Assembly: GCA_964657755.1 (NCBI GenBank) | Contig: CAZZWL010000009.1 | Location: 239 to 64,238, forward strand | Direction: 5' to 3' | Source of the DNA: an uncultured Rhodanobacter sp. | Lineage (GTDB): Bacteria; Bacteroidota; Bacteroidia; Cytophagales; Hymenobacteraceae | Length of the DNA: 64,000 nucleotides | Shown: one piece after another, positions 1 to 64,000 of the stretch | How the letters are laid out: each line of letters opens with the position of its first letter | How positions within the stretch are numbered: the first letter of the stretch is position 1 | The notes under the pieces: model-generated | What the model was told of the DNA's origin: nothing | The model's input: the letters and a program-made list of their open reading frames with translations, nothing else | The model's database searches: none | Program-made: the position numbers and the translations under genes

Positions 1-879
1 ATCGGCAACGACCCGCGCGGCTGGCTGCCCGTGGTGGACCCCACCCAGCGCGAAACGATGCTCTCGCTGGGGGCTTTCGCGCAGCAGCTGGAATACGCCG
101 CCGCCCACTTTGGCTACCAGTGCCGCTGGCAGGTGCTGGCCACTTCCTGCCAGGCCGCCGACGTGCTGGACGTGCGCCTCGAGCGCCGGCCCGGCCCCGC
201 CTACCCCGACCTGACCGCCCTGCTGGGCCGGCGCACCCTGCGCACAGGTTTCTCGGCCGTGCCCATTCAGCCCGCCGACGTGCAGCGGCTGACCGGCGCC
301 GAGGCCGCGCACTGCCACTTCCTACCCCCCGCCTCCGGGCCAGGGCGTTACCTGACGGCTACTACCCTGGCCGCCAACCAGCACCAGACCGCCCACGACC
401 CCGCCCAGCGCGAGCTGGCCCACTGGGTGCGCTGGGATGCCGCCGCCGTGCGGCGCCACCGCGATGGCCTCACCGCCGTCGGCATGGGCATTGAGGGGCC
501 CGCTGGCTGGCTGGTGCGGCATTTTTACGACAGTGCCCGCGTGCTCACGCCCGGCTTTCGGGCGCGCGGCCTCACGCAGGTGGCCGACCAGCTGGCCACG
601 CACGGCGGCTGGCTCGTCATCACCAGCCCCGATGAGTCGGTGACCGCCCTGCTGGCAACCGGCCGGCGGCTGGCGCGCATCTGGCTGCGGGCGAGGGCGT
701 TGAATATCGCCATTCATCCCATGACGCAGGGCCTCGAAGAAACGCCGGGCCCGGCCGGCCTGGGCCAGCGCCTGGGCCTGGGCGCGCCCGTGCAGTTTGT
801 GCTGCGCCTGGGCTACGTCGAAGGCTACGCTGCCCCCGTGAGCCCGCGCCGCCCCGTCGAGTGGTTTGTCCGGGCCTAG
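1..879 (+). CDS. Acg-family FMN-binding nitroreductase-like protein (5' end outside window)
   Basis: Frame is open from base 1. The C-terminal segment TGRRLARIWLRARALNIAIHPMTQ...QFVLRLGY...SPRRP is typical of Acg/nitroreductase proteins. Confidence 0.75.
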   Translation: MGNDPRGWLPVVDPTQRETMLSLGAFAQQLEYAAAHFGYQCRWQVLATSCQAADVLDVRLERRPGPAYPDLTALLGRRTLRTGFSAVPIQPADVQRLTGAEAAHCHFLPPASGPGRYLTATTLAANQHQTAHDPAQRELAHWVRWDAAAVRRHRDGLTAVGMGIEGPAGWLVRHFYDSARVLTPGFRARGLTQVADQLATHGGWLVITSPDESVTALLATGRRLARIWLRARALNIAIHPMTQGLEETPGPAGLGQRLGLGAPVQFVLRLGYVEGYAAPVSPRRPVEWFVRA

Positions 880-897
880 GGTGGGGTAGGGAGCGGC

Positions 898-911
898 CTG
901 ACAAACGTCAT
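898..911. promoter_or_regulatory. FNR/FixK-like palindromic box upstream of the BON gene
   Basis: cTGAC-aaac-GTCAt matches TGA(T/C)-N4-(A/G)TCA. Confidence 0.45.
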
Positions 912-1035
912 GCTTTCGGTAGCTTATCGTCAGGGCAGGGGCGGGTGGGCGCGGCGACTTTTGCGGTTGCCTTCCCGCTCGCTAGTGCAGTAGGGGCGCC
1001 ACCGCCGATTTCTCCCCCATTTCCGGATAAGTACC

Positions 1036-2463
1036 ATGCAAACCCTCGAAACCTTTGAGCAGACCCTGGAGCACGTGGCCGACGCCGACATCACGGCGGC
1101 GGTCGAGTTGTTCTTCACGACTAAAAAAGGGGTGGCCGCGCACCTGATTGACGTGGCGACCCACGAGGGCATCGTGCGGCTGACCGGCATCACCGACAAC
1201 CTGCTCTCGCGGGAGCGGGCCGAGGAAATTGCCCTGAACCTGCGCGGCGTGCGCGGGGTGGTGAACGAAATACTCATCAGCACCCCCGACGTGCCCGACG
1301 AGGAGCTGCGGCGCCACGTAGCCGACGCCCTGGCCATCGACCCCGCCACCACGGACTACAACGTGCGGGCTGCCGCCGCCGATGGAGTTATTACGCTCGC
1401 CGGCACGGTGCAGACGTGGGCCGAGAAAGAGCTGGTGCTGCGCGTGGGGCGCGGCGTGCGGGGCGTGCGCCGCCTGGTGGCCGACGACCTGCTGGTCCGC
1501 TGGGGCGAAATTCAGAACTCGGACGAGGAAATCAGCACCCAAATTCAGGAGCTGCTCGCCTGGGACATTCGGGTGAACAGCGCCCTGGTCGAAGTGCAGG
1601 TTAAGGACCGGGTGGCGTACCTGCGCGGCACCGTGGGCACGGCCGCCGAAAAGGCCCACGTGGAAGCCACGGCTTACCAGGCCGGCGCCCGCCACGTAGA
1701 TGCCCGCGAGCTGGCGGTGGCCTACTGGGCGCTGGGCCCCGAGCTGCGGCGCGACAAGCTGGCGACCCGCCCCGATGCCGACATTGCCCAGGCCGTGCGC
1801 GATGCCTTCCGCTACGACCCGCGCGTGCTCGCGGACCAGCCGCTGATAGCGGTGCACAACGGCGTGGTGACGCTGAGCGGGGCCGTGAGCAACCTGCGCG
1901 CCAAGCAGGAGGCCGAGCGCGATGCCCGCCACGTGGTGGGCGTGTGGAACGTGCACAACCTGCTGAAAGTCCGCACTAACCGCTTCATCCCCGACCTGCA
2001 CATTGGCCAGACCATCCGCGCGGCGCTGGCCCGCGACCCCTACGTGGGCCTCTGCGACTTCAGCGTGTACGTGCGCAACGGCAAGGCCCAGCTCTATGGG
2101 CAGGTGAGCAGCTACTTTGAGCAGGCGCAGGCCGGCACCGTGGCCGCGGGCGTGAATGGCGTGGCCGCAGTAGACAACTGGGTGAGTGTGCCCGGCCACT
2201 CTGGTTTTGAGGACTACCAGACGTGGGCCCGGCCGCGCCCCAATCCGGACTTTGCCCTGGCCGAGCGCATCCGCCACCGCTATTTCTGGTCGGCCAGCCT
2301 GCACAATCAGGACATTGAAGTGCTGGTTGAAAACGGCCGGGCCACCCTCACCGGCACCGTGGATACCTGGCTCGACCGCGACACGGCCGCCTACGACGCC
2401 TACAACGCCGGGGCCCGCTTCGTGGATAATGACCTGGTCCTCTCCTTCCATCACGGCCTGTAG
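1036..2463 (+). CDS. Multi-BON domain protein
   Basis: Repeated BON units (DxxI...G.V.L.G.V...A....GV..V.N.L) along 475 aa. Confidence 0.9.
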   Translation: MQTLETFEQTLEHVADADITAAVELFFTTKKGVAAHLIDVATHEGIVRLTGITDNLLSRERAEEIALNLRGVRGVVNEILISTPDVPDEELRRHVADALAIDPATTDYNVRAAAADGVITLAGTVQTWAEKELVLRVGRGVRGVRRLVADDLLVRWGEIQNSDEEISTQIQELLAWDIRVNSALVEVQVKDRVAYLRGTVGTAAEKAHVEATAYQAGARHVDARELAVAYWALGPELRRDKLATRPDADIAQAVRDAFRYDPRVLADQPLIAVHNGVVTLSGAVSNLRAKQEAERDARHVVGVWNVHNLLKVRTNRFIPDLHIGQTIRAALARDPYVGLCDFSVYVRNGKAQLYGQVSSYFEQAQAGTVAAGVNGVAAVDNWVSVPGHSGFEDYQTWARPRPNPDFALAERIRHRYFWSASLHNQDIEVLVENGRATLTGTVDTWLDRDTAAYDAYNAGARFVDNDLVLSFHHGL

Positions 2464-2560
2464 GCCGGCCCCTACCCCCTCGCCGCGGCCCAGGCCCCTG
2501 CGCCAAGGTGGCGCGGCCCGCTACTGCCCGCGCCGGTTTCACTTTTTTTACCCCTGAGCC

Positions 2561-3403
2561 ATGCCCGCTTCCCTGGTTGTGCTGACCGATTTTTACGCCG
2601 TTTCCAACCGCGCGCTTTCCTACGCGGCGGGGCTGGCCGTGCCGCTGGGTGCCCACTTGGTGCTGCTGCACGCGCGCCACGACGAGCTGCTGGCCCCCGC
2701 CGACTACGGCGACAGCTACCAAACCTGGCGCAGTGACCAAAAAACGACTTATGCGCTGCGAAAGCTGGCCACCGACCAGCCCGTGCCCACCGAGATAGCC
2801 GTGTCGGAAGACTCCCTGGCCGGGGCCGTGCGCGAGGCCGGCCAGCACCAGGCGCCGCTGCTGGTGGTGCTGGCCCGGCCCGACCCGGCCGTGGCTTCCG
2901 CGGAGCTCGTGGTCAGCACGGCCATGCGCCTGCTGCGCCGCGCGCCCTACCCCCTGTTGCTGGTGCCCGCCACCGGCTGGGATGCCGCCCCGCCCCGCCG
3001 CCTGCTGCTGGCCGTAGATGGCCAGCCGTTTCGCCTGCGCCCGCACCAGGACCTGCTGCGCCGGCTGCTGGCGGCCACCCAGGGCACGCTCGACGTGGTG
3101 CACGTGGTAGTGGAGGAAACCGCGCAGCATAGTCTGGCCCCGGTGTGGGAAACGGTGAGCGCAAACAACTTGGTGGACTCCCTGGCCGAGGGCAGCCTGC
3201 ACCAGCTGTACCAAATCACGGCAGTAGCTGGTATTTTGGAGGAGGCTGCCCGCCATCAGGCCGATATGCTGGTAGTCGTGGCCCGGCCCCACAGCCTGTT
3301 CGGCCGGCTATTTCACGCGAGCGTGACGGCGCAAATCCTGCGCGAAAGTCCCATTCCGGTGCTCATCCTGCTGGCCACAGCGCCGGGCCAGCCCCTTGGC
3401 TGA
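2561..3403 (+). CDS. Universal stress protein (tandem USP domains)
   Basis: LVVLTDFYAVSNRALSYA start, LLLAVDG second domain, and HSLFGRLFHASVTAQILRESPIPVLIL end. Confidence 0.9.
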   Translation: MPASLVVLTDFYAVSNRALSYAAGLAVPLGAHLVLLHARHDELLAPADYGDSYQTWRSDQKTTYALRKLATDQPVPTEIAVSEDSLAGAVREAGQHQAPLLVVLARPDPAVASAELVVSTAMRLLRRAPYPLLLVPATGWDAAPPRRLLLAVDGQPFRLRPHQDLLRRLLAATQGTLDVVHVVVEETAQHSLAPVWETVSANNLVDSLAEGSLHQLYQITAVAGILEEAARHQADMLVVVARPHSLFGRLFHASVTAQILRESPIPVLILLATAPGQPLG

Positions 3404-3574
3404 CGGTTGCTGCCAGCAGGGGGGGTAGGGAATGTCCGGCAAGCTGCCGGCTGGCCAGGTTTTTCATTTTTTTGCGGTCGCCGGTGGCTCTTACTCGGAA
3501 CCTGCTACCTGGCTCCCGCGCTGGTGCGGGTAGCCGCCGCTGCTGGCCCCGTAGGCCCCGCGCCCCTTGCTGCT

Positions 3575-4480
3575 ATGCTGCTCGATACCAAGCTTCCCGC
3601 GTCCTACCTCTTCCGGGGCATCCGCCCCGACCTGGTGCGGGTGCTGCTGATTTCCAGCTTCTTCCACCTGCTCAAGCTCTCGATTGGGGCCTTTTTGCCG
3701 CCCGTGCCGTTGCAGCTGCCCACCATTCTGGGCAGCCTGATTTCGCTGCTGCTGGCCTTCAAAACCAACCAGTCCTACGAGCGGTGGTGGGAGGCCCGCA
3801 AGGTGTGGGGGGCCATCGTCAACGACTCGCGCACGCTGGTGCTGCAAGCCAGCGGCTTTGTGCCCGATGCCGTGCTGGCCGCCGCCCCGTGGCCCCTGCG
3901 CGCGCTGGCCCACCGCCAGATAGCCTGGTGCTACTGTCTGGGCGAAACCCTGCGCGGCCTCGACCCCACCGCCACCCTCACCAGGTTCCTGCCCCCCGCC
4001 GAGCTAGCGTACACCCATAGTCAAGACAATAAGCCCCTGGCGCTGCTGGCCCTGCACACGGCGCAGCTCAAAAAGCTGTTTGAGCAAGGGGCTCTAAATG
4101 CCTATCAGCAGGTGCAGCTCGATGCCACGCTGGGGCGCCTCTGCGACGCGCTGGGCCAGGCCGAGCGCCTCAAGAGCACGGTGTTTCCGGCCAGCTACCG
4201 GCGGCTGGTGCATTTTTTTATCTACCTGTTTCTGCTCACGCTCTCGCTGGGACTGGTGCAGGCCATTGGGCTGTGGGAAATTCCGGTGCTGCTGACCACC
4301 GCCTCCACCTTCTTCCTGCTCGAGCGCACCGCCCGCCACTTGCAAGACCCCTTCAGCAACCAGCCCACCGATACGCCGGTCACGGCCCTGGCCCGCACCG
4401 TCGAAATTAACCTGCGCCAGCTGCTGCACGAAACCGCCGTGCCCGCGCCGCTCGCCCCCGCGGGCTTCTACTTATTGTGA
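3575..4480 (+). CDS. Bestrophin-family (YneE-like) ion channel
   Basis: SLLLAFKTNQSYERWWEARKVWGAIVNDSR and QAERLKSTVFP motifs. Start placed at ATG 3575. Confidence 0.9.
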   Translation: MLLDTKLPASYLFRGIRPDLVRVLLISSFFHLLKLSIGAFLPPVPLQLPTILGSLISLLLAFKTNQSYERWWEARKVWGAIVNDSRTLVLQASGFVPDAVLAAAPWPLRALAHRQIAWCYCLGETLRGLDPTATLTRFLPPAELAYTHSQDNKPLALLALHTAQLKKLFEQGALNAYQQVQLDATLGRLCDALGQAERLKSTVFPASYRRLVHFFIYLFLLTLSLGLVQAIGLWEIPVLLTTASTFFLLERTARHLQDPFSNQPTDTPVTALARTVEINLRQLLHETAVPAPLAPAGFYLL

Positions 4481-4583
4481 GGCCGCGGCCCAACAGCCGG
4501 CGCGGAACACAACGGCCAGGAAGGGTGGGCGGCTGGGTAGTGGCCGGCCCGCGTGGGTGGGGTGGCGGGTGGGTGGCCCGGAC

Positions 4584-5747
4584 TTATCCCAGCGCCTCAA
4601 CCGTGCCCGGTGCGCCCACCGGGGCCGGCGTGCCCACGGTTTCGGCCCGCGGAATCTCGATGGTGAACGTGCTGCCCTGGCCCTCCTGGCTGGCCACGGA
4701 AATGTGGCCGTGGTGCCACTCCACAATGGTTTTGCACAGGGCCAGGCCCAGCCCGGTGGTGGGTTCGCCGTGCAGGCCCGGCCGGCGAGCCTTGGTGAAC
4801 CGCTCGAACAGGTACGGCTGCATGGCCAGCGGAATGCCGATGCCGTCGTCCATCACCTGAATGCGGACCACGCCGGGGCCCGGCTCGATGCGCACGGCCA
4901 CGCGGCCAGCATCGGGGGTAAATTTGAGGGCGTTGCCGACCAGGTTGATGAGCACCTGCGTGAACTTGTTGACGTCGAGGTGGGCGTATATCGGCTCGGC
5001 GGGCAGCGTGTAGGTGAAGGCGTGGCCGAGTACCCGCTGGCCGGTCTGGAGCTGGTCGAGGGGCACGCGCAGCACGGCGCCCACGTCCACGCGGTCCACT
5101 TTCAGGTCGGTGTTGGCCGAGGTCAGGAACTCGAGGTTGATGAGCTCGCGAATCATTTTCACGCTGTCGCGGCTGGTGGTTTCCAGCACGCCCAGCATCT
5201 CGGGCACCTGGCTGTTGAGCGGCGAGGTCACCTCCTCCCGCAAAAACTCGGCAATCTGCTGCACCAGGATGAACGCGCCGCTCAGGTCGTGCGACAGGAT
5301 TTCGAGCGTGGCGTTTTTGCGGCTGTTGAACAGGTCGGCATTTTCCTGGTAGCGCTTCAGCACGCTGGTATCGCGCAGGGTGCCCCCGAGCAGCACCCGG
5401 CCCTGCGCATCCCGCCGGTAGGAGGGGGTGAGGCAAAACCACTGATGCGGCTGGCCCTCGTGCAGCAGGCGCACTTCTACTTCGTTGGCGGGCGGGCCCT
5501 GCTGCCACAGGGCCCAGTAGTGCGCCAGGTAGGCCCGGTCGTCGGGGTGCAGGCGCTGGAGCAAGCCCGGCAGCGCGGCGTTCACCAGCCCGCTGCTGCC
5601 GTGAAAAACCCGCTCATAGGCGGCGTTGACGAACACGACGCGGCCCGCCGTCGGGTCGTACACAAAGTTAACGTGGGTGCTGTTCTCTGCTTGGTCCAGA
5701 AAAAAATCGGCGTAATCGGGCATAGGTGCTAATTCGATGAAGGGCAA
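4584..5747 (-). CDS. PAS-domain sensor histidine kinase
   Basis: N-terminal PAS, H-box LSHDL, N-box NLVGNALKF, DDGIGI and GTGLGL-like G boxes. Confidence 0.9.
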   Translation of the reverse strand: MPFIELAPMPDYADFFLDQAENSTHVNFVYDPTAGRVVFVNAAYERVFHGSSGLVNAALPGLLQRLHPDDRAYLAHYWALWQQGPPANEVEVRLLHEGQPHQWFCLTPSYRRDAQGRVLLGGTLRDTSVLKRYQENADLFNSRKNATLEILSHDLSGAFILVQQIAEFLREEVTSPLNSQVPEMLGVLETTSRDSVKMIRELINLEFLTSANTDLKVDRVDVGAVLRVPLDQLQTGQRVLGHAFTYTLPAEPIYAHLDVNKFTQVLINLVGNALKFTPDAGRVAVRIEPGPGVVRIQVMDDGIGIPLAMQPYLFERFTKARRPGLHGEPTTGLGLALCKTIVEWHHGHISVASQEGQGSTFTIEIPRAETVGTPAPVGAPGTVEALG

Positions 5748-5901
5748 TTGGCGCGGGTGCGCGCGTGGGTGCCGCCACTAGCTGTGCCGGGGCAGTACGG
5801 CCTCCAAAAGGGGGGTAGGGGGCCCTAGAAAACCCGCCCCGCCTAGCGGGCGCGGCACGAGTGGCACAACACAAGATTACGCCGGTCCTGAAGCAGCCCC
5901 T

Positions 5902-5915
5902 ATGACGAAAATCAG
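5902..5915. promoter_or_regulatory. FNR/FixK-like box upstream of the PAS kinase
   Basis: aTGAC-gaaa-ATCAg. Confidence 0.4.
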
Positions 5916-6074
5916 CCTTCAGGGTGACAAACCACAGCTTCTGCCTAGACCAGCTGCTCATGCGCTGGTCCGACGGCGGAGCCGTCCGACCGGTTGACGC
6001 GGGAGCGAAGCCAGCGGACTGGAGCCCGTATACCTGGACTTGGAAATGGAAGTAATTAAGTAGCAACCCGAGGA

Positions 6075-6524
6075 TTACGCGTAGCTGCTGGACTCCAGCT
6101 CGTGGTGGGCCACAAAATCCAGCAGCAGCGCCAGCAGCTCGGGGCGCACGCGGGGCTGGGGGGCAAACAGTACCAGCTCGTGGGGCGTGGCGGCGGCCAG
6201 CAGCGCGTGCAGCTCCTCGGCGTTGGCCACGCGAAAGCCCATGTTCCAGTCGGCGAAGCTGCGCTCGGCGCAGGCCCCGGCGCCTACCAGGCGGCAGTGG
6301 TGGTGGCGCGGGTCGGCCACGATGCGGTCGTAGTACAGGGCCCGCACCACGTCTTCTTCGCCCTCCAGAATCTGGAAAAACCGGTCATCGGGCGTGTGCA
6401 GCAGCAGGCCCGAGAGGCGGTGCTCGCGGTTGAAGACGCGGGCCTGGTGCAGCAGGCCAGTCAGCGCCGGCGTGTCGAACGGGTGCAGGGCCTGGCTGTG
6501 ATAAAGGAGGTGATACAGGCCCAT
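6075..6524 (-). CDS. BLUF blue-light sensor domain protein
   Basis: LLYHSQA...ARVFN...SGLLL...FFQILEG...DPRH...FADWNMGF retains the BLUF Tyr/Gln/Trp/Met residues. Start placed at ATG 6524. Confidence 0.9.
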   Translation of the reverse strand: MGLYHLLYHSQALHPFDTPALTGLLHQARVFNREHRLSGLLLHTPDDRFFQILEGEEDVVRALYYDRIVADPRHHHCRLVGAGACAERSFADWNMGFRVANAEELHALLAAATPHELVLFAPQPRVRPELLALLLDFVAHHELESSSYA

Positions 6525-6658
6525 TAGTGGCAACGAGTGAAGAAAAGCCCACCGGTGGCGGCGGATACCCTGGCGGCGCTTACGGGCCGTGAAGCTACGC
6601 AAATTTACTGATAATCAAGCAGTTTTAAGCATAATAAAGTACCAGCTGGCCCGGTTGG

Positions 6659-6997
6659 CTACCCGGCGGGGGGTAGGGCGAGCCGGGCCAGCAGCTGCGC
6701 CACGATAAACTCGCCTTCGGGCAGGCCCTGCTGGCGCCACAGCTCCACGCCGCGCCGCACCAGCACGAACGCCGGTAAATCGAGCGGCGAGAAACTGTGC
6801 ACCACCACCGGGTGGCTGCCCTCGTCCACCGCGAGCACCCGCACGGCGCCTCCCAGCTGCTGCTGCAACACCCGAAGCGCCGCCAGCGTGGCCGCCCGCA
6901 CGGGCTGGGCCGTGCCCACGGGCGGCAGCAGCACCAGCAGCACCGCCGCCTCGGTGGCCGGGGGAGCGATAGGGACGGGGGGGGTAGGCGAGGGCAT
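6659..6997 (-). CDS. Thioredoxin-like fold protein without CxxC
   Basis: VRVLAVDE...LPAFVLVRRGVELWRQQG resembles the thioredoxin C-terminal half; the ORF has no cysteines. Confidence 0.55.
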   Translation of the reverse strand: MPSPTPPVPIAPPATEAAVLLVLLPPVGTAQPVRAATLAALRVLQQQLGGAVRVLAVDEGSHPVVVHSFSPLDLPAFVLVRRGVELWRQQGLPEGEFIVAQLLARLALPPAG

Positions 6998-7088
6998 GGC
7001 GGTCAGGCGGTGGGTAACAGAAAAGCTAGCTACTGGTAAAACTACTGGTTTTCTACCCCCGCCGGCATGCGTACTCAGGTTTAAGTGG

Positions 7089-7102
7089 CTGATATGTATC
7101 AT
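7089..7102. promoter_or_regulatory. FNR-like box upstream of the thioredoxin-like gene
   Basis: cTGAT-atgt-ATCAt. Confidence 0.5.
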
Positions 7103-7150
7103 GCTAGCAGAAGTAAAGCCAACCGTAATTTTTAGATAATCCGCTCCCTG

Positions 7151-8140
7151 CTACCGCCCTGAGTGGGCCGCCGAGTCGGCGGCGGCTTTCGCTTTTTGCC
7201 GGGCCTGCTTGCGGAAATAGCCGCGCAGCAGAAAATTGTGCTGTAGCGCCGCCATGCTCTGGCTGAAGCCCGCCGTGCCCTGCTGCACGTTGCGCAGGCT
7301 CAGGCGCACCTGCCGGGCGGCGGCGGTGTCGGCCAGCAGCGTGTGGGCGGGCCCCCGGCCGGCCAGCACCTGCCGCTTGAGGCCGGCCACGGTGGCGGCC
7401 AGCGTGTCGGTGGTGCGGGCCAGCTGCTGGCCGGCGTGCCCCAACTGGGTCGGCAGCTTAGTGTCCGTCAGTAAGTAGCCCAGCGGCCCCCGGCCCCGGC
7501 GCACGCCCTGCGTGAGCTGCGCCGCATCGGTAGCGGCGCGCTGCAGCTGGGCGCTGGCGGCCACGGCGTGGCCCAGGCCCTGGCGCACGCGCGCCGGCAG
7601 CTGCTGGTCGTTCAGCAATTGCCAGAGGGCGCTGGTGTCGAGCTTGGTGGTCATCCGGCGCAGGCTTTGGGTGATGACGACCAGGTTCTTGTTCGAGATG
7701 TCGAGGGTGCTGAGCATGGCATCGATGCTAGCCGGGACTTTGGTGCGCAGCACGTCGCCCGACTGCACGGGCGGGGCGGGGGTGGCCTGGGCCGTGAGGT
7801 TGATGATGGTATTGCCCACCAGCCCGTCGGTGCCCACGGCGGCCACCGCGTTTTGGCGCACAAAGCGCTGGGCATCCTTGTTGAGGCTCATGGCCACGCG
7901 CACAGTGCTGTCGTTCAGTAGGTTGATGCCCTTGACGTTGCCTATGGTGATGCCGCCCAGGCGCACGTTGTTGCCGACGAGCAGGCCCGACACGTTGCGA
8001 AAATCGGCCTGCACCACCAGACTGCGGCTGAACAGGTTTTGCTTGCGGCCCATCAGGTACAGCACGGCCAGCAGGCACCCCACGCCCAGCACCACAAACA
8101 GGCCGAGGCGCACAGAATTACCAGTGGAGTTTTGGGGCAT
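7151..8140 (-). CDS. MlaD/MCE family protein
   Basis: N-terminal TM then F.NVSGL..G..V...G..IG.V MCE motif and GTDGLVGN; coiled-coil C-terminus. Confidence 0.9.
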   Translation of the reverse strand: MPQNSTGNSVRLGLFVVLGVGCLLAVLYLMGRKQNLFSRSLVVQADFRNVSGLLVGNNVRLGGITIGNVKGINLLNDSTVRVAMSLNKDAQRFVRQNAVAAVGTDGLVGNTIINLTAQATPAPPVQSGDVLRTKVPASIDAMLSTLDISNKNLVVITQSLRRMTTKLDTSALWQLLNDQQLPARVRQGLGHAVAASAQLQRAATDAAQLTQGVRRGRGPLGYLLTDTKLPTQLGHAGQQLARTTDTLAATVAGLKRQVLAGRGPAHTLLADTAAARQVRLSLRNVQQGTAGFSQSMAALQHNFLLRGYFRKQARQKAKAAADSAAHSGR

Positions 8141-8197
8141 AACAAAGGGTCGGGGAAAAGTAATTTCGCAGGGTGTGGGACTTGCCCCGCATCCCAC

Positions 8198-8974
8198 TCA
8201 AATGAAAAAGTCGTGGACCTTCGGGTCGGGGTTCGCGCTCAGCTCGGCGTAGGTGCCTTCGGCGTAGCAGCGGCCGTCGGCGAGTAGGGCCACGCGGTCG
8301 GCGGTGAGGCGCACGCAGGCCAGGTCGTGGGAGATAATGAGGGCCGAAGTGTTATATTTCTTCTGCACCTCGCGGATGAGGTGGTCGATTTCGCGGCCCG
8401 TAATAGGGTCGAGGCCAGTGGTGGGCTCATCATATAGGATAATGTCGGGCCGCAGGATGAGCGTGCGGGCCAGCGCGATGCGCTTGCGCATACCACCCGA
8501 GAGCGCGGCGGGCAGCAGCGCGGCGGTGTTGGCCAGGCCCACGTCTTCGAGGGCCTGCTGCACCAGCTCGGTTTCCTGGGCGGGGGTGTGGGCCAGCCAC
8601 TGGCGGCGCAGCGGGAAGAGCAGGTTTTCGCGCACCGTCATGGAGTCGTAGAGCGCATTGCTTTGGAAGAGGAAGCCCAGCTTGGTGCGCAGCCGGTCGA
8701 GGCCGGCGTGGTCGAGGGTGCCCACGTCCTGGCCCAGCACCGTGATGGTGCCCGCATCGGGCCGCAGCAGGCCGATGATGCACTTGATAAGCACCGACTT
8801 GCCCGCGCCCGACTTGCCCAGCACCACAATGTTTTCGCCCCGGTTCAGCTCCAGGGAAAAGTCTTGCAGCACGTGGTTCTCGCCAAACGCCAGGCTGATG
8901 CCGGCCACCGTCAGCACGGCCTCGGCCCCGGCGGGCGGGGTAGCAGCGGGGGCCGGGGCCGGGGTAGGAAGCAT
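8198..8974 (-). CDS. MlaF-type ABC transporter ATP-binding protein
   Basis: Walker A GKSGAGKS, signature LSGGMRKR, Walker B ILYDEPTTGLDP. Confidence 0.93.
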   Translation of the reverse strand: MLPTPAPAPAATPPAGAEAVLTVAGISLAFGENHVLQDFSLELNRGENIVVLGKSGAGKSVLIKCIIGLLRPDAGTITVLGQDVGTLDHAGLDRLRTKLGFLFQSNALYDSMTVRENLLFPLRRQWLAHTPAQETELVQQALEDVGLANTAALLPAALSGGMRKRIALARTLILRPDIILYDEPTTGLDPITGREIDHLIREVQKKYNTSALIISHDLACVRLTADRVALLADGRCYAEGTYAELSANPDPKVHDFFI

Positions 8975-8993
8975 GGGGGTTTGGGAGGTGATG

Positions 8994-9079
8994 TAGAACG
9001 GAGTGGCACTCCGTTTCCAGGTGGGTGGCGTGGCCCGGCGCGTTCGGGCGGCCGCCAAACGGAGTGCCACTCCGTTCTA
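8994..9079. repeat. REP-doublet-like inverted repeat with palindromic arms
   Basis: TAGAACGGAGTGGCACTCCGTTT (8994-9016) and its exact reverse complement (9057-9079). Each arm is itself a hairpin (AACGGAGTG-g-CACTCCGTT), and the left arm begins with GTAG. Confidence 0.75.
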
Positions 9080-9082
9080 TAC

Positions 9083-9841
9083 TCAGATAAGCCCCAGGGC
9101 CGTGCTCACCAGCACGGCTACCAGGTCGAGCAGAAACACGGCCAGCGAGCCGGCCACCACGGCCGAGTTGGCGGCGCGGCCCACGCCGGCGGTGTCGTTG
9201 CTGGCGTAGTAGCCCTTGTAGCAGCTGATGAGGCCGATGGCGAAGCCGAAAAAGAAGGTTTTAATCACCGAGGGCAGCACCTGGCTGAACGTGAGGCTAC
9301 CCAGGACGCGATTGGCAAACAGCGCCAGGGTGGTCGAGCCCTGCATGTTGACGCCCGCGAAGGCGGCAAACAGCCCAATGGCATCGGAGAGCAGCGTGAG
9401 CACCGGCACCATGAGCGTGGTTGCCATTACCCGCGTGACCACCAGGTACTTAAACGGATTGGTGCCCGATACGTCCATGGCATCAATCTGCTCGGTCACG
9501 CGCATCGAGCTCAGCTCGGCCCCGATGTTGGAGCCGACCTTGCCGGCCACCATCAGGCCCGTGATGATGGGGCTCAGCTCCTGAATAATGGTGAGGCCCA
9601 CCATGACCGGAATCCACGACTCGGCCCCGAACTGCACCATGGTGGGCCGCAGCCGCAGCGTGAGCACCAGCCCCATGATAAAGCCCGTGATGCCCACCAG
9701 CGGCAGCGACTGGTACCCCACGACGTAGCACTGGTACAAAAACTCCTGCACCTCGTAGCGCGGCCGGAACCCCTCGCGGAAAAACCGCCCCGCAAACCGG
9801 GTAATGGTGCCGGTTTCGGCGAGCAGGGACGTTACGGACAC
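9083..9841 (-). CDS. MlaE family ABC transporter permease
   Basis: IQELSPIITGLMVAGKVGSNIGAELSSMRVTEQIDAM motif. Start (GTG 9841) is uncertain. Confidence 0.9.
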   Translation of the reverse strand: MSVTSLLAETGTITRFAGRFFREGFRPRYEVQEFLYQCYVVGYQSLPLVGITGFIMGLVLTLRLRPTMVQFGAESWIPVMVGLTIIQELSPIITGLMVAGKVGSNIGAELSSMRVTEQIDAMDVSGTNPFKYLVVTRVMATTLMVPVLTLLSDAIGLFAAFAGVNMQGSTTLALFANRVLGSLTFSQVLPSVIKTFFFGFAIGLISCYKGYYASNDTAGVGRAANSAVVAGSLAVFLLDLVAVLVSTALGLI

Positions 9842-10009
9842 GGTAGCAGAATAGGTGAGCAGGGGCCGGGCAAGAGGGATGGGGGAAAGCTGCCCGTCGG
9901 GCAGCGCGCAGCGAAGCCTGACGGGCAGCTCTTTACAAGCTCTCCGGGAGCGTCGCAAAAGTATCGGGACCAGCTACCCGCCCGGCATGACGTTCATTAG
10001 TCCAAATAG

Positions 10010-10023
10010 CTGATTTTTATCAG
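10010..10023. promoter_or_regulatory. FNR-like box between divergent mlaE and PAS kinase
   Basis: CTGAT-tttt-ATCAG palindrome. Confidence 0.55.
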
Positions 10024-10091
10024 GTTTGGCAACTGCGTTATGGCCGACCTTTGCCGGGAATTCTGCCCTTTCTGCGCCTCGCCCCCCGCTT

Positions 10092-11702
10092 ATGCTGCCT
10101 ACCCCCTATACCACGGTGCTCGCCGACCTGCTGTACACCCATGCGCGGGAGTTTGTGGGTATCTACGACGTGGCCCTGGGGTGGTTTACGCAGGTAAACC
10201 CCACGGCGGTGCAGCTGCTGGGCTACGCTTCGGAAGAAGAATTTCTGGCCGACCCCGACCACTCGCTGCGCACCCCACCCTGGACGGTGACCGAGTGGCG
10301 GGCGCTGTGCGAGCTAACCCAGCGCGAGGGCCACCACGAGGTAGAAACCGACATCCGGCGGCACACTGGCGAGCCGTTTCGGGCCTACCTGCGCCTGGTG
10401 TATTTCGAGATGAAAGGCCACCCCACCCTGCTGGTGTGCCTCACCGAGCACAGCCCCCTGCAACGGGCCGAGCGCGCGCTGGCCCACAGCGTGCGGCGCT
10501 TCGAGGCCGTGTTTACCAACGCCACCATCGGCATTATCGTCTGCGACAAAGTCGGTATCATGTTGTCGGCCAATGGGTTAGCGGGCGAGCTGTTTGGCTA
10601 CCCGCCGGCCGCGCTGCTGGGCCAGCGCATCGAGGTGCTGGTGCCGGCCGCCACCGGTCGCCACCACGAGCACCTGCGGGCGTCGTTCAACGCCGACCCG
10701 CAGGTGCGCAGCATGGGCGCGCACCGCGCCTTGCAGGGCCAGCGCCTCGACGGCTCCGTGTTTCCGGTCGAAGTCAGCCTGAGCTATTTTTACCTCGATG
10801 AGGAGCTGTATGTAGTGGCCTACATCCTCGATACCTCCCTCAAAAAAGCGGCCGAGCAGGAGCTGCGCGACCAGCACCAGCACGTGGCGCGCCTCAACGC
10901 CGACCTCGAGCAGAAGGTGGCCGACCGCACCCACGCCCTGCTCAACACCCTGGAGCAGCTCGAAAAGCGCGGCCAGGAGCTGGCCCTGGCTCTGGCCGCC
11001 GAGCAGGAGCTGGGCGAGCTGAAGTCGCGCTTCGTGAGCATGGCCTCGCACGAGTTTCGCACCCCGCTCACGGCGGTGCTCACCTCGGCCACGCTCATCG
11101 GCAAATACCCCGGCGGCGACCAGCAGGCCCAGCGCCTGCGGCACCTGGAGCGCATCAACACGTCGGTTAACCACCTGAATGCCATCCTCGAAGAGTTTCT
11201 GTCGGTGGGCCGCATCGAGGAAGGCAAGGTGGAAACGCACCCCGCCACCTTCGACCTGAACACGCTGCTGACCGAAACCCTGGCCGACGTGCAAAGCCTG
11301 CGCAAGCCCGGCCAAACCATTGTGCAGCAGGTGGCGTGTCCCGACCCGTTTCGCCTCGACTCGTCGCTGCTGCGCAAAATCCTGGTCAACCTGCTTTCCA
11401 ACGCCCTCAAGTATTCGGGCGAAAACGCGGCGGTTACCGTGCAAGCCACTTGTCATGACAACCAGCTGATAATCAAGGTGCAAGACCAGGGAGTTGGGAT
11501 TTCCAAAGAAGACCAGGCGCATTTGTTCGAGCGTTTTTTTCGGGCCCGCAACGTCAGCACCGTGCCCGGCACCGGGCTGGGGCTCTACATCATTGCCCGC
11601 TACCTGGAGCTGATGGGCGGCACCATCGACCTGCAAAGTGCACTGGGCCAAGGCACTACCGTTACTGTCACCATTCCCTATGAAAACCATTCTGCTGATT
11701 GA
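10092..11702 (+). CDS. PAS-PAS sensor histidine kinase (second PAS FixL-like)
   Basis: PAS with LVP...RHHEHLRASF...MG...G.RLDGSVFPVEVSLS; H-box MASHEFRTPL; NLLSNALKYS; DQGVGI; GTGLGL. Confidence 0.9.
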   Translation: MLPTPYTTVLADLLYTHAREFVGIYDVALGWFTQVNPTAVQLLGYASEEEFLADPDHSLRTPPWTVTEWRALCELTQREGHHEVETDIRRHTGEPFRAYLRLVYFEMKGHPTLLVCLTEHSPLQRAERALAHSVRRFEAVFTNATIGIIVCDKVGIMLSANGLAGELFGYPPAALLGQRIEVLVPAATGRHHEHLRASFNADPQVRSMGAHRALQGQRLDGSVFPVEVSLSYFYLDEELYVVAYILDTSLKKAAEQELRDQHQHVARLNADLEQKVADRTHALLNTLEQLEKRGQELALALAAEQELGELKSRFVSMASHEFRTPLTAVLTSATLIGKYPGGDQQAQRLRHLERINTSVNHLNAILEEFLSVGRIEEGKVETHPATFDLNTLLTETLADVQSLRKPGQTIVQQVACPDPFRLDSSLLRKILVNLLSNALKYSGENAAVTVQATCHDNQLIIKVQDQGVGISKEDQAHLFERFFRARNVSTVPGTGLGLYIIARYLELMGGTIDLQSALGQGTTVTVTIPYENHSAD

Positions 11703-12732
11703 AGACAGCGCCTTCATCCGGGAAAACACCGCCGAGCTGCTCGCGCTGGCCGGCTACGCCGTGCAAACGGCCGAAAACGGCAAAATCGGCGTCGAGCAGG
11801 CCCTGGCCGAAAAGCCCGACCTGGTGGTGTGCGACATCATGATGCCCGTGCTCGACGGCTACGGCGTGCTCCAGATTTTCAACCAGAACCCGCAGCTGTC
11901 GGGCGTGCCCTTCATCTTTCTCACCGCCAAAACCGAGCGCACCGACCAGCGCCGCGGCATGGAGCTGGGGGCTGACGACTACCTCACCAAGCCCTTCAGC
12001 GAGACGGAGCTGCTGAGCGCCATCAGCGGGCGGTTGCAGCGCTTCCAACACCTCAAGCCCGACTACGACCTGCGCACCGGCGGCCTGAATGAATTTTTGG
12101 ACGATGCCCGCGCCGTGGGCCAGCTCGAAGGCCTCTCAGCCGACCGCCGCGCCCACGCCGTGCGCCGCAAGCAGGATATTTACCACGAGGGCGATGAGCC
12201 GGCGCGGGTGTACTTCGTGCAGGCCGGCCGGGTAAAAACCGTGAAAACCACCGACGGCGGCAAGGAGCTGATAACGGGCCTGTACGGGCCCGGCGAGTTT
12301 TTTGGCTACCTGGCCCTGCTCGAGCACACCACCCACGGCGACTCGGCCGTGGCCCTCGACGACGCGGAACTGGTGTACATTCCGGCCGACGATTTTCGGC
12401 AGCTGCTGCTGCGCAACGCGGCCGTGGGCCACCAGTTCATCCGCCTGCTGGCGGGCCGCGTGCGCGAGCGTGAGCAGCAGCTGCTGGCCATGGCCTACAA
12501 CTCCATCCGCCGCCGCGTGGCCGATGTGTTGCTACACCTGCACGCGCAAACCAGCGATAATCCCGAGGCCAGCATTCAACTCGCGCGCGACGACATGGCC
12601 GCCATGGTCGGCACGGCCCCCGAGTCGCTCATTCGCACCCTGAGCGAGTTCAACCAGAGCGGCCTGATTGAGCTGACTCCCAAGAACATCCGGGTGTTGC
12701 AGCCCGAAAAGCTGCGCCGGGCGCGCTGGTAG
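11680..12732 (+). CDS. Response regulator fused to Crp/Fnr cNMP-binding and HTH domains
   Basis: REC (ILLIED...DIMMP...TAK...KPF), cNMP domain (GPGEFFG), Crp HTH (MAAMVGTAPESLIRTLSEF). Overlaps the kinase stop. Confidence 0.92.
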   Translation: MKTILLIEDSAFIRENTAELLALAGYAVQTAENGKIGVEQALAEKPDLVVCDIMMPVLDGYGVLQIFNQNPQLSGVPFIFLTAKTERTDQRRGMELGADDYLTKPFSETELLSAISGRLQRFQHLKPDYDLRTGGLNEFLDDARAVGQLEGLSADRRAHAVRRKQDIYHEGDEPARVYFVQAGRVKTVKTTDGGKELITGLYGPGEFFGYLALLEHTTHGDSAVALDDAELVYIPADDFRQLLLRNAAVGHQFIRLLAGRVREREQQLLAMAYNSIRRRVADVLLHLHAQTSDNPEASIQLARDDMAAMVGTAPESLIRTLSEFNQSGLIELTPKNIRVLQPEKLRRARW

Positions 12733-12885
12733 GGAGCCCGCTACCCCTTCGCCTGCCGGCCATGCCAGGGCTCGGGTGCGGGCAGCATTATTCCGGTTGC
12801 TGGTGAGCCGGCTGGGGCGGTGCCGCCAGCTGCCCGGGCATGGAGGCGTAGCTAGCGAGTGAGTTTTATGGATAAACGGCTACGG

Positions 12886-13134
12886 CTACTGCTTCACGGG
12901 GGCTACCTCTGACTTCGGGGCTGGTTTGCTGTCGTGCAGCATTTCGTTGCCGAGGGCTTTGGTGTTTTTTACCACTTTGGGGCCTTTGTAGGTGGCCGCG
13001 CGGTGGTCGGCGGTTTGGCGAGCGGTGGCGGCCTTGCCCTGGGGATTTACGGTCTGCGAGGTGACGGTTGGAGCCGTTTGGGCCTGAGCGGTGCTGAGCA
13101 AGGCGACGAGGACCAGGATGGGGGTAGTTTTCAT
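12886..13134 (-). CDS. Small secreted hypothetical protein (paralogue A)
   Basis: Signal peptide ending AQAQ; shares the ADHRAATYxGPKV motif with 13712-13966. Confidence 0.75.
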   Translation of the reverse strand: MKTTPILVLVALLSTAQAQTAPTVTSQTVNPQGKAATARQTADHRAATYKGPKVVKNTKALGNEMLHDSKPAPKSEVAPVKQ

Positions 13135-13173
13135 GGGGTAGTGTTAATGTGGCTGGCACGCAGCAGGATAGCT

Positions 13174-13665
13174 CTACGGGCGCACATCGGTAAAGATACC
13201 TGCGGCAAGGGTAGTGTAAGGGCCAGGAATCGAACTGCTCGCGGCGCTGACTACGGCCGAGAAAGTGCCGGAAACACCGCCCTCGCTTGTGGCTGTGAGG
13301 GCGAAAGCAGTGCCGGCAAAGGTGTACGGTGGGCTATTGCCTTTGGTATAGAGGCCAAGGTTATTTAGCTGGTAGGTGCTGGCCGCTGCGCCCGGCACCT
13401 TGTAGAGGTGCAAGATGAGCGTTTCCGCGCCCGCTCCGGGCTGCGGCGTAGTGGTGAGGCTGAGGTCCAGAAAATCGTAGCGCTGGCTGCCGATACTGCC
13501 GGCGCTGAGGGAAGCGGCTGCCCGGCAGCTTTTCGCGGTGCCATCGAGTTTGTAGCTTCCCGTACCAGCTGCCGGGGTGGCGGGGTCGTCTTTCTTGGCG
13601 CAGCCCAGCGTGCTCAGCAGCAAGGTGGCGGCTAGCAGGGGCGTTGGGAATAAGCGCAGGTTCAT
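13174..13665 (-). CDS. Hypothetical lipoprotein
   Basis: Lipobox LSTLGC followed by AKKDDPAT; beta-rich body. Confidence 0.8.
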   Translation of the reverse strand: MNLRLFPTPLLAATLLLSTLGCAKKDDPATPAAGTGSYKLDGTAKSCRAAASLSAGSIGSQRYDFLDLSLTTTPQPGAGAETLILHLYKVPGAAASTYQLNNLGLYTKGNSPPYTFAGTAFALTATSEGGVSGTFSAVVSAASSSIPGPYTTLAAGIFTDVRP

Positions 13666-13711
13666 AGCGGGTAGAGTAGGATGGTTATTGCTGGCGCGCA
13701 GCAGCTCAGCG

Positions 13712-13966
13712 TTACTTCTTTACGCGCCGTGGGCGGGATGGGAGCCCTATATCAGCAGGCTTGCTTTTTTGCACCATTTTCTGGCCCAGGGCTTTGCTGT
13801 CCTCCGTCACTTTGGGGCCTTGGTAGGTCGCGGCGCGGTGGTCAGCCGCTTTGGTCGGCTTGGGGGGGGTAGGGTTGTCGTGGGGCGTGGCCGGCGCTTG
13901 GGCCTGCGCGGTGCCGAGCAGGGCGCCGAAGCCTAGGAGTAGGAGTAGGAGGGGAAGAGTTTTCAT
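13712..13966 (-). CDS. Small secreted hypothetical protein (paralogue B)
   Basis: Signal peptide ending AQAQ; ADHRAATYQGPKV...KALG..M...SKPA. Confidence 0.75.
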   Translation of the reverse strand: MKTLPLLLLLLGFGALLGTAQAQAPATPHDNPTPPKPTKAADHRAATYQGPKVTEDSKALGQKMVQKSKPADIGLPSRPRRVKK

Positions 13967-14547
13967 GCGTTAGAGTAGTTGAAAGCAATGCGCAGCAACT
14001 TTGGCACCGGGCAGCACGAGGCGAACGTTGCCTCTAAAGAAGGGCCGATGCTGGTGAGTATTGTTACCCACCAGCAAGGTAATGCAGCTCTTCAGCTTTC
14101 CGCCGCGCACACGTCCGGCGCACTGCGTAGCGGCGCCGAGGCCAGTGCCGTAGCTTGGAGTTGGGTGGCTAATTTGCGCAGCCCGCACGAGTTGCGCTAC
14201 GGTATGGGTGACGATAGTTTCTTGGTAAGTGCCGCCGCTTACCTGGTTGAAAGACCCAATGTGAATGGTAAGTTCGGGGCCAGGCAGCGGGCCGGCCCTA
14301 CCCCCGCCAGTATGGCCGGCGCCAACGGCTAGAAGCTACTCCATGCTGTGCGCGAAACTCGCAACACCGGGCGCGCTTTGCCCAGCCGCGCGCACGCTAC
14401 CGTAGCCTGGACCCAAGCCGCTGCATTAAACCCGAGTGAGTAGTTGACCGACCTGGCCGGCGACTAAAACTGCGGCTCAACTCGGTAAAAGCCACCCCGT
14501 TGATAAATAAAAAATCCGCTCTACGGGCTGTAGAGCGGCTTTTAGAG

Positions 14548-14619
14548 TAGTCCGTAGGGGAATCGAACCCCTGTTGGTAGAATGAAAATCTACTGTCCTA
14601 ACCCCTAGACGAACGGACC
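14548..14619 (-). tRNA. tRNA-Glu(TTC)
   Basis: Reverse strand reads GGTCCGTTCGTCTAGGGGTTAGGACAGTAGA-TT-TTC-AT-TCTACCAACAGGGGTTCGATTCCCCTACGGACTA, a normal cloverleaf with no encoded CCA. Confidence 0.97.
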
Positions 14620-14638
14620 GTTTTTTGTTTTGGTGGTG

Positions 14639-14646
14639 CAAAGATA
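14639..14646 (-). promoter_or_regulatory. Bacteroidota -7 promoter element for tRNA-Glu
   Basis: Minus strand TATCTTTG matches TAnnTTTG. Confidence 0.6.
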
Positions 14647-14852
14647 CGGCGATGCCCGTTCAATCCAAACCAAGGGCTGAAAAAAACGCGTTGGCAGCAA
14701 TAAGGGCGTTGATTTTCAGCTGGAAAAAATCAACTTCGCTACCGAATACGGCCGGAAACCGTAAGAATACGCGTCTGCTGGTAGCGGGACAACGGTAAAG
14801 TCGCCAACGCCCGTACCTTCGCAGCGTGTTATCACCTGGGCTGCGGCAGTAG

Positions 14853-15890
<1,038 letters not shown>

Positions 15891-15897
15891 TTTGTAG

Positions 15898-15976
15898 TGA
15901 CAAATGACTAGGGACTAATGACTACTGTTGTTCAATGTCAGAACAGCAGTAGTCATTAGTCCCTAGTCATTTGTCA
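15898..15976. repeat. 36-bp-stem hairpin built from AATGACT-type short repeats
   Basis: TGACAAATGACTAGGGACTAATGACTACTGTTGTTC-aatgtca-GAACAGCAGTAGTCATTAGTCCCTAGTCATTTGTCA, one G-U pair. Confidence 0.85.
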
Positions 15977-15988
15977 TTAAAAAGAAGT

Positions 15989-16864
15989 ATGCCACCCATC
16001 TGTTTTATTTTCAATCCTATGGCCGGCACCGGCCGCGGGGCCGACTTTCCGGTGCTGCTCCAGCGCTACTTTGGAGGGGTAGCGGGCATTGATTACCTGC
16101 TGCGCCCCACCGAACGGCCGGGCCACGCCACGGAGCTGGCCCGCGCCGCGGCCGCAGCAGGCTGCCGGGTAGTGGTAGCCGTGGGCGGCGATGGCACCGT
16201 GAATGAAGTAGGCCAGGGCTTGCTGGGCCAGCCCGGCACGGCGCTGGGCATTGTGCCCCGCGGCTCGGGCAATGGCCTGGCCCGGCACCTGGGGGTGCCG
16301 CTGCGCCTGCCTGCCGCGTTGCGCCGGCTGCGGCAGCCCACTTTCAGCCGCATGGACGTGGGTACTATTAATGGCCACCCGTTTTTTTGCACGGCGGGGC
16401 TGGGGTTTGATGCGCACGTGAGCCAGCATTTTGCGCAGGCCGGTTCGCGGGGGCTGAGCACGTATTTGCGGGTCACCATTCGGGAGTATGGCCTCTTTCG
16501 GCCCGTGCCGATAGAGGTCGAAGCCAATGGCCAGACCTTAGCAACCGACTGCTACGTGCTGGCCTTTGCCAATGCCTCGCAGTATGGCAATAATGCCTAT
16601 ATCGCGCCGCAGGCCAACCTGCAGGACGGCCTGCTCGATATGTGCCTCATCAATGCCCTACCCCCCTGGCGGGCCGTGCAAGTGGCCCTGGGTATGGCCC
16701 TGGGCACGCTGCCGCGCACCGGCGGCGCGGCCTACCGCCACACCCAGCACGCCACGGTGCGCGCCGCCGCGCCGCTGGGCTACCACGCCGACGGCGACTA
16801 CCTGGGCCACGCCACCGAGTTTGAGCTGGGCCTGCTACCGCTGGCCTTGGAAGTGGCCGTGTGA
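15989..16864 (+). CDS. Diacylglycerol/lipid kinase family protein (YegS/BmrU)
   Basis: FIFNPMAG, VGGDGTVNEV, PRGSGNGLAR, YGNNAYIAP, HADGD. Confidence 0.92.
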   Translation: MPPICFIFNPMAGTGRGADFPVLLQRYFGGVAGIDYLLRPTERPGHATELARAAAAAGCRVVVAVGGDGTVNEVGQGLLGQPGTALGIVPRGSGNGLARHLGVPLRLPAALRRLRQPTFSRMDVGTINGHPFFCTAGLGFDAHVSQHFAQAGSRGLSTYLRVTIREYGLFRPVPIEVEANGQTLATDCYVLAFANASQYGNNAYIAPQANLQDGLLDMCLINALPPWRAVQVALGMALGTLPRTGGAAYRHTQHATVRAAAPLGYHADGDYLGHATEFELGLLPLALEVAV

Positions 16865-16970
16865 GGCTGGGGCAGGAGGGAGAGTTGGTAATTAATCAAC
16901 GGCAGGTGCAGCTAAATCAAGGGCTGACTTGTTAAGCAAATACTTCGTCCATTTTTACCCTAAAAAAGAT

Positions 16971-17759
16971 ATGTCACAGAATCTTGTGCAGGAGTTACAA
17001 GCGCAGCTGCAGCCGTTTCGGCAGCGCATGGTGGACCACTCGGTATACCGCCGCCTCGACACGCTGGCCGACTTGCGCGTGTTTATGGAGCACCACGTGT
17101 ATGCAGTCTGGGATTTTATGTCGCTGCTCAAAGCCTTGCAGCGCGAGCTAACGTGCGTGGAGCTGCCCTGGGTGCCCAAGGGCAACCCCGCCACCCGCCG
17201 CCTCATCAACGACATCGTGCTGGAGGAAGAAACCGACCTCGACCCCGAGGGCCAGCCCACCAGCCACTTCGAGCTCTACCTGCGCGCCATGCGCGAGGCC
17301 GGCGCCGACACCGCGCCCGTGCAGCGGCTGCTGGCGGCCCTGGCCAGCGGGGCCAGCGTGCCGGCCGCTCTGGCCGCCGCGCCGGCCCCGGCCAGCGTGC
17401 AGGAGTTTGTGAAGCACACCTTTGCCGTGGTGGCCGGCGGGCAGCCGCACGCCATCGCGGCGGCCTTCACCTTTGGCCGCGAAGATGTAATTCCCGACAT
17501 GTTCCGCAACCTGGTCGATGACCTGGCCCGGCGCTTTCCGGGGCAGCTCGACACATTTATCTACTACCTCAACCGCCACATCGAACTGGATGAGGACCAC
17601 CACGCGCCGCTGGCCCACCAAATGGTGCGCGACCTGTGCGGCACCGACGCCACCCGCTGGCAAGCGGCCACCGACGTGGCCCGCCAGGGCATGGCCGCCC
17701 GCGTGACCCTCTGGGATGGCATTGCCGCCGCCCTGCCGCAGCAACAGCCAGTAGCTTAG
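16971..17759 (+). CDS. DUF3050 family (heme-oxygenase-like fold) protein
   Basis: FMEHHVYAVWDFMSLLKALQ, SHFELY, FTFGRED.IP.MF, YLNRHIELD motifs. Confidence 0.85.
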   Translation: MSQNLVQELQAQLQPFRQRMVDHSVYRRLDTLADLRVFMEHHVYAVWDFMSLLKALQRELTCVELPWVPKGNPATRRLINDIVLEEETDLDPEGQPTSHFELYLRAMREAGADTAPVQRLLAALASGASVPAALAAAPAPASVQEFVKHTFAVVAGGQPHAIAAAFTFGREDVIPDMFRNLVDDLARRFPGQLDTFIYYLNRHIELDEDHHAPLAHQMVRDLCGTDATRWQAATDVARQGMAARVTLWDGIAAALPQQQPVA

Positions 17760-17772
17760 TCCGATAACGAAG

Positions 17773-18114
17773 ATGAAAAACGACCAGTCGCGCCGCCAGG
17801 GGGTAGTGTTTTCTACTAATCCCGACTTCTCTTTTCAGACGGACGAGGCTGTGGAGGCCACGACCCTACCCCCCCGCCAGCAGCAATTGCGCGTGCAGCT
17901 TGACAAAAAGCAGCGCGGCGGCAAGCAGGTGACGCTCGTCACGGGCTTCTTGGGCCGCGACGAGGACCTGCAAACCCTGGGTAAGCTTCTCAAAACCAAG
18001 TGCGGCGTAGGCGGTAGCGCCAAAGACGGCGAAATAGTGGTGCAGGGTGACCTACGCGCCAAAGTGCTCGAAATCCTACTTAAAGAAGGCTACAAAGCCA
18101 AGCAGATAGGATAA
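17773..18114 (+). CDS. SUI1/YciH translation initiation factor
   Basis: DKKQRGGKQVT...LKTKCGVGGSAKDGEIVVQGD. Confidence 0.93.
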   Translation: MKNDQSRRQGVVFSTNPDFSFQTDEAVEATTLPPRQQQLRVQLDKKQRGGKQVTLVTGFLGRDEDLQTLGKLLKTKCGVGGSAKDGEIVVQGDLRAKVLEILLKEGYKAKQIG

Positions 18115-18121
18115 AAAGTAC

Positions 18122-18201
18122 TGACTAATGTCGAGTGACTACTGACTAATGTCGTTCAATAGCCAGAACGACATTAGTCAGTAGTCACTCGACATTGGTC
18201 A
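18122..18201. repeat. 36-bp-stem hairpin of TGACTAATGTCG units; likely bidirectional terminator
   Basis: TGACTAATGTCGAGTGACTACTGACTAATGTCGTTC-aatagcca-GAACGACATTAGTCAGTAGTCACTCGACATTGGTCA, between convergent genes. Confidence 0.85.
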
Positions 18202-18208
18202 TTAACCG

Positions 18209-20878
18209 CTACTCTTCTTCCAGGGTGCTGCCGCTGCTAAGGTCTTTTTCCACGTTGCGGGGGCGGCCGGTATAGCGGGCAGTGCTGCCGCTGCTAAGGT
18301 CGGCTTTCAGCTCGTCGATGGCGTTTACTTTGGCTTGCGAGGCACTGCTGAGGTCGAGCGATACCCGGTTGGCGCGCAGGTCCAGGGCTTCGACCAGGCT
18401 GGCGCTCGAGCCATCAATGTTCAACTCAGTAGCCGAGCCAGTGAGGTCGGCCGCGCTGGCGCTGCTCATTTGCAGCTCCAGGCGCGCCACGTTCACGTCG
18501 AGGCGCGCCGTAGAAGCGCCGGAAGCTTTAAGGCGCAGGTTTCCGTCGCGAAAGCCGCTGACGTCGGCCTGGCACGCGCCGCTCAGCTCCAGGTACTGCA
18601 GGCGGGGTAGGGTCACGGTAACCAGGATGGGCTGCGTATCGGAGCCAAGCACGGATAGCCAATCGCGGTTGCGGCGGTTGCGCAGCACCAGGCGGTCGCC
18701 GTTAACATTCAGGCGCACCTCGGCCAGCTCCTCGGGGCGGCCGGCGGCTTCTACTTTGTACGAGTCGCCCTGGCGCACCAGTACCCGAAAGCCTCCAAAG
18801 GCCTCTATCTCGTTGAATTCGCCGGGGCTGGTAATGCTTTTACGGCCGGTGCCATAGTGGCTAGGGTCCGTGTTGAACCGCGAAGGTGACGTGCGCACCC
18901 GGATTTTGGGTGTGTCACCGTTGGTGTTCACGCTCACCCGCGTCTTGCTGCCGGCCACGTCCACGTTCACTACCTCGTCGTTGTCATTGTCATTGTCCGC
19001 GTCGTCGCTGCCGCCGGGGGGGCAGTCCAGGCAGGCAAACTTACCCTCGCGGGTGAAGCGGGCCCGGTAGGCGCGGTCGCCGTCAGGGCGGTGGCCGCTG
19101 GTGAAGTCATCGCCATCGAGGTGCTCGATAAAGAGCGGCGTCAACCGGTAAATCTTATTCAGCGGCAGGTGCAGCGTCAGGGTCAGCTTCTGGTCGCGGA
19201 ACGGCGCGTTGCTTTTCAGCGTCGTGCCCTGGTCAAAGATGATGGTCGAGTCGCGCTGGCTGATGTTGTAATTAATGGTCTGTTGGGCCGTGAGGCGGGC
19301 GGCCTCCTCGGTGCGGCCCCGCGCCCGAAACTCTTCTTCCACAAAGGGCGCGGTGCCGCTGTCGGCCGGAGCCAGGTTCAGGTCAACCCACTGAAAATGG
19401 TCCTCCACATTGCGCGAGTCCAGCACGATGCCGGGGCCGGCAATGGGGGTAAGGCGCACGGTGGTAGTGTAGCTGTCTTTGGCCTGAAACTCGCGGGCCA
19501 CCTGCAAGCCGGCGGCGGCCGCGCCAATGCCTCCCAGCAGCCACAAGCCCAAGAGCGATAACCCTACCGTGCGGCTTACCAGCCAGCGCCGCATAATCAG
19601 GCGTAAGCCCAGTAGTATCAAAGCCAAGGCCGGGATGCCAGTGAACAAAAACCCGGCTACCGCGCCCCAGGGCTGAATATTGCGCACTACGGAGCCAAAG
19701 CCTTGGTCCCCAAACATGAAGCCGTTATTCGTGTGCTCTACGGCCGAGAAGGGAATGATGCTGAGGGCGGCGCCCAAGGCGACGAATACCGAAACCATCC
19801 AGGCGCCGCCGACGAAAATCAGCCAGAGCCCCACCGCCCAGCGAATGAGCGTGCCCAAAAAGCTCACGGCCGGCCGCGCCCCGCGCGCCGCGCTTTCCAG
19901 GTAGGTGCCGAGCGGCCGGTTGGGGGGGGTAGGGGCCGCGTCGCCATCCAGGGCGCTGCTGCGCAGGTTGTTGTCAATGCCCGAAAGCGTGACGGCGTCG
20001 CCGCGCATCTGCATTTTTTCCGACACCGTAAGCGCCTCCGGTACCACCACCCACAAGATGATGTATATAATGATAGTGGAGCCAAACGTGAGGAAGGCGC
20101 CCAGCAGAAACAGCACCCGCACCAGCACCACATCGGTGCGGAAGTAGGCGGCCAGGCCAGCGGCCACGCCGCCCACCTTGCCGGTGTCCACGTCGCGGAA
20201 GAGCTTGCGGCCCGTTAGCGACCCGCCAAAGTCGAGCGTGTCGATGGGGGTAGGGGCATCATCGCGCTTAGGCAGCGCTATCCACAAGATGCCGTAGAGC
20301 ACCAGCACTAAGCCAGGAAAATCGAAATCGCGGTCAAATAACCCCACCCCCGGAAACGGAAAGCGGTGGCGAAATAGATTGGGCAGCAGCACCAACGCCA
20401 GGAAAATCAAGCGCACCACCAGCGGGTTCACGCGGAAATACTGGGCCAGGCCGGCACACACGCCCGCAATCTTGCGGTGCGCCAGGTCGCGGTAGAGGCG
20501 GCGGGGCTGGCCATCGGCGGCTTGGCCACCAAAGGGGGGGGTAGGGCCGGTGCTGCGGCCATAGGCCCCGCCAGCGGCCGCCGGGTCGGCGTAGGCAGCC
20601 TCTTCCTCGTCGGGCTCGGGGGCAAAGTCGCTGACGCGGCCCATCTTGGCCGTCATCTCCTCCACGTCGGCCAGGGTGATAACCTGCTTGCTTACGGAGA
20701 GGCGCGCCGAAAACAGCTCGGCAATGCGACCCTCAATATCGGCCACGATTTCTTCGTGGCCCTGGTAGCTGGCAAAGTGCGCCTTCACCTCCTGGAGGTA
20801 GCGGCTAAGTACTTCATAGCCATCATCTTCAATGTGGAAGATGAGCCCCTGCAAATTGATGCTGATGTTCTTTTTCAT
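18209..20878 (-). CDS. PspC-domain membrane protein with C-terminal DUF2807 (GIN head)-like domain
   Basis: MKKNISINLQG N-terminus, two PspC repeats (LYRD...KIAGVCAGLA; LFRD...GGVAAGLA), TM region, and a beta-helix repeat C-terminus (LSGAC.A, ASGAS.A). Confidence 0.88.
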   Translation of the reverse strand: MKKNISINLQGLIFHIEDDGYEVLSRYLQEVKAHFASYQGHEEIVADIEGRIAELFSARLSVSKQVITLADVEEMTAKMGRVSDFAPEPDEEEAAYADPAAAGGAYGRSTGPTPPFGGQAADGQPRRLYRDLAHRKIAGVCAGLAQYFRVNPLVVRLIFLALVLLPNLFRHRFPFPGVGLFDRDFDFPGLVLVLYGILWIALPKRDDAPTPIDTLDFGGSLTGRKLFRDVDTGKVGGVAAGLAAYFRTDVVLVRVLFLLGAFLTFGSTIIIYIILWVVVPEALTVSEKMQMRGDAVTLSGIDNNLRSSALDGDAAPTPPNRPLGTYLESAARGARPAVSFLGTLIRWAVGLWLIFVGGAWMVSVFVALGAALSIIPFSAVEHTNNGFMFGDQGFGSVVRNIQPWGAVAGFLFTGIPALALILLGLRLIMRRWLVSRTVGLSLLGLWLLGGIGAAAAGLQVAREFQAKDSYTTTVRLTPIAGPGIVLDSRNVEDHFQWVDLNLAPADSGTAPFVEEEFRARGRTEEAARLTAQQTINYNISQRDSTIIFDQGTTLKSNAPFRDQKLTLTLHLPLNKIYRLTPLFIEHLDGDDFTSGHRPDGDRAYRARFTREGKFACLDCPPGGSDDADNDNDNDEVVNVDVAGSKTRVSVNTNGDTPKIRVRTSPSRFNTDPSHYGTGRKSITSPGEFNEIEAFGGFRVLVRQGDSYKVEAAGRPEELAEVRLNVNGDRLVLRNRRNRDWLSVLGSDTQPILVTVTLPRLQYLELSGACQADVSGFRDGNLRLKASGASTARLDVNVARLELQMSSASAADLTGSATELNIDGSSASLVEALDLRANRVSLDLSSASQAKVNAIDELKADLSSGSTARYTGRPRNVEKDLSSGSTLEEE

Positions 20879-20947
20879 GAGAAAGGCCGCAGGCGCGAAG
20901 CGCGGCAGTTTAGGCTGAGAAAGGTTGTTTGGCGAAAAAGAGAGGCA

Positions 20948-21286
20948 TTAAGCAGGGCGGCGGGGCTGGCGAATGATGCCCACCGAGACAGCCATCTCCT
21001 CCCAAGTCTGGCGCAGCTCTTCCAAAAACTGGCGGCCGGCCGCCGTGAGCGTGTAGTACTTGCGGGGCGGCCCCGAGGTCGATTCCTTCCACACGTAGTC
21101 GAGCAGGGCGGCATTCTTGAGGCGCGTGAGCAGGGGGTAGAGGGTGCCCTCCACCACAATCATGCGGGCGGCGGTGAGCTCCTCCAGCATGTCGCTGGCG
21201 TAGGCCTCCCCGCGGCCAATAATCTCCAGGATGCAGAATTCGAGGATGCCTTTGCGCATCTGCACCTGGGTGTTCTCTAGTTTCAT
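20948..21286 (-). CDS. PadR family transcriptional regulator
   Basis: QMRKGILEFCIL...EGTLYPLLTRLK...GPPRKYY.LT..G. Confidence 0.95.
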   Translation of the reverse strand: MKLENTQVQMRKGILEFCILEIIGRGEAYASDMLEELTAARMIVVEGTLYPLLTRLKNAALLDYVWKESTSGPPRKYYTLTAAGRQFLEELRQTWEEMAVSVGIIRQPRRPA

Positions 21287-21321
21287 GGGCGGTATGGGCT
21301 AGTAGTAGGTGAGGAACGGTA

Positions 21322-21356
21322 CAAATGTACAACGGGTACTTTGTATTGCATAATAC
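21322..21356 (-). promoter_or_regulatory. padR promoter with overlapping palindrome (possible operator)
   Basis: Minus strand TACATTTG (21322-21329). Palindrome GTATT-gcat-AATAC (21343-21356) lies over the expected -33 region. Confidence 0.45.
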
Positions 21357-21583
21357 TCGGTGTAAAAATTTTTGTTGTGCTGCTTCAACTTTTTTTTAGC
21401 CTTCCCTACCCCCACCTAATTCTTTCGTCCAATGCCAGTCGCCACCAATCCTACAAACGGCATGATAAGTGCGCGCCAGCCAGCCCACTGCGGCTTTTGG
21501 GCTTCGGCGGTGCGCCTGGCTACGCACTATCCGGCAGTAACTTGCGTTGCTGCTCCATCTGATTTTTCAATTATTAGTTTGCT

Positions 21584-22729
21584 ATGCTACAACTTTCCGC
21601 TGCAAGCCGCCCCTGGGCGGTAGGGTTGGGGCTGAGTGCGCTGCTGGGGCTGGCCGCCGCGCCCGCCGCCCGCGCCCAGACCAACACGCCCAAGTACAGC
21701 AACGAGTTTCTGAACCTGGGCGCCGGCGCCCGTTCGCTGGGCATGGGCAAAACCCAGGTGAGCCTGGCCGACGACGCCACCGCCGGCTACTGGAACCCTG
21801 CCGCCCTCACCAATATCAAGGCCAAGTACGACGGCGTGCTGATGCACTCCGAGCTGTTTTCGGGGGTAGTGAAGAACGACTATGCGGCCTTCGCCATGCC
21901 GCTGGATGACAAGAGCGCCATCGGCGTGACGCTGTTGCGCTCGGGTGTGGACAACATTGCCGATACCCGCTCGCTCATCAACGAGTACGGCTACATTCAG
22001 TACGATAAAATCACGTATTTCTCGGTGGCCGACTATGCGCTGCTGCTTTCCTACGCCCGCAAGCTGGGTCCCGAGGGCCTGAGCGTGGGCGGCAGCGCCA
22101 AGGTCATTTACCGCAATGTGGGCAGCTACGCCAACGCCTACGGCTTTGGCATCGACGTGGGCCTGCAATACAACCACAAAGGCTGGCGGCTGGGCCTGAT
22201 GGCGCGCGACATCACCACCACCTTCAACGCCTGGAGCATCGACGCCGATAAGTTCAAGGCCACTACGTTTCCGGGCGAGGCCATTCCGACCAACTCAACC
22301 GAGCTGACGCTGCCGCGCCTGGTGCTGGGCGCGGGCCGGCAGTTTAAGCTGCCCGCGCAGTTCACGGCCCTGGTGGCCGTGGACCTGGAAGCCACCACCG
22401 ACGGGCAGCGCAACACGCTCATCTCGGCCAAGCCCGTGAGCGTGGACCCGCGCGCCGGGGTGGAGTTTGGCTACCGCAACCTAGCCTTCCTGCGGGGGGG
22501 GGTAGGAAATTACCAGCAAATTCAAAACTTCGATTTGCAAAAGCAGTGGAAGGGCCAGTACAGCCTGGGCGCGGGCGTGGCCATCAGCGGCCTGCGCGTG
22601 GACCTGGCCTTGTCGCGCCTCGACGTGGGCGTGCAGGGCGGCTCATCTTCCCAAACCAACTCGCTCATCGTGAGCCTGGGCTACGGCCTGGGTAGCCGGG
22701 CCGGCGCAGGGCTGCCCAGCAGCAGGTAA
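21584..22729 (+). CDS. PorV-like outer-membrane beta-barrel (PorV2-type, T9SS shuttle paralogue)
   Basis: KYSNEFLNLGAGARSLGMG...D.TAGYWNPA.L N-terminal motif; sits directly upstream of a PorU-like gene. Confidence 0.85.
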   Translation: MLQLSAASRPWAVGLGLSALLGLAAAPAARAQTNTPKYSNEFLNLGAGARSLGMGKTQVSLADDATAGYWNPAALTNIKAKYDGVLMHSELFSGVVKNDYAAFAMPLDDKSAIGVTLLRSGVDNIADTRSLINEYGYIQYDKITYFSVADYALLLSYARKLGPEGLSVGGSAKVIYRNVGSYANAYGFGIDVGLQYNHKGWRLGLMARDITTTFNAWSIDADKFKATTFPGEAIPTNSTELTLPRLVLGAGRQFKLPAQFTALVAVDLEATTDGQRNTLISAKPVSVDPRAGVEFGYRNLAFLRGGVGNYQQIQNFDLQKQWKGQYSLGAGVAISGLRVDLALSRLDVGVQGGSSSQTNSLIVSLGYGLGSRAGAGLPSSR

Positions 22730-22778
22730 GCTGCGCGTTGCTGACTACTTATACTATAGTTGACTGATTAGCTGAGCT

Positions 22779-25700
22779 ATGAATAATTACTACCCCGCTG
22801 CCTGGCAGCAGTTAGTTGATAAAATAAAAACCGGCTGCGGCGCGTGCCTGCTCGCGCTGGCCTGCCTGCTGCTGAGCCCGGCAGCGCAGGCGCAGTCGGG
22901 GCCCTACGGCAACGAATGGATAGTGCCCGGCCAGACCTATTACAAAATGAAGGTGTGGCGCGATGGCCTCTACCGCCTCGACTACGCCTACCTGAGCAAG
23001 CTCAGCGGCATCGCGGGCGTGGCCCCCACGCAGCTGCAGCTGTGGCGGCGGGGTAAGGAAGTGGCTGTGTACCAGGGCGGCAACGCTACCGCACTCGACA
23101 ACACGACTTACCTCGAATTTTACGGCCAGCGCAACGATGGCGTGCTCGACCGCGACCTGTACAAGAAGCCCGCCGACCAGTCGCACCCGTTCTACAGCTT
23201 CTACACTGATACGGCGGCCTATTTCATCACCTGGAGCGCCGGCCGGCCCGGCAAGCGCATGGCCCAGCCGGTGGCGGCGGGGGGGGCGCCGCACGCCTGG
23301 CGCATGCAATCGGTACTGAAGGTCTACAACGACTGGTACATGGACGCGCCGGGTACCGATTACTATACGTGCCTGCCGTGGCTGGAAAAGGGCGAGGGAT
23401 TTTACTCGCACTATAATTTTACCGCCTCCGCCACCAACGACAGTTTGCTACGTGCGGTGGTGACGGCTCCGGCGTCTCCTCTGCCTACCGCGGAAGTGCT
23501 GATAGTAGGGGCCAGTATTCCGGGCAGCCCGGCGGGCCGGCACGTAACCAGCGTGGGCGTTATGCCTCCGGGGGGCGCCTACCGCGAACTGGGCGTGTTG
23601 ACCTACCAAAACTTTGATTTCCGGCGCCAGCGCGCCGTTTTGCAGCGGAGTGATATCAGCAGCGCCGGCCAAGTGGAGATAAATGCCAGGGTAGTGCCCG
23701 CCCCCGGTAGCAGTGGAATACCCGATGCCTGGCGCTACGGCTTCCTGCGCCTGACTGCCCCGCAGGAAAACCGCTGGTTTGCTGACCGGCGCAGCCTGTG
23801 GTTTCAAAACGATTCTTTACTGAGCGGGCTGGCCACCTACGAGATTGATAATATCCCGGCTACGGTCAACGGCTACGATATTCAGGACCCCTGGAATGTG
23901 CAGCGCATCGCGCCTACCCCAGCCCAAACGCTGGGTAGCACGGCCCAGCGCTATGTGTACCCCAGCGCCACGAACGCGCAAACGCGCCAGCTACTGCTGG
24001 CCGACGCGGCGCGGCCACTGGTGCCCGGCGCGCCGATTGCGGTGCGTTTCCGGACTATCGACCCGGTGAAGCCCACCTTTGTCATCATCACCCATCCCAA
24101 ACTCATGAAGGCGGCGGGCACGGAGCCCAACGCGGCCCGCGCCTACGCCAGCTACCGGGCTTCGGCGGCCGGGGGGAGGTACGATACGTTGATGGTGACG
24201 TCGCCGCTGCTTTACGACCAGTTTCACTACGGTGAGCGCTCGCTGCTGGCGCTGCGGCATTTCGCGCTGTGGCTGAATGCCGCCGCGCCCGCCACCCAAA
24301 CCAAATACCTGCTGCTGCTGGGTAAGGGCTTGCAGCCCGATGCCTACTACAACGACGACTCGCCCCCCACCACGACCCTGGGCCTGTCTGCTTATGCCAC
24401 AACCCGCTATTTGGGCGACCAGGGCGTGGACCTAGTGCCTATTTCGTCGCGGGCCTCCTCGGATAATATTCTCTCCAGCGACTGGCCGCACGATGACTAC
24501 CGCGCCCGGCTACCTACCGGGCGGGTAGTTGCCGCTACCCCCCAGGAAGTGATGGACTACCTCAACAAGCTGAAGGAACACGAGGCGCTTGGGCCGGAAA
24601 GCTGGCGCAAAAACGTAGTGCACCTGGTAGGGGGTGAAAGTGCCTCGGATTTTCAGGAGTTTGGGGGCTACCTGGATAAATACAAGCAAATTATTGAGCG
24701 GCCACTATTTGGCGGGCAGGTGAAAACCTTGCGGCGCACCACGCTCGGCCTGCCGATAAGTACGTCTATCTCGACGGAGCTCAATGAGGGCCTGTCGCTT
24801 ATTTCTTATTTCGGGCACGGCTCCACCAACACCTTCGATTTAAACATCGGCGATATCAATGACCCAGTTAACAACTACCGTAACGCAGGTCGCTACCCCG
24901 TGATGATGTATGATGGCTGCGATGCGGGTGCTTGCTTTTTCAACGCCCGCTCGTTTGGGGTCAACTGGCTGCTGGCGCCTAACAAAGGTGCCATCGGAGT
25001 GTTGGCCCAGACGGACTTTGCGTACGCCTACCTACTTGACCCGGCCCAGAGCCTGCTGCACCAGCTCTTGTTTAACAACCCCGTCTGGTTTGGGCGGCCC
25101 GTGCCAGAGGTGCGCGACGAAGTAGTGCGCCGCCTGCAAGGCGCGGTGCCTTTCCTCGACGCAAATACGGGAGCAATAACTCCGGTGGGAGCCGCCAGCC
25201 TGCTGACCACGCTGTGGCAGGGCGACCCGGCGCTGCGACTCTACGCGCCCGCCAAGCCCGATTTCGTGGCCGCTGGCGTGTCGATGACGCCTACCACGGT
25301 AGTCGCTACGGCCACCAGCTTTCAGCTTAACATTGCCGTGAGCAACCCCGCGCGCATCACCTTCGACTCAATTGAGGTCCGCATTACGCGCAGCTATGCG
25401 GCGCAGAATGGCGCTGCCGCCCGCAAATCGGACATCATTCTCAGGACTTTCCGCCAGGCCTGGCAGCGCGACACCACCTACACGGTCACCATTCCCAACT
25501 CGGGCAACGTGTTCGGAACCAATAAATTTTTAGTCGAACTGGACTATCGCAACAAGGTGGCTGAGCTGAGCGAAACCAATAATTCGGCCGAGCTATCGTA
25601 CACGTTCCTGCAAGGCGGCCTCACGCAGCTCACGCCCACCGAGTTCGCGATTGTGGCCACGCCTACCCCCCGGCTGGTAGCCCAAAGCAACGACCCAGCC

Positions 25701-28043
25701 TCGGCCACGCGCGGGTATGACTTTCAGGTTGACTCCGTGGCTACGTTTGATAGCAAAGGCCTGCAGGCCAAGCTCAACGTGCAGGCGGCGGCCGTGGCCA
25801 GCTGGAACCCGGCGGCCCTGCTGCCGGCGGCCGGCCGCGACTCGGTGGTGTGGTACTGGCGTGTGCGCTTCACTACCCCCTCGGCCCAGGAGGATGGCAG
25901 CTGGAAAGTGAGCTCCTTCCGCGTTATCAGCAAAGCCCTGACGGGCGGGTGGTCGCAGAGCCACAACGGGCAATTCAACCGGGACCAACTACAAAATGTG
26001 GCGGTGTCGACGCCGGGCAACCGCTGGAAATTTGCGGATAAACAGCAGGCCTTGCAGCTGCGCACCGTGGGCGGCGGGGGCGTGGGCAGTGGTGCTACGT
26101 TCAATGTCAATAGCGGCTACGGTATTTTCACCGATGCCAGCCAAGTGCCTTTTGTGGCCGATTGTGGCATTAATTCGCCCAATCTGTTGGTAGTTGTGCT
26201 TGACGAGCATTCCCTTAAGCGCCTGACCGTTACGCAGGGCGGCCCTTACCTCACCTGCGGGCAGGGTAGCCAGATGTTCTACCACTTTGCTACCCAGAAT
26301 GACACGCTCGATAACCTCAACAACAGCGCGGCGCGGCAGGCGCAGCTCAAAACGTTTTTGAGCAACGTGCCCGATGGCGCTTACGTGGCCCTCATCAGCG
26401 AAAACCGGCTGCGCTACGCCAGCCTGCTGCCCGTGCTGGGCAATTCGTTTTCGACCGCGCTGGGCAGCCAGCTTATCACGCAGCTTAAAAACGGCGACCC
26501 GTGGGCGCTGGTGGCGCAGAAGCGCGCCAGTGGGGGCCGCCTGATTCAGGAAATGGGCCCCGACCGGAGCCTGGCCCAGGCGAGCTACGGCCAGACCGTT
26601 AGCCTGAGTACCATGCTGGCTATCCCCGGCCAGGCCGGCAGCGTCACCAGCACGCTCATCGGCCCCGCCCAGAAGTGGCAAACGCTGTACAATACCATCC
26701 GGCGCGAAACGGCCACTTCCGGCTACACGCTGGTGCTGTCGGGCGTTGATGCCACCGGCAAGGCCACGGTGCTGAACCCCAATGTGGGCCAGCAGCCCGT
26801 CGACCTGAGTGGCTACTCGACCGCTACCTACCCCTACATGCAGCTGCAGCTGGCCCTGCGCGACTCCGTGAACCGCACGCCGCCGCAGCTCAAGCAGTGG
26901 CTCATCACCTACAAGGGCTTGCCCGAGGGCGTGGTGCGCCGCGACCTGGTAGCCACGGCCGTGTATGACACGGCGCGGCTTAAAAGCCAGGCCCTTAACA
27001 CGGGGGTTATTAGCTTCCCGGTAAAGTTTGATAACGTGTCGCAGGAGGCCTTTGCCAGCCGCTTGTTGGTGCAGGTGCAGCTTATGAACGTGGCTACGGG
27101 CCTGCCAGTGGCCAGCACTACCAAGCTGCTGACGGCCCCCCGCGACCTGGGCGCCAACGACAGCGTGCTGACCGTGACCGTGAGCCTGAACGTGAAGGGT
27201 CTGTTCGGCCGGTTCGTGCCGCGCGTGTTCGTCAATCCGTCAGTTAGCCCACCGCTGGTACAGCAGCCCGAGCTTTATTACTTTAATAATGAGCTGGTGC
27301 TGAATGCCTTTACCATCCTGGATAGCAGCGTGCCGCCTACCCTCGACGTGGCCGTTGATGGCCGCCACATCCTGGATGGCGAGCTGGTGTCGCCCACACC
27401 GGTGGTCAGCATCCAGCTGAAAGACAGCGATAAAGTGCGCCACATCACGAAGGCGTCCAACTTTACGGTGTTTTTGCAGGGCCCCGGCCAGGCCACCGCC
27501 ACCGCCATCGACGTGAATGGCCCGCTGGTGCATTTCAGCGTGGACAGCACGGCCGGCAGCGTAGCCCGACTAGAGTTCAACCCCAGCAAGCTGGCCGATG
27601 GCGTATACACGCTGCGCGTGCAGGGCCGCAACGGGGCCAGTGCCAGCGCCGCCGCCCAGGACTTCCAGGTGAAATTTGAGGTGGTGAATGCCTCGACTAT
27701 TACCAACGTCTTTCCCTACCCCAACCCCGTGACCAGCAAGGCGCGCTTCGTGTTTACGGTGACGGGCCAGGAGCTGCCGCGCAACATGAAAATCCAGATT
27801 ATGACCCTCACCGGCCGGGTCGTGCGCGAGATTTTCATGAGTGAGCTCGGGCCGCTGCACATCGGCAACAACATCACGGACTATGCCTGGGACGGCACCG
27901 ACCAGTACGGCGACCGCCTGGCCAACGGCACCTACCTCTACCGCGTCTCGCTCGACCAGTCTGGCGGCACGTTCGAGCGGCGCGCCACGGCCGGCGACCA
28001 GGCCTTCAAAAACGACTGGGGCAAGTTGGTGCTGCTACGATAG
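22779..28043 (+). CDS. C25 (gingipain-like) peptidase, PorU2-type T9SS sortase paralogue
   Basis: YGNEWI N-terminus, SYFGHG and YDGC catalytic His/Cys, CARDB-like region, and T9SS-type C-terminal domain (YPNP...IMTLTGRVV...NGTYLYR). Confidence 0.87.
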   Translation: MNNYYPAAWQQLVDKIKTGCGACLLALACLLLSPAAQAQSGPYGNEWIVPGQTYYKMKVWRDGLYRLDYAYLSKLSGIAGVAPTQLQLWRRGKEVAVYQGGNATALDNTTYLEFYGQRNDGVLDRDLYKKPADQSHPFYSFYTDTAAYFITWSAGRPGKRMAQPVAAGGAPHAWRMQSVLKVYNDWYMDAPGTDYYTCLPWLEKGEGFYSHYNFTASATNDSLLRAVVTAPASPLPTAEVLIVGASIPGSPAGRHVTSVGVMPPGGAYRELGVLTYQNFDFRRQRAVLQRSDISSAGQVEINARVVPAPGSSGIPDAWRYGFLRLTAPQENRWFADRRSLWFQNDSLLSGLATYEIDNIPATVNGYDIQDPWNVQRIAPTPAQTLGSTAQRYVYPSATNAQTRQLLLADAARPLVPGAPIAVRFRTIDPVKPTFVIITHPKLMKAAGTEPNAARAYASYRASAAGGRYDTLMVTSPLLYDQFHYGERSLLALRHFALWLNAAAPATQTKYLLLLGKGLQPDAYYNDDSPPTTTLGLSAYATTRYLGDQGVDLVPISSRASSDNILSSDWPHDDYRARLPTGRVVAATPQEVMDYLNKLKEHEALGPESWRKNVVHLVGGESASDFQEFGGYLDKYKQIIERPLFGGQVKTLRRTTLGLPISTSISTELNEGLSLISYFGHGSTNTFDLNIGDINDPVNNYRNAGRYPVMMYDGCDAGACFFNARSFGVNWLLAPNKGAIGVLAQTDFAYAYLLDPAQSLLHQLLFNNPVWFGRPVPEVRDEVVRRLQGAVPFLDANTGAITPVGAASLLTTLWQGDPALRLYAPAKPDFVAAGVSMTPTTVVATATSFQLNIAVSNPARITFDSIEVRITRSYAAQNGAAARKSDIILRTFRQAWQRDTTYTVTIPNSGNVFGTNKFLVELDYRNKVAELSETNNSAELSYTFLQGGLTQLTPTEFAIVATPTPRLVAQSNDPASATRGYDFQVDSVATFDSKGLQAKLNVQAAAVASWNPAALLPAAGRDSVVWYWRVRFTTPSAQEDGSWKVSSFRVISKALTGGWSQSHNGQFNRDQLQNVAVSTPGNRWKFADKQQALQLRTVGGGGVGSGATFNVNSGYGIFTDASQVPFVADCGINSPNLLVVVLDEHSLKRLTVTQGGPYLTCGQGSQMFYHFATQNDTLDNLNNSAARQAQLKTFLSNVPDGAYVALISENRLRYASLLPVLGNSFSTALGSQLITQLKNGDPWALVAQKRASGGRLIQEMGPDRSLAQASYGQTVSLSTMLAIPGQAGSVTSTLIGPAQKWQTLYNTIRRETATSGYTLVLSGVDATGKATVLNPNVGQQPVDLSGYSTATYPYMQLQLALRDSVNRTPPQLKQWLITYKGLPEGVVRRDLVATAVYDTARLKSQALNTGVISFPVKFDNVSQEAFASRLLVQVQLMNVATGLPVASTTKLLTAPRDLGANDSVLTVTVSLNVKGLFGRFVPRVFVNPSVSPPLVQQPELYYFNNELVLNAFTILDSSVPPTLDVAVDGRHILDGELVSPTPVVSIQLKDSDKVRHITKASNFTVFLQGPGQATATAIDVNGPLVHFSVDSTAGSVARLEFNPSKLADGVYTLRVQGRNGASASAAAQDFQVKFEVVNASTITNVFPYPNPVTSKARFVFTVTGQELPRNMKIQIMTLTGRVVREIFMSELGPLHIGNNITDYAWDGTDQYGDRLANGTYLYRVSLDQSGGTFERRATAGDQAFKNDWGKLVLLR

Positions 28044-28055
28044 GTAGCAAGGTGA

Positions 28056-28110
28056 CAGTCCCAAAAAGGGGGGTAGTACCATACGGTGCTACCCCCCCTT
28101 TTTGGGACTG
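28056..28110. terminator. Bidirectional terminator made from an inverted GGGGGTAG pair
   Basis: CAGTCCCAAAAAGGGGGGTAGTACC-atac-GGTGCTACCCCCCCTTTTTGGGACTG between convergent porU2 and folA. Confidence 0.8.
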
Positions 28111-28122
28111 ATAAGGCCTGTT

Positions 28123-28620
28123 TTACCGCCGCCGCAGCGTCACGAAGCTGTAGGCGAGCGCGTTTTTAGCGTCGGGCTCGTGGCGCTCGCGGGTTTCCTC
28201 GCGCCAGTCGGTGGGCGAGAGGGTAGGGAAGAAGGTATCGCCATCGGGCACGGTGGTGTGCACTTCGGTGAGGTACACGATATCAGCGGCGGGTAGGGCC
28301 TGGCGGTAGATTTCGCCCCCGCCAATGATGCAAACCTCCTCGCCGCCGGGCTGCGCGGCGGCCAGCGCCAACGCCTCGGGCAGCGAGTTGGCCAGCAGCA
28401 CGCCCGCCGGCGCCGGCCAGCTGGGCGTGCTGGTAATCACGATATTGGCCCGGCTGGGCAGGGGCCGCCCAATGCTCTCAAACGTGCGCCGGCCCATCAC
28501 GACGGGGTGGCCCAGGGTATGCAGCTTAAAGTGCTTAAGGTCGGCCGGCAGGTGCCAGGGCAACTGGCCCTGCCGGCCGATTACGCCATTCTCAGCGGCA
28601 GCTACGATAATAGAAACCAT
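28123..28620 (-). CDS. folA: Dihydrofolate reductase
   Basis: VIG..GQLPWHLPADLKHFK, VMGRRTFESIGRPLP.R.N, IIGGGEIY, GDTFFP. Confidence 0.96.
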   Translation of the reverse strand: MVSIIVAAAENGVIGRQGQLPWHLPADLKHFKLHTLGHPVVMGRRTFESIGRPLPSRANIVITSTPSWPAPAGVLLANSLPEALALAAAQPGGEEVCIIGGGEIYRQALPAADIVYLTEVHTTVPDGDTFFPTLSPTDWREETRERHEPDAKNALAYSFVTLRRR

Positions 28621-28696
28621 ATTTTCAATGAGCAATTAACAGTGAGCAAGTAGCAATTGTGAAAAGCTCCTCACAACCCGCTGAGTTTTCCCGTGC

Positions 28697-29635
28697 TTAA
28701 TTTAATTCCAGCTTAGTGCCGCGCAAAAACTCCTCGGTCGTGAGGCGTTTTTTGCCTTCGAGCTGCACTTCGAGCAGGTCGAGCCAGCCGTTGGGGGTAG
28801 CCACGCGCAGGTGGTGGCGGCCGTCGGTGGCCCAAGTACCGGTCGCGGCGGTGGTGGTTCCATCCGGTGCAATCTGGGCGCGGTATACTTTGAGGCCGCG
28901 GCCATCGGGCAGAGTGGTGTAGGCGGCGGGCGCGGGCGCCAGGCCCCGCACCTGGTTTACCAGCTCGGCGGCGGGGCGCTGAAAATCGAGCCGGCCGGTT
29001 TCCTTGGTCAGCTTGGGAGCGGGGCGCAGGTGGGGGGTAGGGGGCTGCGGCGTGCTGGGCGCGGTGCCCGCGGCGATGGCCTCCACCGTGCGCCGGGCCA
29101 GCGCCGCGCCCGCCACCTTCAGCTTGTCATACAAAGAGCCAAAATCGTCGGTCGGCTCGATGACAATTTTATCCTGCAAAATGAGGTCGCCGGTATCAAT
29201 CTCGTGGCGCAGGAAAAAGCTGCTGACGCCCGTTTCCTGGTCGCCGTGCATCAGGGCCCAGTTGATGGGCGCCGCGCCGCGGTACTGCGGCAGCAGCGAG
29301 GCGTGGATATTGACCGAGCCCAAGCGCGGCATATTCCACACGGTTTCGGGCAGCATACGAAAGGCCACTACTACCTGCAAGTCGGCCGCGTAGCCTTTCA
29401 GCTCGGCCTGAAAAGCCGCGTCCTTGAGGTTGGTGGGTTGCAGCACGGGTAGGCCGTGGGCCAGCGCCGCCGCCTTCACGGCCGAGGCCTGCAGCTGCCG
29501 CCCGCGCCCGGCGGGCCGGTCGGGCCCGGTGAGCACGGCCACCACCTGCGCCTCGGGCAGCGTGAGCAGGGTTTCGAGGGTCGGCACGGCGAAGTCGGGC
29601 GTGCCCATAAAGATGATGCGAAGGGGAGCGGGCAT
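28697..29635 (-). CDS. fmt: Methionyl-tRNA formyltransferase
   Basis: IIFMGTPDFA, NIHASLLPQYRGAAPI, HEIDTGD. Start placed at ATG 29635. Confidence 0.96.
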   Translation of the reverse strand: MPAPLRIIFMGTPDFAVPTLETLLTLPEAQVVAVLTGPDRPAGRGRQLQASAVKAAALAHGLPVLQPTNLKDAAFQAELKGYAADLQVVVAFRMLPETVWNMPRLGSVNIHASLLPQYRGAAPINWALMHGDQETGVSSFFLRHEIDTGDLILQDKIVIEPTDDFGSLYDKLKVAGAALARRTVEAIAAGTAPSTPQPPTPHLRPAPKLTKETGRLDFQRPAAELVNQVRGLAPAPAAYTTLPDGRGLKVYRAQIAPDGTTTAATGTWATDGRHHLRVATPNGWLDLLEVQLEGKKRLTTEEFLRGTKLELN

Positions 29636-29687
29636 AGGTAGCAGAAGACATGGAGGGCACATAAGCAATGGCTCAGGCCGCCGGTTC

Positions 29688-30911
29688 TTATTTTTCAGGA
29701 TATAACAAATACTTTTTGCGCAGCACCTTGAACTGCCCCAGCCCCGGCTGCCAGCTGGCCCGGATGCTGGCCTCGGAGCGGCCCGCCACCACCTGCGCCC
29801 GCAGCGAGTCGGTGCCGGCCAGCTGCTCAAAATACTTCGTGAAGAAATGCGCTTTATCGGTGCTTTGCTGGTAAAAATCAAGCAGATAGCGCACGCTGAA
29901 AAACTCGGCCGGCTCGCCGGGCGCGGGTTGGTGCAGGTCGAGGCCGTAACAGAGTTGGCCATTCAGCGGAGGGGTAGGGGAGCCGGCGTTGGGGCGGGGA
30001 GTGAATTGGTAGGGCCGCGTGGCGGGCTGCGTGGGGGCCCCTATTACCTCAAATGGCTGGTCGGTGCCGCGCCCCACGCTCACGTTGGTGCCTTCAAGCA
30101 GGCACGCGCTGGGGTACAGCGCCACGGCCCGCGCGGTGGGCAGGTTGGGCGATGGGGGCACCGGCAGGGGGTAGGGCGTGGCGTGGGTGTAGCCGCCCGC
30201 CACCGGCACCACCGTGAGCGGGCAGGTGCGGCCGCCGGCCAGCCACTTTTCGCCGTTCAGCATCCGGGCCAGTTCGCCCACCGTGAGGCCGTGGCAGATG
30301 GGCAGCGGGTCGAGGCCCACGAACGAGCGGTGCCTGGCCTCCAGCACGGGGCCGTCGACCACCGCGCCGTTGGGGTTGGGGCGGTCGAGCACCACCACGG
30401 CTTTGCCCTGCTCGGCGGCGGCTTCCATCACGTAGTGCAGCGTGCTGATGAAGGTGTAGAAGCGCGTGCCCACGTCCTGGATATCAAATACCAGCACGTC
30501 CACGTCGGCCAGCATCTCGGGGGTAGGCTTCTTGGTTTTGCCGTACACCGAGCGCACGGGCACGCCGGTGCGGGCATCGCGGCCGTCGGCGATGGTGGCC
30601 CCGTCGGCCGCTTCCCCCCGAAAGCCGTGCTCGGGCGCGAAGATGGCCGTTAGGTTGACGCCCAGCGTTTTGAGCGTGTCCACCAGGTAGGTGTTGCCAA
30701 TGCGCGAGGTCTGGTTCACGACCAGGCCCACGCGCTTGCCGCGCAAGCCGGGCAGGTAGCGGCCTAGCTGCGCCGCGCCCACCACTAGCGGCCGGGCGGG
30801 GGGGATAGGGCGGGCCGCCGGAGCCGGGCGGCTGGCGGGCACGTCGGCGCTGGCCTCGCCGTGGGGGGAGCAGGCGCCGAGGCCGGCCGCCACGAAAATC
30901 CATTTCATCAT
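29688..30911 (-). CDS. DUF1343 / NamZ exo-beta-N-acetylmuramidase family lipoprotein
   Basis: GLVVNQTS, IFAPEHGFRG, FDIQDVGTRFYTF, LDRPNP, PSPNLP, SVGRGT. Confidence 0.9.
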   Translation of the reverse strand: MMKWIFVAAGLGACSPHGEASADVPASRPAPAARPIPPARPLVVGAAQLGRYLPGLRGKRVGLVVNQTSRIGNTYLVDTLKTLGVNLTAIFAPEHGFRGEAADGATIADGRDARTGVPVRSVYGKTKKPTPEMLADVDVLVFDIQDVGTRFYTFISTLHYVMEAAAEQGKAVVVLDRPNPNGAVVDGPVLEARHRSFVGLDPLPICHGLTVGELARMLNGEKWLAGGRTCPLTVVPVAGGYTHATPYPLPVPPSPNLPTARAVALYPSACLLEGTNVSVGRGTDQPFEVIGAPTQPATRPYQFTPRPNAGSPTPPLNGQLCYGLDLHQPAPGEPAEFFSVRYLLDFYQQSTDKAHFFTKYFEQLAGTDSLRAQVVAGRSEASIRASWQPGLGQFKVLRKKYLLYPEK

Positions 30912-30993
30912 GGCCCAAAAGTACCGTTGTTCGTAAGAAGCGCCCGGCTTGCCGGGCGCAACGCCCAGCGCGGCCGTAGCTTTACCGCCACTC

Positions 30994-32208
30994 GTGAATA
31001 CCGCCCGCTACATATCGCGCCGCATGGATGGCGCCGACACCGGCTCCTTTACCCATTCCGTTACGCGAATTGCTACGGTCAGCATTGCCCTGGGCATTGC
31101 CGTGATGATGGTATCGTTCTCCATCCTGCACGGCTTTCGCGAGCAGATTCAGAACAAGATTTTCTCGTTTGGCGCCCACTTGCAGCTCTCTCGCTACGAC
31201 ACCAACAACTCGCTCGAAGTAGCGCCCATCTCCGAGCCCCAGCTGCGGCGCGCGCTGGCCCGCTACCCCCAGGTGGCCTCCGTGCAGCCCTTCGCCCGCA
31301 AAACGGCCATCATCAAAACCCCCGACGAGGTGCTCGGCGTGGTGCTCAAGGGCGTGAGCGAGCGCCACAGCCCCAGTTCGATGCGCCAGAATATGGTGGC
31401 CGGCAAGTTTATCGCCTTCGCCGATTCGGCGGCCAGCAACGATATCGTCATCTCCCGAAAAATCGCCGATAAGCTGCGCCTCCAGGTGGGTAGCAAAGCG
31501 CTGTTCTACTTCATTCAGCAGCCGCCGCGGGTGCGCCCATTTCGGGTGTCGGGCATCTACCAAACGGGCCTCGATGAGTTCGACGAGGTATACGTGCTCG
31601 GCGACCTGCGCCAGATTCAGGAGCTCAACGCCTGGCCCGATTCGCTGGTGGGCGGCCTCGAAGTGCGCCTGCGCGACTTTGCGCGCCTCGACCGCACCTT
31701 CGACCAGTTCTACGAGCAACTGCCCTACGAGGTGCGCATCGAAAAAATAACGGACCAGTACGCCCAGCTCTTCGACTGGCTCAACCTGCTGAACCGGAAC
31801 GTGATTATCTTCTTGATACTCATTATTTTCGTCGCCACCTTCAACATGGTCGCCACCATTTTCATCATGATTCTGGAGCGTACCAAGATGATTGGTATTC
31901 TGAAAGCAGTAGGCGCCACCGACAACCAAATTCGCGAGATGTTCTTCTTCCGCGGGCTGTCCATCACCCTCAAAGGGCTCGTCATTGGCAATGTCATCGC
32001 CTTAGGTTTCTGCGCGTTGCAGTATTACTTCCGCATCATCCCGCTCGACCCCGAGAACTACTACATGGACCGCGTGCCCATTGCCTGGGACCCCACCGTG
32101 ATGGTGCTGCTTAACGTGGCTACGCTGGTCGCCTCCATTCTGTCGGTGCTCATTCCTACCTACATGATTGCCCGCATCAAACCCATGGTAGCCATCCGTT
32201 TCGACTAA
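30994..32208 (+). CDS. LolC/E (FtsX/MacB) family ABC permease
   Basis: N-terminal TM, large periplasmic domain, ILERTKMIGILKAVGA, three C-terminal TMs. GTG start inferred. Confidence 0.9.
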   Translation: MNTARYISRRMDGADTGSFTHSVTRIATVSIALGIAVMMVSFSILHGFREQIQNKIFSFGAHLQLSRYDTNNSLEVAPISEPQLRRALARYPQVASVQPFARKTAIIKTPDEVLGVVLKGVSERHSPSSMRQNMVAGKFIAFADSAASNDIVISRKIADKLRLQVGSKALFYFIQQPPRVRPFRVSGIYQTGLDEFDEVYVLGDLRQIQELNAWPDSLVGGLEVRLRDFARLDRTFDQFYEQLPYEVRIEKITDQYAQLFDWLNLLNRNVIIFLILIIFVATFNMVATIFIMILERTKMIGILKAVGATDNQIREMFFFRGLSITLKGLVIGNVIALGFCALQYYFRIIPLDPENYYMDRVPIAWDPTVMVLLNVATLVASILSVLIPTYMIARIKPMVAIRFD

Positions 32209-32503
32209 AGCTTAGGCCGGGGGGTAGGGGGCAAAACCTGGGTAATTCACCGCCTGTTTAGCCTGGTTGCCAGCCGCTAAAAGCCGCCTGTAAAGCAGGA
32301 AATCAATTTTTTAACTCCGTATACTGCCACCTCCTTTTTTAGCGTTTACTCGACACAAAGCGGCCGTTGGCCGATGAAAGAGGGGGTAGGGGGTGAAAAA
32401 AACCGTATCTTGCGGGTCCAAACAAGGCATTCTTCTAATTCGGGCGCATGCAACCAACTTGCTGCCCCCCTGCCTCTCAAGGGTATCACAACTTTCTTTT
32501 TTC

Positions 32504-33595
32504 ATGAAAAACCTCGTTCTACGAGCAAGCCAGTATATGCTGGCACTGGTGCTACTAGCCAGCCTGGGCCTCAGCAGCTGCAAGTCTTCCGATTCTACCA
32601 CCGTATTGGGCAACTGGACCTCCTCCAGCACGTTTAGCGGCGCCGCTCGCAGCAATGCCGTTAGTTTCGTCATCAATGGCGTGGCCTACGTGGGCACCGG
32701 CGTCGATGCCAATGCTAAGAAATACGGTGATTTTTATTCCCTAAACCCAGCTACCGGCGGCTGGACCAAGGTGACAGCCATGCCTCTTGCCGCTGGCTTA
32801 CGCTACAACGCCGTCGCTTTTGCGGCCGCTGGTAAGGGCTACGTAGGCACTGGCTATGACGGCACTAACCTGCTAAGCGATTTCTGGCAGTTTGACCCCG
32901 CTGGCAGTACGACCACTACGGTTGGTACCGTCGTTACGACGACTGTCGGCAGCTGGAAGCGGGTAGCCGACTTCCCAACTCCCAACGGAACGGGGCGCTA
33001 CGGCGCGGTAGCCGCCAGCATCAGTGACATTGGTTACGTGGGCACCGGCTATGATGGCAATAACCAGAACGACTTCTATAAGTATGACCCTACTGCTAAC
33101 ACTTGGACGGCCCTGACGGCTGGTTTTCCTGGTACCAAGCGTATTGGGGCAACTGCTTTCGTTATCAACGGCCAGATGTTCCTGGGCACCGGTATCAATA
33201 ATAACTTGTACGTGACGGATTTCTGGGCGTATAATCCAGTAGGCAGCGGTACCTGGACGCAGAAGCGTAACCTAGCCAATATCAGCAATTCGACTGAGTC
33301 CTACGATTACAGCGCCGTGGCGCGGGCCTATGCCTCTTCCTTCGTAATTGGTAACATTGGCTACGTAACGGTGGGTAGCAACAGCGCGGTGCGCACCGAC
33401 TGCCAGGCCTACGACCCCACCCTGGACACTTGGACGGCTACCAATCCTTTCACGTTCACTGGTGGTGGCGGGGCTGGGCGCAATTCGGCGGTATCGTTTA
33501 GTATTGGCAACTACGGCTACGTAGGTACGGGCTATAATGGCAGCCAACGTTTTGATGATTTCTGGAAATTTGACCCCAGTGCAGCACAGCAATAA
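32504..33595 (+). CDS. Kelch-repeat lipoprotein
   Basis: Lipobox LSSC. Repeated R..A.AF.I...GYVG.G....DF..YDP..W units. Confidence 0.9.
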   Translation: MKNLVLRASQYMLALVLLASLGLSSCKSSDSTTVLGNWTSSSTFSGAARSNAVSFVINGVAYVGTGVDANAKKYGDFYSLNPATGGWTKVTAMPLAAGLRYNAVAFAAAGKGYVGTGYDGTNLLSDFWQFDPAGSTTTTVGTVVTTTVGSWKRVADFPTPNGTGRYGAVAASISDIGYVGTGYDGNNQNDFYKYDPTANTWTALTAGFPGTKRIGATAFVINGQMFLGTGINNNLYVTDFWAYNPVGSGTWTQKRNLANISNSTESYDYSAVARAYASSFVIGNIGYVTVGSNSAVRTDCQAYDPTLDTWTATNPFTFTGGGGAGRNSAVSFSIGNYGYVGTGYNGSQRFDDFWKFDPSAAQQ

Positions 33596-34981
33596 CGCGC
33601 GGGCCAGCCGGCGCCGGGCTTCCTCCTGGGGCCGGCTGCCCTTTGCCTTACTAGCCGCGCTGGTGTTCCTGGCCGCCGGCTGCTCGAAGGACATTGGTAA
33701 TATTGGCGTTGGCCTCTGCCCGATGCGCAGGCCAACACGGGTGCGTATCTGATTGATACCGTAACTATCCGCGCCTCCACGGTGCTGCGCGACTCGGTAG
33801 TGACCTCCAACTCAGCCAACCTGCTGGTGGGCCGCTACACCGACCCGCAGCTGGGCACGCTCACCGCCAAAAGCTTTTTCCAGGTGGGCCTCACGGATGC
33901 GTTTAATCCCGACGCCACCTTCGTGTACGACTCCACGACGCTGGTGCTGCGCACGGCTACGCCTACTAAGCCCGACAGCTACATCTACGGCGACAGCACC
34001 AAAACTCAGGCCCTCTTTGAGGTGCACCCGATAACGCCGATTAACCCTATCTCGACGACTAAGGTATCTTTCGCTTCGCCCAAGCTCACCAGCATCAGCT
34101 ACGACTCGACTACGCTACTCAACCGCCCTGCTGGGGGAGGCACGGTTGGGATGGCCCCGCGGGGACGCATCCGGCCCACGCAGGGCACTATTCGGTTGCC
34201 TTTGCTCGATAATTTTGGTCGTAGCTTACTGCTAGCGGGTCAGACCGGCCGTATTACTACGCAAGACCAATTTGATGCTTTCATGCCGGGCCTGGCACTG
34301 ACCCCGGCGCCCGGCGACGACGCAACCATTGTTCGGCTGAATGCCACGGCCAGCGACGCTGCGCTGCTGCTCTACTACCACGACCCAACCAACCCGACGG
34401 CGGTGCTTACCAGCACGTTCTCGCTAACGAGCGTCAACCGGCACTTTTACCAGGTGAAGGCTGGTCGCAGCACGGGGGCCATCAAAAAGCTGCCCACCAC
34501 GTCGCTTCAATCTGTTGATGCCTCCCTCACCGGTATGAACACGGTAGTGGAAGGCGCTCTGGGCCTGCAAACCCGTTTGGAGTTCCCCTACCTCACCGAC
34601 TTGCAGCAGTTTGGCGCCAACCTCACCGTCACCAATGCCCAGATTACGGCGCTAGTGCCGACGACCACGCTGTCGCCGTTTGTGCCCGTGCCGCCCAGCC
34701 TCACGGTTAGCCTCACGGATGCCAGCAACCACCCCACCACTACCTATTTGTCTGGCGTGACGTATACCTCGGGCGTGTCGTCAACTACCGGTATTGAGCA
34801 AGGCTCGTACAACTGGATAGTAACCAGCTACGTGCAGGCAGTCATCAACCGGACTATTCCGAACAATGGCTTCCTGGTGTCGTCCGCCTCGCCCTCGCTG
34901 CCTAACCGCGTAATATTGGGCGGCCCACGTAACACGACCAATAAGATTGCGCTACGGATATATTTTATTACGGTGAAATAG
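33570..34981 (+). pseudogene. DUF4270-like lipoprotein with an apparent frameshift near 33715
   Basis: The lipoprotein signal (ALLAALVFLAAGC-SKDIGNIGVGL) is in one frame and the mature domain (PDAQANTGAYLIDTVTIRAST...LLVGRYTDPQLG) is in another frame closed upstream by TAA 33698-33700. Start position is uncertain. Confidence 0.7.
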
Positions 34982-35010
34982 ACTCCGGCTTTCTTATGTT
35001 GGCCGCCGCG

Positions 35011-35057
35011 AAGGGGGGTAGCAATTGTCGCGCATCGCGGCAATTGCTACCCCCCTT
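35011..35057 (+). terminator. Terminator made from an inverted GGGGGTAG pair
   Basis: AAGGGGGGTAGCAATTGTCGCG-cat-CGCGGCAATTGCTACCCCCCTT. Confidence 0.75.
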
Positions 35058-35113
35058 TATTATTATCTGCTAAAATAGACAACTAAGCCTACCCCTCTCG
35101 CTGTTTAAAGAGG

Positions 35114-35842
35114 GTGCCTGACCTACCTGCCGCCTCCGCCGCCCGCCCCGACCTGCTGCGCGTTTCCTACGACGACTACCGCGCCCTGCCCGCCATTGCT
35201 AACTCCGACCTGTCGCGCCTGCGCGATGCCCTCGACGGCCGCCCGCCGCGCACCGATTCGGGCTCGGGCGCGTTGAGTTTCGGCACAGCCTTCCACACGG
35301 CCCTGCTGGAGCCGGCCGACTATCAGCCCGGCCAGCCCGGCCTCAACGACACCCTCATCTGGTGGCTAGTCGAAGGCGTGAAGCTGAATACGGAGTTGAG
35401 TCGCCTGCTCGAACAGGGCGTGACCGAGCGTAGCGCCGTGTTTAGCGAGCCTACTACCGGCACCCTGTGCAAGCTGCGCGCCGACCTGGTGCTCAACCAG
35501 CCCGGCGAGCCCTACACCGTAGTTGATTTCAAAACAACGTTGGCCCGCGACGCCGACCACTTTCGGCTGCAATGCAGCCACTACGACTACGACCGCCAAG
35601 CGGCCTTTTACCTCGATGCCCTCCGGGCCGACCGCTTCCTGCTGGTGGGCGTGCAAAAAGTCGAGCCCTTCGGCGTATTCCCCCTCGAAGTGCCCGCCGC
35701 TATGCTGGCCGAAGGCCGTAGCAAGTATATGCACCTCCTAAAGTTGCTGCGTGCGCCCGCCACCGCGCCCGCCTACCGGGCCGAAGCCGTGCAGGCCGCC
35801 GCCGCCGCGCTGAGCTACGGCAGCGCTTCGGCTGGCCAATAA
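35114..35842 (+). CDS. PD-(D/E)XK nuclease-like protein (RecE/ExoVIII/DUF3799-like)
   Basis: YDDYRA...SDL, FGTAFH..LLEP, E...F..P.TG.LCKLRADL, VDFKTT, YDYDRQAAFY. Confidence 0.8.
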   Translation: MPDLPAASAARPDLLRVSYDDYRALPAIANSDLSRLRDALDGRPPRTDSGSGALSFGTAFHTALLEPADYQPGQPGLNDTLIWWLVEGVKLNTELSRLLEQGVTERSAVFSEPTTGTLCKLRADLVLNQPGEPYTVVDFKTTLARDADHFRLQCSHYDYDRQAAFYLDALRADRFLLVGVQKVEPFGVFPLEVPAAMLAEGRSKYMHLLKLLRAPATAPAYRAEAVQAAAAALSYGSASAGQ

Positions 35843-35875
35843 CTACCCCTAGCACTGCGCACGCTGGGGGTAGTT
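35841..35875. terminator. Bidirectional hairpin from an inverted CTACCCC/GGGGTAG pair
   Basis: AACTACCCCTAGC...GCTGGGGGTAGTT between convergent genes. Confidence 0.65.
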
Positions 35876-35884
35876 TGTTGATAA

Positions 35885-36889
35885 TCAGAAGCCAGCCAGG
35901 CCATTAGCGGCTAGCTCGCGTAGTAGTTGCCGCAGGCCGGCCGGTTCCCGTAGCTGCCGCGCCAAATGTTCCAGATAGTCCGTTTCGGCGCGCAGGTCGC
36001 GCTTAATCTGGCGCAGGCGGGTGCGCTGCTGCTTCTCGGTGCCACTCCAGGGCTCATCGGCCACGGGGCGTTGCGCGGTGGCCAGCTGCTGGGCCAATTG
36101 CGCGTGCTGCTGCGTCAGCGCGGTGGTATAGCGCCGGAGCAAGGCGTCGGCTTCGGGGCTGGGCGAGGGGGTAGGCGACTCACTGGAGGCCAGCAGCGCG
36201 AGCAGCGCCGCCAAATCGCCCGCCGCGTAGGCGGCCGTGATGCGCTGCATCAGGGCCGTTTGGGCCTGTTGGGTGGCGGCATCAGCCCGGGCCGCGCGGT
36301 CGGGGTGGTGCAGGCGAGCCAGCTGGCGGTAAGCCGCCTTCGTGTTTTGAAGCAATGACTGTTCTTCCGTCTCAGCGGCTTGTGCCTGGGTAGCGCGCTG
36401 CTGGCGGCGCGCTCGGGCGGCGGCGGCGGCCCGTTCGTGGGGTAGGGTGGTCGGGTCATCAGGTTCGGCTGGCGGTGGGGGGGTAGGGGTTTGCGTCTCC
36501 TCGAGCACGGGCGGGGCGGGTGCGTAGCGAGCCAACAATTCGCTCTCATCCTCGCCAAAGCGCCTTTCCAGGCTGCGCGCGTTGTGCACCAGCAGCTCCG
36601 TCACCTGCACCTGCTCGGCGCGGTTGAGGTACCCAGTGGTCAGGGCCAATTCGAGCGGCGCATACAGCGCGCGGCGAGCCGCTACGGCCGCCGCTGCCAC
36701 CGGCCCCACCTGCCGCCAGTACGACTGGCGAGTGGCGGCCTGTGCCGCCCGCAGTGTACTCAGCTGCGCCCGCAAAGCTTCAATAGCCGCCATCGCCTCG
36801 CGAAAAGCGTGCTGCGCCGGCGAACCAACGCTAGTCGCCGCCGCCCGGTCGGGCAGCCATTGGCGCTCAAGAAAAGAAAAGTCAGTCAC
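35885..36889 (-). CDS. Helical protein with internal J-domain-like segment
   Basis: KAAYRQLARLHHPDR...MQRITAAY..GDL contains the HPD motif and is flanked by coiled coils. Confidence 0.75.
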   Translation of the reverse strand: MTDFSFLERQWLPDRAAATSVGSPAQHAFREAMAAIEALRAQLSTLRAAQAATRQSYWRQVGPVAAAAVAARRALYAPLELALTTGYLNRAEQVQVTELLVHNARSLERRFGEDESELLARYAPAPPVLEETQTPTPPPPAEPDDPTTLPHERAAAAARARRQQRATQAQAAETEEQSLLQNTKAAYRQLARLHHPDRAARADAATQQAQTALMQRITAAYAAGDLAALLALLASSESPTPSPSPEADALLRRYTTALTQQHAQLAQQLATAQRPVADEPWSGTEKQQRTRLRQIKRDLRAETDYLEHLARQLREPAGLRQLLRELAANGLAGF

Positions 36890-37050
36890 AGGCTACAAAA
36901 ATAACTCGTAGCTTAATTAAGCGCGTCTTACCAGTGCTACTACCAACTTTCAATGAGCAATTAATTGCTGGATGCTTAATTAATTAAATCCCATCAATTT
37001 CGACGGTTTTGTCCTTTCAAAAAATAATTAAAAAATTATTGAACGAATAG

Positions 37051-37081
37051 TTGCATACGTAAAATAATTGCCCCACCTTTG
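37051..37081 (+). promoter_or_regulatory. Putative sigma-A promoter of the Ro60/Y RNA/RtcB locus
   Basis: TTG (37051) ... CACCTTTG (37074-37081), one mismatch to TAnnTTTG, 20-nt spacing, in AT-rich DNA. Confidence 0.5.
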
Positions 37082-37102
37082 TCACACTAAACCTTCAACG
37101 CC

Positions 37103-37198
37103 ATGTACCGCCACCTGATAAGCCTTTGCAATTCGGATAAAAAGCAGCCAGAAAAGCTGCCCCGGCTCGGTACGTATGCCTGATTTTAGCTTCCGCTA
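37103..37198 (+). CDS. Putative leader peptide 1 (MYRHLISLCNSDKKQPEKLPGSVRMPDFSFR)
   Basis: 31-codon ORF just after the promoter, ending 12 nt before an intrinsic terminator. Confidence 0.5.
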
Positions 37199-37210
37199 AA
37201 ACTGTCGCCG

Positions 37211-37240
37211 CCCGAGCCCTTGAAGCTCGGGTTTTTTGTT
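37211..37240 (+). terminator. Intrinsic terminator 1 in the rsr leader
   Basis: CCCGAGC-ccttgaa-GCTCGGG followed by TTTTTTGTT. Confidence 0.8.
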
Positions 37241-37276
37241 GTTAGCCGGTTATCAGCCGCTTAGCTCATTCCTTCG

Positions 37277-37369
37277 ATGCCCAATTACCGCCCTAGTTTC
37301 CTGCCTGTGTATAGTCAGCTGCAGTTCGGCCTGGCCGGGCGGCATCCAATACCCCGTGGTTTTTCTTAG
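37277..37369 (+). CDS. Putative leader peptide 2 (MPNYRPSFLPVYSQLQFGLAGRHPIPRGFS)
   Basis: 30-codon ORF between terminator 1 and terminator 2. Confidence 0.45.
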   Translation: MPNYRPSFLPVYSQLQFGLAGRHPIPRGFS

Positions 37370-37417
37370 TGTGTGCCCTGCCGATAACTAATCGGTGAGC
37401 CCTTCGCGAAAGTAAAA

Positions 37418-37445
37418 GCCCGGTCCTGAACACCGGGTTTTTTTG
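37418..37445 (+). terminator. Intrinsic terminator 2 in the rsr leader
   Basis: CCCGGT-cctgaac-ACCGGG followed by TTTTTTTG. Confidence 0.8.
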
Positions 37446-37568
37446 TATTCATTTCACAAATAAAAAGTAATTTTTATTTGATTGGGAAAGGTGCGCCTAA
37501 TGCCAATTAGTAATTAATTAATCGGTAATTAATTACCACCCATTTCCCACCCAGTATTCTTTTTTGTA

Positions 37569-39098
37569 ATGCGTTTCAACCTCAATTTTCGCGGCAACGC
37601 CGCGCTGGTTCGCAACCACGAAAACGCGCCGGCTTTTGCCCTCACCCCGGCTCAGGAGCTGTACGCCGCCGTAGCGACGGCCGCCCTTAGCGACCAGTTC
37701 TACGAGTCGGCCAACACCCGCCTGGCCCGCCTGCGCGAGTTGGTGGCCCGCAGCGACCCGCAGTTTGTGGTCCGGCTGGCCGTGTATGCCCGCGAGCAGC
37801 TCTACCTGCGTTCGGTGCCGTTGGTGCTGGCCATAGAATTGGCCCGCATTCACCGGGGCGATAACCTGGTGAGCCGCTTAGTGGCGCGGGTGGTGCAGCG
37901 CGCCGACGAAATCCCCGAACTACTGGCCTTTTACGCCCAGGCCAATGGCCGTACCGGGGCGAAAGTCCTGGGTCGGCTTTCCAAGCAGATGCAGCATGGT
38001 CTGGCCCTGGCGTTCAATAAATTCGACGCCTACCAGCTGGCCAAGTACGACCGCGACGGCGCGGCCGTGCGCCTCCGCGATGCCCTGTTCCTGGTGCACC
38101 CCAAGCCCCGCGACGAGGCGCAGCAGGCGGTATTCAATCAGCTCGTGGCTGGCACGCTGCCGGTGCCCTACACCTGGGAAACCGAGCTGTCGGCCGCTGG
38201 GCAGGTGGCCTACCCCTCGCCCGCCGAGCGGCAGGCGGCTCTCACTCGCACTTGGGAAACGCTGGTGGCCAGCCGCCGCCTGGGCTACATGGCCTTGCTG
38301 CGCAACCTGCGCAACTTGCTGGAAGCCAACGTAAGCGCCGATACGCTGGCCCTGGCCGGCGCCACCCTCGCCGATGCCGGCCAGGTGGCCCGCGCCCGGC
38401 AATTGCCCTTCCGCTTCCTGGCCGCCTACCGCGAGGTGTTGGCCCTGGAAGCGGGCGCGGCGCCCCCGGTGCTGGCCGCGCTGGAGGCCGCCATTGGGGC
38501 CAGTGCCCGCAACCTGTGCGGTTTCGGGGCCGACACCCGCGTGGTGGTGGCCTGCGACGTATCGGGCTCGATGCAGCAACCTATTTCGCCGCGCAGCAAA
38601 GTGCTGCTCTACGACGTGGGCCTGGTGCTGGGCATGTTGCTGCAAAGCCGCTGCCAGCACGTAGTTACCGGCATCTTCGGCAACACCTGGAAGCGGGTGG
38701 CGCTGCCCCAGGGCCAGGTGCTGCGCAACGTGCAGGAGCTGTACCGGCGCGAGGGGGAGGTGGGCTACGCCACCAACGGCCACCTTGTGGTGCAGGACCT
38801 GCGCCAACGCCGCGAGGTAGTGGATAAGGTGATGATTTTCACCGATTGCCAGCTCTGGGATAGTGCCGGGCAAGGTAACACGCTGGCTCAGGAATGGGCC
38901 GCCTACCGCGCCAACGTGGCGCCCCAGGCTCGCCTCTACCTCTTTGACCTGGCCGGCCACGGTACCGCCCCGCTCGACGTGCGCGCCGAGCACGGCGTGG
39001 CCCTCATCGCCGGCTGGTCGGATAAAATCTTCGACGTGCTCGCCGCCCTCGAAACGGGGGGTAGCGCGCTCACCGAAATCGAAAAAATTGAGCTGTAA
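37569..39098 (+). CDS. rsr: Ro60/Rsr TROVE-domain RNA-binding protein with vWA domain
   Basis: AVYAREQLYLRS.P, KYDR...VRLRDALFLVHPKP, YTWETELS, LGYMALLRNLRN, vWA MIDAS-like DVSGSM, IFTDCQ. Confidence 0.95.
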   Translation: MRFNLNFRGNAALVRNHENAPAFALTPAQELYAAVATAALSDQFYESANTRLARLRELVARSDPQFVVRLAVYAREQLYLRSVPLVLAIELARIHRGDNLVSRLVARVVQRADEIPELLAFYAQANGRTGAKVLGRLSKQMQHGLALAFNKFDAYQLAKYDRDGAAVRLRDALFLVHPKPRDEAQQAVFNQLVAGTLPVPYTWETELSAAGQVAYPSPAERQAALTRTWETLVASRRLGYMALLRNLRNLLEANVSADTLALAGATLADAGQVARARQLPFRFLAAYREVLALEAGAAPPVLAALEAAIGASARNLCGFGADTRVVVACDVSGSMQQPISPRSKVLLYDVGLVLGMLLQSRCQHVVTGIFGNTWKRVALPQGQVLRNVQELYRREGEVGYATNGHLVVQDLRQRREVVDKVMIFTDCQLWDSAGQGNTLAQEWAAYRANVAPQARLYLFDLAGHGTAPLDVRAEHGVALIAGWSDKIFDVLAALETGGSALTEIEKIEL

Positions 39099-39363
39099 AA
39101 ACCAAGCGGCCCGGCCGGGCAATAAAGCGGAAACCCCGGCCAGTTGCGTTAGTCAAGAGCTAGGTTACGAATAAATTAATTTTATTCGGCTTCACTAAAT
39201 CTGGCAAACTAATTGTTCTACTCTTTATACGAATCTGTTCTATGATTCCCGACTTAGGCAAACGGCTGACCCCTTAATGGCAGCCGCTGGCCGGAACGGC
39301 TACCCGCCGGGGCCCTGTTTGCTCCGGCGGCCCGTTCCAAACCAGTCCCCAACTCCCTCTCTT

Positions 39364-39476
39364 TCAGGTGCCGTAGGCTCGGCGTTACTTCGTGGTTGTC
39401 GGCGCAAGCCGTAGGGTTCGAATCCCACTGCTGCTATTTCGGTAGCAGTAGATACGCTGGCCGCTTGTCGCCCTGA
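39364..39476 (+). ncRNA. Y RNA-like unit 1 (permuted class II tRNA mimic, no D arm)
   Basis: GGTGCCGTAG ... CGCTTGTCGCCC terminal element, TACTTCG, variable arm CGGC-gcaa-GCCG, T arm GGGTTCGAATCCC, hairpin-closed acceptor CTGCTGCTA/TAGCAGTAG. Confidence 0.75.
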
Positions 39477-39504
39477 ATTTGGAGCTGCTGATTTTTTTCT
39501 GGTG

Positions 39505-39646
39505 AAACCGGGTGCCATCGCGCAGCCATCCTTCGCTCCTTTTTGGGTTGGTCGCGGGTTCGACTCCCGAAGTAGCGTTGCGTAAGTAATGCCGCGTTTG
39601 CGCAGGGGTAGGGCCAGCCCGTGGCTGCCAATTATTGCCCCGGTTT
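39505..39646 (+). ncRNA. Y RNA-like unit 2 (degenerate)
   Basis: Outer stem AAACCGGG/CCCGGTTT, TGCCATCG variant, inner stem GCAGCCA/TGGCTGC, TCCTTCG, T arm CGGGTTCGACTCCCG. Confidence 0.65.
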
Positions 39647-39714
39647 TTCAGAAATTATTCTGCCGTTTTCCGAGCAATTAATTAATTATTCGGAATAAAA
39701 TTTCAAGCACTAAA

Positions 39715-39856
39715 CAGCGGGTGCTGTAGGCGGGCCATCCTTCGGAAGTTGTGCCGCAAGGTGTGCAGGTTCAAGTCCTGCCCCAGGGCTTGCCCTAGGT
39801 GGCGAAATTAGTAGACGCGCTCCTCAATAGCCGGCCTGCCGCTTGTTGCCCCGCTG
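39715..39856 (+). ncRNA. Y RNA-like unit 3 (permuted tRNA-Leu-like mimic)
   Basis: CAGCGGG/CCCGCTG outer stem, TCCTTCG, variable arm GCC-gcaa-GGT, T arm GCAGGTTCAAGTCCTGC, then D arm GGTGGCGAAATTAGTAGACGCGC, and 3' CGCTTGTTGCCC. Confidence 0.8.
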
Positions 39857-39865
39857 CTTATTTTT

Positions 39866-40017
39866 AATCTAGTTGGGTGCCGTAGCCCGGCCATACTTCG
39901 ACTCTTAATCGCCAGGTCGCGGGTTTGAATCCCGCTGGCCGCTGCTTTGGTAGCGGCTGTAGCTCAGTCAGGTAGAGCAGGATATGGCGGCTGGGCGCTT
40001 GTTGCCCCAACTAGATT
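39866..40017 (+). ncRNA. Y RNA-like unit 4 (permuted tRNA-Lys(CTT)-like mimic)
   Basis: AATCTAGTTGGG/CCCAACTAGATT outer stem, TGCCGTAG, TACTTCG, GACTCTTAATC anticodon loop, T arm GCGGGTTTGAATCCCGC, acceptor TGGCCGC/GCGGCTG, D arm TAGCTCAGTCAGGTAGAGC, CGCTTGTTGCCC. Confidence 0.85.
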
Positions 40018-40028
40018 TAGCTTACTAC

Positions 40029-40161
40029 TACCGGTGCCGTAGGTGCGCCTTACTTCGTTCGATACGGTGCGGTCGCGGGTTCGATTCCCGTTCGTGGGTC
40101 CGGCCCACGGTAGCTCAGTTGGCTAGAGCACATTCAGTGGTGCGCCGCTTGTTGCCCGGTA
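40029..40161 (+). ncRNA. Y RNA-like unit 5 (permuted class I tRNA mimic)
   Basis: TACCGG/CCGGTA outer stem, TGCCGTAG, TACTTCG, T arm CGGGTTCGATTCCCG, acceptor CGTGGG/CCCACG, D arm TAGCTCAGTTGGCTAGAGC, CGCTTGTTGCCC. Confidence 0.85.
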
Positions 40162-40292
40162 TTTTTTAATTAATTTTTCACGCGTACTAATTCGTTTTTT
40201 ATGTCCAGAAATACACCCATCTCCGACCCATTTATATGGCCTATTCACCCACCTAATTCGGCGGCCGGAATTTCGGGCCGCGCCCTTGGCAC

Positions 40293-41600
40293 ATGGCCAA
40301 CCGCAACAAACCTTTATCGGCTCAGGCGCGCACGGCGCTGCGGGCTGCCGCTGCCCTAGCGCAGCATTTGCCCTGGCAAAAATGGCCGCCGGCCCGCCAG
40401 GTAGCGTTTATCTTTTCACCCGATGCCGCGCAGGTTATCGGCGCCCAGGCCGAGCCGCATTCGGCCCTGGCGCAGCTGCACCGCCACTGCGTGGCCACCC
40501 GCACCGGCAATGAGCAGGGGCGCATCCGCCACTTCCTCAGCCAGCTTATCAAGTGCCGAACCCGGCTGCTGGACCGCCCCGAGCTGGCTCCGGCCCTGGC
40601 GCACCTGGGCCTGCACTACGCCCACCGGGTGCGCGAAGTAGCCAGCTGGCAGCCGCGCTCCAAAAACGTTTTTTACCAGCTCGACAGCTTAATTCGCCAC
40701 CTTTTTGACCAGTTTGGCGATGTGCCGGGTTGGGTGCTCAATGGCTGGGGTAGGGCGCCCGAGCAGCCCACGGGCGTCGACCTCACGCTGCTTCTTTTGC
40801 ACCTGGGTAGGGGCCAGGCGCTGCGGAGTTTCGCGGGTTTGCCCGTGCCGCTCACCAAGCGCTTGGAGCACGGCTTGCGGCAGGCCCCGGACGGCTGCAC
40901 GTTCCAAGAAGCCTACCGCTACGCCCAACTGGCGGCCCGCGACGCAACCGAGTGGCTGGGCGTAGTGCTCGACTCGCGGCTGGGTCGCGAGCCCATCGGC
41001 CCCGACGATGCGCTGTGGCTGGCGGTGCTCGACCTGTTTCGGGCCGAGCCGGAGGTCGATGCCTGGCAATTTGGCCCGGTGTGCGACTGGATTCACTTCC
41101 GCCGCCGCGTGGGCAGCCTGGCCGAGCCGGCGCAGCCCAACTTCTCGCTGCGGGGCCGCAGCCTGGCCTCGCTGCTGGCGCACACCGCGCGCTGGCATCG
41201 CACGCTAAACCCAGCCCGGCGCAACCCGCGCTTTCAGGAGCTGCTGGCGGCCGTGTGGCCGGGGCTGGCGGTGCCCGATTTTGCGGGCGGCGACGGCGAG
41301 TGGGTCCACATCCGGCAGCTGCGCAGCTACCCCGAATTGCTCGACGAAGGCCGCCACATGCACCACTGCGTGGCCTCCTACGTGCACCAGTGCAAGCGTG
41401 GGCGGCGGGGTATCTATTCACTCACCTTCAACGGCGGCCGGATGCTGACCCTCGAAGTCACGCCCGAATACCAGCTGGTGCAGGTCCGTGGCAAGTACAA
41501 CCGCCGCCCTACCCCCCTCGAGCGCCACTGGCTTGCCCACTGGCTCCGAAAGGAGCGCCTCACGGCCGCCGACCGGGTGTGGGAGGGCGTTTTCGACTAA
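40293..41600 (+). CDS. PcfJ-like domain protein
   Basis: C-terminal L..EG..MHHCVASY...IYSL...LTLEV...QVRGKYN motif characteristic of PcfJ-like proteins. Confidence 0.85.
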   Translation: MANRNKPLSAQARTALRAAAALAQHLPWQKWPPARQVAFIFSPDAAQVIGAQAEPHSALAQLHRHCVATRTGNEQGRIRHFLSQLIKCRTRLLDRPELAPALAHLGLHYAHRVREVASWQPRSKNVFYQLDSLIRHLFDQFGDVPGWVLNGWGRAPEQPTGVDLTLLLLHLGRGQALRSFAGLPVPLTKRLEHGLRQAPDGCTFQEAYRYAQLAARDATEWLGVVLDSRLGREPIGPDDALWLAVLDLFRAEPEVDAWQFGPVCDWIHFRRRVGSLAEPAQPNFSLRGRSLASLLAHTARWHRTLNPARRNPRFQELLAAVWPGLAVPDFAGGDGEWVHIRQLRSYPELLDEGRHMHHCVASYVHQCKRGRRGIYSLTFNGGRMLTLEVTPEYQLVQVRGKYNRRPTPLERHWLAHWLRKERLTAADRVWEGVFD

Positions 41601-41616
41601 AAACCACCACCCACCT

Positions 41617-41678
41617 GCGGTGCCGTAGCGCCGTCTGCCATCGCTTGAAAACCGACCGCTGGCGCGCCTCTTCTCTGC
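41617..41678 (+). ncRNA. Short Y-like unit 6 (no T or D arm)
   Basis: GGTGCCGTAG, inner stem GCGCC/GGCGC, and a loop containing CTTGAAAACC (Ser-TGA anticodon-loop-like). The 3' motif is degenerate. Confidence 0.45.
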
Positions 41679-41682
41679 TTTT

Positions 41683-41780
41683 ATTCAAGTTGCCGGATGC
41701 CGTAGGCCCGCGTTCCTTCGACCTGTCACGTCGCCTTTTGGCCCGACGCGGGCCGCCTGTCGCTCCGGCAATTTTTGAAT
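41683..41780 (+). ncRNA. Short Y-like unit 7 (no T or D arm)
   Basis: TTGCCGGA/TCCGGCAA outer stem, TGCCGTAG, perfect inner stem GGCCCGCGT/ACGCGGGCC, TCCTTCG, 3' CGCCTGTCGC. Confidence 0.65.
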
Positions 41781-41794
41781 TAGGCTGATTAAAA

Positions 41795-41908
41795 AGCCGC
41801 TGGAACGTCATTCCGAGCTTGTCGAGGAATCTCGCTCGCTTCGTTGAACGATACCCGAACGGCCTGGGCGAGATTCCTCGGCAAGCTCGGAATGACGTTC
41901 CAGCGGCT
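41795..41908. repeat. REP/MITE-like inverted repeat (GTCATTCCGAG type)
   Basis: 41-bp arms AGCCGCTGGAACGTCATTCCGAGCTTGTCGAGGAATCTCGC / GCGAGATTCCTCGGCAAGCTCGGAATGACGTTCCAGCGGCT with one G-U pair. Confidence 0.8.
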
Positions 41909-41959
41909 GTCCGCATGCCAATTCATCATTCCAAATACCCCATTCTAAATCTCAAACTA

Positions 41960-43360
41960 ATGGCTTCTATTTTACGGGGCAATGACTTGCGGCAGCTCGG
42001 GTTTCCCGAGGGCCGCGCTATCGGGCTGGCGCTGGCGCAGTTGCAGCGCAAAGAACACAAGCGCCTGACCCAGGCCGACCAGCTCGAATTGCTGAAAGCA
42101 ATTCTGGCGACGCCCACCGATTTTCTTACCGACCTGGCCTGGAGCCACACCGCCGCCGCGCTGCTACCCCCCGTGTCGCGGCACATCGAGCTGGTGGCGC
42201 GCAAGCCCTACGTCACCTTCGGCGCCGAACACATCGACGCCGGGGCGGTGCACCAGATGGAAACCGCCATGAAGCTGCCCGTGACCGTGGCCGGCGCCCT
42301 CATGCCCGACGCCCACCACGGCTACGGCCTGCCCATCGGCGGCGTGCTGGCCACCGATAACGCCGTGATTCCCTACGCCGTGGGCGTGGACATTGGCTGC
42401 CGCATGGCCCTCTCGGTGTATGACCTGCCGGCCAAGTACCTCACCCAGCGCGTGCAGGAAGTGCGCCACCTGCTGCTCGAAAACACCCGTTTCGGTAGCG
42501 GCCGCAGCTGGGAGCGGGGCCAGCGCCTCGACCACGCCGTGCTGCACAGCGACACGTTCCAGGCCATTCCGTTTCTGAAAAACAAGCTCGACCGCGCCGC
42601 TGAGCAGGTGGGCACGTCGGGCTCGGGCAACCACTTCGTGGAGTTCGGGATTGTGGAAATCATCGACCCAGCCAACGAGTTGGCCCTACCCCCCGGTCAG
42701 TACGTGGGCGTGCTCTCGCACTCGGGCTCGCGGGGGCTGGGCGCGGGCATTGCCGAGCACTATACCAAGCTCGCCAAAGACGTGTGCCAGCTGCCCGCCG
42801 AGGCGCAAAACCTGGCCTGGCTGGGCCTCGACACCGAGGCCGGCCAGGAATACTGGGCCGCCATGAACCTGGCCGGCGACTACGCCTCGGCTTGCCACGA
42901 CCAGATTCACCGTCGGCTAGCGCGCGCCTTGGGCGAAAAGCCGCTGGCGAAAGTGGAAAACCACCACAACTTCGCCTGGAAGGAGCGCCTGGCCGATGGC
43001 CGCGAGGTCATCACGCACCGCAAGGGCGCTACCCCGGCCGGCGCGGGCGTGCTCGGCATTATTCCCGGCTCCATGACGGCCCCCGGCTTCATTGTGCGGG
43101 GTAGGGGCGCGGCGGCGTCGCTGGCTTCGGCCTCGCACGGGGCGGGCCGGCTGCTGTCGCGCACCCGCGCCAAGGCCGAAATCGGCGAAGCCGACCTACG
43201 CCGGCAGCTTGCCGACCACGGCGTGGAGCTGCTCGGCGGTGGCCTCGACGAAGCCCCACAGGCCTACAAAGACATCCACACCGTGATGGCCAGCCAGCGC
43301 GAATTAGTGGATGTGCTCGGCTCCTTCACGCCCAGAATCGTGCGGATGGATGGTGCTTGA
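41960..43360 (+). CDS. rtcB: RtcB family RNA ligase with N-terminal extension
   Basis: MPDAHHGYGLPIGG, VDIGC, GSGNHF, SHSGSRG, NHHNF, HRKGA, IPGSM, SHGAG, DEAPQAYK. Start placed at ATG 41960. Confidence 0.96.
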   Translation: MASILRGNDLRQLGFPEGRAIGLALAQLQRKEHKRLTQADQLELLKAILATPTDFLTDLAWSHTAAALLPPVSRHIELVARKPYVTFGAEHIDAGAVHQMETAMKLPVTVAGALMPDAHHGYGLPIGGVLATDNAVIPYAVGVDIGCRMALSVYDLPAKYLTQRVQEVRHLLLENTRFGSGRSWERGQRLDHAVLHSDTFQAIPFLKNKLDRAAEQVGTSGSGNHFVEFGIVEIIDPANELALPPGQYVGVLSHSGSRGLGAGIAEHYTKLAKDVCQLPAEAQNLAWLGLDTEAGQEYWAAMNLAGDYASACHDQIHRRLARALGEKPLAKVENHHNFAWKERLADGREVITHRKGATPAGAGVLGIIPGSMTAPGFIVRGRGAAASLASASHGAGRLLSRTRAKAEIGEADLRRQLADHGVELLGGGLDEAPQAYKDIHTVMASQRELVDVLGSFTPRIVRMDGA

Positions 43361-43449
43361 AAAAAAGTTCCACCTAGGTAAATCCACTGAGCTTAATCAT
43401 TGCGTAAAGTACCATAGGCTCGCCAGAGCCGTGTTTTCATAGCTCAGGA

Positions 43450-43479
43450 AAGCCCGCTGCCTTTGGCTGCGGGTTTTTT
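43450..43479 (+). terminator. Intrinsic terminator after rtcB
   Basis: AAGCCCGCTGCC-ttt-GGCTGCGGG-TTTTTT. Confidence 0.7.
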
Positions 43480-43574
43480 ATTGCCCTGAATAACGAGTCT
43501 GCGCCGCCAAAGCCGTCAGCTTCCGCGTCTTCTGCGCCCTCTGCGGGCTAAAACTACCCGAACGACGGCGATGC

Positions 43575-44114
43575 TTAAGCCGGCCCCGCGCCTGCGGGCG
43601 GGGGCAGCACGCGCACGGCATCGCCCACGCGCAGACGGCCGCCCTGGGCAATGTGCGCCGTGAGGCCGCCGTGCCCGCGCATGGCGTTGTAGCCGCCGGG
43701 CCCCAGCTCCTCCTCCATGCGCGAGCAGGGATGGCACTCGCCCGTAATATCCAGAATTACTTCGTCGCCGATTTGAATTTGCCGGCCCTTGAGCGCCAGT
43801 AGGTTGAGGCCACTCACCACCAGGTTGCGGCGCAGGCGGCCGGGCGCTACCGGCTCAGGCAGCCCCAGAAAGCCCGCCACCGCCGCCAAGTGCTCCTGCT
43901 GAATCAGTGTAAGCTGGCGCTTGCCGCCGGCCTTGGGGCTGGCGTGGTCGCCGGCCAGGTGCCGGTCGGTAATTACGTCGGCTTCCACTACTGATTCCAG
44001 CTCGGCGCGGCGGGCCGGGCGCCGGCCTATCCACTCCAGCCGGCCCGCCTGGGGTAAGGTAGCTAGTAGCCGCGCCACCGTCGATTTATCATCACCAAAA
44101 AACGGAAATGCCAT
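43575..44114 (-). CDS. MOSC domain protein
   Basis: RQLTLIQ.EH, LRRNLVVSG.NL, C.PCSRM, MRGHGG.TA. Confidence 0.92.
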   Translation of the reverse strand: MAFPFFGDDKSTVARLLATLPQAGRLEWIGRRPARRAELESVVEADVITDRHLAGDHASPKAGGKRQLTLIQQEHLAAVAGFLGLPEPVAPGRLRRNLVVSGLNLLALKGRQIQIGDEVILDITGECHPCSRMEEELGPGGYNAMRGHGGLTAHIAQGGRLRVGDAVRVLPPPAGAGPA

Positions 44115-44181
44115 AGAGTAGGGCAAGCGTTAGTTTACCAGAAAAAGTTGAGATACGGCAAGCGAAAGCTTATCCGATAGA

Positions 44182-44646
44182 CTATAATTCGTCGGGCGTG
44201 CCAAAACCCTCCCGAATTTCGGGGTGGCTAATTTGCCCTCCCAGGTTGCCGGCGCGCGCCAGCAGCCCAAAGCTGAGCACCGCGCCCAGCAGCGTGAGGC
44301 CCACCAGCAGCCGCACCCGCGCCGCCCGCTGCTGCAACTGCATGATACTGAGTAGCGCCAGCGTGCTGGTGGCCACCAACACCCAGTAGCCCGCCCGCGC
44401 CGCCTGCGCGTGGGTTTGAATAAGCGCCTGGCTCACGCGGGGCATATTTTGCACCACCTTGGCCGCACCAGCGCCCGTGAGCTGAGCCGGTAGGCCCACC
44501 GCCACCGCCAGCACTAGCGCCCATAGTCCCGCCCGCAGCAGCGCGTCCTGCCGCTGCACCAGGCCCGCTGCCAGCAGCAGGCTGCCCGCCAACGCCCCAA
44601 AAATGGGCGCATGATTAAAAATGAGGTGCCAGTGCGCTTGGTTCAT
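44182..44646 (-). CDS. Membrane protein (DUF2231-like)
   Basis: H.H...NH.PI.G, TG..A, H...A, G..GGQI.HPEIR; four TM segments. Confidence 0.6.
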   Translation of the reverse strand: MNQAHWHLIFNHAPIFGALAGSLLLAAGLVQRQDALLRAGLWALVLAVAVGLPAQLTGAGAAKVVQNMPRVSQALIQTHAQAARAGYWVLVATSTLALLSIMQLQQRAARVRLLVGLTLLGAVLSFGLLARAGNLGGQISHPEIREGFGTPDEL

Positions 44647-44703
44647 GGGGGTAGGGCGTGGTGGCCGCCCTCCCCGCAAAAATAGGGAGCGCCCGGCCGC
44701 GGG

Positions 44704-45174
44704 CTAGTCGTTGCGGTGGGCGGCTAGCTTTTCGTGGTGGTTATCCTCGGCTTCTTCCACCGAATGCGTTTCGCCCAGGTCGTTGTCTGCCTTGGCCTTC
44801 TCAGCTAGTAAACAATAGAACTGGTGAATAAGTCGGATTTCTTCCTCCGAAAAATCCTGCGCGTTAATGAGGCGGTTGCTCGCGCCTTTGGTGGCGGCCA
44901 GTAACTCATTCAGTTTGAGGTGCAACACCAGCGAGTCCTTGTTTTGGGCCCGCTGAATGAGAAACACCATCAAAAAGGTGATGATGGTAGTACCCGTATT
45001 GATGACGAGCTGCCAGGTTTCGGAGTAATGAAACAATGGCCCGGTCACGGCCCACAGCAGAATAATTCCTACTGCACCAATAAAAACGGCGGTCGAGCCC
45101 GCTACCTTGGTCGTTTGCTCGGCAAATCGCCCAAAAAATGACTTTTTGCCGAAAACTTTGGGTGCGTCAGACAT
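44704..45174 (-). CDS. Low-affinity iron permease (Fet4-like) family protein
   Basis: WAVTGPLFHYSETWQLVINTGTTIITFLMVFLIQ..QN.D...LHLKLNEL. Confidence 0.9.
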   Translation of the reverse strand: MSDAPKVFGKKSFFGRFAEQTTKVAGSTAVFIGAVGIILLWAVTGPLFHYSETWQLVINTGTTIITFLMVFLIQRAQNKDSLVLHLKLNELLAATKGASNRLINAQDFSEEEIRLIHQFYCLLAEKAKADNDLGETHSVEEAEDNHHEKLAAHRND

Positions 45175-45288
45175 AAAAAACGGGGTAGGAAAAGTAAACG
45201 CGCGTCGGCTACCTTCTTGCCAATTAGCGCGTAAGGTTCGGGCCAACTAATTAATTCCAGGTGAGGAGCCGCAAAAAACGGTGACAGG

Positions 45289-45319
45289 TTTGAAAAAACG
45301 GCGAAGCGTAGTACATTTG
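45289..45319 (+). promoter_or_regulatory. Sigma-A promoter of tRNA-Leu
   Basis: TTTG (45289-45292), 19-nt spacer, TACATTTG (45312-45319). Confidence 0.6.
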
Positions 45320-45383
45320 CACCCGCTTCGCCGCCTCAGCGAAGCCGGCCCCGCGGCCGAATCTGAGTTGCCAATTACCTTTT

Positions 45384-45465
45384 GCGCACGTGGTGAAACT
45401 GGTAGACACGCCATCTTGAGGGGGTGGTGCCTTCGGGTGTGGGAGTTCGAATCTCCCCGCGCGCA
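45384..45465 (+). tRNA. tRNA-Leu(GAG)
   Basis: GCGCACGTGGTGAAACTGGTAGACACG-CCATC-TT-GAG-GG-GGTGG, long variable arm, GGAGTTCGAATCTCC, CGCGCGC-A. Confidence 0.95.
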
Positions 45466-45473
45466 CGCAAAGC

Positions 45474-45503
45474 AAAAAGCCCGCCGTTAGGTGGGCTTTT
45501 TTT
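45474..45503. terminator. Bidirectional terminator between tRNA-Leu and NFACT
   Basis: AAAAAGCCCGCC-gtta-GGTGGGCTTTTTTT. Confidence 0.75.
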
Positions 45504-45511
45504 GTGGCTGG

Positions 45512-47071
45512 CTATTTCTCAAACGGATTGCCGGGTACTACCAGCACCACGCGCTCCCGCTCGACCAGCACCTGGCCGGGTAGCGAACCCTTGGGCTTGC
45601 GCACAAATTTCTTGGGCGTCACCGTCACCGGGCACAGCGAGTCGTGCTGGCGGCGCGAGTACCAGCCCGCCAGCTGCGCCGCATGCTCCACCACCGGCTC
45701 GGGCACCGGCTGCCCCGCCCGGTGCCGAATGACCACGTGCGAGCCGCTCACGTCCTTGGCGTGCAGCCACAGGTCGTCTTTATGCGCGTATTTCTGGGTT
45801 AGCAGGTCGTTATTCTGCGCGTTGCGCCCCACCAAGATGGTAAAGCCCTGGTCCTCAAATACCTTGAACGGCAGCTCAGTAGCCGCCTTGGCGAGGGGGG
45901 TAGGGTCGAGGGCGTGCAGCTTGCGCCAGGCGCGCAGGCCGCGCAGCTCGGCCAGCGCGGGTTGGGTATCCAGCTCCTCCAGCAGCTCGAGGGCTTGCAA
46001 GGCTTCCGCCTCGCGGCCGGCTACCCGGCCTTGCAGCTGGCGCTCCTCAATTTGCTGGTTCTTGGCTTTGCGGTACAGGTTTTCGGCGGTACGCTGGGGC
46101 TTTTCGAGCGGCTTCAGTTTGAGCACCACCGGCTCATTGGTATAAAAATCTATTACCTCCACCTGGGCCGCGCCCGGCGCAATGGTGTGCAGATTGGCCA
46201 TAATCAGGTCGGCGCGGTGGCGGTAGCCCGCCTCGTGGGCCAGCGCGTGCAGGCGCTGGCCCGCCAGGTGCGCGCTGGTGCTGGCCTCGTCGGCGCGGCG
46301 CGTCAGCAGCTGGCGCAGCTGGCGGCGCTCAGTTTCGAGGGCGCGGCGGGCCAGCGCCAGCGGCACGAAGCGCCGCAGCGCGCCAATGGGGTCAGCACCG
46401 GGCAGCGTATCGAGCACTTCGCCCAGTGCCACCAGGCTCAGGCGCGTTCGCCCGTCGAGGTAGATGATATAGTAGTGCGCCGGGCTCTCCAGCTCCGCGA
46501 GTAGTTCGGTGGCGAGCTGCTGCTTTAGCGCGGCCGGGGCTGGGTCATAGCCGCGCTGCTCGCGCAGGAAGCGCGCCGGCAGGTCGGCCAGCGCGGGCGG
46601 CAGCTTGCCGGCTTCGCCAATAACCAAGGGGGTAGGGGCCGCCGGCACCAGGTCGGCATCGGTGGCGTAGCGCTGGTGAAATAGCTGGGCCGCCGCCGGG
46701 CCAGGCCGAAAAATAGCGTTCGGCCGCGGGCCGTACAGCTTGAAAACCAGCGTGGCGGCGTCCTCCACAAACGTAAATTGCAGCACCCTGTCCTGCGGCC
46801 ACGCCTCCACGCGGGCTACCGTGCGGCCCAGCAACTCGGGTAATAAATCCACTGAGTTTTGACGGGCCCGATGGAAGGACTCGGGTAGGGATAAAGCTGG
46901 GAAAGCCGCACCCAGTTGCGCTTTCAGCCAAAACTCGGCCCCGGCTTCGTTCAGCAAGCCCACCACCAGCTCATCTTTCTCCTGCGAAAAGCAGCTGGCC
47001 ACGCGGTAGCCCCGCAGCCGCTCGGTAAGGGCCGGGGCCAGCTGGCGCAGGAAATAGTAGTTGGTGTGCAT
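45512..47071 (-). CDS. NFACT (FbpA/RqcH-like) RNA-binding protein
   Basis: CFSQEKDEL N-terminus; NFACT-R domain ILVGRNAQNNDLLT...DLWLHAKDVSGSHVVI...AA.LAGWYS. Confidence 0.9.
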   Translation of the reverse strand: MHTNYYFLRQLAPALTERLRGYRVASCFSQEKDELVVGLLNEAGAEFWLKAQLGAAFPALSLPESFHRARQNSVDLLPELLGRTVARVEAWPQDRVLQFTFVEDAATLVFKLYGPRPNAIFRPGPAAAQLFHQRYATDADLVPAAPTPLVIGEAGKLPPALADLPARFLREQRGYDPAPAALKQQLATELLAELESPAHYYIIYLDGRTRLSLVALGEVLDTLPGADPIGALRRFVPLALARRALETERRQLRQLLTRRADEASTSAHLAGQRLHALAHEAGYRHRADLIMANLHTIAPGAAQVEVIDFYTNEPVVLKLKPLEKPQRTAENLYRKAKNQQIEERQLQGRVAGREAEALQALELLEELDTQPALAELRGLRAWRKLHALDPTPLAKAATELPFKVFEDQGFTILVGRNAQNNDLLTQKYAHKDDLWLHAKDVSGSHVVIRHRAGQPVPEPVVEHAAQLAGWYSRRQHDSLCPVTVTPKKFVRKPKGSLPGQVLVERERVVLVVPGNPFEK

Positions 47072-47079
47072 AGATACTG

Positions 47080-47586
47080 CTAAAAATTATAAGGCACTTT
47101 TCGCAGCTGAAGTATTTCTGATAAAAAACGGCGAGATTTACGCTCTTCGTGTTTGTATAAAAAGGCAAAAAGTAGCATTCCTACTAAACCGAAAGTGGGT
47201 AAGATGATTACCCCGCTAAGATTTCCCGTCGTGTTATAATTTAACAACACAAAGCCAAGAAAAATCAGCAAGAACAGCAACATAAATCTCCAGGCAACCT
47301 GACTAGCTCGGTTTGGCTGGTACGTCAGTTTTATTCGGCTCCCCTTCGTGGTGCTATCGCGCACGGTCGTTATTACCCCCGAAATTTCCAGCAGTGAATT
47401 TCCTCTACCAACTCCTGCGGCTAAAATCAAGTTAAAGCCTGCTTCGGTCACTTTCCCGTAATAAAGTGCATCAGGTTGTGGTGGCAAAATTTGCCAGCTG
47501 GCAGGCATTGATGTTGATGAAATATGGCTCTGTAGTGTAGTCCGAATTTCGTTTGACTTGAGCGGCGAGTACAAGTCCTCCGTCAT
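47080..47586 (-). CDS. AT-rich hypothetical membrane protein
   Basis: 168-aa ORF with two C-terminal TM segments; markedly lower GC than its neighbours. Confidence 0.65.
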   Translation of the reverse strand: MTEDLYSPLKSNEIRTTLQSHISSTSMPASWQILPPQPDALYYGKVTEAGFNLILAAGVGRGNSLLEISGVITTVRDSTTKGSRIKLTYQPNRASQVAWRFMLLFLLIFLGFVLLNYNTTGNLSGVIILPTFGLVGMLLFAFLYKHEERKSRRFLSEILQLRKVPYNF

Positions 47587-47627
47587 AAAACACCCGTCAG
47601 TTTAAGTCTTTCGCAATAACAGTCGCC

Positions 47628-48395
47628 CTACCCCTCCACCACCAGCCCATCGTAGGCCAGCCGCACCCAGGGGGGTAGGGTGGCCTCTACCTCGCGGTGG
47701 CGACCCAGCTGGTGGCTGATATGGGTGAGGTAAGCCCGGCGCGGCTTCAACTCCTCCAGAATAGCGACGGCCTCGCCCAAGGTGAAGTGTGAGATGTGTG
47801 GCTCGTGGCGTAGCGCGTTGAGCACGATGGTGTCGGCCCCGCGCAGCTGGTCCATCGTACTGTCCGGCAGCTGGTTAGCATCCGTCAGGTAAGCCAGGCC
47901 ACCGATGCGGAAGCCCAGCACGGGCAGCTTGTAGTGCAGGGCGCGCAGCGGCTGCACGGCTAGGCCCAGCATCTCAAACGGCTGCTGGTCGTCGGTGATG
48001 GGGTGCAGGCTCACTTGCGGCACGCCGGGGTACTTATGCTCGGTAAAAACGTAGGCAAATTCCTGTTTAAGCTGGGCCAGCACTCGGGGCTCGGCAAAAA
48101 CGGGCATTTCCTGCTGCTGCCGAAAGTTGAAGGCCCGCACGTCATCGAGACCCGCCGTGTGGTCTTTGTGCTCGTGCGTGAACAGGATACCGTCGAGCCG
48201 GCTGATGTGGGCGCGCAGCATTTGCTGCCGGAAGTCAGGACCCGTATCAATCACTAGGCTGCGGCCGGCTACCTCCAAATGCACTGATACGCGCAACCGC
48301 TGGTCGCGAAAGTCGAGCGAGCGGCACACCGGGCAGGAGCACCCTATCATCGGCACTCCCGACGAAGTACCCGTGCCCAAAAAAGTAAGTTTCAT
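47628..48395 (-). CDS. MBL-fold metallo-hydrolase (PhnP-like)
   Basis: FLGTGTSSGVP.IGC.C.VC, IDTGPDFRQQ, THEHKDH.AG.DD, SHF, THISH. Confidence 0.92.
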   Translation of the reverse strand: MKLTFLGTGTSSGVPMIGCSCPVCRSLDFRDQRLRVSVHLEVAGRSLVIDTGPDFRQQMLRAHISRLDGILFTHEHKDHTAGLDDVRAFNFRQQQEMPVFAEPRVLAQLKQEFAYVFTEHKYPGVPQVSLHPITDDQQPFEMLGLAVQPLRALHYKLPVLGFRIGGLAYLTDANQLPDSTMDQLRGADTIVLNALRHEPHISHFTLGEAVAILEELKPRRAYLTHISHQLGRHREVEATLPPWVRLAYDGLVVEG

Positions 48396-48400
48396 GCCTG

Positions 48401-48485
48401 AAAAGCCGTTAGCTGAAAGCTGTGGGCCGTTAGCTTTCTTCCAGAATGAAAGCTAACGGCCCACAGCTTTCAGCTAACGGCTTTT
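48401..48485. repeat. Perfect 38-bp-stem hairpin with repeated GCCGTTAGCT units
   Basis: AAAAGCCGTTAGCTGAAAGCTGTGGGCCGTTAGCTTTC-ttccagaat-GAAAGCTAACGGCCCACAGCTTTCAGCTAACGGCTTTT. Confidence 0.85.
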
Positions 48486-48494
48486 TAAAAGGAA

Positions 48495-48881
48495 TTAGCC
48501 CACATACTGCCGCACTACCCGCACCAGCGCGTCAAAATCCAGTGGCTTGGGTAAGTAATCAGTAATACCGGCCTCGCGGAATTGCTCTAAGGAGTAATTA
48601 TTGGCGTTGCCAGTGATGGCAATAACGGGTAGCTGATTGATGCGCGAATCGGCGTGGCCTCGGATGTCCTTCGTGCATTCCAAGCCGTTTCTTACTGGAA
48701 TATTTATGTCCATCAGTACGCCGTCCACTTGGTGGCTTTCCAGTTGGCGCAACACTTCGCCCCCATTTTTGGCAAGTATGATTTTGTACTTCTGCTGTTC
48801 CAATATTTTGCGGGTCAAGCTTAAAATAACGGAGCTATCCTCGGCAATCAGAATGGTTTTGGGTTGAGATTCGGAATCCAT
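48495..48881 (-). CDS. Single-domain response regulator
   Basis: ILIAEDS, LMDINIP..NG, ITGNA, LPKPLD. Confidence 0.92.
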   Translation of the reverse strand: MDSESQPKTILIAEDSSVILSLTRKILEQQKYKIILAKNGGEVLRQLESHQVDGVLMDINIPVRNGLECTKDIRGHADSRINQLPVIAITGNANNYSLEQFREAGITDYLPKPLDFDALVRVVRQYVG

Positions 48882-48977
48882 GAAAGAGATGCGGTAGTAG
48901 TGAGCGAAGAAAGGTTATAACAGGAATAAATAATAAGCAATAAATTCTTTTAAATGTCAATAATATTCTTGTAAAGT

Positions 48978-51900
48978 TTATTCAATAGCGGCAAGTATGG
49001 CTGGATACTGGTTAACAAACTGCTCAAATAGCTGCCCCAAATCGGCCAAACCCTTAGTCAGAGAATCAGTTTCCCGATTCTTGATGGCTTGCTCCAGCGC
49101 CAGTGCTTTAGCAGCCAGGTGGGTAAGACCCAGCGTGCCCGCCGTCCCCTTTAGCTGATGAAAGAATGGGTGCAGGCCGTCGAGGTTTTCCTCGGCCCAG
49201 CAGGCATTGGCTTGTGCGAGGAGGGTAGTCGTTTCTTCCACAAACTCGCTGTAGAGCTCCGCGGCAAACCCATCGCCGCCTAACTGGTGCAGCTGCGCCA
49301 GCACTTCGGGGTCGATGATGGCGGGGGGGGTAGGGGCGGCCACTTCGGCAAGTGGCCGCGGGCCATTGACCCAGCGGGCCAGGGTTTCGGCTAGCTGCTG
49401 GTGCTTCACGGGCTTAGCCAGGTAGTCATCGAGACCGGCTTTCACGAAGCGCACCGCATCATCGGGCATCGAATAGGCCGTCATGGCTACGATAGGCGGG
49501 CTCGCCGCCCCCAATTGCGCCTTGATGGCGCGGGTGGCGGCAATGCCGTCGAGGCCCGGCATTTGAATGTCCATCAGGATGAGCTGGTAGGCGGCATTCG
49601 GGGCCGTGGCGCGGGCAATGGCTTCGTAGCCATCGCTGGCTACTTCAACGTGGCAGTTGAGTTTGGCCAGCAGGCGAGCCGCCACCTTTTGGTTGATGGC
49701 GTTGTCATCGACGAGTAATATCCGGGCTGCTTCGCCAGTAAATGCAGCATCGGTGAAGGGAGCGGCGGGAGGAGTCGGGAGCGCGGCCGGTGCGGGGGCC
49801 GGGTCGGCCGTAAGTACCTGGCACCGAATGGTAAACCAGAAGACGCTGCCCTCGCCGGTATTGGAAAGCACCCCGATAGTGCCCCCCAGCAGCTCCGCCA
49901 ATTCCTTGCTGATGGCCAGGCCCAGCCCCGTGCCACCATAAGCCTTGCTGGGGGTAGTATCGAGCTGCGTGAAACTGGTGAACAGGCGGGCCGCATCATT
50001 GGGCGAAATACCAATGCCCGAATCCTGCACCGCAAACCGCAACGTACAATACTCGCCTTCCGTGCGCACCAGCGAGGCTACCACGTTTACCGTGCCCTGC
50101 ACCGTAAACTTGATGGCGTTGGCCACCAAGTTGGCCAGAATCTGGAGAAGCCGCGTTTCGTCCGTAACGATAAACGTCGGAGTTTCCGGCGTAACGAGGT
50201 AGTTGAAGCGAATATTTTTCTGGTTGGCTCGGTAGGAGAACAGCGCGCTCAGGCGGTCGAGTAGCGGCACCAGCGCCAGCGGCGCTTCGTGCAGGCGCAT
50301 CTTACCAGCCTGAATCTTCGACAGGTCTAGAATGTCGTTCAGAATGGTGAGCAGGGCCTCGGAGCTCGTGCGCAGCGTATCAACATAGTCGGCCTGCTCA
50401 GTATTGAGGATGGTTTGGCCCAGCAGGTCAATCATCCCAATAATACCGTTCATGGGCGTACGCAGCTCGTGGCTCATATTGGCCAAAAACTGCGTTTTCG
50501 CATCGGAGGCGGCTTCTGCCTCTTCCTTAGCCAAGCGCAAGTCGTCCTGAATGCGCCGAATCTCGGTGATATCGCGCACAATGCCTTCGGTGCCGAAAGC
50601 AGTGCGGCGGGCATTCACGAGCACGCTTACGGCATGGCCGTCGTGGTGGCGCAACTGCGTCTCAAAGTTGCGCAGTTCCCCGTGCTTACGCAACTCAACC
50701 AGCAAATTTCTGTGCTGCTCAGGCTGCAGATACACGTGGTCAATGGGGTAGTTCAGCGCTTCGGTAGGGTTATAGCCGAGCACTTCCCGCACCGACGGAC
50801 TCAGGATGGTAAAGCGTCCTTCGCGGTCAGTGCGGTAATAAATGTCTTGGAAAGACTCAAATATGGAGCGAAATTTTTCTTCCTGCGCTGCCAACACCAA
50901 CTGCGAGTTTTTTGTAGCGGTGATATCCTGTGCCTGCGCCGTAATCTCCTCAAATGAACCGTCGGGCAAATATATAGGAGCCAGCGAAACGTTTAGCCAC
51001 ACATCAGGACCTCTGCTCCTACGTAGCGCGACTTCAAACTGTTGCGCCTCGCCCCGGCTGGCTGCCTGGTAGCTGCTGCGAAACAATGTGCGGGTTCCTT
51101 CCTCGGTAAGGGCAATATCCGACTCTATAAGATTGAGACCCTGGGTAGGCAGCGCGCCATTACGGTGCAGGTAAAAGTCAGCGTAGTTGCGGTTAAACGA
51201 TACCAGATAGCCACTCCGGTCTACGTTCCACATGAGCTGATTGCCGCTCTCAAAAATGGCGTTGAGGCGGGCGTTCTGGAGTGCCAGGTGTTCTTCTTGT
51301 CGCTTGCGGTCGATGGCCAGCGCTACCTGGCCCGAAATGAAGTGCAGAATATCGAGGTCGGCGGGCGTGTACAAGTCGGCCCGGTCGTATTCCTGCACCG
51401 CCAGCACCCCGATAGTGCGGTCGCCCACGCTCAGCGGCGAAGCCAGCAGCACGGCCGGCAGGCGGCCAAATGCCGTGAGTTCACCGGTTCGCATCAGGCG
51501 CAGCAAATCGGCCTTGGTAAAGTACAGCGGCTGCCCTTGCTCAATAACGTATTCGGTCACGCCCATCGAGAAAGGCCGCCCATCGCCCTGCTCAAAGTAG
51601 GCGTGCTGGTCCACGTAGTACACGAACTGCAGCTCCGTGCGGGCATCGTCGCAGAGCGAGATAAAAATATTATTCGTTTCGATAACCTTGCCCAGTTCGC
51701 GGTGAATAGCGCCGTAGAGAGCGGGTAGGTCGTGGGCCGAAATGGCCAGGTTGGCAATGCTATAGTAGACTTTTTGCAGGCGCTCGGCTTTAATACGGTC
51801 CGTAATGTCGTGCAGCACGGCCCGGGCGCTGGGCAGGCGGCCGGGCTGCTGCTCGCTGCTCACCGAGCCGATGAGGTGCACGGGCCGGCCCGCCTTGGTT

Positions 51901-52559
51901 AGCAGCACGGTTTCGAGCTTGTTCAGGGCCTGGCCCTCGTAGAGGCGCCGCAGCTGGTAGAGCAGTTTGGCCCGGTAGTAGGGGTGCACCACATCGGTAA
52001 AGGGCCGGCCCATGAGCTCCTCTTCGGTGTAGCCTAACTTTTCCTGCCCCGCGCGGTTCACGAATAGCAGCACGTTGGTGGCGCTCAGGTGCAGTATCAG
52101 GTCGTGCGAACTATCAAAAAACTCGCGCAGGTACGCTGGCTCGGGCATTGCCAGCTGGGTTCCGGCACCGGGCTGGGCCCCTTTGGGTAGCACGTGGCCC
52201 GCCGTCCACATCCCCACAATATCACCCTGCTCGTCCAGTACTAGGTTGCATTGCCACTGCAGGGTAAGCAGGCTGCCATCTTTGGCGGCCAGTTCCGATT
52301 CGTAGTAGGGTGGGCAAGGCTCGTCGCCGGCCAGGATGCGCCGGGTTTTGGCTTGCCGCTCAGCTTGCTGGGCGCGAGGTAATAATTTAGAAGCCGCCTG
52401 ACCTACTAGCTCGGCCTGGTCGTAGCCGCTGAGGTTAAGTAGCGTATTATTTGCTTCCACAACCAGGCCGTCGCGGTCAATTACCACGTAGGCCAGCTGC
52501 AGCTGGTCGAGCATGAGAGCGGTAGCCGGTAATATCGATACCGGAGAAGAAGATTGCAT
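48978..52559 (-). CDS. Hybrid sensor kinase (PAS-PAS-GAF-PAS-PAS-HisKA-HATPase-REC-HPt)
   Basis: FLANMSHELRTPMNG, NLVANAIKFT, DSGIGI, GGTGLGL, LMDIQMP, HPt FHQLKGTAG. Confidence 0.93.
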   Translation of the reverse strand: MQSSSPVSILPATALMLDQLQLAYVVIDRDGLVVEANNTLLNLSGYDQAELVGQAASKLLPRAQQAERQAKTRRILAGDEPCPPYYESELAAKDGSLLTLQWQCNLVLDEQGDIVGMWTAGHVLPKGAQPGAGTQLAMPEPAYLREFFDSSHDLILHLSATNVLLFVNRAGQEKLGYTEEELMGRPFTDVVHPYYRAKLLYQLRRLYEGQALNKLETVLLTKAGRPVHLIGSVSSEQQPGRLPSARAVLHDITDRIKAERLQKVYYSIANLAISAHDLPALYGAIHRELGKVIETNNIFISLCDDARTELQFVYYVDQHAYFEQGDGRPFSMGVTEYVIEQGQPLYFTKADLLRLMRTGELTAFGRLPAVLLASPLSVGDRTIGVLAVQEYDRADLYTPADLDILHFISGQVALAIDRKRQEEHLALQNARLNAIFESGNQLMWNVDRSGYLVSFNRNYADFYLHRNGALPTQGLNLIESDIALTEEGTRTLFRSSYQAASRGEAQQFEVALRRSRGPDVWLNVSLAPIYLPDGSFEEITAQAQDITATKNSQLVLAAQEEKFRSIFESFQDIYYRTDREGRFTILSPSVREVLGYNPTEALNYPIDHVYLQPEQHRNLLVELRKHGELRNFETQLRHHDGHAVSVLVNARRTAFGTEGIVRDITEIRRIQDDLRLAKEEAEAASDAKTQFLANMSHELRTPMNGIIGMIDLLGQTILNTEQADYVDTLRTSSEALLTILNDILDLSKIQAGKMRLHEAPLALVPLLDRLSALFSYRANQKNIRFNYLVTPETPTFIVTDETRLLQILANLVANAIKFTVQGTVNVVASLVRTEGEYCTLRFAVQDSGIGISPNDAARLFTSFTQLDTTPSKAYGGTGLGLAISKELAELLGGTIGVLSNTGEGSVFWFTIRCQVLTADPAPAPAALPTPPAAPFTDAAFTGEAARILLVDDNAINQKVAARLLAKLNCHVEVASDGYEAIARATAPNAAYQLILMDIQMPGLDGIAATRAIKAQLGAASPPIVAMTAYSMPDDAVRFVKAGLDDYLAKPVKHQQLAETLARWVNGPRPLAEVAAPTPPAIIDPEVLAQLHQLGGDGFAAELYSEFVEETTTLLAQANACWAEENLDGLHPFFHQLKGTAGTLGLTHLAAKALALEQAIKNRETDSLTKGLADLGQLFEQFVNQYPAILAAIE

Positions 52560-52650
52560 AGAGGGCGAAAAACGCTCGTTGGGCACTGGTTTTTTCAGCG
52601 GCGCACCAGCGGGGTTAGTTTTGGGCTGAATTTACGACGGCCATGTCATT

Positions 52651-53868
52651 TTGTATTCCTGCGTGCCCAAATTAGTTGACCGGCCGCGGCCACACCTCGT
52701 GGTAGCGGTTACCACCGACCTCAGCTACGACCAGCGGATGCAGCGCATTTGCGGCAGCCTGGCGCGGGCCGGCTACGTAGTGCAGCTGGTGGGCTGGCAG
52801 CGCCCGGCCTCGGTGCCGCTGGCCTCGCAGCCCTACGCCCAGCACCGGCTGCGGGGGTGGTTTCAGCACGGAAAGCTGTTTTATCTCGAATATAACCTGC
52901 GGCTGCTGAGCTATTTGCTGCGCCAGCGGGCCGCCGCCTGGGGGTGCGCCGACCTCGACGCCGCCCTACCCATCTGGCTGCGGGCCAGGCTTGGTAGCCA
53001 GCCGTTTGTGTACGACGCCCACGAGCTTTTTACGGAAGTGCCCGAAGTGGTGGCCCGGCCCCGCGTGCAGCGCGCGTGGCAGTGGGTAGAGAATTTTATT
53101 GTGCCCCGCGCCCAGCTGCGCTACACCGTGGGCCCGGCGCTGGCGCGGCTTTTTGAGCAGCGGCACCCCGGCTGCCCGTTTGCCGTGGTGCGCAACGTGG
53201 CGCTGGCCCCGCAGGGGGGGGTAGGGGCCGGCGCCCTCGCCGCTGCCAGCGGCACCGTGGGCCCCGTCGCCGCGCCCGCCCCGGCCACGTTGCTCTATCA
53301 GGGAGCCCTCAACGTGGGTCGGGGCCTGGCCGAGCTGCTGGCGGCCATGCCGCAGGTGCCGGCCCGGCTGGTAATCTGCGGCGAGGGCGACTGCTCGGCG
53401 GCCCTGCGGGCGCAGGCCGCGCGGCTGGGGCTACTGGCGGCGCCGCCTACGGTGGGGCAGGTCGAGTTTCGGGGCTACGTGCTGCCCGCTGTGCTGCGGG
53501 TGCTCACGGCCCAGGCCACGGTGGGCATCATGCTGCTCGAAAACACGGGCCTGAGCTATTACTACTCGCTGGCTAATAAGTTCTTCGACTACGTGCAGGC
53601 CGGTATTCCGCAGCTGTGCGTCGATTTTCCGGAGTACCGCGCCCTCAACGCGCAGTATGAGGTGGCCGTGCTGGTGCCCGACCTGGCGCCCGCTACGCTG
53701 GTGGCTGCCCTGGCCCGGCTGCTGCCGGCCGGCCGGCCCGGCCCCTACTACGAGCGGCTGGCCGCCAACTGCCGCCGCGCCCGTGCCGAGTGGAGCTGGC
53801 AGCAAGAAGAAAAAAAGCTGGTTCAGCTCTACAATGACTTGCTGGGAGTAGAGCCGGAAAAAGGGTAG
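52651..53868 (+). CDS. Glycosyltransferase (GT4/GT-B)
   Basis: VTTDLSYDQRM.RI, YDAHELF.E, LYQGALN.GRGL, NKFFDY..AG.P. Confidence 0.88.
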   Translation: MYSCVPKLVDRPRPHLVVAVTTDLSYDQRMQRICGSLARAGYVVQLVGWQRPASVPLASQPYAQHRLRGWFQHGKLFYLEYNLRLLSYLLRQRAAAWGCADLDAALPIWLRARLGSQPFVYDAHELFTEVPEVVARPRVQRAWQWVENFIVPRAQLRYTVGPALARLFEQRHPGCPFAVVRNVALAPQGGVGAGALAAASGTVGPVAAPAPATLLYQGALNVGRGLAELLAAMPQVPARLVICGEGDCSAALRAQAARLGLLAAPPTVGQVEFRGYVLPAVLRVLTAQATVGIMLLENTGLSYYYSLANKFFDYVQAGIPQLCVDFPEYRALNAQYEVAVLVPDLAPATLVAALARLLPAGRPGPYYERLAANCRRARAEWSWQQEEKKLVQLYNDLLGVEPEKG

Positions 53869-53963
53869 CTCGGGCAGTAGGTAGCCGGGTTTTGGGTGGT
53901 AGAAGTAGCTTCGTAGGCTTTTTACCTTGTGATTACGGCCAGCCCGCGCTCGCCGGACTACCC

Positions 53964-54887
53964 ATGTTACCTCCCGAAATACTGTCCCGCCCGGCACCGA
54001 CCCCCGCCGATGCGCGCCCCGTGCTGCTGGCCGTGGCCGGCCCCACCGCCGTGGGCAAAACGGCACTCACTGTGGCCCTGGCCCAGCAGCTGGGCACGGA
54101 AATAATATCGGCCGACTCGCGCCAGTTCTTTCGCGAAATGAGCATTGGCACCGCCAAGCCTACTTTGGCCGAGAGGCAGGGGGTAGGGCACCACTTCGTT
54201 GATTCGCACAGCATTACGGAGGACTATAGCGCCGGCCGCTTCGCGGCTGAAGCGGAGGCGCGGCTGGCCCGGCTGTTTGAAAAGCACGCCGTGGTTATCG
54301 CCACGGGCGGCTCGGGGCTGTACTTGCAGGCCCTCACCGATGGCCTCGACGAGCTGCCCGCCGTGCCGCCCGCCGTGCGCCAGCAGCTACGGCACGAGCT
54401 GCAAACCCACGGCCTACCCCCCTTGGTGGCCGAGCTGGCGCGCCTCGACCCCGTGGCCCACGCCCGCCTCGACCTGCAAAACCATCAGCGCGTGCTGCGC
54501 GCCCTGGAAGTGACGCGCGGTACCGGCCGGCCGTTTTCCAGCTTTCACCAGGGGCCGGCGGCCTTGGCGGCTACTGCGGCGGCCCGGCCCTGGCGCGTAG
54601 TGAAAGTGGCCCTGACCCGCCCCCGCGAAGAGCTTTACCAGCGCATCGACCAGCGCGTACTGCACATGCTCGACGCTGGGCTGGTGGCCGAGGTCGAAGC
54701 GCTACTGCCCTACCGCCACCACCAGGCGCTGCAAACCGTGGGCTACCAGGAAATATTCGGCTACCTCGACGGGGCCTATGCCTACGCCGAGGCCGTGCGC
54801 CTGCTCCAGCGCAACACCCGCCACTACGCCAAGCGCCAGCTCACCTGGCTCCGCCGCGACCCAGGCTACGCTTGGGTCGAATTATGA
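53964..54887 (+). CDS. miaA: tRNA dimethylallyltransferase
   Basis: GPTAVGKT, SADSRQ, IGTAKP, GGSGLY, TVGYQE, TRHYAKRQLTW. Confidence 0.97.
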   Translation: MLPPEILSRPAPTPADARPVLLAVAGPTAVGKTALTVALAQQLGTEIISADSRQFFREMSIGTAKPTLAERQGVGHHFVDSHSITEDYSAGRFAAEAEARLARLFEKHAVVIATGGSGLYLQALTDGLDELPAVPPAVRQQLRHELQTHGLPPLVAELARLDPVAHARLDLQNHQRVLRALEVTRGTGRPFSSFHQGPAALAATAAARPWRVVKVALTRPREELYQRIDQRVLHMLDAGLVAEVEALLPYRHHQALQTVGYQEIFGYLDGAYAYAEAVRLLQRNTRHYAKRQLTWLRRDPGYAWVEL

Positions 54888-54960
54888 ATCAGGAATTAGG
54901 AATTGAAACTGCGGAAGCTATGCTAAATCAGCGCTCCAATTCATAATTCCTAATTTATAC
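54882..54960. repeat. Imperfect hairpin of GAATTA-type short repeats between convergent miaA and pfkA
   Basis: ATTATGAATCAGGAATTAGGAATTG ... CAATTCATAATTCCTAATTTAT; supplies the miaA TGA. Confidence 0.5.
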
Positions 54961-55932
54961 TTAAACTGACAGGATTTCTACCATTCGCATAAAGCTCTGG
55001 TTGATGACTTTACGCTTGTTGATGGTGTCGTCGAAGGGCGTGTACATGAGCTTGCGGTCCACGATGCCAGCCATCACGTTCTTCATGCCGTTGAGCAGGC
55101 CCTCCACGGCCGCGATGCCGAGCTGCGAGGCCAGCAGGCGGTCGGAGGCCGTGGGCGAGCCCCCGCGCTGAATGTGGCCCACAATCGTGACGCGCGTATC
55201 GAGCTGCGGGATGGCTTCCTTCACGCGCTTGGCCACTTTGTGCACGTTGCCTTCTTCCTCGCCCTCGGCTACGATGACGATAAACGAAGTTTTGTGGCGC
55301 GCATAGCTGCTTTGCAGCGACTCGATAACGGCCTCCACGCTCATGGCCGTTTCGGGCACCATCACGATTTCGGCCCCGCCGCCGATGGCGCACGGAATGG
55401 CGATGTAGCCCGAATCACGACCCATTACCTCCACAAAAAAGCAGCGGTCGTGCGAGTCGGCCGTGTCGCGAATTTTATCGATGGCCTCCAGCGCCGTGTT
55501 CACGGCCGTGTCGTAGCCAATGGTGTAGTCGGTGCCGTAGAGGTCGTTGTCGATGGTGCCCGGCGCGCCTACCGTCGGAATGCCAAATTCTTTCTCAAAA
55601 ATGCTGGCGCCCGTGAAGGTGCCATTGCCCCCAATGGCCACCAGGCCCTCGATGCCGTGGTTCGTCAGCTGGTCAAAAGCCTCCTGGCGGCCTTCTTTGG
55701 TCATAAATTTCTGCGAGCGGGCTGACTTCAGAATCGTGCCCCCGCGCTGCACCGTATTCGAAACCGAAGCCGAATCCATGCGTACAAATTCGCCCTTAAT
55801 CATGCCGCTGTAGCCGCGCATGATGCCGTAAACCTCAATGCCGTGGTACACGCCCGCCCGCACCACTGCCCGCAGGCAGGCGTTCATGCCGGGAGCATCG
55901 CCCCCACTGGTAAAAACTCCAATTCTCTTCAT
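54961..55932 (-). CDS. pfkA: ATP-dependent 6-phosphofructokinase
   Basis: TSGGDAPGMN, GGTILKSAR, IGGNGT, TIDND, EVMGR.SG, GHIQRGG. Confidence 0.97.
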   Translation of the reverse strand: MKRIGVFTSGGDAPGMNACLRAVVRAGVYHGIEVYGIMRGYSGMIKGEFVRMDSASVSNTVQRGGTILKSARSQKFMTKEGRQEAFDQLTNHGIEGLVAIGGNGTFTGASIFEKEFGIPTVGAPGTIDNDLYGTDYTIGYDTAVNTALEAIDKIRDTADSHDRCFFVEVMGRDSGYIAIPCAIGGGAEIVMVPETAMSVEAVIESLQSSYARHKTSFIVIVAEGEEEGNVHKVAKRVKEAIPQLDTRVTIVGHIQRGGSPTASDRLLASQLGIAAVEGLLNGMKNVMAGIVDRKLMYTPFDDTINKRKVINQSFMRMVEILSV

Positions 55933-56156
55933 AATCAAAATGCAGCTAAAGCGCCCGGAGCCAACCTTCACGTCGGCTTACCCGCCGCAAAGGTCGTAAG
56001 GCCGCCGCACTTGCCGGACGGGCACGGGCTATTTAAGTCCGACATTTTTGCGTTTGCTGCGTAAAAGGCCCGGTGGTAGCCCAGTATACGCTTGGTTATT
56101 AGGTTTTTTTTGCCTACTTTTCGCTATCCCATCACCCACCTTCACTCTCTATCCCC

Positions 56157-56603
56157 ATGTTTGGTTTTTTCGAAAACGAGCAGGCCAAAAAAATAAAAGG
56201 CCACCTCTGCAACCTCGCGGCCCTGGCCAAGGCCGACGGCCACGTCGACGACCGGGAAATGAATTTTATCATTACCGTTGGCAAGAAAAACGGCGTGGGA
56301 GCCAGCGAGGTGCGCAAGCTCGTAGCCGGCAACTCCAACTGCATCTCCGACCTGCCCAGCAATGACTCGGAGCGTTTTGACCAGATTTTTGACCTAGTGG
56401 ATATGATGCTGGCCGATGGCATCGTGGACGAAACGGAAATGGACTTTTGCATTATGATGGCCGAAAAGCTGGGCTTCCGCCAGGCTATCGTGGGCGTGCT
56501 GGTGCGCAAAATATCGCAAGGCGTGAAAGACGCCGTGCCCCGCGAGCGCATTAAGGATGAAAGCCTCTCGTTCCTGAATTATAACACGCTACCCCAGCGG
56601 TAG
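56157..56603 (+). CDS. TerB-like family protein
   Basis: LAKADGHVDDRE and MMLADGIVDE.E...MAEKLGF. Confidence 0.8.
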   Translation: MFGFFENEQAKKIKGHLCNLAALAKADGHVDDREMNFIITVGKKNGVGASEVRKLVAGNSNCISDLPSNDSERFDQIFDLVDMMLADGIVDETEMDFCIMMAEKLGFRQAIVGVLVRKISQGVKDAVPRERIKDESLSFLNYNTLPQR

Positions 56604-56605
56604 TA

Positions 56606-56738
56606 TCTGAACCACGGATTCTGTGAACGCAAGAAAGGTTACCCAGTTGGGTAGCCTTTTTAGGTAAATGACCTTAGCCAGAAAGTCGTACACAAAATCC
56701 GTGAAATCCGAAAAATCCGGATGAATCCGTGGTTCAGA
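56606..56738. repeat. MITE-like element with 15-bp terminal inverted repeats
   Basis: TCTGAACCACGGATT ... AATCCGTGGTTCAGA with internal AAATCCG tandem repeats. Confidence 0.65.
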
Positions 56739-57921
56739 CAGTGCCAATGGCGCGCAGCAGCCCAGCCAGCGCCGCGTCAATCTCGGCCTCGGTGATGGTG
56801 AGCGGCGGCGCGATGCGCAGCGAGTTGTCGCAGAATAAAAACCAGTCGGTCAGGATACCTTCCTCGGCCAGGGCGCGGTCGATAATGGGCTTTAGCACCT
56901 CAAACGAGTCGAATTCCACGGCCATCAGCAGGCCGCAGTTGCGCACCGCCCGGATGGCCGGGTGCCGCAGCCCGGCGCGCAGGCGCGCCGCCTTGGCCGC
57001 CACGTCCGCCAGCAGGTTTTCTTCCTGAATAACCTGGAGCGTGGCCAGCGCCGCCGCGCAGCTCACCGGGTGCCCGCCGAAGGTGGTGCAATGCCCCAGA
57101 ATCGGGTTGGTCTGGAAACCTACCATAATCTCGGGCGACGAGATGAAGGCCCCAATCGGCATGCCGCCGCCCATGCCCTTGGCGCACACCAGGATGTCGG
57201 GCACCACCCCAAACTGCTCGAACGCCCACTGCGTGCCCGTGCGCCCAAAGCCGCACTGAATCTCATCCAAGATGAGGAGCGCGCCTACCTCGGTGCAGCG
57301 CGCCCGCACGGCGGCTAGGTAGCCGGGCAGGGGTAGGCGCACGCCGGCCTCGCCCTGCACGGTTTCGAGCACCACGGCGGCCGTGTGCTTGGTAATTAAC
57401 GCTAAGTCGGCCAGCTCGTTATAACGCAGGTGCGTCACGTCGGGCAGCAGCGGCCGGTAGCTGTTCTTGAACCCCTCGGAGCCGGTGATGGACAGTGCCC
57501 CGTGCGTGGAGCCGTGGTAAGCCTGGAGAGCCGACACCAGGCCCGTGCGGCCGGTGTGGCGCTTGGCTAGCTTGAGCGCGCCCTCAATGGCCTCGGTGCC
57601 CGAGTTAGTGAAGTACACCGTGTCGAGCGGGGGGGGTAGGGTGGCGGCCAGCGCGTGGGCCAGCCGGGCGGGCGGGGCCTGCACCAGCTCGCCGTACACC
57701 ATCAGGTGCAGGTATTTATCGAGCTGGTCCTGAATGGCTTGCAGCACCCGCGGGTGCCGATGCCCCACGTTGCTGACCCCGATGCCCGAAATTAAATCCA
57801 GGATGGGGCGGCCTTCCGGCGTGTACATATACACGCCCTCGGCCCGCTCAATTTCCAGCAGCAGCGGAAAATCGGACGTTTGGGCCTGGTGGCGGAGAAA
57901 AAGCTGGCGGGGCGTAAGCAT
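56734..57921 (-). CDS. Class III PLP-dependent aminotransferase (ArgD-like)
   Basis: DLISGIGVS.VGH, FTNSGTEA.EGA.KLA, YHG, E.VQGE.G, DEIQCGFGRTG, AKGMGGG. Confidence 0.93.
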   Translation of the reverse strand: MLTPRQLFLRHQAQTSDFPLLLEIERAEGVYMYTPEGRPILDLISGIGVSNVGHRHPRVLQAIQDQLDKYLHLMVYGELVQAPPARLAHALAATLPPPLDTVYFTNSGTEAIEGALKLAKRHTGRTGLVSALQAYHGSTHGALSITGSEGFKNSYRPLLPDVTHLRYNELADLALITKHTAAVVLETVQGEAGVRLPLPGYLAAVRARCTEVGALLILDEIQCGFGRTGTQWAFEQFGVVPDILVCAKGMGGGMPIGAFISSPEIMVGFQTNPILGHCTTFGGHPVSCAAALATLQVIQEENLLADVAAKAARLRAGLRHPAIRAVRNCGLLMAVEFDSFEVLKPIIDRALAEEGILTDWFLFCDNSLRIAPPLTITEAEIDAALAGLLRAIGTV

Positions 57922-57967
57922 AACGCCCGCAAAGGTACCGCCGGCGCCGGGGAGGGGGTAGGGCCAG

Positions 57968-58456
57968 CTAGGGCTCCGTAACGGGGGCCGCGCCGGCCGG
58001 CCGCCCAGCCACGCGCTGCAATACCTCTTTGGTGAAGTCGCGCTCGGCCTGGTACAGCTGCGCCAGCTGGCGCAGACTCAGGACCTTCTGGGCGTGCTCG
58101 AAGTAGTCTTTTTCCAGATTGAGCTGCTGCTGGCGAAGGGCAAAATCCTGGTTGAAATTATCACGCAGCTGGGCGTCGCTCAGGCCGGGGTTGTCGGCGT
58201 CGCGGCGCAGCAAACGGGTCGAGCGGTTCAGCTCGCGGCGCTTGGCCACAAAGTCATTGTACATGGGCCAGAAGCGCTGGGCCTGGTCCTGCGTCAGGGT
58301 CAGGCGCGAGGTGATAAAGGCAATTTTGGCGTTGTCGAGCTGGTTGAGGCGCCCGCCCTGGCCCAGCCGGGCGCGCCCCTGCGCCTGCGCCGGCTGGCTG
58401 GCCAGCAGCATAGTCAGGCACCAGCCAGTTAGTAGAAAAAGTCGTAAGCTATTCAT
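57968..58456 (-). CDS. Secreted helical protein (Spy/CpxP-like), ECF-sigma associated
   Basis: Signal peptide, then AKIAFIT..L.LT..QA..FWP.YN. Confidence 0.65.
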   Translation of the reverse strand: MNSLRLFLLTGWCLTMLLASQPAQAQGRARLGQGGRLNQLDNAKIAFITSRLTLTQDQAQRFWPMYNDFVAKRRELNRSTRLLRRDADNPGLSDAQLRDNFNQDFALRQQQLNLEKDYFEHAQKVLSLRQLAQLYQAERDFTKEVLQRVAGRPAGAAPVTEP

Positions 58457-58474
58457 AGCAAGTAAGTAAAGGGG

Positions 58475-58927
58475 CTAAAGCAGCGGGCCGTCCTCAGTGG
58501 GCTGGGCGTCGAGCGCCTCGGTCAGCTCAGTGGGTGAAGAGTGTAAATACTGCCGCGTGATGCCCAGGTGGCGCGTGGGCAGCTCGGCCAGGTCGAGCAT
58601 ATCCACGTGGGTTTCGCCGCTGGTCAGGTAATCTACCAGCTGCTGCTGCGGCACGGCATCAAGCGCCAGGGAGGGGGTAGCGCTGCCCAGTGGGGCACTG
58701 CCCAGCCACATAGAGGCCGCAAACGTGCCCAGCAGCACCGTCGAGGCCAGGCCAGTGCGCACATACATGGGCGCCTGCCACAGCCAAGCCAGCAGCGGCC
58801 GGCGCGCCGGCACCGCCACCTGCGCCATAATGCGCGTGGGCAGCTGCTCGAAATAGCCCGCCGGCGGACTGCTCAGCGGCTGCGGCCCGCGGCGCGGATG
58901 CTGGTCGAGGCGAAAAGGAGTTTTCAT
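58475..58927 (-). CDS. Probable anti-sigma factor (single TM)
   Basis: PPAGYFEQLP.RIM motif, then a TM segment; lies directly downstream of an ECF sigma. Confidence 0.65.
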   Translation of the reverse strand: MKTPFRLDQHPRRGPQPLSSPPAGYFEQLPTRIMAQVAVPARRPLLAWLWQAPMYVRTGLASTVLLGTFAASMWLGSAPLGSATPSLALDAVPQQQLVDYLTSGETHVDMLDLAELPTRHLGITRQYLHSSPTELTEALDAQPTEDGPLL

Positions 58928-58957
58928 GAACAGTAGATGGAAAAACAGACCAAAAGT

Positions 58958-59530
58958 TTAATCCGCTTCGTCGGTGAAAGGGCCCAGGTCGTCGGCGGTA
59001 GTGACGTATTCCTCGACTTTGCGGGCGGCGTGGTGGTAGCTGGCTTTCAGGGCGCCCACGCTGGTGCCCGTCACCTCGGCCATCTGCTCGTAGGGCATCT
59101 CGTCGTAGTAGCGCAGGTTGAACACCAGCCGCTGTTTGTCGGGCAGCCGCAAAATGGCCCGTTGCAGCTTCAGCTCAATCTCGTCGCCGGCCACGGCGGG
59201 GTCGGCCTCCAGCTTGGCCGCCAGCTCGGCTCCCACGTCGTTGAGGGGTAGGAAAAATTTGCGCCGCTTGCTCTGCAAAAAGCTCAGGCACTCGTTGGTC
59301 GCGATGCGGTAAATCCAGGTGAACAGCTGGGCATCCTGCCGAAAATTATCCAGGTTTTTCCACACCTTCACGAACACGTCCTGCGTCAGGTCGTCGGCAT
59401 CATCGTGGTCCACCACCATCTTGCGCACGTGCCAATACACCTTCTGCTGATACTTGCGTACCAGCTGGTTAAAGGCCAGGTTGCGACTGGCCGGCTCGTG
59501 AAACTTAGCGAGGATTTCGTGGTCTTCCAA
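58958..59530 (-). CDS. ECF RNA polymerase sigma factor
   Basis: DADDLTQDVF.K.W, FTWIYRIATNE, LPDKQRLVF.LRYY..M.Y, GALKASYHHA. Confidence 0.94.
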   Translation of the reverse strand: MEDHEILAKFHEPASRNLAFNQLVRKYQQKVYWHVRKMVVDHDDADDLTQDVFVKVWKNLDNFRQDAQLFTWIYRIATNECLSFLQSKRRKFFLPLNDVGAELAAKLEADPAVAGDEIELKLQRAILRLPDKQRLVFNLRYYDEMPYEQMAEVTGTSVGALKASYHHAARKVEEYVTTADDLGPFTDEAD

Positions 59531-59607
59531 ACGCGGAATGGGGGCGATTGTGCGGGTTGGACGCCGGAAGGGGGGTAGGGTTTAACGCGCTGCCTGGTAC
59601 GGCTAGC

Positions 59608-61029
59608 TCACCGCCCAAAAATGCTCAACGAAGTCGTCTGCGCCGAGCGAACGGTGAAGTTGCGCACGTCCGTAAACTTGCTGCCGTTGCTGGTGGCCGT
59701 GCGAAAAACCAGCCGGTACGCGCCCGGCTGCATCGCCAGGTTGAGCTTGCTGCTGCTCTCGGGCAGGTTATAAATCCAGGTCTGCGACTCGTCGTCGTTG
59801 AGCTTGTAAATGCTGCCGAAGCCCTTCAAATCGGAGGTAATATTGAGCGTGCCCGGCGCGGCGTAGCTCACGGTAGCGGTCTGGCCCTGGTGCACGGTCA
59901 CGCGCTCGATGCTGCGCGGCAGCGTCAGAATTTCTACTTCGTAGGTGCCGGCCAGCAGCTTCTGGCGGCTGCCAAAGGGTAGGGATAGCCCGGTAGCCGG
60001 GCTGCCCGCCGCTCGCACCACCGCCTGCACCGCCCCGCCGTAGGGGTTAGGCGAGATATTGGCCGGCTGCAAGTGTAGCGTACCCTGCGGCGTCTTGAAG
60101 TTCAGGACGTTGGTGCGGCCCGCCTTGATGGGAATATTGGCCTGCCGAATGGCGGGCACCGTGTTGATAATGAGGTCGTAGCTCTGCAGCGCGTCGATAT
60201 CGACCACGTCGGCCTTGCCCTGGGCGTCGCGATAGTGCACGTAGTTGTACTCCGGCTGCCCGGTCACGTTATTCACAAACGTCATGTTCACGTTTGACTC
60301 CACGGGTCGGCCGGCTTCGTCGGTCAGGTTCACGGCCACGCTGGTTTTGGCCAGCGTCTGGGCAATCACGTCGTTGAGCACCGTCTGGAAAGTCTTGACC
60401 TCGGCCGCGTTGTAATACTTACCCAGGCATTCGAGCGAACGCCCAAAGTCCTTCTCCGCCCCAATCCCAATCACGAACGGCTTCAAAAAAACGCGCTTGC
60501 GCTGCAACGCCAGCGACGCCGCGCAGGGGTCGCCCTTGCACGACTCTACCCCGTCGGTGATGAGCAGCAGCACGTTGCGCGAGGTTTTATCCTGCGGAAA
60601 GTCCTTGGCCGACTGCTCCAGCGAGTACGTAATGGGCGTGTTGCCCTGCGCCTTCAGCGTCTTGAGCCGCGCCTTGATGGCGGCCGCATTCTTAGGCGCA
60701 AAGGGCACTTCGAGGCGCGAGTCCTCGCAGTTTTGCTCGGCATTGGGGTGCTGGTGGCCGTACACGCGCAGTCCGAGCTCCAGGTTGGGGTAGGCGTTGA
60801 GCGAGTCGGCCATCTTGGCCAGCAAGCGCTTAGCCACCTCCCAGCGCGGCTTGCCTTCCCAGGGCGCCATCATCGAGCCCGACGCGTCGAGCAGAAATAG
60901 AATGCGCGTGACCTTGGGCTTCTCCGGCGGTGCGTTCTGCGCCCGGCCTGGCAGCGTAGAAAATAATAGCACGCAACCCAGCAGTAAGCGGATTGCATAA
61001 GCAGCAAAAGGTCTGAGCGGGAATAACAT
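59608..61029 (-). CDS. Secreted vWA-domain protein
   Basis: FLLDASGSM MIDAS, GNTPI, LITDG.E.C.GDPC. Confidence 0.88.
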   Translation of the reverse strand: MLFPLRPFAAYAIRLLLGCVLLFSTLPGRAQNAPPEKPKVTRILFLLDASGSMMAPWEGKPRWEVAKRLLAKMADSLNAYPNLELGLRVYGHQHPNAEQNCEDSRLEVPFAPKNAAAIKARLKTLKAQGNTPITYSLEQSAKDFPQDKTSRNVLLLITDGVESCKGDPCAASLALQRKRVFLKPFVIGIGAEKDFGRSLECLGKYYNAAEVKTFQTVLNDVIAQTLAKTSVAVNLTDEAGRPVESNVNMTFVNNVTGQPEYNYVHYRDAQGKADVVDIDALQSYDLIINTVPAIRQANIPIKAGRTNVLNFKTPQGTLHLQPANISPNPYGGAVQAVVRAAGSPATGLSLPFGSRQKLLAGTYEVEILTLPRSIERVTVHQGQTATVSYAAPGTLNITSDLKGFGSIYKLNDDESQTWIYNLPESSSKLNLAMQPGAYRLVFRTATSNGSKFTDVRNFTVRSAQTTSLSIFGR

Positions 61030-61110
61030 CGGCGAAATTTACGCCGCTAGCGCGAGTTTAGCGCCGCTTAATTCGCGCGACTGTGGAGCCGTACTTCGTG
61101 CCGTTAGCTC

Positions 61111-61314
61111 TTACATAAATTCCCCAGGCTTGCGGGTGCGTTGCTCATAGTAGAAAATAAGTGCTGTCAATACTTCAAACTCATCGCGTAAGTCTTGGCT
61201 TGGCGAGGCGTAAGCCTGCACGGCTATCAACTCATCCAGCCGCAGGTGTGCTTGAACTAGCTCCTCATTGGAGCGAATTGGCGACACGGTCGTAATCGTT
61301 TGAAGCGCTAGCAT
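61111..61314 (-). CDS. HigA-like antitoxin N-terminal domain lacking HTH
   Basis: PIRSNEE...RLDELI...DEFEVL..LI..YE resembles the HigA N-terminus; only 67 aa; follows a HigB gene. Confidence 0.6.
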   Translation of the reverse strand: MLALQTITTVSPIRSNEELVQAHLRLDELIAVQAYASPSQDLRDEFEVLTALIFYYEQRTRKPGEFM

Positions 61315-61325
61315 AAAGCAAAAGG

Positions 61326-61619
61326 TTAAATAGTAGTGACGTCAAGTCGGTCGTACTCGCTGTGCGTGCCAATAAACCGAATAAATATCGTGCGTACCCG
61401 GTATATTATCAAGACCACCAGCCGGTATTTATTGCCGCCAATGTTAAAAACTACCCGGTCGTTGGCCACCACCGAGGCATTGGGGTAAACGGCTTTCAAC
61501 TCGTTCGGCGTTCCCCAATCTGCCTGCTCTACGGTCGTTATCCATTGGCTAAGGCTAGCGCGGGCATCGGGGTAGGTTTCGATGAACTCCCGTAGCGGCT
61601 GTAGCTTAATGATGACCAT
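61326..61619 (-). CDS. higB: Type II toxin HigB (RelE superfamily)
   Basis: W...ELK..YPNAS...DRVVFNIGGNKYRLVV...FIRFIGTHSEYD. Confidence 0.9.
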   Translation of the reverse strand: MVIIKLQPLREFIETYPDARASLSQWITTVEQADWGTPNELKAVYPNASVVANDRVVFNIGGNKYRLVVLIIYRVRTIFIRFIGTHSEYDRLDVTTI

Positions 61620-61670
61620 GCTGGTTTAATAAAATAATTACTTTAATCTACCTCCAACAGAGCTTTCGCC

Positions 61671-61949
61671 TCACATCATTCCATAAACATACTGTACTTG
61701 TTTGTCAGCGTCATTTTCATCGTAACCACCATTAACCAGCTGCTTCTTATACGCTTTCGCCTCTTGTCTTAACCTACGTTGTTTTTTGAAATGCTTGACT
61801 TTTTCATCAATTTTAGTAATAATCCATATTAGAAACAGTGAGCCGTAAATTAAATACGATAAAAAAACTTCAAATTTACTTGGATGACCATAATATCCTC
61901 CACGTAATAGAAGTGAGTGGTAAGCTAGTAATATGATGCACATCATCAA
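61671..61949 (-). CDS. AT-rich small membrane hypothetical protein
   Basis: 92-aa ORF with TM segment(s) in very AT-rich DNA. Confidence 0.5.
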   Translation of the reverse strand: MMMCIILLAYHSLLLRGGYYGHPSKFEVFLSYLIYGSLFLIWIITKIDEKVKHFKKQRRLRQEAKAYKKQLVNGGYDENDADKQVQYVYGMM

Positions 61950-62064
61950 TAGAAAGTGCTTGAATTGTTGACTTTAATTAATATACTAAATTCTAAAAGC
62001 AAAACCCCCGCGCCAGCCTTTCAGCCAACACGGGGATTATTGAAAATTGGCGACTGCCAAACTA

Positions 62065-63330
62065 CTACATATTCTTCACAATCTCCTCGCCGAACTCGCT
62101 CGTTTTGAGGAGGGTAGCGCCTTCCATCTGGCGCTCGAAGTCGTAGGTGACGCGCTTGCTGGCGATGGCGGCTTCGAGGCCCTTGTTGATGAGGGCGGCG
62201 GCTTCTTTCCAGCCCAGGTGCTCCAGCATCATCACGCCCGAGAGAATAACCGAGCCGGGGTTCACCTTGTCCTGGTTGGCGTACTTGGGCGCGGTGCCGT
62301 GGGTAGCCTCGAAGATGGCGTGGCCAGTGAGGTAGTTGATGTTGGCGCCCGGCGCGATGCCGATGCCACCCACGATGGCGGCCAGCGCGTCGGAGATGTA
62401 GTCACCGTTCAAGTTGAGGGTAGCGACTACCGAGTACTCGGCGGGGCGCAGCAGAATCTGCTGCAAAAAGGCATCGGCGATGCTGTCTTTGATGATGAGC
62501 TTGCCTTGCTCCTGGGCTTGCTTTTGCAGGGCGTCGGCTACTGATACGCCTTGTTTGGCCACGATTTTATCGTACTGCGCCCAGGTGAAAACCTTGGCGC
62601 CAAACTCCTTCTCGGCTAGCTCGTAGCCCCAGGTTTTGAATGCGCCTTCGGTAAATTTCATGATGTTGCCCTTGTGCACCAGCGTCACCGATGGTAGCTT
62701 GTGCTCCAGGGCATACTTAATGGCGGCGCGCACGAGGCGCTCGGTGCCTTCCTTCGACACCGGCTTAATGCCGAACGACGACGACTCCGGGAAGCGAATT
62801 TTCTTCACGCCCATCTCGTCTTGCAAAAATTCGAGCATTTTTTGGGCCTGCGGCGTGCCGTTCATGTACTCGATGCCGGCGTAGATGTCCTCCGTATTCT
62901 CACGAAAGATGACCATATTGGTCAGCTCCGGGTGCTTCACGGGCGAAGGCACGCCGTCGTAGTAGCGCACGGGGCGCACGCAGGCGTACAGGTCCAGCTC
63001 CTGGCGCAGGGCCACGTTCAGCGAGCGAATGCCGCCGCCCACGGGGGTAGTGAGCGGGCCTTTAATGCCCACCAGATATTCGCGGAAGGCGTCCAGGGTT
63101 TCGGTGGGAAGCCAGTTGTTGAGTTGCTTGAAGGCTTTTTCACCGGCCAGCACTTCCTTCCATACCAGCTTCCTTTTGCCGCCGTAGGCTTTTTCTACCG
63201 CGGCATCAAATACGAGCTGCGAGGCGCGCCAAATGTCCGGACCCGTGCCGTCGCCCTCAATGTAGGGGATAGTTGGTTGGTCGGGTACGTTCAGCTTGCC
63301 ATTTTTAATGGTGATTTTCTGCTCTGCCAT
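62065..63330 (-). CDS. icd: NADP-dependent isocitrate dehydrogenase
   Basis: [62 protein letters not shown]. Confidence 0.98.
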
Positions 63331-63385
63331 GAGGAAAAAGGTTGTCTATTAGTCGTTATTCAGGTTCGGGTGGGAAGAAGAGTAG

Positions 63386-63467
63386 TGACTAATGACTAGT
63401 GATTAATGACTGCGAATACTCAAAAGGGTATTGGCGCATTACCTGATTAGTCACTAGTCATTCATCA
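63386..63467. repeat. Imperfect hairpin of TGACTAA-type short repeats
   Basis: TGACTAATGACTAGTGATTAAT ... ATTAGTCACTAGTCATTCATCA. Confidence 0.65.
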
Positions 63468-63480
63468 TTAGTTAGTAATT

Positions 63481-64000
63481 TCAGTAGCCGAAAATCTCTT
63501 TCAGGGTCAGTTGTTGCACGGTGCCGTACTTGGCCAACTCCTTGAAATTCAGCCGGTCCTTGGAGCCGATAACCAGGATAACCTGGTTCTGCCCCCGGAT
63601 TTTAGCCTGCTGAAATTTCTGTAATTCGGCAAACGTCATGTTCTGGGTTTGGTCGTACACGTCGCGGCGCAGGTCGTAGTCGAGGCCCAGGCGGCGCGCC
63701 CGCTCGTAGCTGAGCAGCACGCCCTCGTGCGTGATGCGGTCGGTGGCAATGCTGTTGCGGATGCTCTGCTTGGCGATGGCCAGGTTGGCGTCGGCCAGCG
63801 GCATGTCGGTGAGTAGGCCTTCCATGCCGGCCATCGCCTCGGGCAGCTTGTCGCTCTGCGTGCCGATGTAGCTAAGAATGTAGTTTGAGCGACCCGTCTT
63901 ATCAGCGTTCGCGTAGCGCGACATGGCCGAGTAGGCTAGGGCCTTGCTCTCGCGCAGGTCCTGAAACACGATGCTACCCATGCCGCCGCCGAAGTACTCG
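63481..64000 (-). CDS. M16 (insulinase-like) peptidase, C-terminal part (5' end outside window)
   Basis: EYFGGGMGSIVFQ.LRESKALAYS...YIGTQ.DK, typical of the Bacteroidota M16 C-terminal domain. Confidence 0.88.
   Translation of the reverse strand, partial: EYFGGGMGSIVFQDLRESKALAYSAMSRYANADKTGRSNYILSYIGTQSDKLPEAMAGMEGLLTDMPLADANLAIAKQSIRNSIATDRITHEGVLLSYERARRLGLDYDLRRDVYDQTQNMTFAELQKFQQAKIRGQNQVILVIGSKDRLNFKELAKYGTVQQLTLKEIFGY

What the first reader, a model, noticed from the sequence alone, without database searches (positions are those of the whole stretch)
200..60794. Highly iterated non-palindromic octamer GGGGTAGG/CCTACCCC, a possible uptake-sequence-like genomic signal
Seen: about 50 copies by manual tally in both orientations, many inside genes where they impose Pro-Thr-Pro, Leu(CTA)-Pro or Gly-Val-Gly, and often extended by extra G's. 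A rough zero-order expectation at an estimated ~63% GC is about 4 copies. Known: Neisseria DUS, Haemophilus USS, Chi and cyanobacterial HIP1 are comparable dispersed motifs. Inference: a lineage-specific DNA uptake, recombination or nucleoid-protein signal that I do not know to be characterised in Hymenobacter.
Basis: partly seen in the sequence, partly recalled or inferred. Interest (0 to 1): 0.68.

Follow-up and report, generated by a model that had tools for sequence, protein, structure and literature searches.

The report
Hyper-abundant replication-oriented G-rich genome motif
A short G-rich DNA word (GGGGTAGG) occurs about once per kilobase in this Hymenobacter genome, rewrites thousands of codons, is missing from mobile DNA and points along the direction of replication, so it resembles a greatly over-amplified Chi/KOPS-type chromosome signal that I found described in no searchable paper.

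Summary
GGGGTAGG occurs 58 times in the window, against 2.7 expected. It occurs 4,831 times in the 5.63-Mb genome, where it is the second commonest 8-mer. The full form is G(4-7)TAG(2-4).

- **Not a coding by-product:** it survives synonymous-codon and codon-order shuffles at 8-30x (10-mer 22-187x). It fills 46% of all coding positions where the peptide allows it. It makes Pro-Thr-Pro 4x over-represented.
- **How it arises:** by point substitutions, not insertions.
- **Where it is missing:** conjugative, phage-like and defence contigs nearly lack it.
- **Conservation:** it is conserved at orthologous sites in motif-rich relatives (79% and 50%) and absent at those sites in motif-poor relatives (0-4%).
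- **Distribution in the genus:** patchy, about 16 of 165 species, with dialects differing in G-run length. Other species instead carry a palindrome, GGGCTAGCCC.
- **Polarity:** in the complete chromosome G049 the G strand lies on the leading strand (intergenic copies about 77:23). The bias flips about 3 kb from a conserved single-copy dif site. Equally G-rich control words show no bias. In the window's own genome the polarity is weaker (about 60-64%).

My best reading is a Chi/KOPS-class polar signal with USS/HIP1-like abundance, not a DUS-like uptake sequence. The protein that reads it is unidentified.

The parts
200..207 (-). GGGGTAGG copy
321..328 (-). GGGGTAGG copy
883..890 (+). GGGGTAGG copy
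2471..2478 (-). GGGGTAGG copy
2946..2953 (-). GGGGTAGG copy
3422..3429 (+). GGGGTAGG copy
5812..5819 (+). GGGGTAGG copy
6670..6677 (+). GGGGTAGG copy
6981..6988 (+). GGGGTAGG copy
8961..8968 (+). GGGGTAGG copy
10098..10105 (-). GGGGTAGG copy
13866..13873 (+). GGGGTAGG copy
14297..14304 (-). GGGGTAGG copy
16657..16664 (-). GGGGTAGG copy, same octamer at the orthologous site in G018 and G062
17865..17872 (-). GGGGTAGG copy, conserved in G018 and G062
18604..18611 (+). GGGGTAGG copy in the PspC-domain gene (ACC CTA CCC = Thr-Leu-Pro), conserved in G018, G059 and G062; motif-poor relatives have CTG
19926..19933 (+). GGGGTAGG copy in the PspC-domain gene (Pro-Thr-Pro-Pro), conserved in G062
20247..20254 (+). 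GGGGTAGG copy in the PspC-domain gene (Ala-Pro-Thr-Pro), conserved in G018 and G059; relatives have Pro-Ala-Pro or Pro-Glu-Pro
20538..20545 (+). GGGGTAGG copy in the PspC-domain gene; shared with G018 in the codon alignment, not matched in the BLAST-based comparison
21405..21412 (-). GGGGTAGG copy, conserved in G062
22499..22506 (+). GGGGTAGG copy, conserved in G018, G062 and G072
23913..23920 (-). GGGGTAGG copy, not shared
25662..25669 (-). GGGGTAGG copy, conserved in G018 and G062
26827..26834 (-). GGGGTAGG copy; G018 and G062 have the one-off GGGGTAAG
27715..27722 (-). GGGGTAGG copy, conserved in G062
29034..29041 (+). GGGGTAGG copy, conserved in G062
29971..29978 (+). GGGGTAGG copy, conserved in G018
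30168..30175 (+). GGGGTAGG copy, conserved in G018 and G062
30520..30527 (+). GGGGTAGG copy, conserved in G018 and G062
32221..32228 (+). GGGGTAGG copy, conserved in G062
32383..32390 (+). GGGGTAGG copy, conserved in G062
35088..35095 (-). GGGGTAGG copy; G062 has a one-off variant
36168..36175 (+). GGGGTAGG copy, conserved in G062
36439..36446 (+). GGGGTAGG copy, not shared
36480..36487 (+). GGGGTAGG copy, conserved in G062
38209..38216 (-). GGGGTAGG copy; G062 has a one-off variant
39605..39612 (+). GGGGTAGG copy, conserved in G062
40747..40754 (+). GGGGTAGG copy, conserved in G062
41508..41515 (-). GGGGTAGG copy, conserved in G062
42685..42692 (-). GGGGTAGG copy, conserved in G018 and G062
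43098..43105 (+). GGGGTAGG copy, conserved in G018 and G062
44648..44655 (+). GGGGTAGG copy, conserved in G062
45182..45189 (+). GGGGTAGG copy, conserved in G062
45897..45904 (+). GGGGTAGG copy, conserved in G062
46629..46636 (+). GGGGTAGG copy, conserved in G018 and G062
47627..47634 (-). GGGGTAGG copy; forms a C-then-G inverted pair with 47672
47672..47679 (+). GGGGTAGG copy, not shared with G062
49327..49334 (+). GGGGTAGG copy, conserved in G062
53218..53225 (+). GGGGTAGG copy
54180..54187 (+). GGGGTAGG copy, conserved in G062
54413..54420 (-). GGGGTAGG copy, conserved in G062
57330..57337 (+). GGGGTAGG copy, conserved in G062
57633..57640 (+). GGGGTAGG copy, conserved in G062
57955..57962 (+). 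GGGGTAGG copy, conserved in G062
59245..59252 (+). GGGGTAGG copy, conserved in G062
59572..59579 (+). GGGGTAGG copy, conserved in G062
60787..60794 (+). GGGGTAGG copy, conserved in G062 and G041
61569..61576 (+).

Best explanation
G(3-7)TAGG(G) is a replication-oriented 'self-chromosome' signal of the Chi/KOPS (polar G-rich oligomer) class. I take it to be read directionally by a DNA-translocating machine.

The sub-reading I commit to is a Chi-like site for an AddAB-type helicase-nuclease. Linear DNA that carries the word in the right orientation would be spared from degradation and channelled into RecA recombination. DNA that lacks it, such as phage, plasmid or foreign DNA, would be degraded.

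The extreme abundance would then come from weak selection at thousands of sites, plus a transmission advantage of motif-bearing alleles whenever DNA is exchanged between relatives.

**Shown here:**
- abundance that survives codon shuffling;
- origin by substitution;
- conservation at orthologous sites;
- exclusion from mobile DNA;
- leading-strand polarity that flips near dif.

**Inferred:** the identity of the reader protein, the Chi-like biochemical effect, and the drive that amplified the motif.
For: **A DNA-level signal under strong directional pressure.**
- There are 4,831 octamers and 6,084 GGGTAGG cores.
- Enrichment over codon-preserving shuffles is 8-30x.
- 46% of all synonymous-permissive coding sites carry it.
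- 77% of Pro-Thr-Pro tripeptides are coded CCT-ACC-CCN, against 3.9% expected, and the tripeptide is 4.1x over-represented.
- All frames are used except the one that gives a TAG stop.

**Polarity.**
- In the complete chromosome G049 the 10-mer is 85:35 on + up to 1.70 Mb and 15:50 after 1.76 Mb.
- GGGTAGG flips at about 1,718,742. Left of the flip it is 148:67 (intergenic 33:10). Right of it, 60:119 (intergenic 11:33).
- The share of coding DNA on + is only 0.55 and 0.43, so gene orientation does not explain the flip.
- Intergenic GC skew changes from + to - at the same place, which marks a terminus with the G strand on the leading strand.
- A dif-like site lies 3.2 kb away. It is a single-copy 21-mer in 155 of 165 genomes of the genus, and its control word gave only 1 hit.
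- G135 starts with dnaA, and its first 100 kb has intergenic copies 21:6 on +.
- Control heptamers GGGCRGG are 16:16 and 18:20 and occur at chance frequency.
- In the window's own genome the maximum-likelihood polarity is 60-64% (2*dlogL 45-78). The excess follows intergenic GC skew, rho 0.60, p 5e-7.

**Self versus foreign.** The conjugative (TraG), baseplate/MmeI and helicase-PLD contigs hold 0-0.2 copies per kb, against a median of 0.94.

**Maintenance.** The octamer is conserved at 79% (G062 = Hymenobacter sp. UV11) and 50% (G018) of aligned sites, against 38% and 20% for other octamers. In motif-poor relatives the figure is 0-4%.

**Other features consistent with Chi.**
- It is G-rich and non-palindromic, as the known Chi sequences are (general knowledge).
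- A density of about 1 per kb is within the range I recall for AddAB-type Chi sites (from memory, not checked here).
- Conflicting gene trees show DNA exchange among these species.
Against: - No reader protein is identified. RecC is absent from all 165 genomes, so RecBCD is excluded. AddAB was not located.
- Near-saturation of permissive sites and a rewritten proteome are, as far as I know, not reported for any Chi site.
- Polarity in the window's genome is only about 60-64%. Within 40 kb of dif it is weak in G000, G018 and G062: 58-62% on one side and about 50% on the other.
- Hyper-abundance is patchy among close relatives. Some sister species instead carry a palindrome, GGGCTAGCCC, which cannot act as an oriented signal.
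- Spacing is close to Poisson, and density is the same in convergent, divergent and tandem spacers. That fits an independent per-site process as well as it fits selection.
Confidence: 0.3

Rival explanations
1. KOPS-like: the word orients FtsK (or another SpoIIIE-type translocase) towards dif during chromosome segregation. Hyper-abundance would be a lineage-specific add-on.
For: - GGGTAGGG (3,601 copies, 59% of the cores) fits the E. coli KOPS consensus GGGNAGGG (general knowledge).
- In G049 the copies converge on a dif-like site from both sides, and the flip is within about 3 kb of it.
- In two motif-poor genomes the heptamer is at chance frequency yet points towards dif: 15:5 in G041 and 21:10 in G061. 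This would fit a reader conserved across the genus.
Against: - As I recall, KOPS occur about once per 10 kb and are about 80-90% skewed, most strongly near dif.
- Here the density is roughly 10x higher and the skew is 60-77%.
- Skew is weak within 40 kb of dif in G000, G018 and G062.
- The housekeeping FtsK and its gamma domain were not located in G000. The only FtsK/SpoIIIE-domain protein found sits on a foreign contig.
- No control word was run for the motif-poor genomes.
Confidence: 0.2
2. HIP1-like molecular ratchet: a sequence-specific, replication-coupled repair or modification system converts near-cognate sites to the motif and protects existing ones. The motif would then be a footprint of that enzyme rather than a signal selected for its own function.
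For: - Pressure acts per site: 46% saturation of permissive sites, near-Poisson spacing, and equal density in all spacer types.
- The motif turns over between close relatives. Palindromic hyper-abundant motifs occur in sister species: GGGCTAGCCC at 285-394 sites in five genomes, and CCTAGG words in G061. This mirrors the 'alternate HIPs' of cyanobacteria (PMC4390886, PMC5861425).
- The patchy distribution across distant lineages (G049 versus G000) suggests a horizontally mobile driver.
- Coupling to replication could give the polarity.
Against: - No candidate enzyme was found. By motif scan and Pfam, G000 has only one C5 methyltransferase with Vsr and two MmeI-type enzymes, all on motif-free foreign contigs.
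- MmeI-type homologues are in 101 of 165 genomes, but none is in motif-rich G018.
- The one-step precursors GGGGCAGGG, GGGGTGGGG and GGGGCGGGG are not depleted.
- The motif is not a palindrome.
Confidence: 0.18
3. DNA uptake sequence (DUS/USS-like): a competence receptor prefers DNA carrying the word, and uptake plus recombination spread it by molecular drive.
For: - The density of 1 per 1.17 kb is the same order as I recall for Neisseria DUS and Haemophilus USS.
- Both orientations occur, and copies lie inside genes with over-represented encoded tripeptides.
- Foreign DNA lacks the motif.
- Dialects differ between species.
- Some G-then-C inverted pairs form terminator-like hairpins.
- A Bacteroidota species, Riemerella columbina, prefers its own DNA in transformation (PMC7965970).
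Against: - The motif-specific replication polarity with a flip at dif is not a property of DUS or USS, and an uptake receptor acting outside the cell would not create it.
- A signature scan found no PilB/PilT-type ATPase or prepilin.
- No paper on competence in Hymenobacter was found.
- Inverted pairs are few.
Confidence: 0.1
4. Binding site of an abundant nucleoid-associated or replication protein (for example a priming or loading site on the lagging-strand template), selected for chromosome structure.
For: - The spacing of about 1 kb is of the order of Okazaki fragments.
- The G strand lies on the leading-strand sequence, which is the lagging-strand template.
- Spacing is slightly more even than random: 2-5 kb gaps are at 0.77 of expectation.
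Against: - 23-40% of copies are in the 'wrong' orientation.
- No candidate protein is known.
- Close relatives do without the motif.
Confidence: 0.08
5. Not a signal at all: a by-product of composition, codon or peptide usage, a sequencing artefact at homopolymers, or copies of a small mobile element.
For: - The maximal-order Markov ratio is only 1.17.
- In other genera of the family the 10-mer sits in the terminal inverted repeat of a MITE-like element.
Against: - Codon-preserving shuffles leave 8-187x enrichment.
- The reversed control word is about 200x rarer.
- Flanks carry no extended conserved sequence.
- The MITE terminal sequence is absent, at up to 2 mismatches, from all 165 genomes of the genus.
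- Sites arise by substitution in alignable genes.
- The same sites are present in independent assemblies.
Confidence: 0.02

Closest known systems
Chi (crossover hotspot instigator) sites of RecBCD/AddAB, e.g. E. coli GCTGGTGG
   Same: - Non-palindromic G-rich 7-8-mer.
- Over-represented in the core genome and scarce in mobile DNA.
- Preferentially on the leading strand, at about 60-77% here.
- Species-specific sequence.
   Different: - Much stronger over-representation for an 8-mer: about 13x over zero-order expectation and about 200x over a reversed control word.
- Near-saturation of permissive codons and a visible change in the proteome.
- RecBCD is absent from the genus, and AddAB was not located.
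- Hyper-abundance is switched on or off between close relatives.
KOPS / FtsK-orienting polar sequences (E. coli GGGNAGGG) and AIMS
   Same: - GGGTAGGG fits the GGGNAGGG consensus.
- Copies point from origin to dif, and the polarity flips next to a dif site in a complete chromosome.
   Different: - About 10-fold denser and less skewed.
- Weak polarity close to dif in three motif-rich genomes.
- Present in both orientations inside genes at very high numbers.
DNA uptake sequences (Neisseria DUS, Pasteurellaceae USS)
   Same: - Density of about 1 per kb.
- Location inside genes, with over-represented encoded tripeptides.
- Dialects between lineages.
- Absence from foreign DNA.
- Occasional inverted pairs in terminator-like hairpins.
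   Different: - Clear replication-linked polarity.
- No competence pilus genes were seen.
- No evidence of transformation in this genus.
HIP1 (GCGATCGC) and alternate highly iterated palindromes of cyanobacteria
   Same: - Hyper-abundance (0.9 per kb; HIP1-rich genomes are defined by O/E above 16).
- Conservation at orthologous sites.
- Replacement by another motif in related species. The sister-species motif GGGCTAGCCC is itself a HIP-like palindrome.
   Different: - This motif is not a palindrome and is polar.
- No cognate methyltransferase was found.

Membership tests
Chi sites | Short non-palindromic motif, strongly over-represented in the core genome relative to mobile or foreign DNA | tested here: met
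   There are 4,831 copies, 8-30x over codon shuffles. Foreign contigs hold 0-0.2 per kb against a median of 0.94.
Chi sites | Orientation bias co-directional with replication | tested here: met
   - G049: 69:31 and 34:66 on either side of a flip near dif, with intergenic copies 77:23 and 25:75.
- G135: intergenic copies 78:22 next to dnaA.
- G000: 60-64% by maximum likelihood.
- Controls are unbiased.
Chi sites | Cognate RecBCD or AddAB enzyme encoded | tested here: inconclusive
   RecC (PF04257) is absent from all 165 genomes of the genus.
Chi sites | Orientation-dependent attenuation of the nuclease and stimulation of recombination | not testable with these tools
   This needs biochemistry or genetics.
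KOPS (FtsK-orienting polar sequences) | G-rich octamer of the GGGNAGGG type | tested here: met
   GGGTAGGG occurs 3,601 times. The essential core is GGGTAGG.
KOPS (FtsK-orienting polar sequences) | Polarity converging on dif | tested here: inconclusive
   The convergence is clear in G049. It is weak within 40 kb of dif in G000 (13:8 | 1:2), G018 (17:12 | 24:23) and G062 (22:16 | 25:23).
KOPS (FtsK-orienting polar sequences) | Very high skew (about 80-90%), strongest near dif | tested here: not met
   Skew is 60-77% overall and near 50-60% close to dif in three motif-rich genomes.
KOPS (FtsK-orienting polar sequences) | FtsK with a gamma (KOPS-reading) domain | not tested
   The housekeeping FtsK was not located. 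The only FtsK/SpoIIIE-domain ORF found is on a foreign contig and showed no gamma domain.
DNA uptake sequences (DUS/USS) | About 1 copy per kb, both orientations, in genes and spacers | tested here: met
   Density is 1 per 1.17 kb. There are 1,291 intergenic copies, 2,619 antisense and 832 sense.
DNA uptake sequences (DUS/USS) | Competence machinery with a sequence-specific receptor (type IV pilus/ComP-like) | tested here: inconclusive
   A signature scan found no PilB/PilT ATPase or prepilin. The scan was crude, and Bacteroidota may use other machinery (PMC7965970).
DNA uptake sequences (DUS/USS) | Preferential uptake of motif-bearing DNA | not testable with these tools
   This needs uptake assays.
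Highly iterated palindromes (HIP1-like) | Palindromic octamer | tested here: not met
   GGGGTAGG is not a palindrome. A palindrome (GGGCTAGCCC) is hyper-abundant in other species of the genus.
Highly iterated palindromes (HIP1-like) | Cognate orphan DNA methyltransferase | tested here: inconclusive
   The only methyltransferases found are on foreign contigs. MmeI-type enzymes do not co-occur with the motif. The scan used sequence signatures only.
MITE / REP elements | Extended conserved sequence and inverted repeats around each copy; spread by insertion | tested here: not met
   - Flanks are flat beyond the G runs.
- Copies arise by substitution.
- The MITE terminal sequence of sister genera is absent from the genus.

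The most novel reading that the evidence does not exclude
A previously undescribed class of genome signal that combines two properties so far seen separately. One is the replication-oriented polarity of Chi/KOPS. The other is the kilobase-scale hyper-abundance and proteome-rewriting pressure of USS/HIP1.

On this reading the signal is driven by an unknown reader or driver that is gained, lost or re-targeted between sister species. Examples are GGGGTAGG dialects with different G-run lengths in some species and the palindrome GGGCTAGCCC in others. The genus would then be a natural experiment on how such motifs are born and die.
Probability: 0.3. Interest if true: 0.85.

Novelty: new variant of a known kind. 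Interest (0 to 1): 0.68.

Why it matters
How hyper-abundant short motifs (HIP1, USS/DUS, Chi) arise and are maintained is a long-standing open question. In the classical systems all relatives share the motif, so comparison between relatives says little about its origin.

In this genus, close relatives at 75-86% nucleotide identity differ sharply in motif content:
- some have about 5,000 copies;
- some have a shorter dialect;
- some have a different, palindromic motif;
- some have none.

The motif is also strong enough to change protein sequences, adding about 1,000 extra Pro-Thr-Pro tripeptides.

That contrast makes several things directly testable by comparative genomics of 165 available species and by simple biochemistry:
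- the identity of the driver or reader;
- the rate of gain and decay;
- the cost to proteins.

The motif is also a practical marker. It separates native from recently acquired DNA in these genomes. Together with the dif site found here, it orients contigs relative to replication.

Tried and rejected
1. **Maximal-order Markov expectation.** The ratio is only 1.17. I rejected it as a test because the sub-words are the motif itself.
2. **My first reading that strand skew was only a gene-orientation effect.** Complete chromosomes overturned it. The negative correlation with 'orientation-balanced genic GC skew' was misleading. Intergenic GC skew gives rho +0.60.
3. **Deamination or 'mutational sink' origin.** The precursors are not depleted. 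By my own flux argument, a sink could give at most about 2x enrichment.
4. **MmeI-type type IIG enzymes as drivers.** They are widespread in the genus and absent from motif-rich G018.
5. **C5 methyltransferase with Vsr.** The single pair sits on a motif-free foreign contig.
6. **RecBCD.** RecC is absent from the genus.
7. **MITE origin.** The terminal repeat GTCCCCCTTTGGAGGGGGTAGGGGGAGG of sister genera is absent from the genus.
8. **A link to the 35-nt repeat AAAAGAACGTCATGCTGAGCTTGnCGAAGCATCTC.** There is no association with the motif beyond chance.
9. **Isocitrate dehydrogenase as a phylogenetic marker.** It turned out to be a foreign-type gene shared with only two Hymenobacter strains.
10. 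**One-gene and 15.9-kb trees.** They disagree, so I do not claim a number of gains and losses.
11. **The apparent 2x excess of copies in the first tenth of genes.** This is probably an artefact of my over-extended start codons.
12. **Reads and earlier notes.** Earlier notes of this scan concern other features of the window and did not bear on this finding.

Full report
**1. Observation.**
GGGGTAGG/CCTACCCC occurs 58 times in the 64-kb window: 38 copies with the G strand on + and 20 on -. Dinucleotide-preserving shuffles give 2.66 on average and at most 9. The window is C9:239-64238 of a 5.63-Mb draft genome with 287 contigs and 62.1% GC.

Genome-wide there are 4,831 copies, making it the second commonest of all 8-mers. 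The commonest is the overlapping GGGGGTAG, with 4,963 copies. The word is the core of a longer, flexible motif, G(4-7)-TA-G(2-4). The most frequent form is G6-TA-G3. GGGGGTAGGG occurs 2,323 times, 67x the zero-order expectation.

G-rich words are otherwise under-represented in this genome. The reversed word GGGATGGGG occurs 14 times against 3,001 for GGGGTAGGG. Single-base variants at the core positions GGGTAGG sit near that low baseline. Sequence beyond the G runs shows no extended conserved element.

**2. It is not a coding by-product.**
I made crude gene calls of my own (3,840 genes, 79% coding). Against these, 1,291 copies are intergenic, 2,619 have CCTACCCC on the coding strand and 832 have GGGGTAGG on the coding strand. 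Every reading frame is used except the one that would put TAG in frame, which has 1 case.

Two shuffles test the coding explanation:
- Shuffling synonymous codons within each gene leaves 316 and 28 copies, against 2,598 and 823 observed (8x and 30x). For the 10-mer the ratios are 22x and 187x.
- Shuffling codon order gives 11x and 59x.

The pressure is visible in the proteome:
- Pro-Thr-Pro is 4.1x over-represented (1,277 against 311), while Pro-Ser-Pro is at 1.2x.
- 77% of all Pro-Thr-Pro are coded CCT-ACC-CCN, against 3.9% expected from codon usage.
- 62% of Gly-Val-Gly are coded GGG-GTA-GGN, against 1.9% expected.
- 22% of all CTA leucine codons are followed by CCC.

Over all frames, 3,418 of 7,483 coding positions whose peptide permits the octamer actually carry it, which is 46%.

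The maximal-order Markov ratio of 1.17 does not contradict this, because the 7-mers used for that expectation are the same motif.

**3. How copies arise and persist.**
I made a codon alignment of the PspC-domain gene (window 18209-20878) with ten relatives. It shows motif sites made by point substitutions: CTG to CTA, CCC to CCT, and Ala or Glu to Thr. None is made by insertion.

I then aligned syntenic DNA of five relatives to the window:

| Relative | Motif status | Nucleotide identity | Motif octamers conserved | Other octamers conserved |
|---|---|---|---|---|
| G062 (Hymenobacter sp. UV11) | rich | 86% | 34 of 43 (79%) | 38% |
| G018 | rich | 78% | 12 of 24 (50%) | 20% |
| G061 | poor | 75-79% | 0 of 23 | 16-26% |
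| G041 | poor | 75-79% | 1 of 33 | 16-26% |
| G072 | poor | 75-79% | 1 of 28 | 16-26% |

At those sites the poor genomes have ordinary preferred codons. The TA position reads CA or TG in 31 of 84 comparisons and TA in 26. The one-step precursors GGGGCAGGG, GGGGTGGGG and GGGGCGGGG are not depleted, so a simple deamination sink is not the cause.

Because permissive sites are close to saturated, shared sites could reflect either common descent or convergence. I do not decide between the two.

**4. Distribution along the genome.**
Spacing is close to Poisson and slightly over-even. Gaps under 20 nt are at 0.44 of expectation and gaps of 2-5 kb at 0.77. Gaps above 5 kb are in excess at 2.2x.

Those long gaps correspond to foreign DNA. 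Several contigs carry 0-0.2 copies per kb against a median of 0.94. They encode a Bacteroidota-type conjugative TraG with metal efflux (C24), a baseplate-J protein and an MmeI-type restriction enzyme (C6), and a helicase-PLD protein with a second MmeI-type enzyme (C1).

Intergenic density is 1.45-1.56 per kb in tandem, divergent and convergent spacers alike. A minority of G-then-C inverted pairs form terminator-like hairpins flanked by A and T runs.

**5. Phylogenetic distribution.**
Counts of the 10-mer GGGGGTAGGG across the 165 species representatives of the genus:
- 1,355-2,692 copies in eight genomes: G000, G018, G054, G059, G062, G116, G133 and G169.
- 113-562 copies in eight more.
- Mostly about 10-30 copies in the rest (a further group has 40-90), against about 5 for the reversed control word.

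Three of the eight intermediate genomes were sampled, and each carries a dialect with a shorter G run. G049 has 1.4 GGGTAGG per kb and 0.5 GGGGTAGG per kb, with no G preference further 5'. G135 has 0.5 and G100 has 0.7 GGGGTAGG per kb.

Other species have a different hyper-abundant word. The palindrome GGGCTAGCCC has 285-394 sites in G071, G072, G136, G150 and G164, against 0-31 elsewhere (mostly under 10) and 14 in G000. G061 is enriched in CCTAGG words.

A one-gene tree and a 15.9-kb concatenated tree with motifs masked disagree about how rich and poor genomes interleave. This points to recombination between these species, so I make no claim about the number of gains and losses.

Other genera of the family have 20-100 copies of the 10-mer. 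In the four sister-genus genomes I inspected, it is part of the terminal inverted repeat GTCCCCCTTTGGAGGGGGTAGGGGGAGG of a small MITE-like element. That 25-mer is absent, at up to 2 mismatches, from all 165 genomes of the window's genus.

**6.
My first analysis on the fragmented genome attributed the per-contig skew (24-72%) mostly to gene orientation. Complete chromosomes show that this was wrong.

*G049 (5.14 Mb).*
- The 10-mer has its G strand on + in 85 of 120 copies up to 1.70 Mb, and in 15 of 65 copies between 1.76 and 2.72 Mb.
- In 400 kb around the change, GGGTAGG flips at about 1,718,742.
- Left of the flip it is 148:67 overall: + genes 23:42, - genes 92:15, intergenic 33:10.
- Right of the flip it is 60:119 overall: + genes 6:52, - genes 43:34, intergenic 11:33.
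- The share of coding DNA on + is only 0.55 and 0.43, so gene orientation does not explain the flip.
- Intergenic GC skew changes from positive to negative at the same place. That is the signature of a terminus, with the G strand of the motif on the leading strand.

*The dif site.*
- 3.2 kb from the flip, in a 200-nt spacer, lies ...TTGTCTTATAA-TTTATA-TTATGTTAAGT. This matches the XerD arm of E. coli dif in 10 of 11 positions.
- The 21-mer ATAATTTATATTATGTTAAGT, at up to 2 mismatches, occurs in 155 of 165 genomes. It is single-copy in all but one, and its reversed control word gave only 1 hit. It is therefore very probably dif.
- In the window's genome it is at C66:26556-26576.

*Other evidence.*
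- G135 starts with a dnaA-like gene, and its first 100 kb has intergenic copies 21:6 on +.
- Control heptamers with the same G content, GGGCRGG, occur at chance frequency. They are unbiased on both sides of the G049 flip: 16:16 and 18:20.
- GC skew of about 0.02-0.03 would predict only about 56:44 for such a word (my estimate).

*The window's own genome.*
- A two-orientation mixture model with gene-class offsets gives a polarity of 60-64% for an unconstrained site (2*dlogL 45-78).
- The per-contig excess follows intergenic GC skew, rho 0.60, p 5e-7.
- The window's contig shows 43:20, against 32 expected on + from gene orientation.

*Close to dif the polarity is weak in the three highly enriched genomes*:
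- G000: 13:8 on one side and 1:2 on the other.
- G018: 17:12 and 24:23.
- G062: 22:16 and 25:23.

*Motif-poor genomes.* In two of them the heptamer is at chance frequency but points towards dif: 15:5 in G041 and 21:10 in G061. No control word was run there, so this is only suggestive.

**7. Search for a reader or driver.**
- A signature scan of all ORFs, plus Pfam, found only one C5 methyltransferase with an adjacent Vsr and two MmeI-type enzymes. All sit on motif-poor foreign contigs.
- MmeI-type homologues occur in 101 of 165 genomes, but not in motif-rich G018.
- No PilB/PilT-type ATPase or prepilin signature was seen.
- RecC is absent from the whole genus.
The P-loop ORFs I checked are PriA, an ABC transporter, a rhodanese protein and an FtsK/SpoIIIE-domain protein on a foreign contig.

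**8. Interpretation.**
The shown facts are hyper-abundance under strong directional pressure, exclusion from mobile DNA, maintenance at orthologous sites and motif-specific leading-strand polarity that flips next to dif. Together they place the motif with the polar G-rich signals read by DNA translocases (Chi, KOPS, AIMS) rather than with uptake sequences.

| Reading | Confidence | Main reasons |
|---|---|---|
| Chi-like site for an AddAB-type enzyme | 0.30 | Core-versus-foreign contrast, moderate skew and high density fit Chi. Preferential survival and recombination of motif-bearing DNA offers a way to amplify it. |
| KOPS-like | 0.20 | Supported by the GGGNAGGG match and convergence on dif. 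Weakened by density, modest skew and weak polarity next to dif. |
| HIP1-like repair or modification ratchet | 0.18 | Near-saturation, near-Poisson spacing, patchy distribution and palindromic motifs in sister species keep it alive. No enzyme was found. |
| DUS/USS-like uptake | 0.10 | Not excluded, but it does not explain the polarity. |

The literature searches found no description of this motif or of uptake specificity in Hymenobacter. The HIP1 papers give the closest parallels for abundance, conservation and motif replacement (PMC5861425, PMC4390886).

**9. Limits.**
- Gene calls are my own and crude. Start codons are over-extended, which probably explains the apparent excess of copies in the first tenth of genes.
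- Polarity in highly enriched genomes was measured only on contigs or short regions.
- The species tree is unresolved.
- Earlier notes of this scan deal with other features of the window and were not used.

Noticed in passing
Genomes G071, G072, G136, G150, G164 of the same genus (e.g. L046-L050 = G072:C1:100001-200000): The palindrome GGGCTAGCCC (core GGCTAGCC) is hyper-abundant in these species, at 285-394 sites per genome. Elsewhere in the genus it has 0-31 sites, mostly under 10. This is a HIP1-like motif in species that lack the GGGGTAGG enrichment.
   Followed up: partly
L036-L040 (G061:C1:900001-1000000): Words containing CCTAGG are 8-10x over-represented. CTAG itself is at O/E 1.34, against 0.31 in the window. 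This may be a third motif type in the genus.
   Followed up: no
G000:C66:26556-26576 (outside the window); G049:C1:1721947-1721967 (L182:1947-1967): A probable chromosome dimer resolution site (dif). The 21-mer ATAATTTATATTATGTTAAGT, at up to 2 mismatches, is present in 155 of 165 genomes of the genus and single-copy in all but one. It lies 3.2 kb from the motif-polarity flip in G049.
   Followed up: yes
L139-L150 (genomes G177, G189, G191, G196, G201 of other genera of the family): Small MITE-like elements of about 100-250 bp. Their terminal inverted repeats, GTCCCCCTTTGGAGGGGGTAGGGGGAGG, contain the same 10-mer and an internal CCCCC-TTTGGA-GGGGG hairpin. The repeat is conserved across genera but absent from the window's genus.
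   Followed up: partly
Whole genome G000, 279 copies (not mapped in the window): A separate 35-nt repeat with consensus AAAAGAACGTCATGCTGAGCTTGnCGAAGCATCTC. It also shows up as the top Markov-excess 8- to 10-mers (AAGCATCT, TCATGCTGA, TGCTTCGACA). It has no association with the G-rich motif beyond chance.
   Followed up: partly
Contigs C24, C6, C1, C18, C13, C59, C81, C86, C87 of G000 (outside the window): These contigs nearly lack the motif, and several have deviating GC (48-59%). They carry conjugation (TraG), metal efflux, a baseplate-J protein, two 81%-identical MmeI-type enzymes, a C5 methyltransferase with Vsr (C6:51472-53122), and a 1,632-aa FtsK/SpoIIIE-domain protein (C87). They are probably plasmids, integrative elements or prophages.
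   Followed up: partly
window 62065-63330 (-): The isocitrate dehydrogenase gene is of a type found in only two other Hymenobacter records: sp. UV11 at 98% and sp. UYCo722 at 94%. The next best hits, at 70-80%, are in Persicobacter, other Bacteroidota MAGs and Bacillales. This suggests horizontal acquisition.
   Followed up: no
L031-L035 (G071:C5:200001-300000): An accessory region of a motif-poor genome holds 10 of that genome's 28 GGGGGTAGGG copies, with GGGGTAGG at 0.34 per kb. Only 0-38% of it aligns to G000. It looks like DNA imported from a motif-rich lineage.
   Followed up: partly
window 18209-20878 (-) and relatives L001-L011: The PspC-domain/DUF2807 gene is mosaic between species, with two allele classes around alignment codon 535. 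Its tree conflicts with the tree from 15.9 kb of neighbouring DNA. This indicates recombination between species.
   Followed up: partly
window, not localised: The AT-rich words AATTAATT, TAATTAAT and TTAATTAA have 14-18 counts in the both-strand tally, which counts each palindrome occurrence twice. That is 70-90x the zero-order expectation and the top z-scores in the window.
   Followed up: no
whole genome G000 and G049: Coding strands are C-rich, with GC skew of about -0.04 within genes. Total GC skew therefore follows gene orientation and hides the replication signal. Only intergenic GC skew tracks replication direction.
   Followed up: partly

Follow-up and report, generated by a model that had tools for sequence, protein, structure and literature searches.

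To our knowledge, the only known route by which bacteria call up Ro60, Y RNAs and RtcB is RtcR, which is triggered by tRNA fragments in Salmonella. The locus described here occupies approximately positions 37051–43480, on the + strand of a stretch of 64,000 nucleotides (the window). It carries RNA-repair genes in a genome that lacks RtcR. A search with PF06956 found no RtcR in the whole 98.9%-complete genome, with the E. coli positive control recovered, and RtcA (PF01137) was likewise absent from the whole genome. No sigma54-like site was found in the intergenic parts of the locus, nor any GG-N10-GC site upstream of the operon. An earlier note on this DNA had remarked on the lack of RtcR, RtcA and sigma54, and for the two proteins this lack extends to the entire genome.

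Organization and Conservation of the Locus

The elements of the locus follow each other in the order promoter-like site, two cassettes each made of a short ORF and an intrinsic terminator, rsr, five Y RNA units, pcfJ, two short Y-like units, rtcB and a closing intrinsic terminator (43447–43479, + strand; -22.3 kcal/mol, z -3.5, then UUUUUU). This co-oriented layout had been proposed in the earlier note, and it was confirmed by Pfam, by our covariance model of the Y units (R1) and by the comparison of leaders. The Ro60/Y RNA/PcfJ/RtcB locus is real and conserved throughout Hymenobacter: the gene-neighbourhood check that the note had called for revealed the rsr-array-rtcB synteny, with the same order and orientation, in all of about 50 Hymenobacter loci. 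Judged by its sequence, it is a variant of the known rsr-Y RNA-rtcB operon, of a Bacteroidota type without RtcR, RtcA or sigma54. The note had also suggested a Bacteroidota variant, and R1 units are present in 80 Bacteroidota rsr loci.

The first gene, rsr (37569–39098, + strand), encodes a Ro60 orthologue with a TROVE domain (PF05731, E 6e-26) and a Ro60 vWA domain (PF25045, E 1e-6) that carries a DVSGS MIDAS-type motif (peptide pattern CDVSGSMQ). Across Hymenobacter the Rsr orthologues are 70–95% identical. The NCBIfam Rsr equivalog score was 27.5 bits vs a cut-off of 900, and the protein thus belongs to a divergent Rsr branch. The last gene, rtcB (41915–43360, + strand), encodes an RNA 3'-phosphate/5'-OH ligase of 481 aa (PF01139, 277 bits, E 4e-82). 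Although the ORF spans 41819–43360, translation probably starts within it at the in-frame ATG of 41915, since the alignment with relatives begins only at this point. The RtcB domain presents the metal-binding and guanylylation motifs, and MPDAHxGYG, GSGNHF, HRKGAT and SxHGAGR are conserved in the PDB RtcB matches; the alignment to P. horikoshii RtcB shows MPDAHxGYG, GSGNHF and HGAGR. The N-terminal extension of about 110 aa has no Pfam match.

A palindrome of 122 nt stands between the array and rtcB (41789–41910, no strand assigned). It was considered as a regulatory hairpin or sRNA and rejected, as it is a dispersed genomic repeat with 248 BLAST HSPs genome-wide; Rfam RF02901 gave sub-threshold hits to both of its strands. 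The nearest relative, L042, has no space for it before rtcB. This palindrome is an insertion outside the system.

Leader and Putative Tandem Attenuators

A leader of about 430 nt, unique within the window's genome, was found at full length in 34 Hymenobacter loci. It always precedes the first gene, which is rsr or, where pcfJ lies upstream of rsr, pcfJ. Elsewhere in Bacteroidota, the rsr loci of the genera sampled revealed no leader of this kind ahead of rsr, and the Rfam search gave no family match. All leader features given below are on the + strand. The promoter-like site is of Bacteroidetes type (37051–37082) and is composed of TTG (-33), a 20-nt spacer and CACCTTTG (-7-like). Between 36.9 and 43.6 kb, the + strand has no other [TC]AnnTTTG site preceded by a TTG, and both the TTG and the AnnTTTG are conserved in 34 related leaders.

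The first cassette opens with uORF1 (37103–37183), which has 26 codons (MYRHLISLCNSDKKQPEKLPRLGTYA), an ATG that is invariant in the aligned leaders and a frame that is open in 35/35 leaders, with a length of 25–28 codons; the other two frames are open in 13 and 2. The 5' strand of antiterminator 1 (GGCTCGG, 37164–37170) lies inside the 3' end of uORF1. Immediately 3' of the uORF1 stop, hairpin P2 (TTTTAGC...GCTAAAA, 37184–37201) is nested in antiterminator 1, and RNAalifold showed compensatory changes in its pairs 168-171:179-183. Intrinsic terminator 1 follows (GCCCGAGCC...GCTCGGGT and a U-run, 37210–37238), and its 5' arm doubles as the 3' strand of antiterminator 1. Antiterminator 1 is the structure chosen by RNAalifold, with one covarying pair (CG:22, UA:10), and it was also chosen by single-sequence folding in about 32/34 leaders evaluated.

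The second cassette is built on uORF2 (37277–37369), open in 34/35 leaders, with the other two frames open in 16 and 5. It has 30 codons in the window's genome owing to a premature TAG, and 35–36 codons in relatives, where the stop is conserved inside CGNTAA; the indels observed in the uORF2 alignment are 3-nt gaps. The 5' strand of antiterminator 2 (37354–37367) lies within uORF2, and hairpin P4 (CCGAT-AACTA-ATCGG, 37381–37395) surrounds the ancestral uORF2 stop codon, with compensatory variants in relatives (CCGGT/ACCGA, GTCAC/GTGAC, CGTAG/CTACG). Intrinsic terminator 2 (AAAAGCCCGGT...ACCGGGTTTTTTT, 37414–37449) competes with antiterminator 2, whose helix of 12–17 bp (-25 to -38 kcal/mol) is present in essentially all 35 leaders. 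Both antiterminators are the minimum-energy folds when the 3' arms of the terminators are withheld, and the terminators covary across relatives. In most relatives the uORF2 stop is located 26–27 nt past the 5' strand of antiterminator 2, and it is therefore less evident than for uORF1 that a ribosome at the stop codon would simply occlude this strand.

Thus, by sequence, each conserved short ORF precedes a terminator and is overlapped at its end by an alternative antiterminator, which is the arrangement of leader-peptide attenuators, and the comparison supports the view that the two tandem cassettes have the anatomy of ribosome-mediated attenuators, strongly so for the retention of the ORFs, the covariation of the terminators and the conserved overlap of the antiterminators with the uORF ends. 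No regulatory codon runs were found in the uORF1 and uORF2 peptides of the 35 leaders. The sensed signal is therefore left unspecified by the uORF sequences, and this absence fits the sensing of general translation rather than of one amino acid. Also, two clades keep a GGYTCGGTA motif although they read it in different frames, and this suggests a constraint at the RNA level.

Downstream of terminator 2, an AU-rich inverted repeat (CAAATAAAAA-GTAA-TTTTTATTTG, 37457–37480; -7.9 kcal/mol, z -3.5) is conserved in relatives with compensatory changes. We considered it as the operator of a wider regulon and rejected this idea: the pattern occurs twice in the genome, both times in the locus, and the second copy is not conserved.

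Array of Y RNA Units

Seven units, all on the + strand, were described with R1. Unit U1 (39362–39478, 79.9 bits) presents a Ro-binding stem, a T arm and an acceptor-like hairpin without a D arm, while U2 (39506–39645, 102 bits) combines a T arm with a Ro-type stem whose 3' motif is divergent, other hairpins standing where the D arm would be expected. U3 (39715–39856, 116 bits) is of YrlA type with a tRNA-Leu-like D arm and variable region, 22/23 nt being identical to positions 7–29 of tRNA-Leu(cag) from the same genome. U4 (39871–40012, 130 bits) is a complete YrlA-type unit (T arm, closed acceptor and D arm) and the best conserved one genus-wide: its best matches, taken from 12 related Hymenobacter loci, are 73–86% identical to it. 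U5 (40028–40162, 127 bits) is also a complete YrlA-type unit. The tRNA-like module is therefore full in U3, U4 and U5, reduced to the T arm among its arms in U1 and U2, and absent from the two short units located after pcfJ. One of these, U6 (41614–41681, 5.7 bits), has a decayed 3' Ro-binding half here and is orthologous to intact short units in three related loci (L042, L048, L020). The other, U7 (41691–41770, 49.7 bits, fold z -3.2), is a stem-only unit, YrlB-like in lacking the tRNA module; in 8/12 related loci its best match (69–82%) lies at the array's 3' end or close to it, and the other 4/12 have no clear counterpart. Up to seven RNA units had been announced in the earlier note; six are intact, and the seventh, U6, is degenerate. 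Even so, their number (six or seven) exceeds that of the described systems; the note had already set it against the two of Salmonella.

In the 5.6-Mb genome, R1 gave 6 matches, all at the rsr locus, on the + strand and 0.26–2.7 kb downstream of rsr, in keeping with YrlA RNAs, which are encoded on the rsr strand less than 4 kb away. It gave 97 matches in 17 loci and 401 in 80 Bacteroidota rsr loci from several families; the Bacteroidota matches listed were all on the rsr strand and all downstream of rsr. Depending on the species, a locus has 5 to at least 8 units (13 related loci). The covariation test revealed 94% of cells paired, vs only 38–49% in slid controls, and 670 double-change cells vs 196 in shuffles, and supports 30 pairs in 5 helices. 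Helix 1, the Ro-binding stem, is 97% paired with 7/8 pairs covarying, and the Ro-binding motifs are conserved on the 5' side (GGUGCCGUAG, GUGCCGUAG) and on the 3' side (CGCUUGUYGCC). Binding of the units by Rsr is predicted from this conserved stem. Rfam YrlA (RF02553) matched 39887–40011 (36.3 bits) and 40028–40165 (35.7 bits), below the gathering score of 69 bits, and by sequence the units are a YrlA-like subfamily, homologous yet divergent.

Within the units, the T arm and then the D arm match tRNA positions 45–66 and then 5–29, which corresponds to a circular permutation. The five tRNA-like units are mutually 56–68% identical, and their best cross-genome matches reach 65–86% and are roughly colinear. 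Since identity is higher across genomes than within the array, these units are old paralogues that are being kept. A "unit 0" between rsr and U1 was rejected: it is present in relatives, but the window and L042 have a different stable structure there.

The earlier note had also proposed a panel of isotype-specific tRNA mimics. BLAST of the units against the 42 tRNAs of the same genome gave generic T-arm and D-arm similarity only, except between U3 and tRNA-Leu, and with U3 alone clearly Leu-like this comparison did not bear out the panel. The reading of U4 as a near-complete tRNA-Lys(CTT) was weakly supported, by 22/24 nt in the D arm (E 0.02).

PcfJ as a Recurrent Member of the Locus

Between U5 and U6, a gene of 435 aa (40293–41600, + strand) encodes a PcfJ domain (PF14284, E 8e-15, 55.3 bits vs a cut-off of 25, residues 297–407). 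PcfJ proteins are common on conjugative elements and phages, and the name derives from a conjugative-plasmid gene. The protein is laid out as an N-terminal helical region followed by the C-terminal alpha/beta PcfJ domain, in which E352, G353, H358, C359 and C367 are invariant in an alignment of 24 homologues. The AF2 model (pLDDT 86.5) gave no significant fold match with Foldseek against PDB (best E 0.2), and a GNAT-like function, suggested by a weak resemblance of the C-terminal domain at this E value, was rejected. No PDB sequence match and no NCBIfam match were found, and the PHROGs matches were families of unknown function only.

The presence of PcfJ inside the locus, pointed out in the earlier note, recurs in about half of the Hymenobacter loci, at two positions that are both inside the leader-to-terminator unit, and in rsr-rtcB loci of Flammeovirgaceae and Sphingobacteriales. 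More distant homologues adjoin RtcB or sit between two PF09414 (Rnl-type) RNA ligases; no Y units were found near distant or phage PcfJ homologues. These neighbourhoods support PcfJ as a recurrent member of the locus, and the link between PcfJ and RNA ligases appears new within the literature searched.

Proposed Mechanism and Alternative Explanations

We consider it reasonably probable that this locus is a Hymenobacter Ro60-Y RNA-RtcB operon governed by two tandem leader-peptide attenuators that read translation. When uORF1 and uORF2 are efficiently translated, the ribosome at the end of each uORF would occupy or separate the 5' strand of the antiterminator, the terminators would form and the operon would be off. 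If ribosomes are slowed, stalled or scarce, as with cleaved or damaged tRNA or rRNA or with translation inhibitors, the antiterminators would form instead, and RNA polymerase would pass both terminators, allowing Rsr, the Y RNAs, PcfJ and RtcB to be made. Two attenuators in series could sharpen the response and may take the place of the sensor that Proteobacteria have in RtcR/sigma54. If Deinococcus and Salmonella are a guide, the Y RNAs would bind Rsr via their conserved stem and their tRNA-like modules could recruit or decoy tRNA-recognising proteins, while RtcB would reseal broken RNAs with PcfJ as a possible accessory repair factor. We infer ribosome sensing from the leaders; stalled translation as the signal and the isotype-specific panel, both proposed in the earlier note, are likewise hypothetical. 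The locus could plausibly act against anticodon nucleases or ribotoxins, as the note had also suggested.

The premature stop in the window's own uORF2 is evidence against this main reading, as are the missing codon runs, the position of the uORF2 stop in most relatives, the failure to detect the leader beyond Hymenobacter in the genera sampled, the lack of pcfJ in about half of the loci and a PcfJ fold without a significant match among solved structures.

The attenuators could alternatively be worked by a trans-acting factor, such as Rsr itself through autoregulation, an RNA-binding antiterminator protein, or tRNAs or tRNA fragments acting as in a T-box, the short ORFs being incidental. Hairpins P1 (in uORF1), P2 and P4 are conserved, and blocks such as AATTCGGATAAGATGCAGCC strongly so down to the third codon positions, which indicates an RNA-level constraint beyond coding, and the missing codon runs and the AU-rich repeat 3' of terminator 2 point in the same direction. 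We regard this as unlikely, however, as both ORFs retain start, frame, length and stop across clades with very different nucleotides, uORF2 varies by 3-nt gaps with the other frames mostly closed, the 5' strands of the antiterminators are placed where the ORFs end, an arrangement familiar from classical leader-peptide attenuators, and the leader matches no Rfam family.

Co-transcription from the leader through rtcB is itself putative. U-runs follow the stems of U1, U2, U3, U5 and U7, and since most Y units end in this way, transcription may partly stop within the array; rtcB and pcfJ could then need read-through or non-consensus promoters. One may go further and take the leader as the source of two short terminated transcripts, or of small proteins, with functions of their own; separate, unrecognised promoters would then serve the Y RNAs, pcfJ and rtcB, and PcfJ would be a passenger from a mobile element. 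The U-runs, the AT-rich spacers (39646–39714 and 40163–40292), the conjugative-plasmid name of PcfJ, its absence from about half of the loci and shifting position, and the repeat inserted before rtcB would fit such a dissolution. It seems quite unlikely to us, because the + strand of the locus has a single consensus promoter-like site, the leader travels with whichever gene is first, order and orientation are constant in the Hymenobacter loci, and elsewhere relatives of PcfJ are repeatedly found next to RNA ligases of two unrelated families. As for the repeated units, it is very improbable that they are functionless, decaying tRNA-derived debris beside rsr. The decay of U6, the varying unit number and the low Rfam YrlA scores would be expected of debris, but covariation maintains the five helices, conservation extends to the Ro-binding motifs GUGCCGUAG and CGCUUGUYGCC, and the units are strand-specific, confined to rsr loci, roughly colinear and present in several Bacteroidota families.

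Comparison with Known Systems

The closest known system is the rsr-yrlBA-rtcBA operon of Salmonella enterica (Chen et al., 2013; Hughes et al., 2020, PMC7790460). Both combine on one strand a Ro60 orthologue, YrlA-type RNA, YrlB-like RNA without the tRNA module and RtcB, and both are presumably one stress-induced unit. Here, however, RtcA and RtcR/sigma54 are replaced by a leader of 430 nt that bears two uORF-terminator attenuators, the Y units number six or seven instead of two, a PcfJ gene lies inside the operon and RtcB has its N-terminal extension. The published YrlA set (RF02553; Chen et al., 2014, PMC4201824) counts 355 candidates, located within 4 kb of rsr in 254 bacteria and 22 phages. 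The Hymenobacter units resemble it in position and strand relative to rsr, in a bulged stem for Ro binding that carries CUUGUYGCC on its 3' side, and in the permuted order of T arm, closed acceptor and D arm. They differ by scores of 36 bits vs a gathering threshold of 69, by an extra conserved (A/C)CUUCG internal loop, by the lack of the D arm or of the entire tRNA module in some units, and by arrays of 5 to at least 8 old paralogues vs about 1.3 per genome on average in the published set.

In Deinococcus radiodurans, where Rsr works with Yrn1 and Yrn2 (RYPER complex with PNPase), several Y RNAs are also found beside rsr, and the host genus is also radiation- and desiccation-tolerant. There, in contrast, the Y RNAs are upstream of rsr, the locus responds to UV and radiation, and no attenuator leader or PcfJ gene has been reported.

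Ribosome-mediated attenuators include the trp, his and leu leader peptides, the 'Bacteroid-trp' leader motif of Bacteroidetes and the antibiotic-sensing leaders of resistance genes such as ABCF and erm genes. As in these, the end of a short ORF falls in or beside the antiterminator's 5' strand, the antiterminator competes with an intrinsic terminator, and a lagging ribosome would be expected to allow read-through. Here, in contrast, the ORFs have no run of codons for a single amino acid, one complete attenuator is followed by a second, and the regulated genes form an RNA repair and surveillance system. No description of attenuator control of such a system was found in the literature searched.

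Significance for RNA Repair in Hymenobacter

More tentatively, and with considerable doubt, we suggest that a cis-acting alarm read by ribosomes may replace RtcR, that the Y RNAs may be specialised adaptors or decoys, and that PcfJ may be a hitherto unrecognised repair enzyme or cofactor of RtcB and Rnl-type ligases, including in counter-defence by phages and conjugative elements. For the PcfJ family, its recurrence beside RNA ligases of two unrelated kinds is a first functional lead. Also, the arrays of 5 to at least 8 diverged tRNA-like Y RNAs may serve as natural material on what the tRNA-like module recruits. If the conserved cis-acting attenuator is confirmed, it would represent a second, independent inducing signal, the quality of translation itself, and RNA repair would be tied directly to how well ribosomes translate.

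Organization of the locus

The locus forms a single block at window positions 37051-43480 of the forward strand, with all its parts co-oriented. Pfam searches identified rsr, the Ro60 orthologue gene, with a TROVE and a Ro60 vWA domain (37569-39098, +), pcfJ with a PcfJ domain (PF14284; 40293-41600, +), and an RtcB RNA ligase ORF at 41819-43360 (+). The true start of rtcB is likely the in-frame ATG at 41915, because the homologues of relatives align only from about residue 32 of this ORF. The catalytic motifs of RtcB are present in the window protein, and its N-terminal extension of about 110 residues (41915-42260), which matched no Pfam family, is kept within the genus. The block closes with a hairpin followed by a U-run (43447-43479, +; -22.3 kcal/mol). 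The layout described in the earlier note (promoter, two uORF-terminator cassettes, rsr, Y RNA units, pcfJ, rtcB and terminator) was borne out, except for one Y unit, U6.

The window was assigned to Hymenobacter through its related loci in the genome collection, the nearest being that of Hymenobacter sp. UV11 (L042; Rsr identity 95%). H. psoromatis and H. ginkgonis are also among the relatives that carry the locus. Two genes lie upstream of the leader, one for a PD-(D/E)XK/DUF3799 nuclease-like protein (35114-35842) and one, in divergent orientation, for a DnaJ-domain protein (35885-36889). Their synteny is kept in the closest clade, and in others insertions part them from rsr. Three GenBank MAGs titled Janthinobacterium lividum (L043, L047, L048) also carry such loci (Rsr identity 86-88%). 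Since these contigs have Hymenobacter-type rsr loci with the same flanking PD-(D/E)XK and DnaJ-like genes as the window, the organism label looks wrong or the bins contaminated. Also, in many Hymenobacter loci (L053, L054, L062, L064, L065, L067, L077-L079, L085) rtcB is followed, after a few hundred bases to about 3 kb, by the gene of another RtcB paralogue with 55-65% identity. The only paralogue in the genome of the window is distant (30% identity, C126:1135-2454).

The Y RNA array

Five Y RNA units (U1-U5) between rsr and pcfJ share a common plan. The outer stem differs in each unit and surrounds a bulged helix made of the 5' motif GGUGCCGUAG and the 3' motif CGCUUGUYGCC, with an inner stem and a loop (A/C)CUUCG in the interior. 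The tRNA-like part comprises a T arm and an acceptor stem closed by a hairpin; U3-U5 also have a D arm, which comes after the T arm. A BLAST comparison with the 42 tRNAs of the same genome confirmed this permuted order, with tRNA positions 45-66 matched by unit positions ~44-66 and tRNA positions 5-29 by unit positions 82-110. In this comparison U3 alone was clearly isotype-like, with a variable region similar to that of tRNA-Leu and a D arm agreeing with it over 22 of 23 nt; the isotype-specific panel of mimics proposed earlier is a hypothesis.

The Rfam YrlA model, whose gathering score is 69, gives U4 and U5 a sub-threshold 36 bits. With R1, a covariance model made from U1-U5 themselves, these five score 80-130 bits. 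When the 5.6-Mb genome was searched with R1, the only other match was U7, a short stem-only unit between pcfJ and rtcB (41691-41770, +; 50 bits), its neighbor U6 (41614-41681, +) reaching only 5.7 bits. By alignment, U6 is orthologous to short units that are intact in the related loci L042, L048 and L020, and its 3' motif has decayed in the window. Given this low score and the decayed motif, the seven units first counted reduce to six intact units and one degenerate.

Two further structured elements flank these units. Between rsr and U1, a stable structure (39250-39345; -51.3 kcal/mol, z -3.6), also present in L042, replaces "unit 0", an additional Y unit (~105 nt) found in other Hymenobacter loci; R1 did not place this structure in the Y family. 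The near-perfect palindrome of 122 nt before rtcB (41789-41910) was set aside as a dispersed repeat: it yielded 248 BLAST HSPs, around two for each copy, on many contigs. It is inserted between U7 and rtcB in this genome, there being no room for one in L042, and gave sub-threshold matches to Rfam RF02901 on both strands.

R1 recovered 97 units in the window and 16 related loci, with 5 to 8 per Hymenobacter locus, and 401 over 80 rsr loci of Bacteroidota (about two per locus in Flavobacterium and four in Pontibacter). Each of the 300 matches listed, out of these 401, is downstream of rsr and on its strand. In the 97-unit alignment, 94% of the cells are paired, falling to 38-49% when partners were slid, and 670 cells carry double changes vs 196 in shuffles; the alignment was itself fitted to R1, and the margin over the controls is large. 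Independently of this alignment, RNAalifold found 14 covarying pairs in the five window units. These five tRNA-like units are 56-68% identical to one another (26-47% to U7), whereas in other species each finds a counterpart of 65-86% identity, with the order roughly kept, which argues that the array is a set of old paralogues under maintenance and not a recent amplification. A counterpart of U7 (69-82%) was found in 8 of the 12 loci compared.

PcfJ and RNA repair genes

The expectation that the arrangement would be conserved in relatives held for rsr, the array and rtcB, present in all of about 50 Hymenobacter loci, and for pcfJ in roughly half of them. There, pcfJ occupies one of two places: after the array and before rtcB, as in the window, or directly in front of rsr. 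With the second layout the leader precedes pcfJ, so that either way the gene is inside the leader-to-terminator unit. The rsr-rtcB loci of one Flammeovirgaceae and one Sphingobacteriales genome also contain PcfJ-like genes. Of the more distant homologues, one adjoins RtcB in divergent orientation and one, on a phage-like contig, has a PF09414 RNA ligase gene on either side. Long-form homologues sit within tRNA gene arrays in two of eight jumbo-phage loci (L128 and L129, IMG/VR contigs of 467 and 494 kb), with 28-30% identity over ~300-340 residues and 20 and 7 tRNAs within 6 kb. Since most short viral PcfJ-domain matches are not near a ligase, the link with RNA ligases is one of the long form. 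The AF2 model of PcfJ is confident (pLDDT 86.5) and has no significant PDB neighbor; invariant residues in the homologue alignment include E352, G353, H358, C359 and C367. No link between PcfJ and RNA repair was found in the literature searched.

Comparison with known systems

Among known systems, the rsr-yrlBA-rtcBA operon of Salmonella (PMC7790460) comes closest, and among RNA families YrlA, with 355 candidates in 276 genomes (PMC4201824). The Salmonella and Hymenobacter loci both combine Rsr, tRNA-like and non-tRNA-like Y RNAs, and RtcB. Unlike the Salmonella operon, the Hymenobacter locus is without RtcA, RtcR and sigma54 control. As the earlier note had observed for the window, neither RtcR nor RtcA was found in the genome (98.9% complete) by searches that both matched in control genomes, and sigma54-like matches occurred only within coding sequence. 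The Hymenobacter locus also differs from known systems by its putative tandem attenuator leader, its arrays of 5-8 or more diverged units, the PcfJ within the operon and the RtcB extended at the N-terminus.

The leader and its possible role as a switch

The leader of 430 nt upstream of rsr has the anatomy of a ribosome-mediated attenuator, twice over. The leader profile matched at full length in 34 Hymenobacter loci and, in this genome, nowhere outside the window locus; no Rfam family was matched. A pattern search placed a Bacteroidetes-type promoter-like site (TTG, 20 nt, CACCTTTG; 37051-37082, +) at the leader start, conserved in the leader alignment and the sole such site on the forward strand of the locus.

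In the first module, uORF1 (26 codons; 37103-37183, +) is directly followed at its stop by hairpin P2 (+) and then by terminator 1 (37210-37238, +; fold energy -14.5 to -25 kcal/mol across leaders). A motif at the end of uORF1, GGYTCGGTA, can pair with the 5' arm of this terminator, CCGARCC, to form antiterminator 1. The RNAalifold consensus of the 34 leaders adopts this structure, with a CG/UA covarying pair, and of 34 leaders folded singly with the terminator 3' arm left out, ~32 gave it, at -15 to -25 kcal/mol. The uORF1 stop codon lies 4-8 nt past GGYTCGGTA, whose reading frame differs between the two main clades; the motif is therefore probably constrained as RNA.

In the second module, uORF2 (37277-37369, +) has 30 codons in the window owing to a premature TAG, and 35-36 in relatives, where it ends at a conserved CGNTAA. 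Hairpin P4 (+) surrounds the ancestral stop and terminator 2 follows (37414-37449, +). Antiterminator 2 pairs GGCCGKGMUUUUU, inside uORF2, with AAAAAGCCCGGC over 12-17 bp, in essentially all 35 leaders (-25 to -38 kcal/mol).

The frame is open in 35/35 leaders for uORF1 and 34/35 for uORF2, the other two frames being open in 13 and 2 leaders at uORF1 and in 16 and 5 at uORF2. The start codons vary hardly or not at all, and where the uORF2 alignment shows indels, these are gaps of 3 nt. The peptides are divergent between species, with no run of one codon in those of the aligned leaders. An AU-rich inverted repeat, [CT][GA]AATAAA-N4-10-TTTATT[CT][GA], has two copies in the 5.6-Mb genome, both at this locus: one after terminator 2 (37457-37480, +), conserved in relatives with compensatory changes, and one after rsr (39168-39188), not conserved. 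Candidate roles for this repeat are those of an RNA hairpin or an operator.

The attenuator reading has two weak points: in most species the uORF2 stop lies 26-27 nt past the antiterminator-2 strand, and the terminal stem and U-run of most Y units could cause partial termination inside the array. The leader-peptide mechanism of the earlier note is plausible and better grounded now. In its likeliest form, efficient translation of the uORFs to their end would keep the 5' strand of each antiterminator unpaired, so that the terminators would form and the operon would be off. With ribosomes slow, stalled or missing, the antiterminators would form and the operon would be on. The alternative structures and the conservation of the ORFs suggest that ribosomes may operate the switch, and by a further step, that damage to translation may be the signal to which the locus responds.

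Follow-up and report, generated by a model that had tools for sequence, protein, structure and literature searches.

The rsr-yrlBA-rtcBA operon of Salmonella and the rtcBA operon of E. coli are controlled by RtcR and sigma-54 (PMC7790460, PMC5175333, PMC10159003). RtcR, a CARF-domain enhancer-binding protein, senses tRNA fragments and acts at initiation (PMC7790460, PMC5175333, PMC10159003), and expression of the rtc genes of E. coli responds to an impaired translation apparatus (PMC5175333, PMC7790460). Bacterial Y RNAs adjoin rsr and carry the motif GNCGAAN0-1G near their 5' end (PMC4201824). A further principle is known from short upstream ORFs (uORFs) acting as sensors of stalling, where the stalled ribosome remodels the leader RNA and transcription or translation proceeds (PMC12121999, PMC6310831, PMC10314930, PMC6851288), as described for hflXr/lmo0762 and lmo0919 in Listeria (PMC6310831), the msrD leader (PMC10314930), toiL-topAI in E. 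coli (PMC12121999) and the yxjB leader (PMC6851288). How the expression of Ro60, Y RNAs and RtcB is controlled in bacteria devoid of RtcR is the question addressed here, and no description of attenuators located before rsr or rtcB was found in the literature.

The window considered in this work is the whole stretch of 64,000 nucleotides that was analyzed, and it belongs to a Hymenobacter genome. Its rsr gene (37569-39098, + strand) encodes a Ro60/TROVE protein of 509 amino acids (Pfam TROVE, 6.4e-26, plus the Ro60 vWA domain), 95% identical to the Ro60 of Hymenobacter sp. UV11. The operon continues with an array of Y-like RNAs, a pcfJ-like gene and rtcB; the RNA units lying between rsr and pcfJ are tRNA-like, and Rfam YrlA matched there, downstream of rsr, at 39887-40011 and 40028-40165 with scores below threshold (E 1.2e-5 and 1.9e-5). 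No RtcR domain was found in the genome (98.9% complete), the E. coli control being positive, in agreement with the suggestion of an initial annotation of this DNA that the leader of the operon acts in place of RtcR; if slowed elongation is the signal, the leader would indeed constitute a functional substitute for RtcR control. The intergenic region 5' of rsr extends over 680 nt and holds two units, whose features are listed in Table 1. A conserved cis-regulatory element is, on comparative grounds, real at this position, and we regard it as probable that 37051-37445 comprises one promoter and two ribosome-dependent transcription attenuators in series, sensing slowed elongation, of which rsr would be the first controlled gene in the window. 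Tandem leader-ORF attenuators heading the rsr operon had already been proposed in the initial annotation, a proposal now strengthened by the covariation in unit 1, the conserved ORFs, the competing start-codon helices and the occurrence of the units in three gene orders.

Table 1. Predicted elements of the tandem leader and neighboring genes (positions refer to the window).
Feature	Position	Strand	Description
Promoter P1, Bacteroidota type	37051-37081	+	TTG at 37051-37053, 20-nt spacer, CACCTTTG at 37074-37081
uORF1	37103-37183	+	26 codons plus TGA; MYRHLISLCNSDKKQPEKLPRLGTYA
Unit 1 region 1	37103-37109	+	AUGUACC, start codon inside; pairs with GGUACGU 37169-37175 (anti-antiterminator, P1 helix)
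P2 hairpin	37144-37160	+	Within uORF1; GCAGC-loop-GCUGC (RNAalifold)
Unit 1 region 2	37164-37175	+	GGCUCGG 37164-37170 copies the terminator 3' arm; 3' part GGUACGU pairs with region 1
P3 hairpin	37184-37201	+	Directly 3' of the uORF1 stop; UUUUAGC-UUCC-GCUAAAA
Terminator 1 (regions 3 and 4)	37210-37237	+	GCCCGAGC, loop CCUUGAA, GCUCGGGU, U run
Small hairpin between terminator 1 and uORF2	37241-37265	+	Loop UUAUCA(G/A); kept in clade 1 only
Unit 2 region 1	37276-37281	+	GAUGCC, overlaps the start codon; pairs with GGCAUC 37341-37346 (RNAfold, window and relatives)
uORF2	37277-37369	+	30 codons plus TAG in the window
Lineage-specific candidate strand	37334-37340	+	GCCGGGC; gives the window's best duplex, at -15.4 kcal/mol and z -2.6
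Conserved unit 2 region 2	37354-37364	+	CCGUGGUUUUU; pairs with AAAAGCCCGG at 37414-37423
Hairpin 3' of uORF2	37380-37396	+	GCCGAUAAC-UAAUCGGU
Terminator 2	37414-37445	+	A run, GCCCGGU, loop CCUGAAC, ACCGGGU, U run
rsr 5' leader elements	37457-37497	+	AU-rich covarying hairpin 37457-37480, then conserved GGGAAAGGUGCGCC at 37484-37497
PcfJ-like gene	40293-41600		ORF in the window
RtcB gene	41819-43360		ORF in the window

Among described systems, the attenuators of amino-acid operons (trp, his, thr, leu, ilv, pheA) share with this leader the short leader ORF, the mutually exclusive 1:2, 2:3 and 3:4 pairings and the intrinsic terminator before the first structural gene, and in them the position of the ribosome decides which hairpin forms, as is proposed here. 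The parts by which a leader-peptide attenuator is recognized, i.e., conserved short ORFs, intrinsic terminators, 2:3 antiterminators and 1:2 anti-antiterminators, were all identified. Nonetheless, the present leader lacks a run of codons for a single amino acid, its segment 1 holds the start codon and not, as theirs does, regulatory codons located towards the ORF end, the controlled operon serves RNA repair and surveillance rather than biosynthesis, two complete attenuators are placed in series, and the organism belongs to the Bacteroidota. Leader-peptide attenuation is little documented in this group, which does without Shine-Dalgarno-led initiation, and this weighs against the attenuation model. 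The best reading of the tandem form before an RNA-repair operon would be that of a variation on the classical four-segment attenuator.

The stalling-sensor uORFs resemble the leader in being short and free of amino-acid specificity and in having an output that aids the translation apparatus, and in terms of architecture and of the kind of gene controlled the comparison appears to fit. Their uORFs are, however, usually shorter and several are drug-specific by virtue of the nascent peptide, while no arrest motif was identified here, the output consists of Ro60, Y-like RNAs and RtcB, and the arrangement is tandem. With the RtcR systems the locus has in common the kind of operon and, according to our proposal, the trigger, namely damage to the translation apparatus, but RtcR itself is missing and control would act at elongation and termination, via the ribosome. 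Two complete terminator-based switches in series, yielding a steeper or a two-input response, are also found in tandem riboswitches and tandem T-box leaders, and the present leader similarly shows two complete expression platforms on one transcript, although the known tandem switches bind a ligand or a tRNA directly and not via a translating ribosome.

According to the attenuation model, each unit is made of four segments: segment 1 would include the start codon of the short ORF, segment 2 would lie in its last codons and nearly repeat the 3' arm of the terminator, and segments 3 and 4 would be the two arms of this intrinsic terminator. The uORFs are presumably translated and the terminators presumably used in vivo. 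As long as no ribosome is loaded, segment 1 would pair with segment 2, the terminator would form and transcription would end; when translation proceeds at normal speed, the ribosome reaching the stop codon would cover segment 2, and the terminator would again form. A ribosome that initiates but is arrested or slowed to a crawl before the last third of the ORF would instead hold segment 1 open and leave segment 2 free to pair with segment 3 before segment 4 is synthesized, so that the polymerase would read through. Since the units lie in series, both must be read through before transcription enters rsr, the Y-like RNA array, the pcfJ-like gene and rtcB, which the tandem attenuators would gate; the two read-through probabilities would multiply, resulting in a lower basal leak and a steeper response. 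If this is true, RNA repair is tied directly to the performance of the very machinery being repaired, with no dedicated sensor protein, and the leader is a well-conserved instance of tandem leader-ORF attenuation in Bacteroidota, where such control has rarely been described.

For comparison, 80 Ro60 loci were gathered, and homologues of unit 1 were searched by BLAST, by a covariance model built on 23 close Hymenobacter leaders and by looking for similar terminators. Unit 1 is present in three Hymenobacter clades (23, 12, and 12 loci), in three MAGs of other families (L055, L060, L053) and in L073, while the units are absent from the Ro60 loci of Flavobacterium, Pontibacter and Saprospiraceae. 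Clades 1 and 2 of Hymenobacter and the three MAGs have the tandem form, whereas L073 carries a single unit. Wherever they occur, the units lie on the same strand as the operon and at its head, and this holds for three gene orders, with the tandem preceding rsr (as in the window), pcfJ (L025 and three other loci) or the tRNA-like array (the three MAGs). One copy is present per genome, no further copies of the units having been detected elsewhere in the genome. These about 50 natural leader variants represent a ready set of compensatory mutations.

Within a single sequence, the complementarity of unit 1 is unremarkable: a perfect upstream complement of at least 6 nt to the terminator 5' arm occurs in 68 of the 532 simple terminators of the genome (12.8%), and the antiterminator duplex of unit 1 reaches a z of only about -1 against shuffles in the window. 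Single-sequence z-scores of the antiterminator duplexes were likewise about 0 to -1 for most sequences, no better than shuffles. The support for the attenuator pairings comes from the comparison of about 50 orthologous leaders and not from single-sequence statistics, and the independent covariation events in that comparison are few: the antiterminator of unit 1 has two, the start-codon helix of unit 2 a single one.

In unit 1, pairs were counted on a model-based alignment of 40 sequences, and controls were obtained by sliding the partner strand. The 6-bp core of the antiterminator GGCUCGG:CCGAGCC was paired in about 95% of the cells as compared to 18-55% in the slid controls, and showed 11 double changes, from C:G to U:A in 10 sequences and from U:A to C:G in L073. 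The stem of terminator 1 was paired in 100% of the cells, with a G:C to A:U change in 12 sequences. Both terminator arms change in concert with the uORF1 segment; written as uORF1 segment/5' arm/3' arm, the sequences are GCUCGG/CCGAGC/GCUCGG in clade 1, GUUCGG/CCGAAC/GUUCGG in clades 2 and 3, and GGUCCGGGUGU/ACACCCGGACC/GUCCGGG in L073 (core GUCCGG/CCGGAC/GUCCGG). Terminator 1, which the initial annotation had recognized 3' of uORF1, was recovered by the consensus scan as a stem-loop at 37210-37232 with the U run at 37232-37237. The arm CCGAGCC was correctly placed at 37212-37218, as were GCCGGGC (37334-37340) and GCCCGGT (37418-37424) in unit 2; the strand complementary to CCGAGCC, GGCTCGG, had been recognized as such but assigned to 37163-37169, and lies at 37164-37170.

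The helix competing with the antiterminator involves the start codon. Six pairs of this P1 helix are kept in 21-23 of 23 sequences, with one-sided changes only (RNAfold, RNAalifold), and a start-codon helix written in different letters recurs in other clades (GCUACGCC:GGUAUAGC; AUGCGC:GCGCAU). Its 3' strand shares two bases with the antiterminator strand. The P2 hairpin has five pairs, and in 3 sequences a double change replaces G:C by A:U (RNAalifold); it may act as a pause hairpin or as a structure slowing the ribosome. Four of the five pairs of the P3 hairpin show double compensatory changes, and a hairpin occupies the same place in all clades. The stop codon of uORF1 begins 7-22 nt 3' of the antiterminator core. 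When folding of the nascent RNA was modeled with the 3' arm not yet made and a ribosome parked mid-uORF, the antiterminator formed, whereas with the ribosome on the stop codon it could not; in the complete RNA the P1 helix, the P3 hairpin and the terminator prevailed.

The initial annotation had uORF1 running from 37103 to 37198; the ATG is as given, but because of an in-frame TGA at 37181-37183 the ORF encodes 26 amino acids and ends at 37183. All 50 leaders, from four lineages, keep the frame open from the homologous ATG over 25-31 codons, as compared to 17 and 5 of the 50 for the two alternative frames, and a single indel, of 3 nt, was observed among the 23 clade-1 loci. Mean column entropy at codon positions 1, 2 and 3 was 0.54, 0.71, and 0.60, i.e., with no excess at the third position, and some codons are invariant at the nucleotide level (e.g., UUCGGAUAA). 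These two features indicate a constraint acting on the RNA rather than on the peptide, so that the openness of the frame could partly be a side effect, and selection probably does not act on the peptide sequence itself. The lack of a wobble excess fits a leader ORF and equally an RNA switch operated by a factor.

Unit 2 was analyzed in 34 leaders of two clades (22 from clade 1 and 12 from clade 2). RNAalifold on a MAFFT alignment of this unit found little and, since the variable hairpin was misaligned there, per-sequence folds and a duplex profile anchored on the ORF were used. uORF2 followed by terminator 2, as proposed earlier, is correct for the window, where uORF2 is a truncated form with a premature TAG; the ORF counts exactly 36 codons in 29 of the 34 leaders (12/12 in clade 2, 17/22 in clade 1) and 35 codons in four. 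Its middle part diverges strongly between the clades although the length is kept, while the non-coding spacer 3' of uORF2 changes length in steps of 1 nt. The start-codon helix of clade 2, GGCCAUGC:GUAUGGCC, was paired in 94% of the cells, with C:G replaced by U:A in 4 sequences, and the partner of the start codon lies just 5' of the conserved antiterminator segment or overlaps it. In the ORF-anchored profile of the 34 sequences a sharp minimum was found at codons 24-27, with a mean of -10.5 kcal/mol vs. -4 to -6 kcal/mol elsewhere. The segment responsible, which is GGCCGUGCUUUUU for clade 1 and GGCCGGGAUUUUU for clade 2, in both cases nearly copies the 3' arm of terminator 2 plus the U run and is complementary to AAAAAGCCCGGCC; the same holds for its counterpart in the window, a near copy at 37354-37364. 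In clade 2 the antiterminator GCCGGGAUUUUU opposite AAAAAGCCCGGC was 95% paired but hardly varied and showed no double changes, and one clade-1 subgroup has a partial G:C to A:U change; position and complementarity of the unit 2 antiterminator are thus conserved, with little covariation.

The initial annotation had assigned the antiterminator role in unit 2 to GCCGGGC, paired with GCCCGGT. This pairing is good in the window (Table 1), but its position is not conserved: a site near 37334-37340 is shared by L001 and L010 only, and the best partner in other relatives is scattered, with z about 0. The candidate was consequently rejected and replaced by the conserved site at 37354-37364. Of the uORFs and pairings whose conservation in orthologous leaders the initial annotation had asked to be checked, uORF1, uORF2 and the pairing of unit 1 proved conserved, and the unit 2 pairing as first drawn did not. 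Likewise, the loops CCTTGAA and CCTGAAC of the two terminators were read correctly, but their likeness is not kept in the relatives and is probably a coincidence. Terminator 2 was called by the consensus scan at 37414-37442 followed by the U run, is strong, as is terminator 1, and has a stem that covaries among the relatives. The hairpin 3' of uORF2 carries the uORF2 stop codon in its loop in the relatives, and its stems covary (CCGG/CCGG, CCAG/CUGG, GUCAC/GUGAC, GCAG/CUGC). Further downstream, the AU-rich hairpin of the rsr 5' leader keeps its pairing among species whose letters differ.

Transcription would start from promoter P1 near 37087. Its TTG and CCTTTG are kept in 23 of 23 clade-1 relatives, its counterpart in the other clades is a perfect TACCTTTG, and barring one weak candidate it is the sole well-spaced -33/-7 pair in 36890-37600. 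That candidate is a weak promoter-like site, TAATTTTT, at 37468, with a TTG 22 nt upstream, which might serve as a promoter and in that case would speak against the model. As to the question, raised at the outset, of whether rsr has its own promoter downstream of 37445, no conserved -33/-7 pair 3' of terminator 2 was found among the relatives. In clade 1 a TAGCTCAT or TAGCTTTT box with a TTG 20 nt upstream falls within the small hairpin at 37241-37265 and might drive transcription of unit 2. The distance from terminator 1 to the uORF2 ATG is only about 25 nt in clade 2, leaving no room for a separate promoter, so that uORF2 must be transcribed there via read-through.

Several of these observations would also suit terminator/antiterminator switches worked by a trans-acting factor, with the open frames incidental or secondary. 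Candidates for such a factor are RNA-binding proteins, Rsr among them, tRNAs that are uncharged or damaged, and small ligands. The constraint at the nucleotide level and the missing wobble excess in uORF1 are in line with such a switch, the alternative pairings are supported irrespective of translation, a folded sensor could well account for the invariant block AAUUCGGAUAAGA and for the covariation of hairpins P2 and P3, and the reading frame across the antiterminator strand differs by clade (CUC GGU vs. GUU CGG). An incidental frame, however, would hardly be kept in all 50 leaders of unit 1 and all 34 of unit 2 with lengths varying by whole codons, nor would start codons always fall within segment 1 and stops always just 3' of segment 2. 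Moreover, the invariant block of clade 1 is not kept in clades 2 to 4, which speaks against a universal binding motif, and no Rfam family matched the region. On balance we consider control by a trans-acting factor unlikely, if the most serious competitor of ribosome-dependent attenuation.

Two other explanations dispense with a regulatory role of the leader. The units might be independent small genes, encoding proteins of 26 and of 30-36 amino acids or small RNAs, with rsr transcribed from a promoter past 37445. Unit 1 has indeed a conserved promoter of its own and a strong terminator, the peptides retain some likeness across clades (M.RH...S..D.M.P), one serine codon in 'SDK' switches from TCG to AGT or AGC, and the weak site at 37468 could serve rsr. 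Yet a simple gene has no use for a uORF segment that changes in concert with both terminator arms, clade 2 offers no space for a promoter before uORF2, a conserved promoter past terminator 2 is absent, the units stand always at the operon head and on its strand, and the pattern of selection is unlike that on proteins, all of which makes small genes an improbable explanation. The position less than 500 nt from rsr and on the same strand, as in bacterial Y RNAs (PMC4201824), and the long helix joining the 5' and 3' segments of unit 1 recall Y-RNA-like partners of Ro60, analogous to YrlA/YrlB. An Rfam scan of 36850-37620 matched no family, YrlA included, even at E up to 10, whereas YrlA-like matches with E of about 1e-5 lie downstream of rsr; the GNCGAAN0-1G motif, the T-arm and the D-arm are absent, the nearest strings being UUCGGAU and UUCGAUG, and neither the conserved ORFs nor the alternative pairings would be explained. 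The missing YrlA match, the downstream location of the YrlA-like matches and the missing motif led us to discard a Y RNA identity of the units, which seems very improbable indeed.

Under ribosome-dependent attenuation, the nature of the inducing signal has to be sought in the leader ORFs. No run of regulatory codons and no tandem amino-acid repeat occurs in any of the uORF1 or uORF2 peptides examined, and hence the leaders most likely respond to elongation being slowed either generally or through several tRNAs, as might result from damaged tRNA or rRNA or from ribosome inhibitors. Such a signal agrees with the induction of rtc in E. coli (PMC5175333, PMC7790460) and with the working of the stalling-sensor uORFs (PMC12121999, PMC6310831, PMC10314930). 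The initial annotation read the tandem as an AND gate or sharpened switch that reports general translation failure such as tRNA damage, which is an inference. A narrower alternative, which we hold to be doubtful, is that the leaders are tuned specifically to damage done by anticodon nucleases, and not to the state of translation at large. All four of Tyr, His, Asn and Asp occur in 37 of 47 uORF1 peptides from four lineages, as compared to 9-14% of random peptides of the same length, an enrichment to be taken as a lead and not as a result given that the sequences are related. These four amino acids are read by queuosine-bearing tRNAs, the set cleaved by anticodon nucleases of the colicin-E5 type. 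Cleavage of any one of the tRNAs read in the leader would then stall the ribosome there and turn on RtcB, the ligase that reseals such breaks, along with Ro60 and the Y RNAs that mimic tRNA; as the two leaders in series differ, firing of the operon would require the simultaneous failure of several tRNA species. Codons for Lys, Gln, Glu and Arg are also present in the uORF1 peptides.

The position of the PcfJ-like gene in the Ro60 operon varies among the loci, following rsr in the window (40293-41600) and preceding it in the related locus L025 (1568-2863), and gaps of 1.1-2 kb in three further relatives (L012, L013, and L014) suggest that there, too, it lies ahead of rsr. Wherever this gene is located, both attenuators always precede it. 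In three MAGs of other families, tRNA-like sequences carrying T-arm motifs (GGTTCGAATCC) directly follow the attenuators (L055, 1930-2100; L060, 1440-1600; L053, 2540-2650), and the order is attenuators, tRNA-like sequences, a 169-aa ORF (listed for L055) and Ro60.

In the window, the array of tRNA-like units lies 3' of rsr (39364-40165). Two of its units gave sub-threshold matches to the Rfam family YrlA (RF02553; 39887-40011 and 40028-40165; 36 bits, E ~1e-5), and one of these two also a weak tRNA match. The conserved GGGAAAGGUGCGCC adjoining the AU-rich hairpin behind terminator 2 (table below) is similar to GGUGCCGUAGG, with which the downstream Y-like units begin, and AU-rich hairpins of similar kind also occur between these units (39169-39189 and about 39672-39700). 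Such hairpins may be processing or protein-binding sites.

Features flanking and separating the two proposed attenuators (window coordinates)
Feature	Position	Strand	Location	Remark
Divergent gene, 334 aa	35885-36889	(-)	Upstream	Sole match a weak DnaJ domain, under the Pfam cut-off
Small hairpin, conserved loop UUAUCA(G/A)	37241-37265		Between terminator 1 and uORF2	Kept in clade 1
AU-rich hairpin (CAAAUAAAAA...UUUUUAUUUG) with adjoining conserved GGGAAAGGUGCGCC	37457-37497		3' of terminator 2	Strong covariation of the hairpin among species

The small hairpin with the UUAUCA(G/A) loop is absent from clade 2 of the Hymenobacter loci. The uORF2 that follows it is ended in the window by a premature TAG (37367-37369), which leaves 30 codons and places the stop directly 3' of the conserved antiterminator strand; it comprises 36 codons in the closest relative (L001) and in most others. 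An additional, lineage-specific complement of the terminator arm is found at 37334-37340.

Palindromes of the AATTAATT type occur at two places, upstream of the promoter P1 (36915-36990) and in the rsr 5' leader (37503-37540), where a AATTAATT-like block is kept in both Hymenobacter clades; it may be a site for a DNA-binding regulator. Elsewhere in the genome, an 8-nt perfect upstream complement of the terminator 5' arm accompanies terminators on three contigs (C93:1372(+), C106:14239(+), and C151:6111(+)), which are possible further attenuators.
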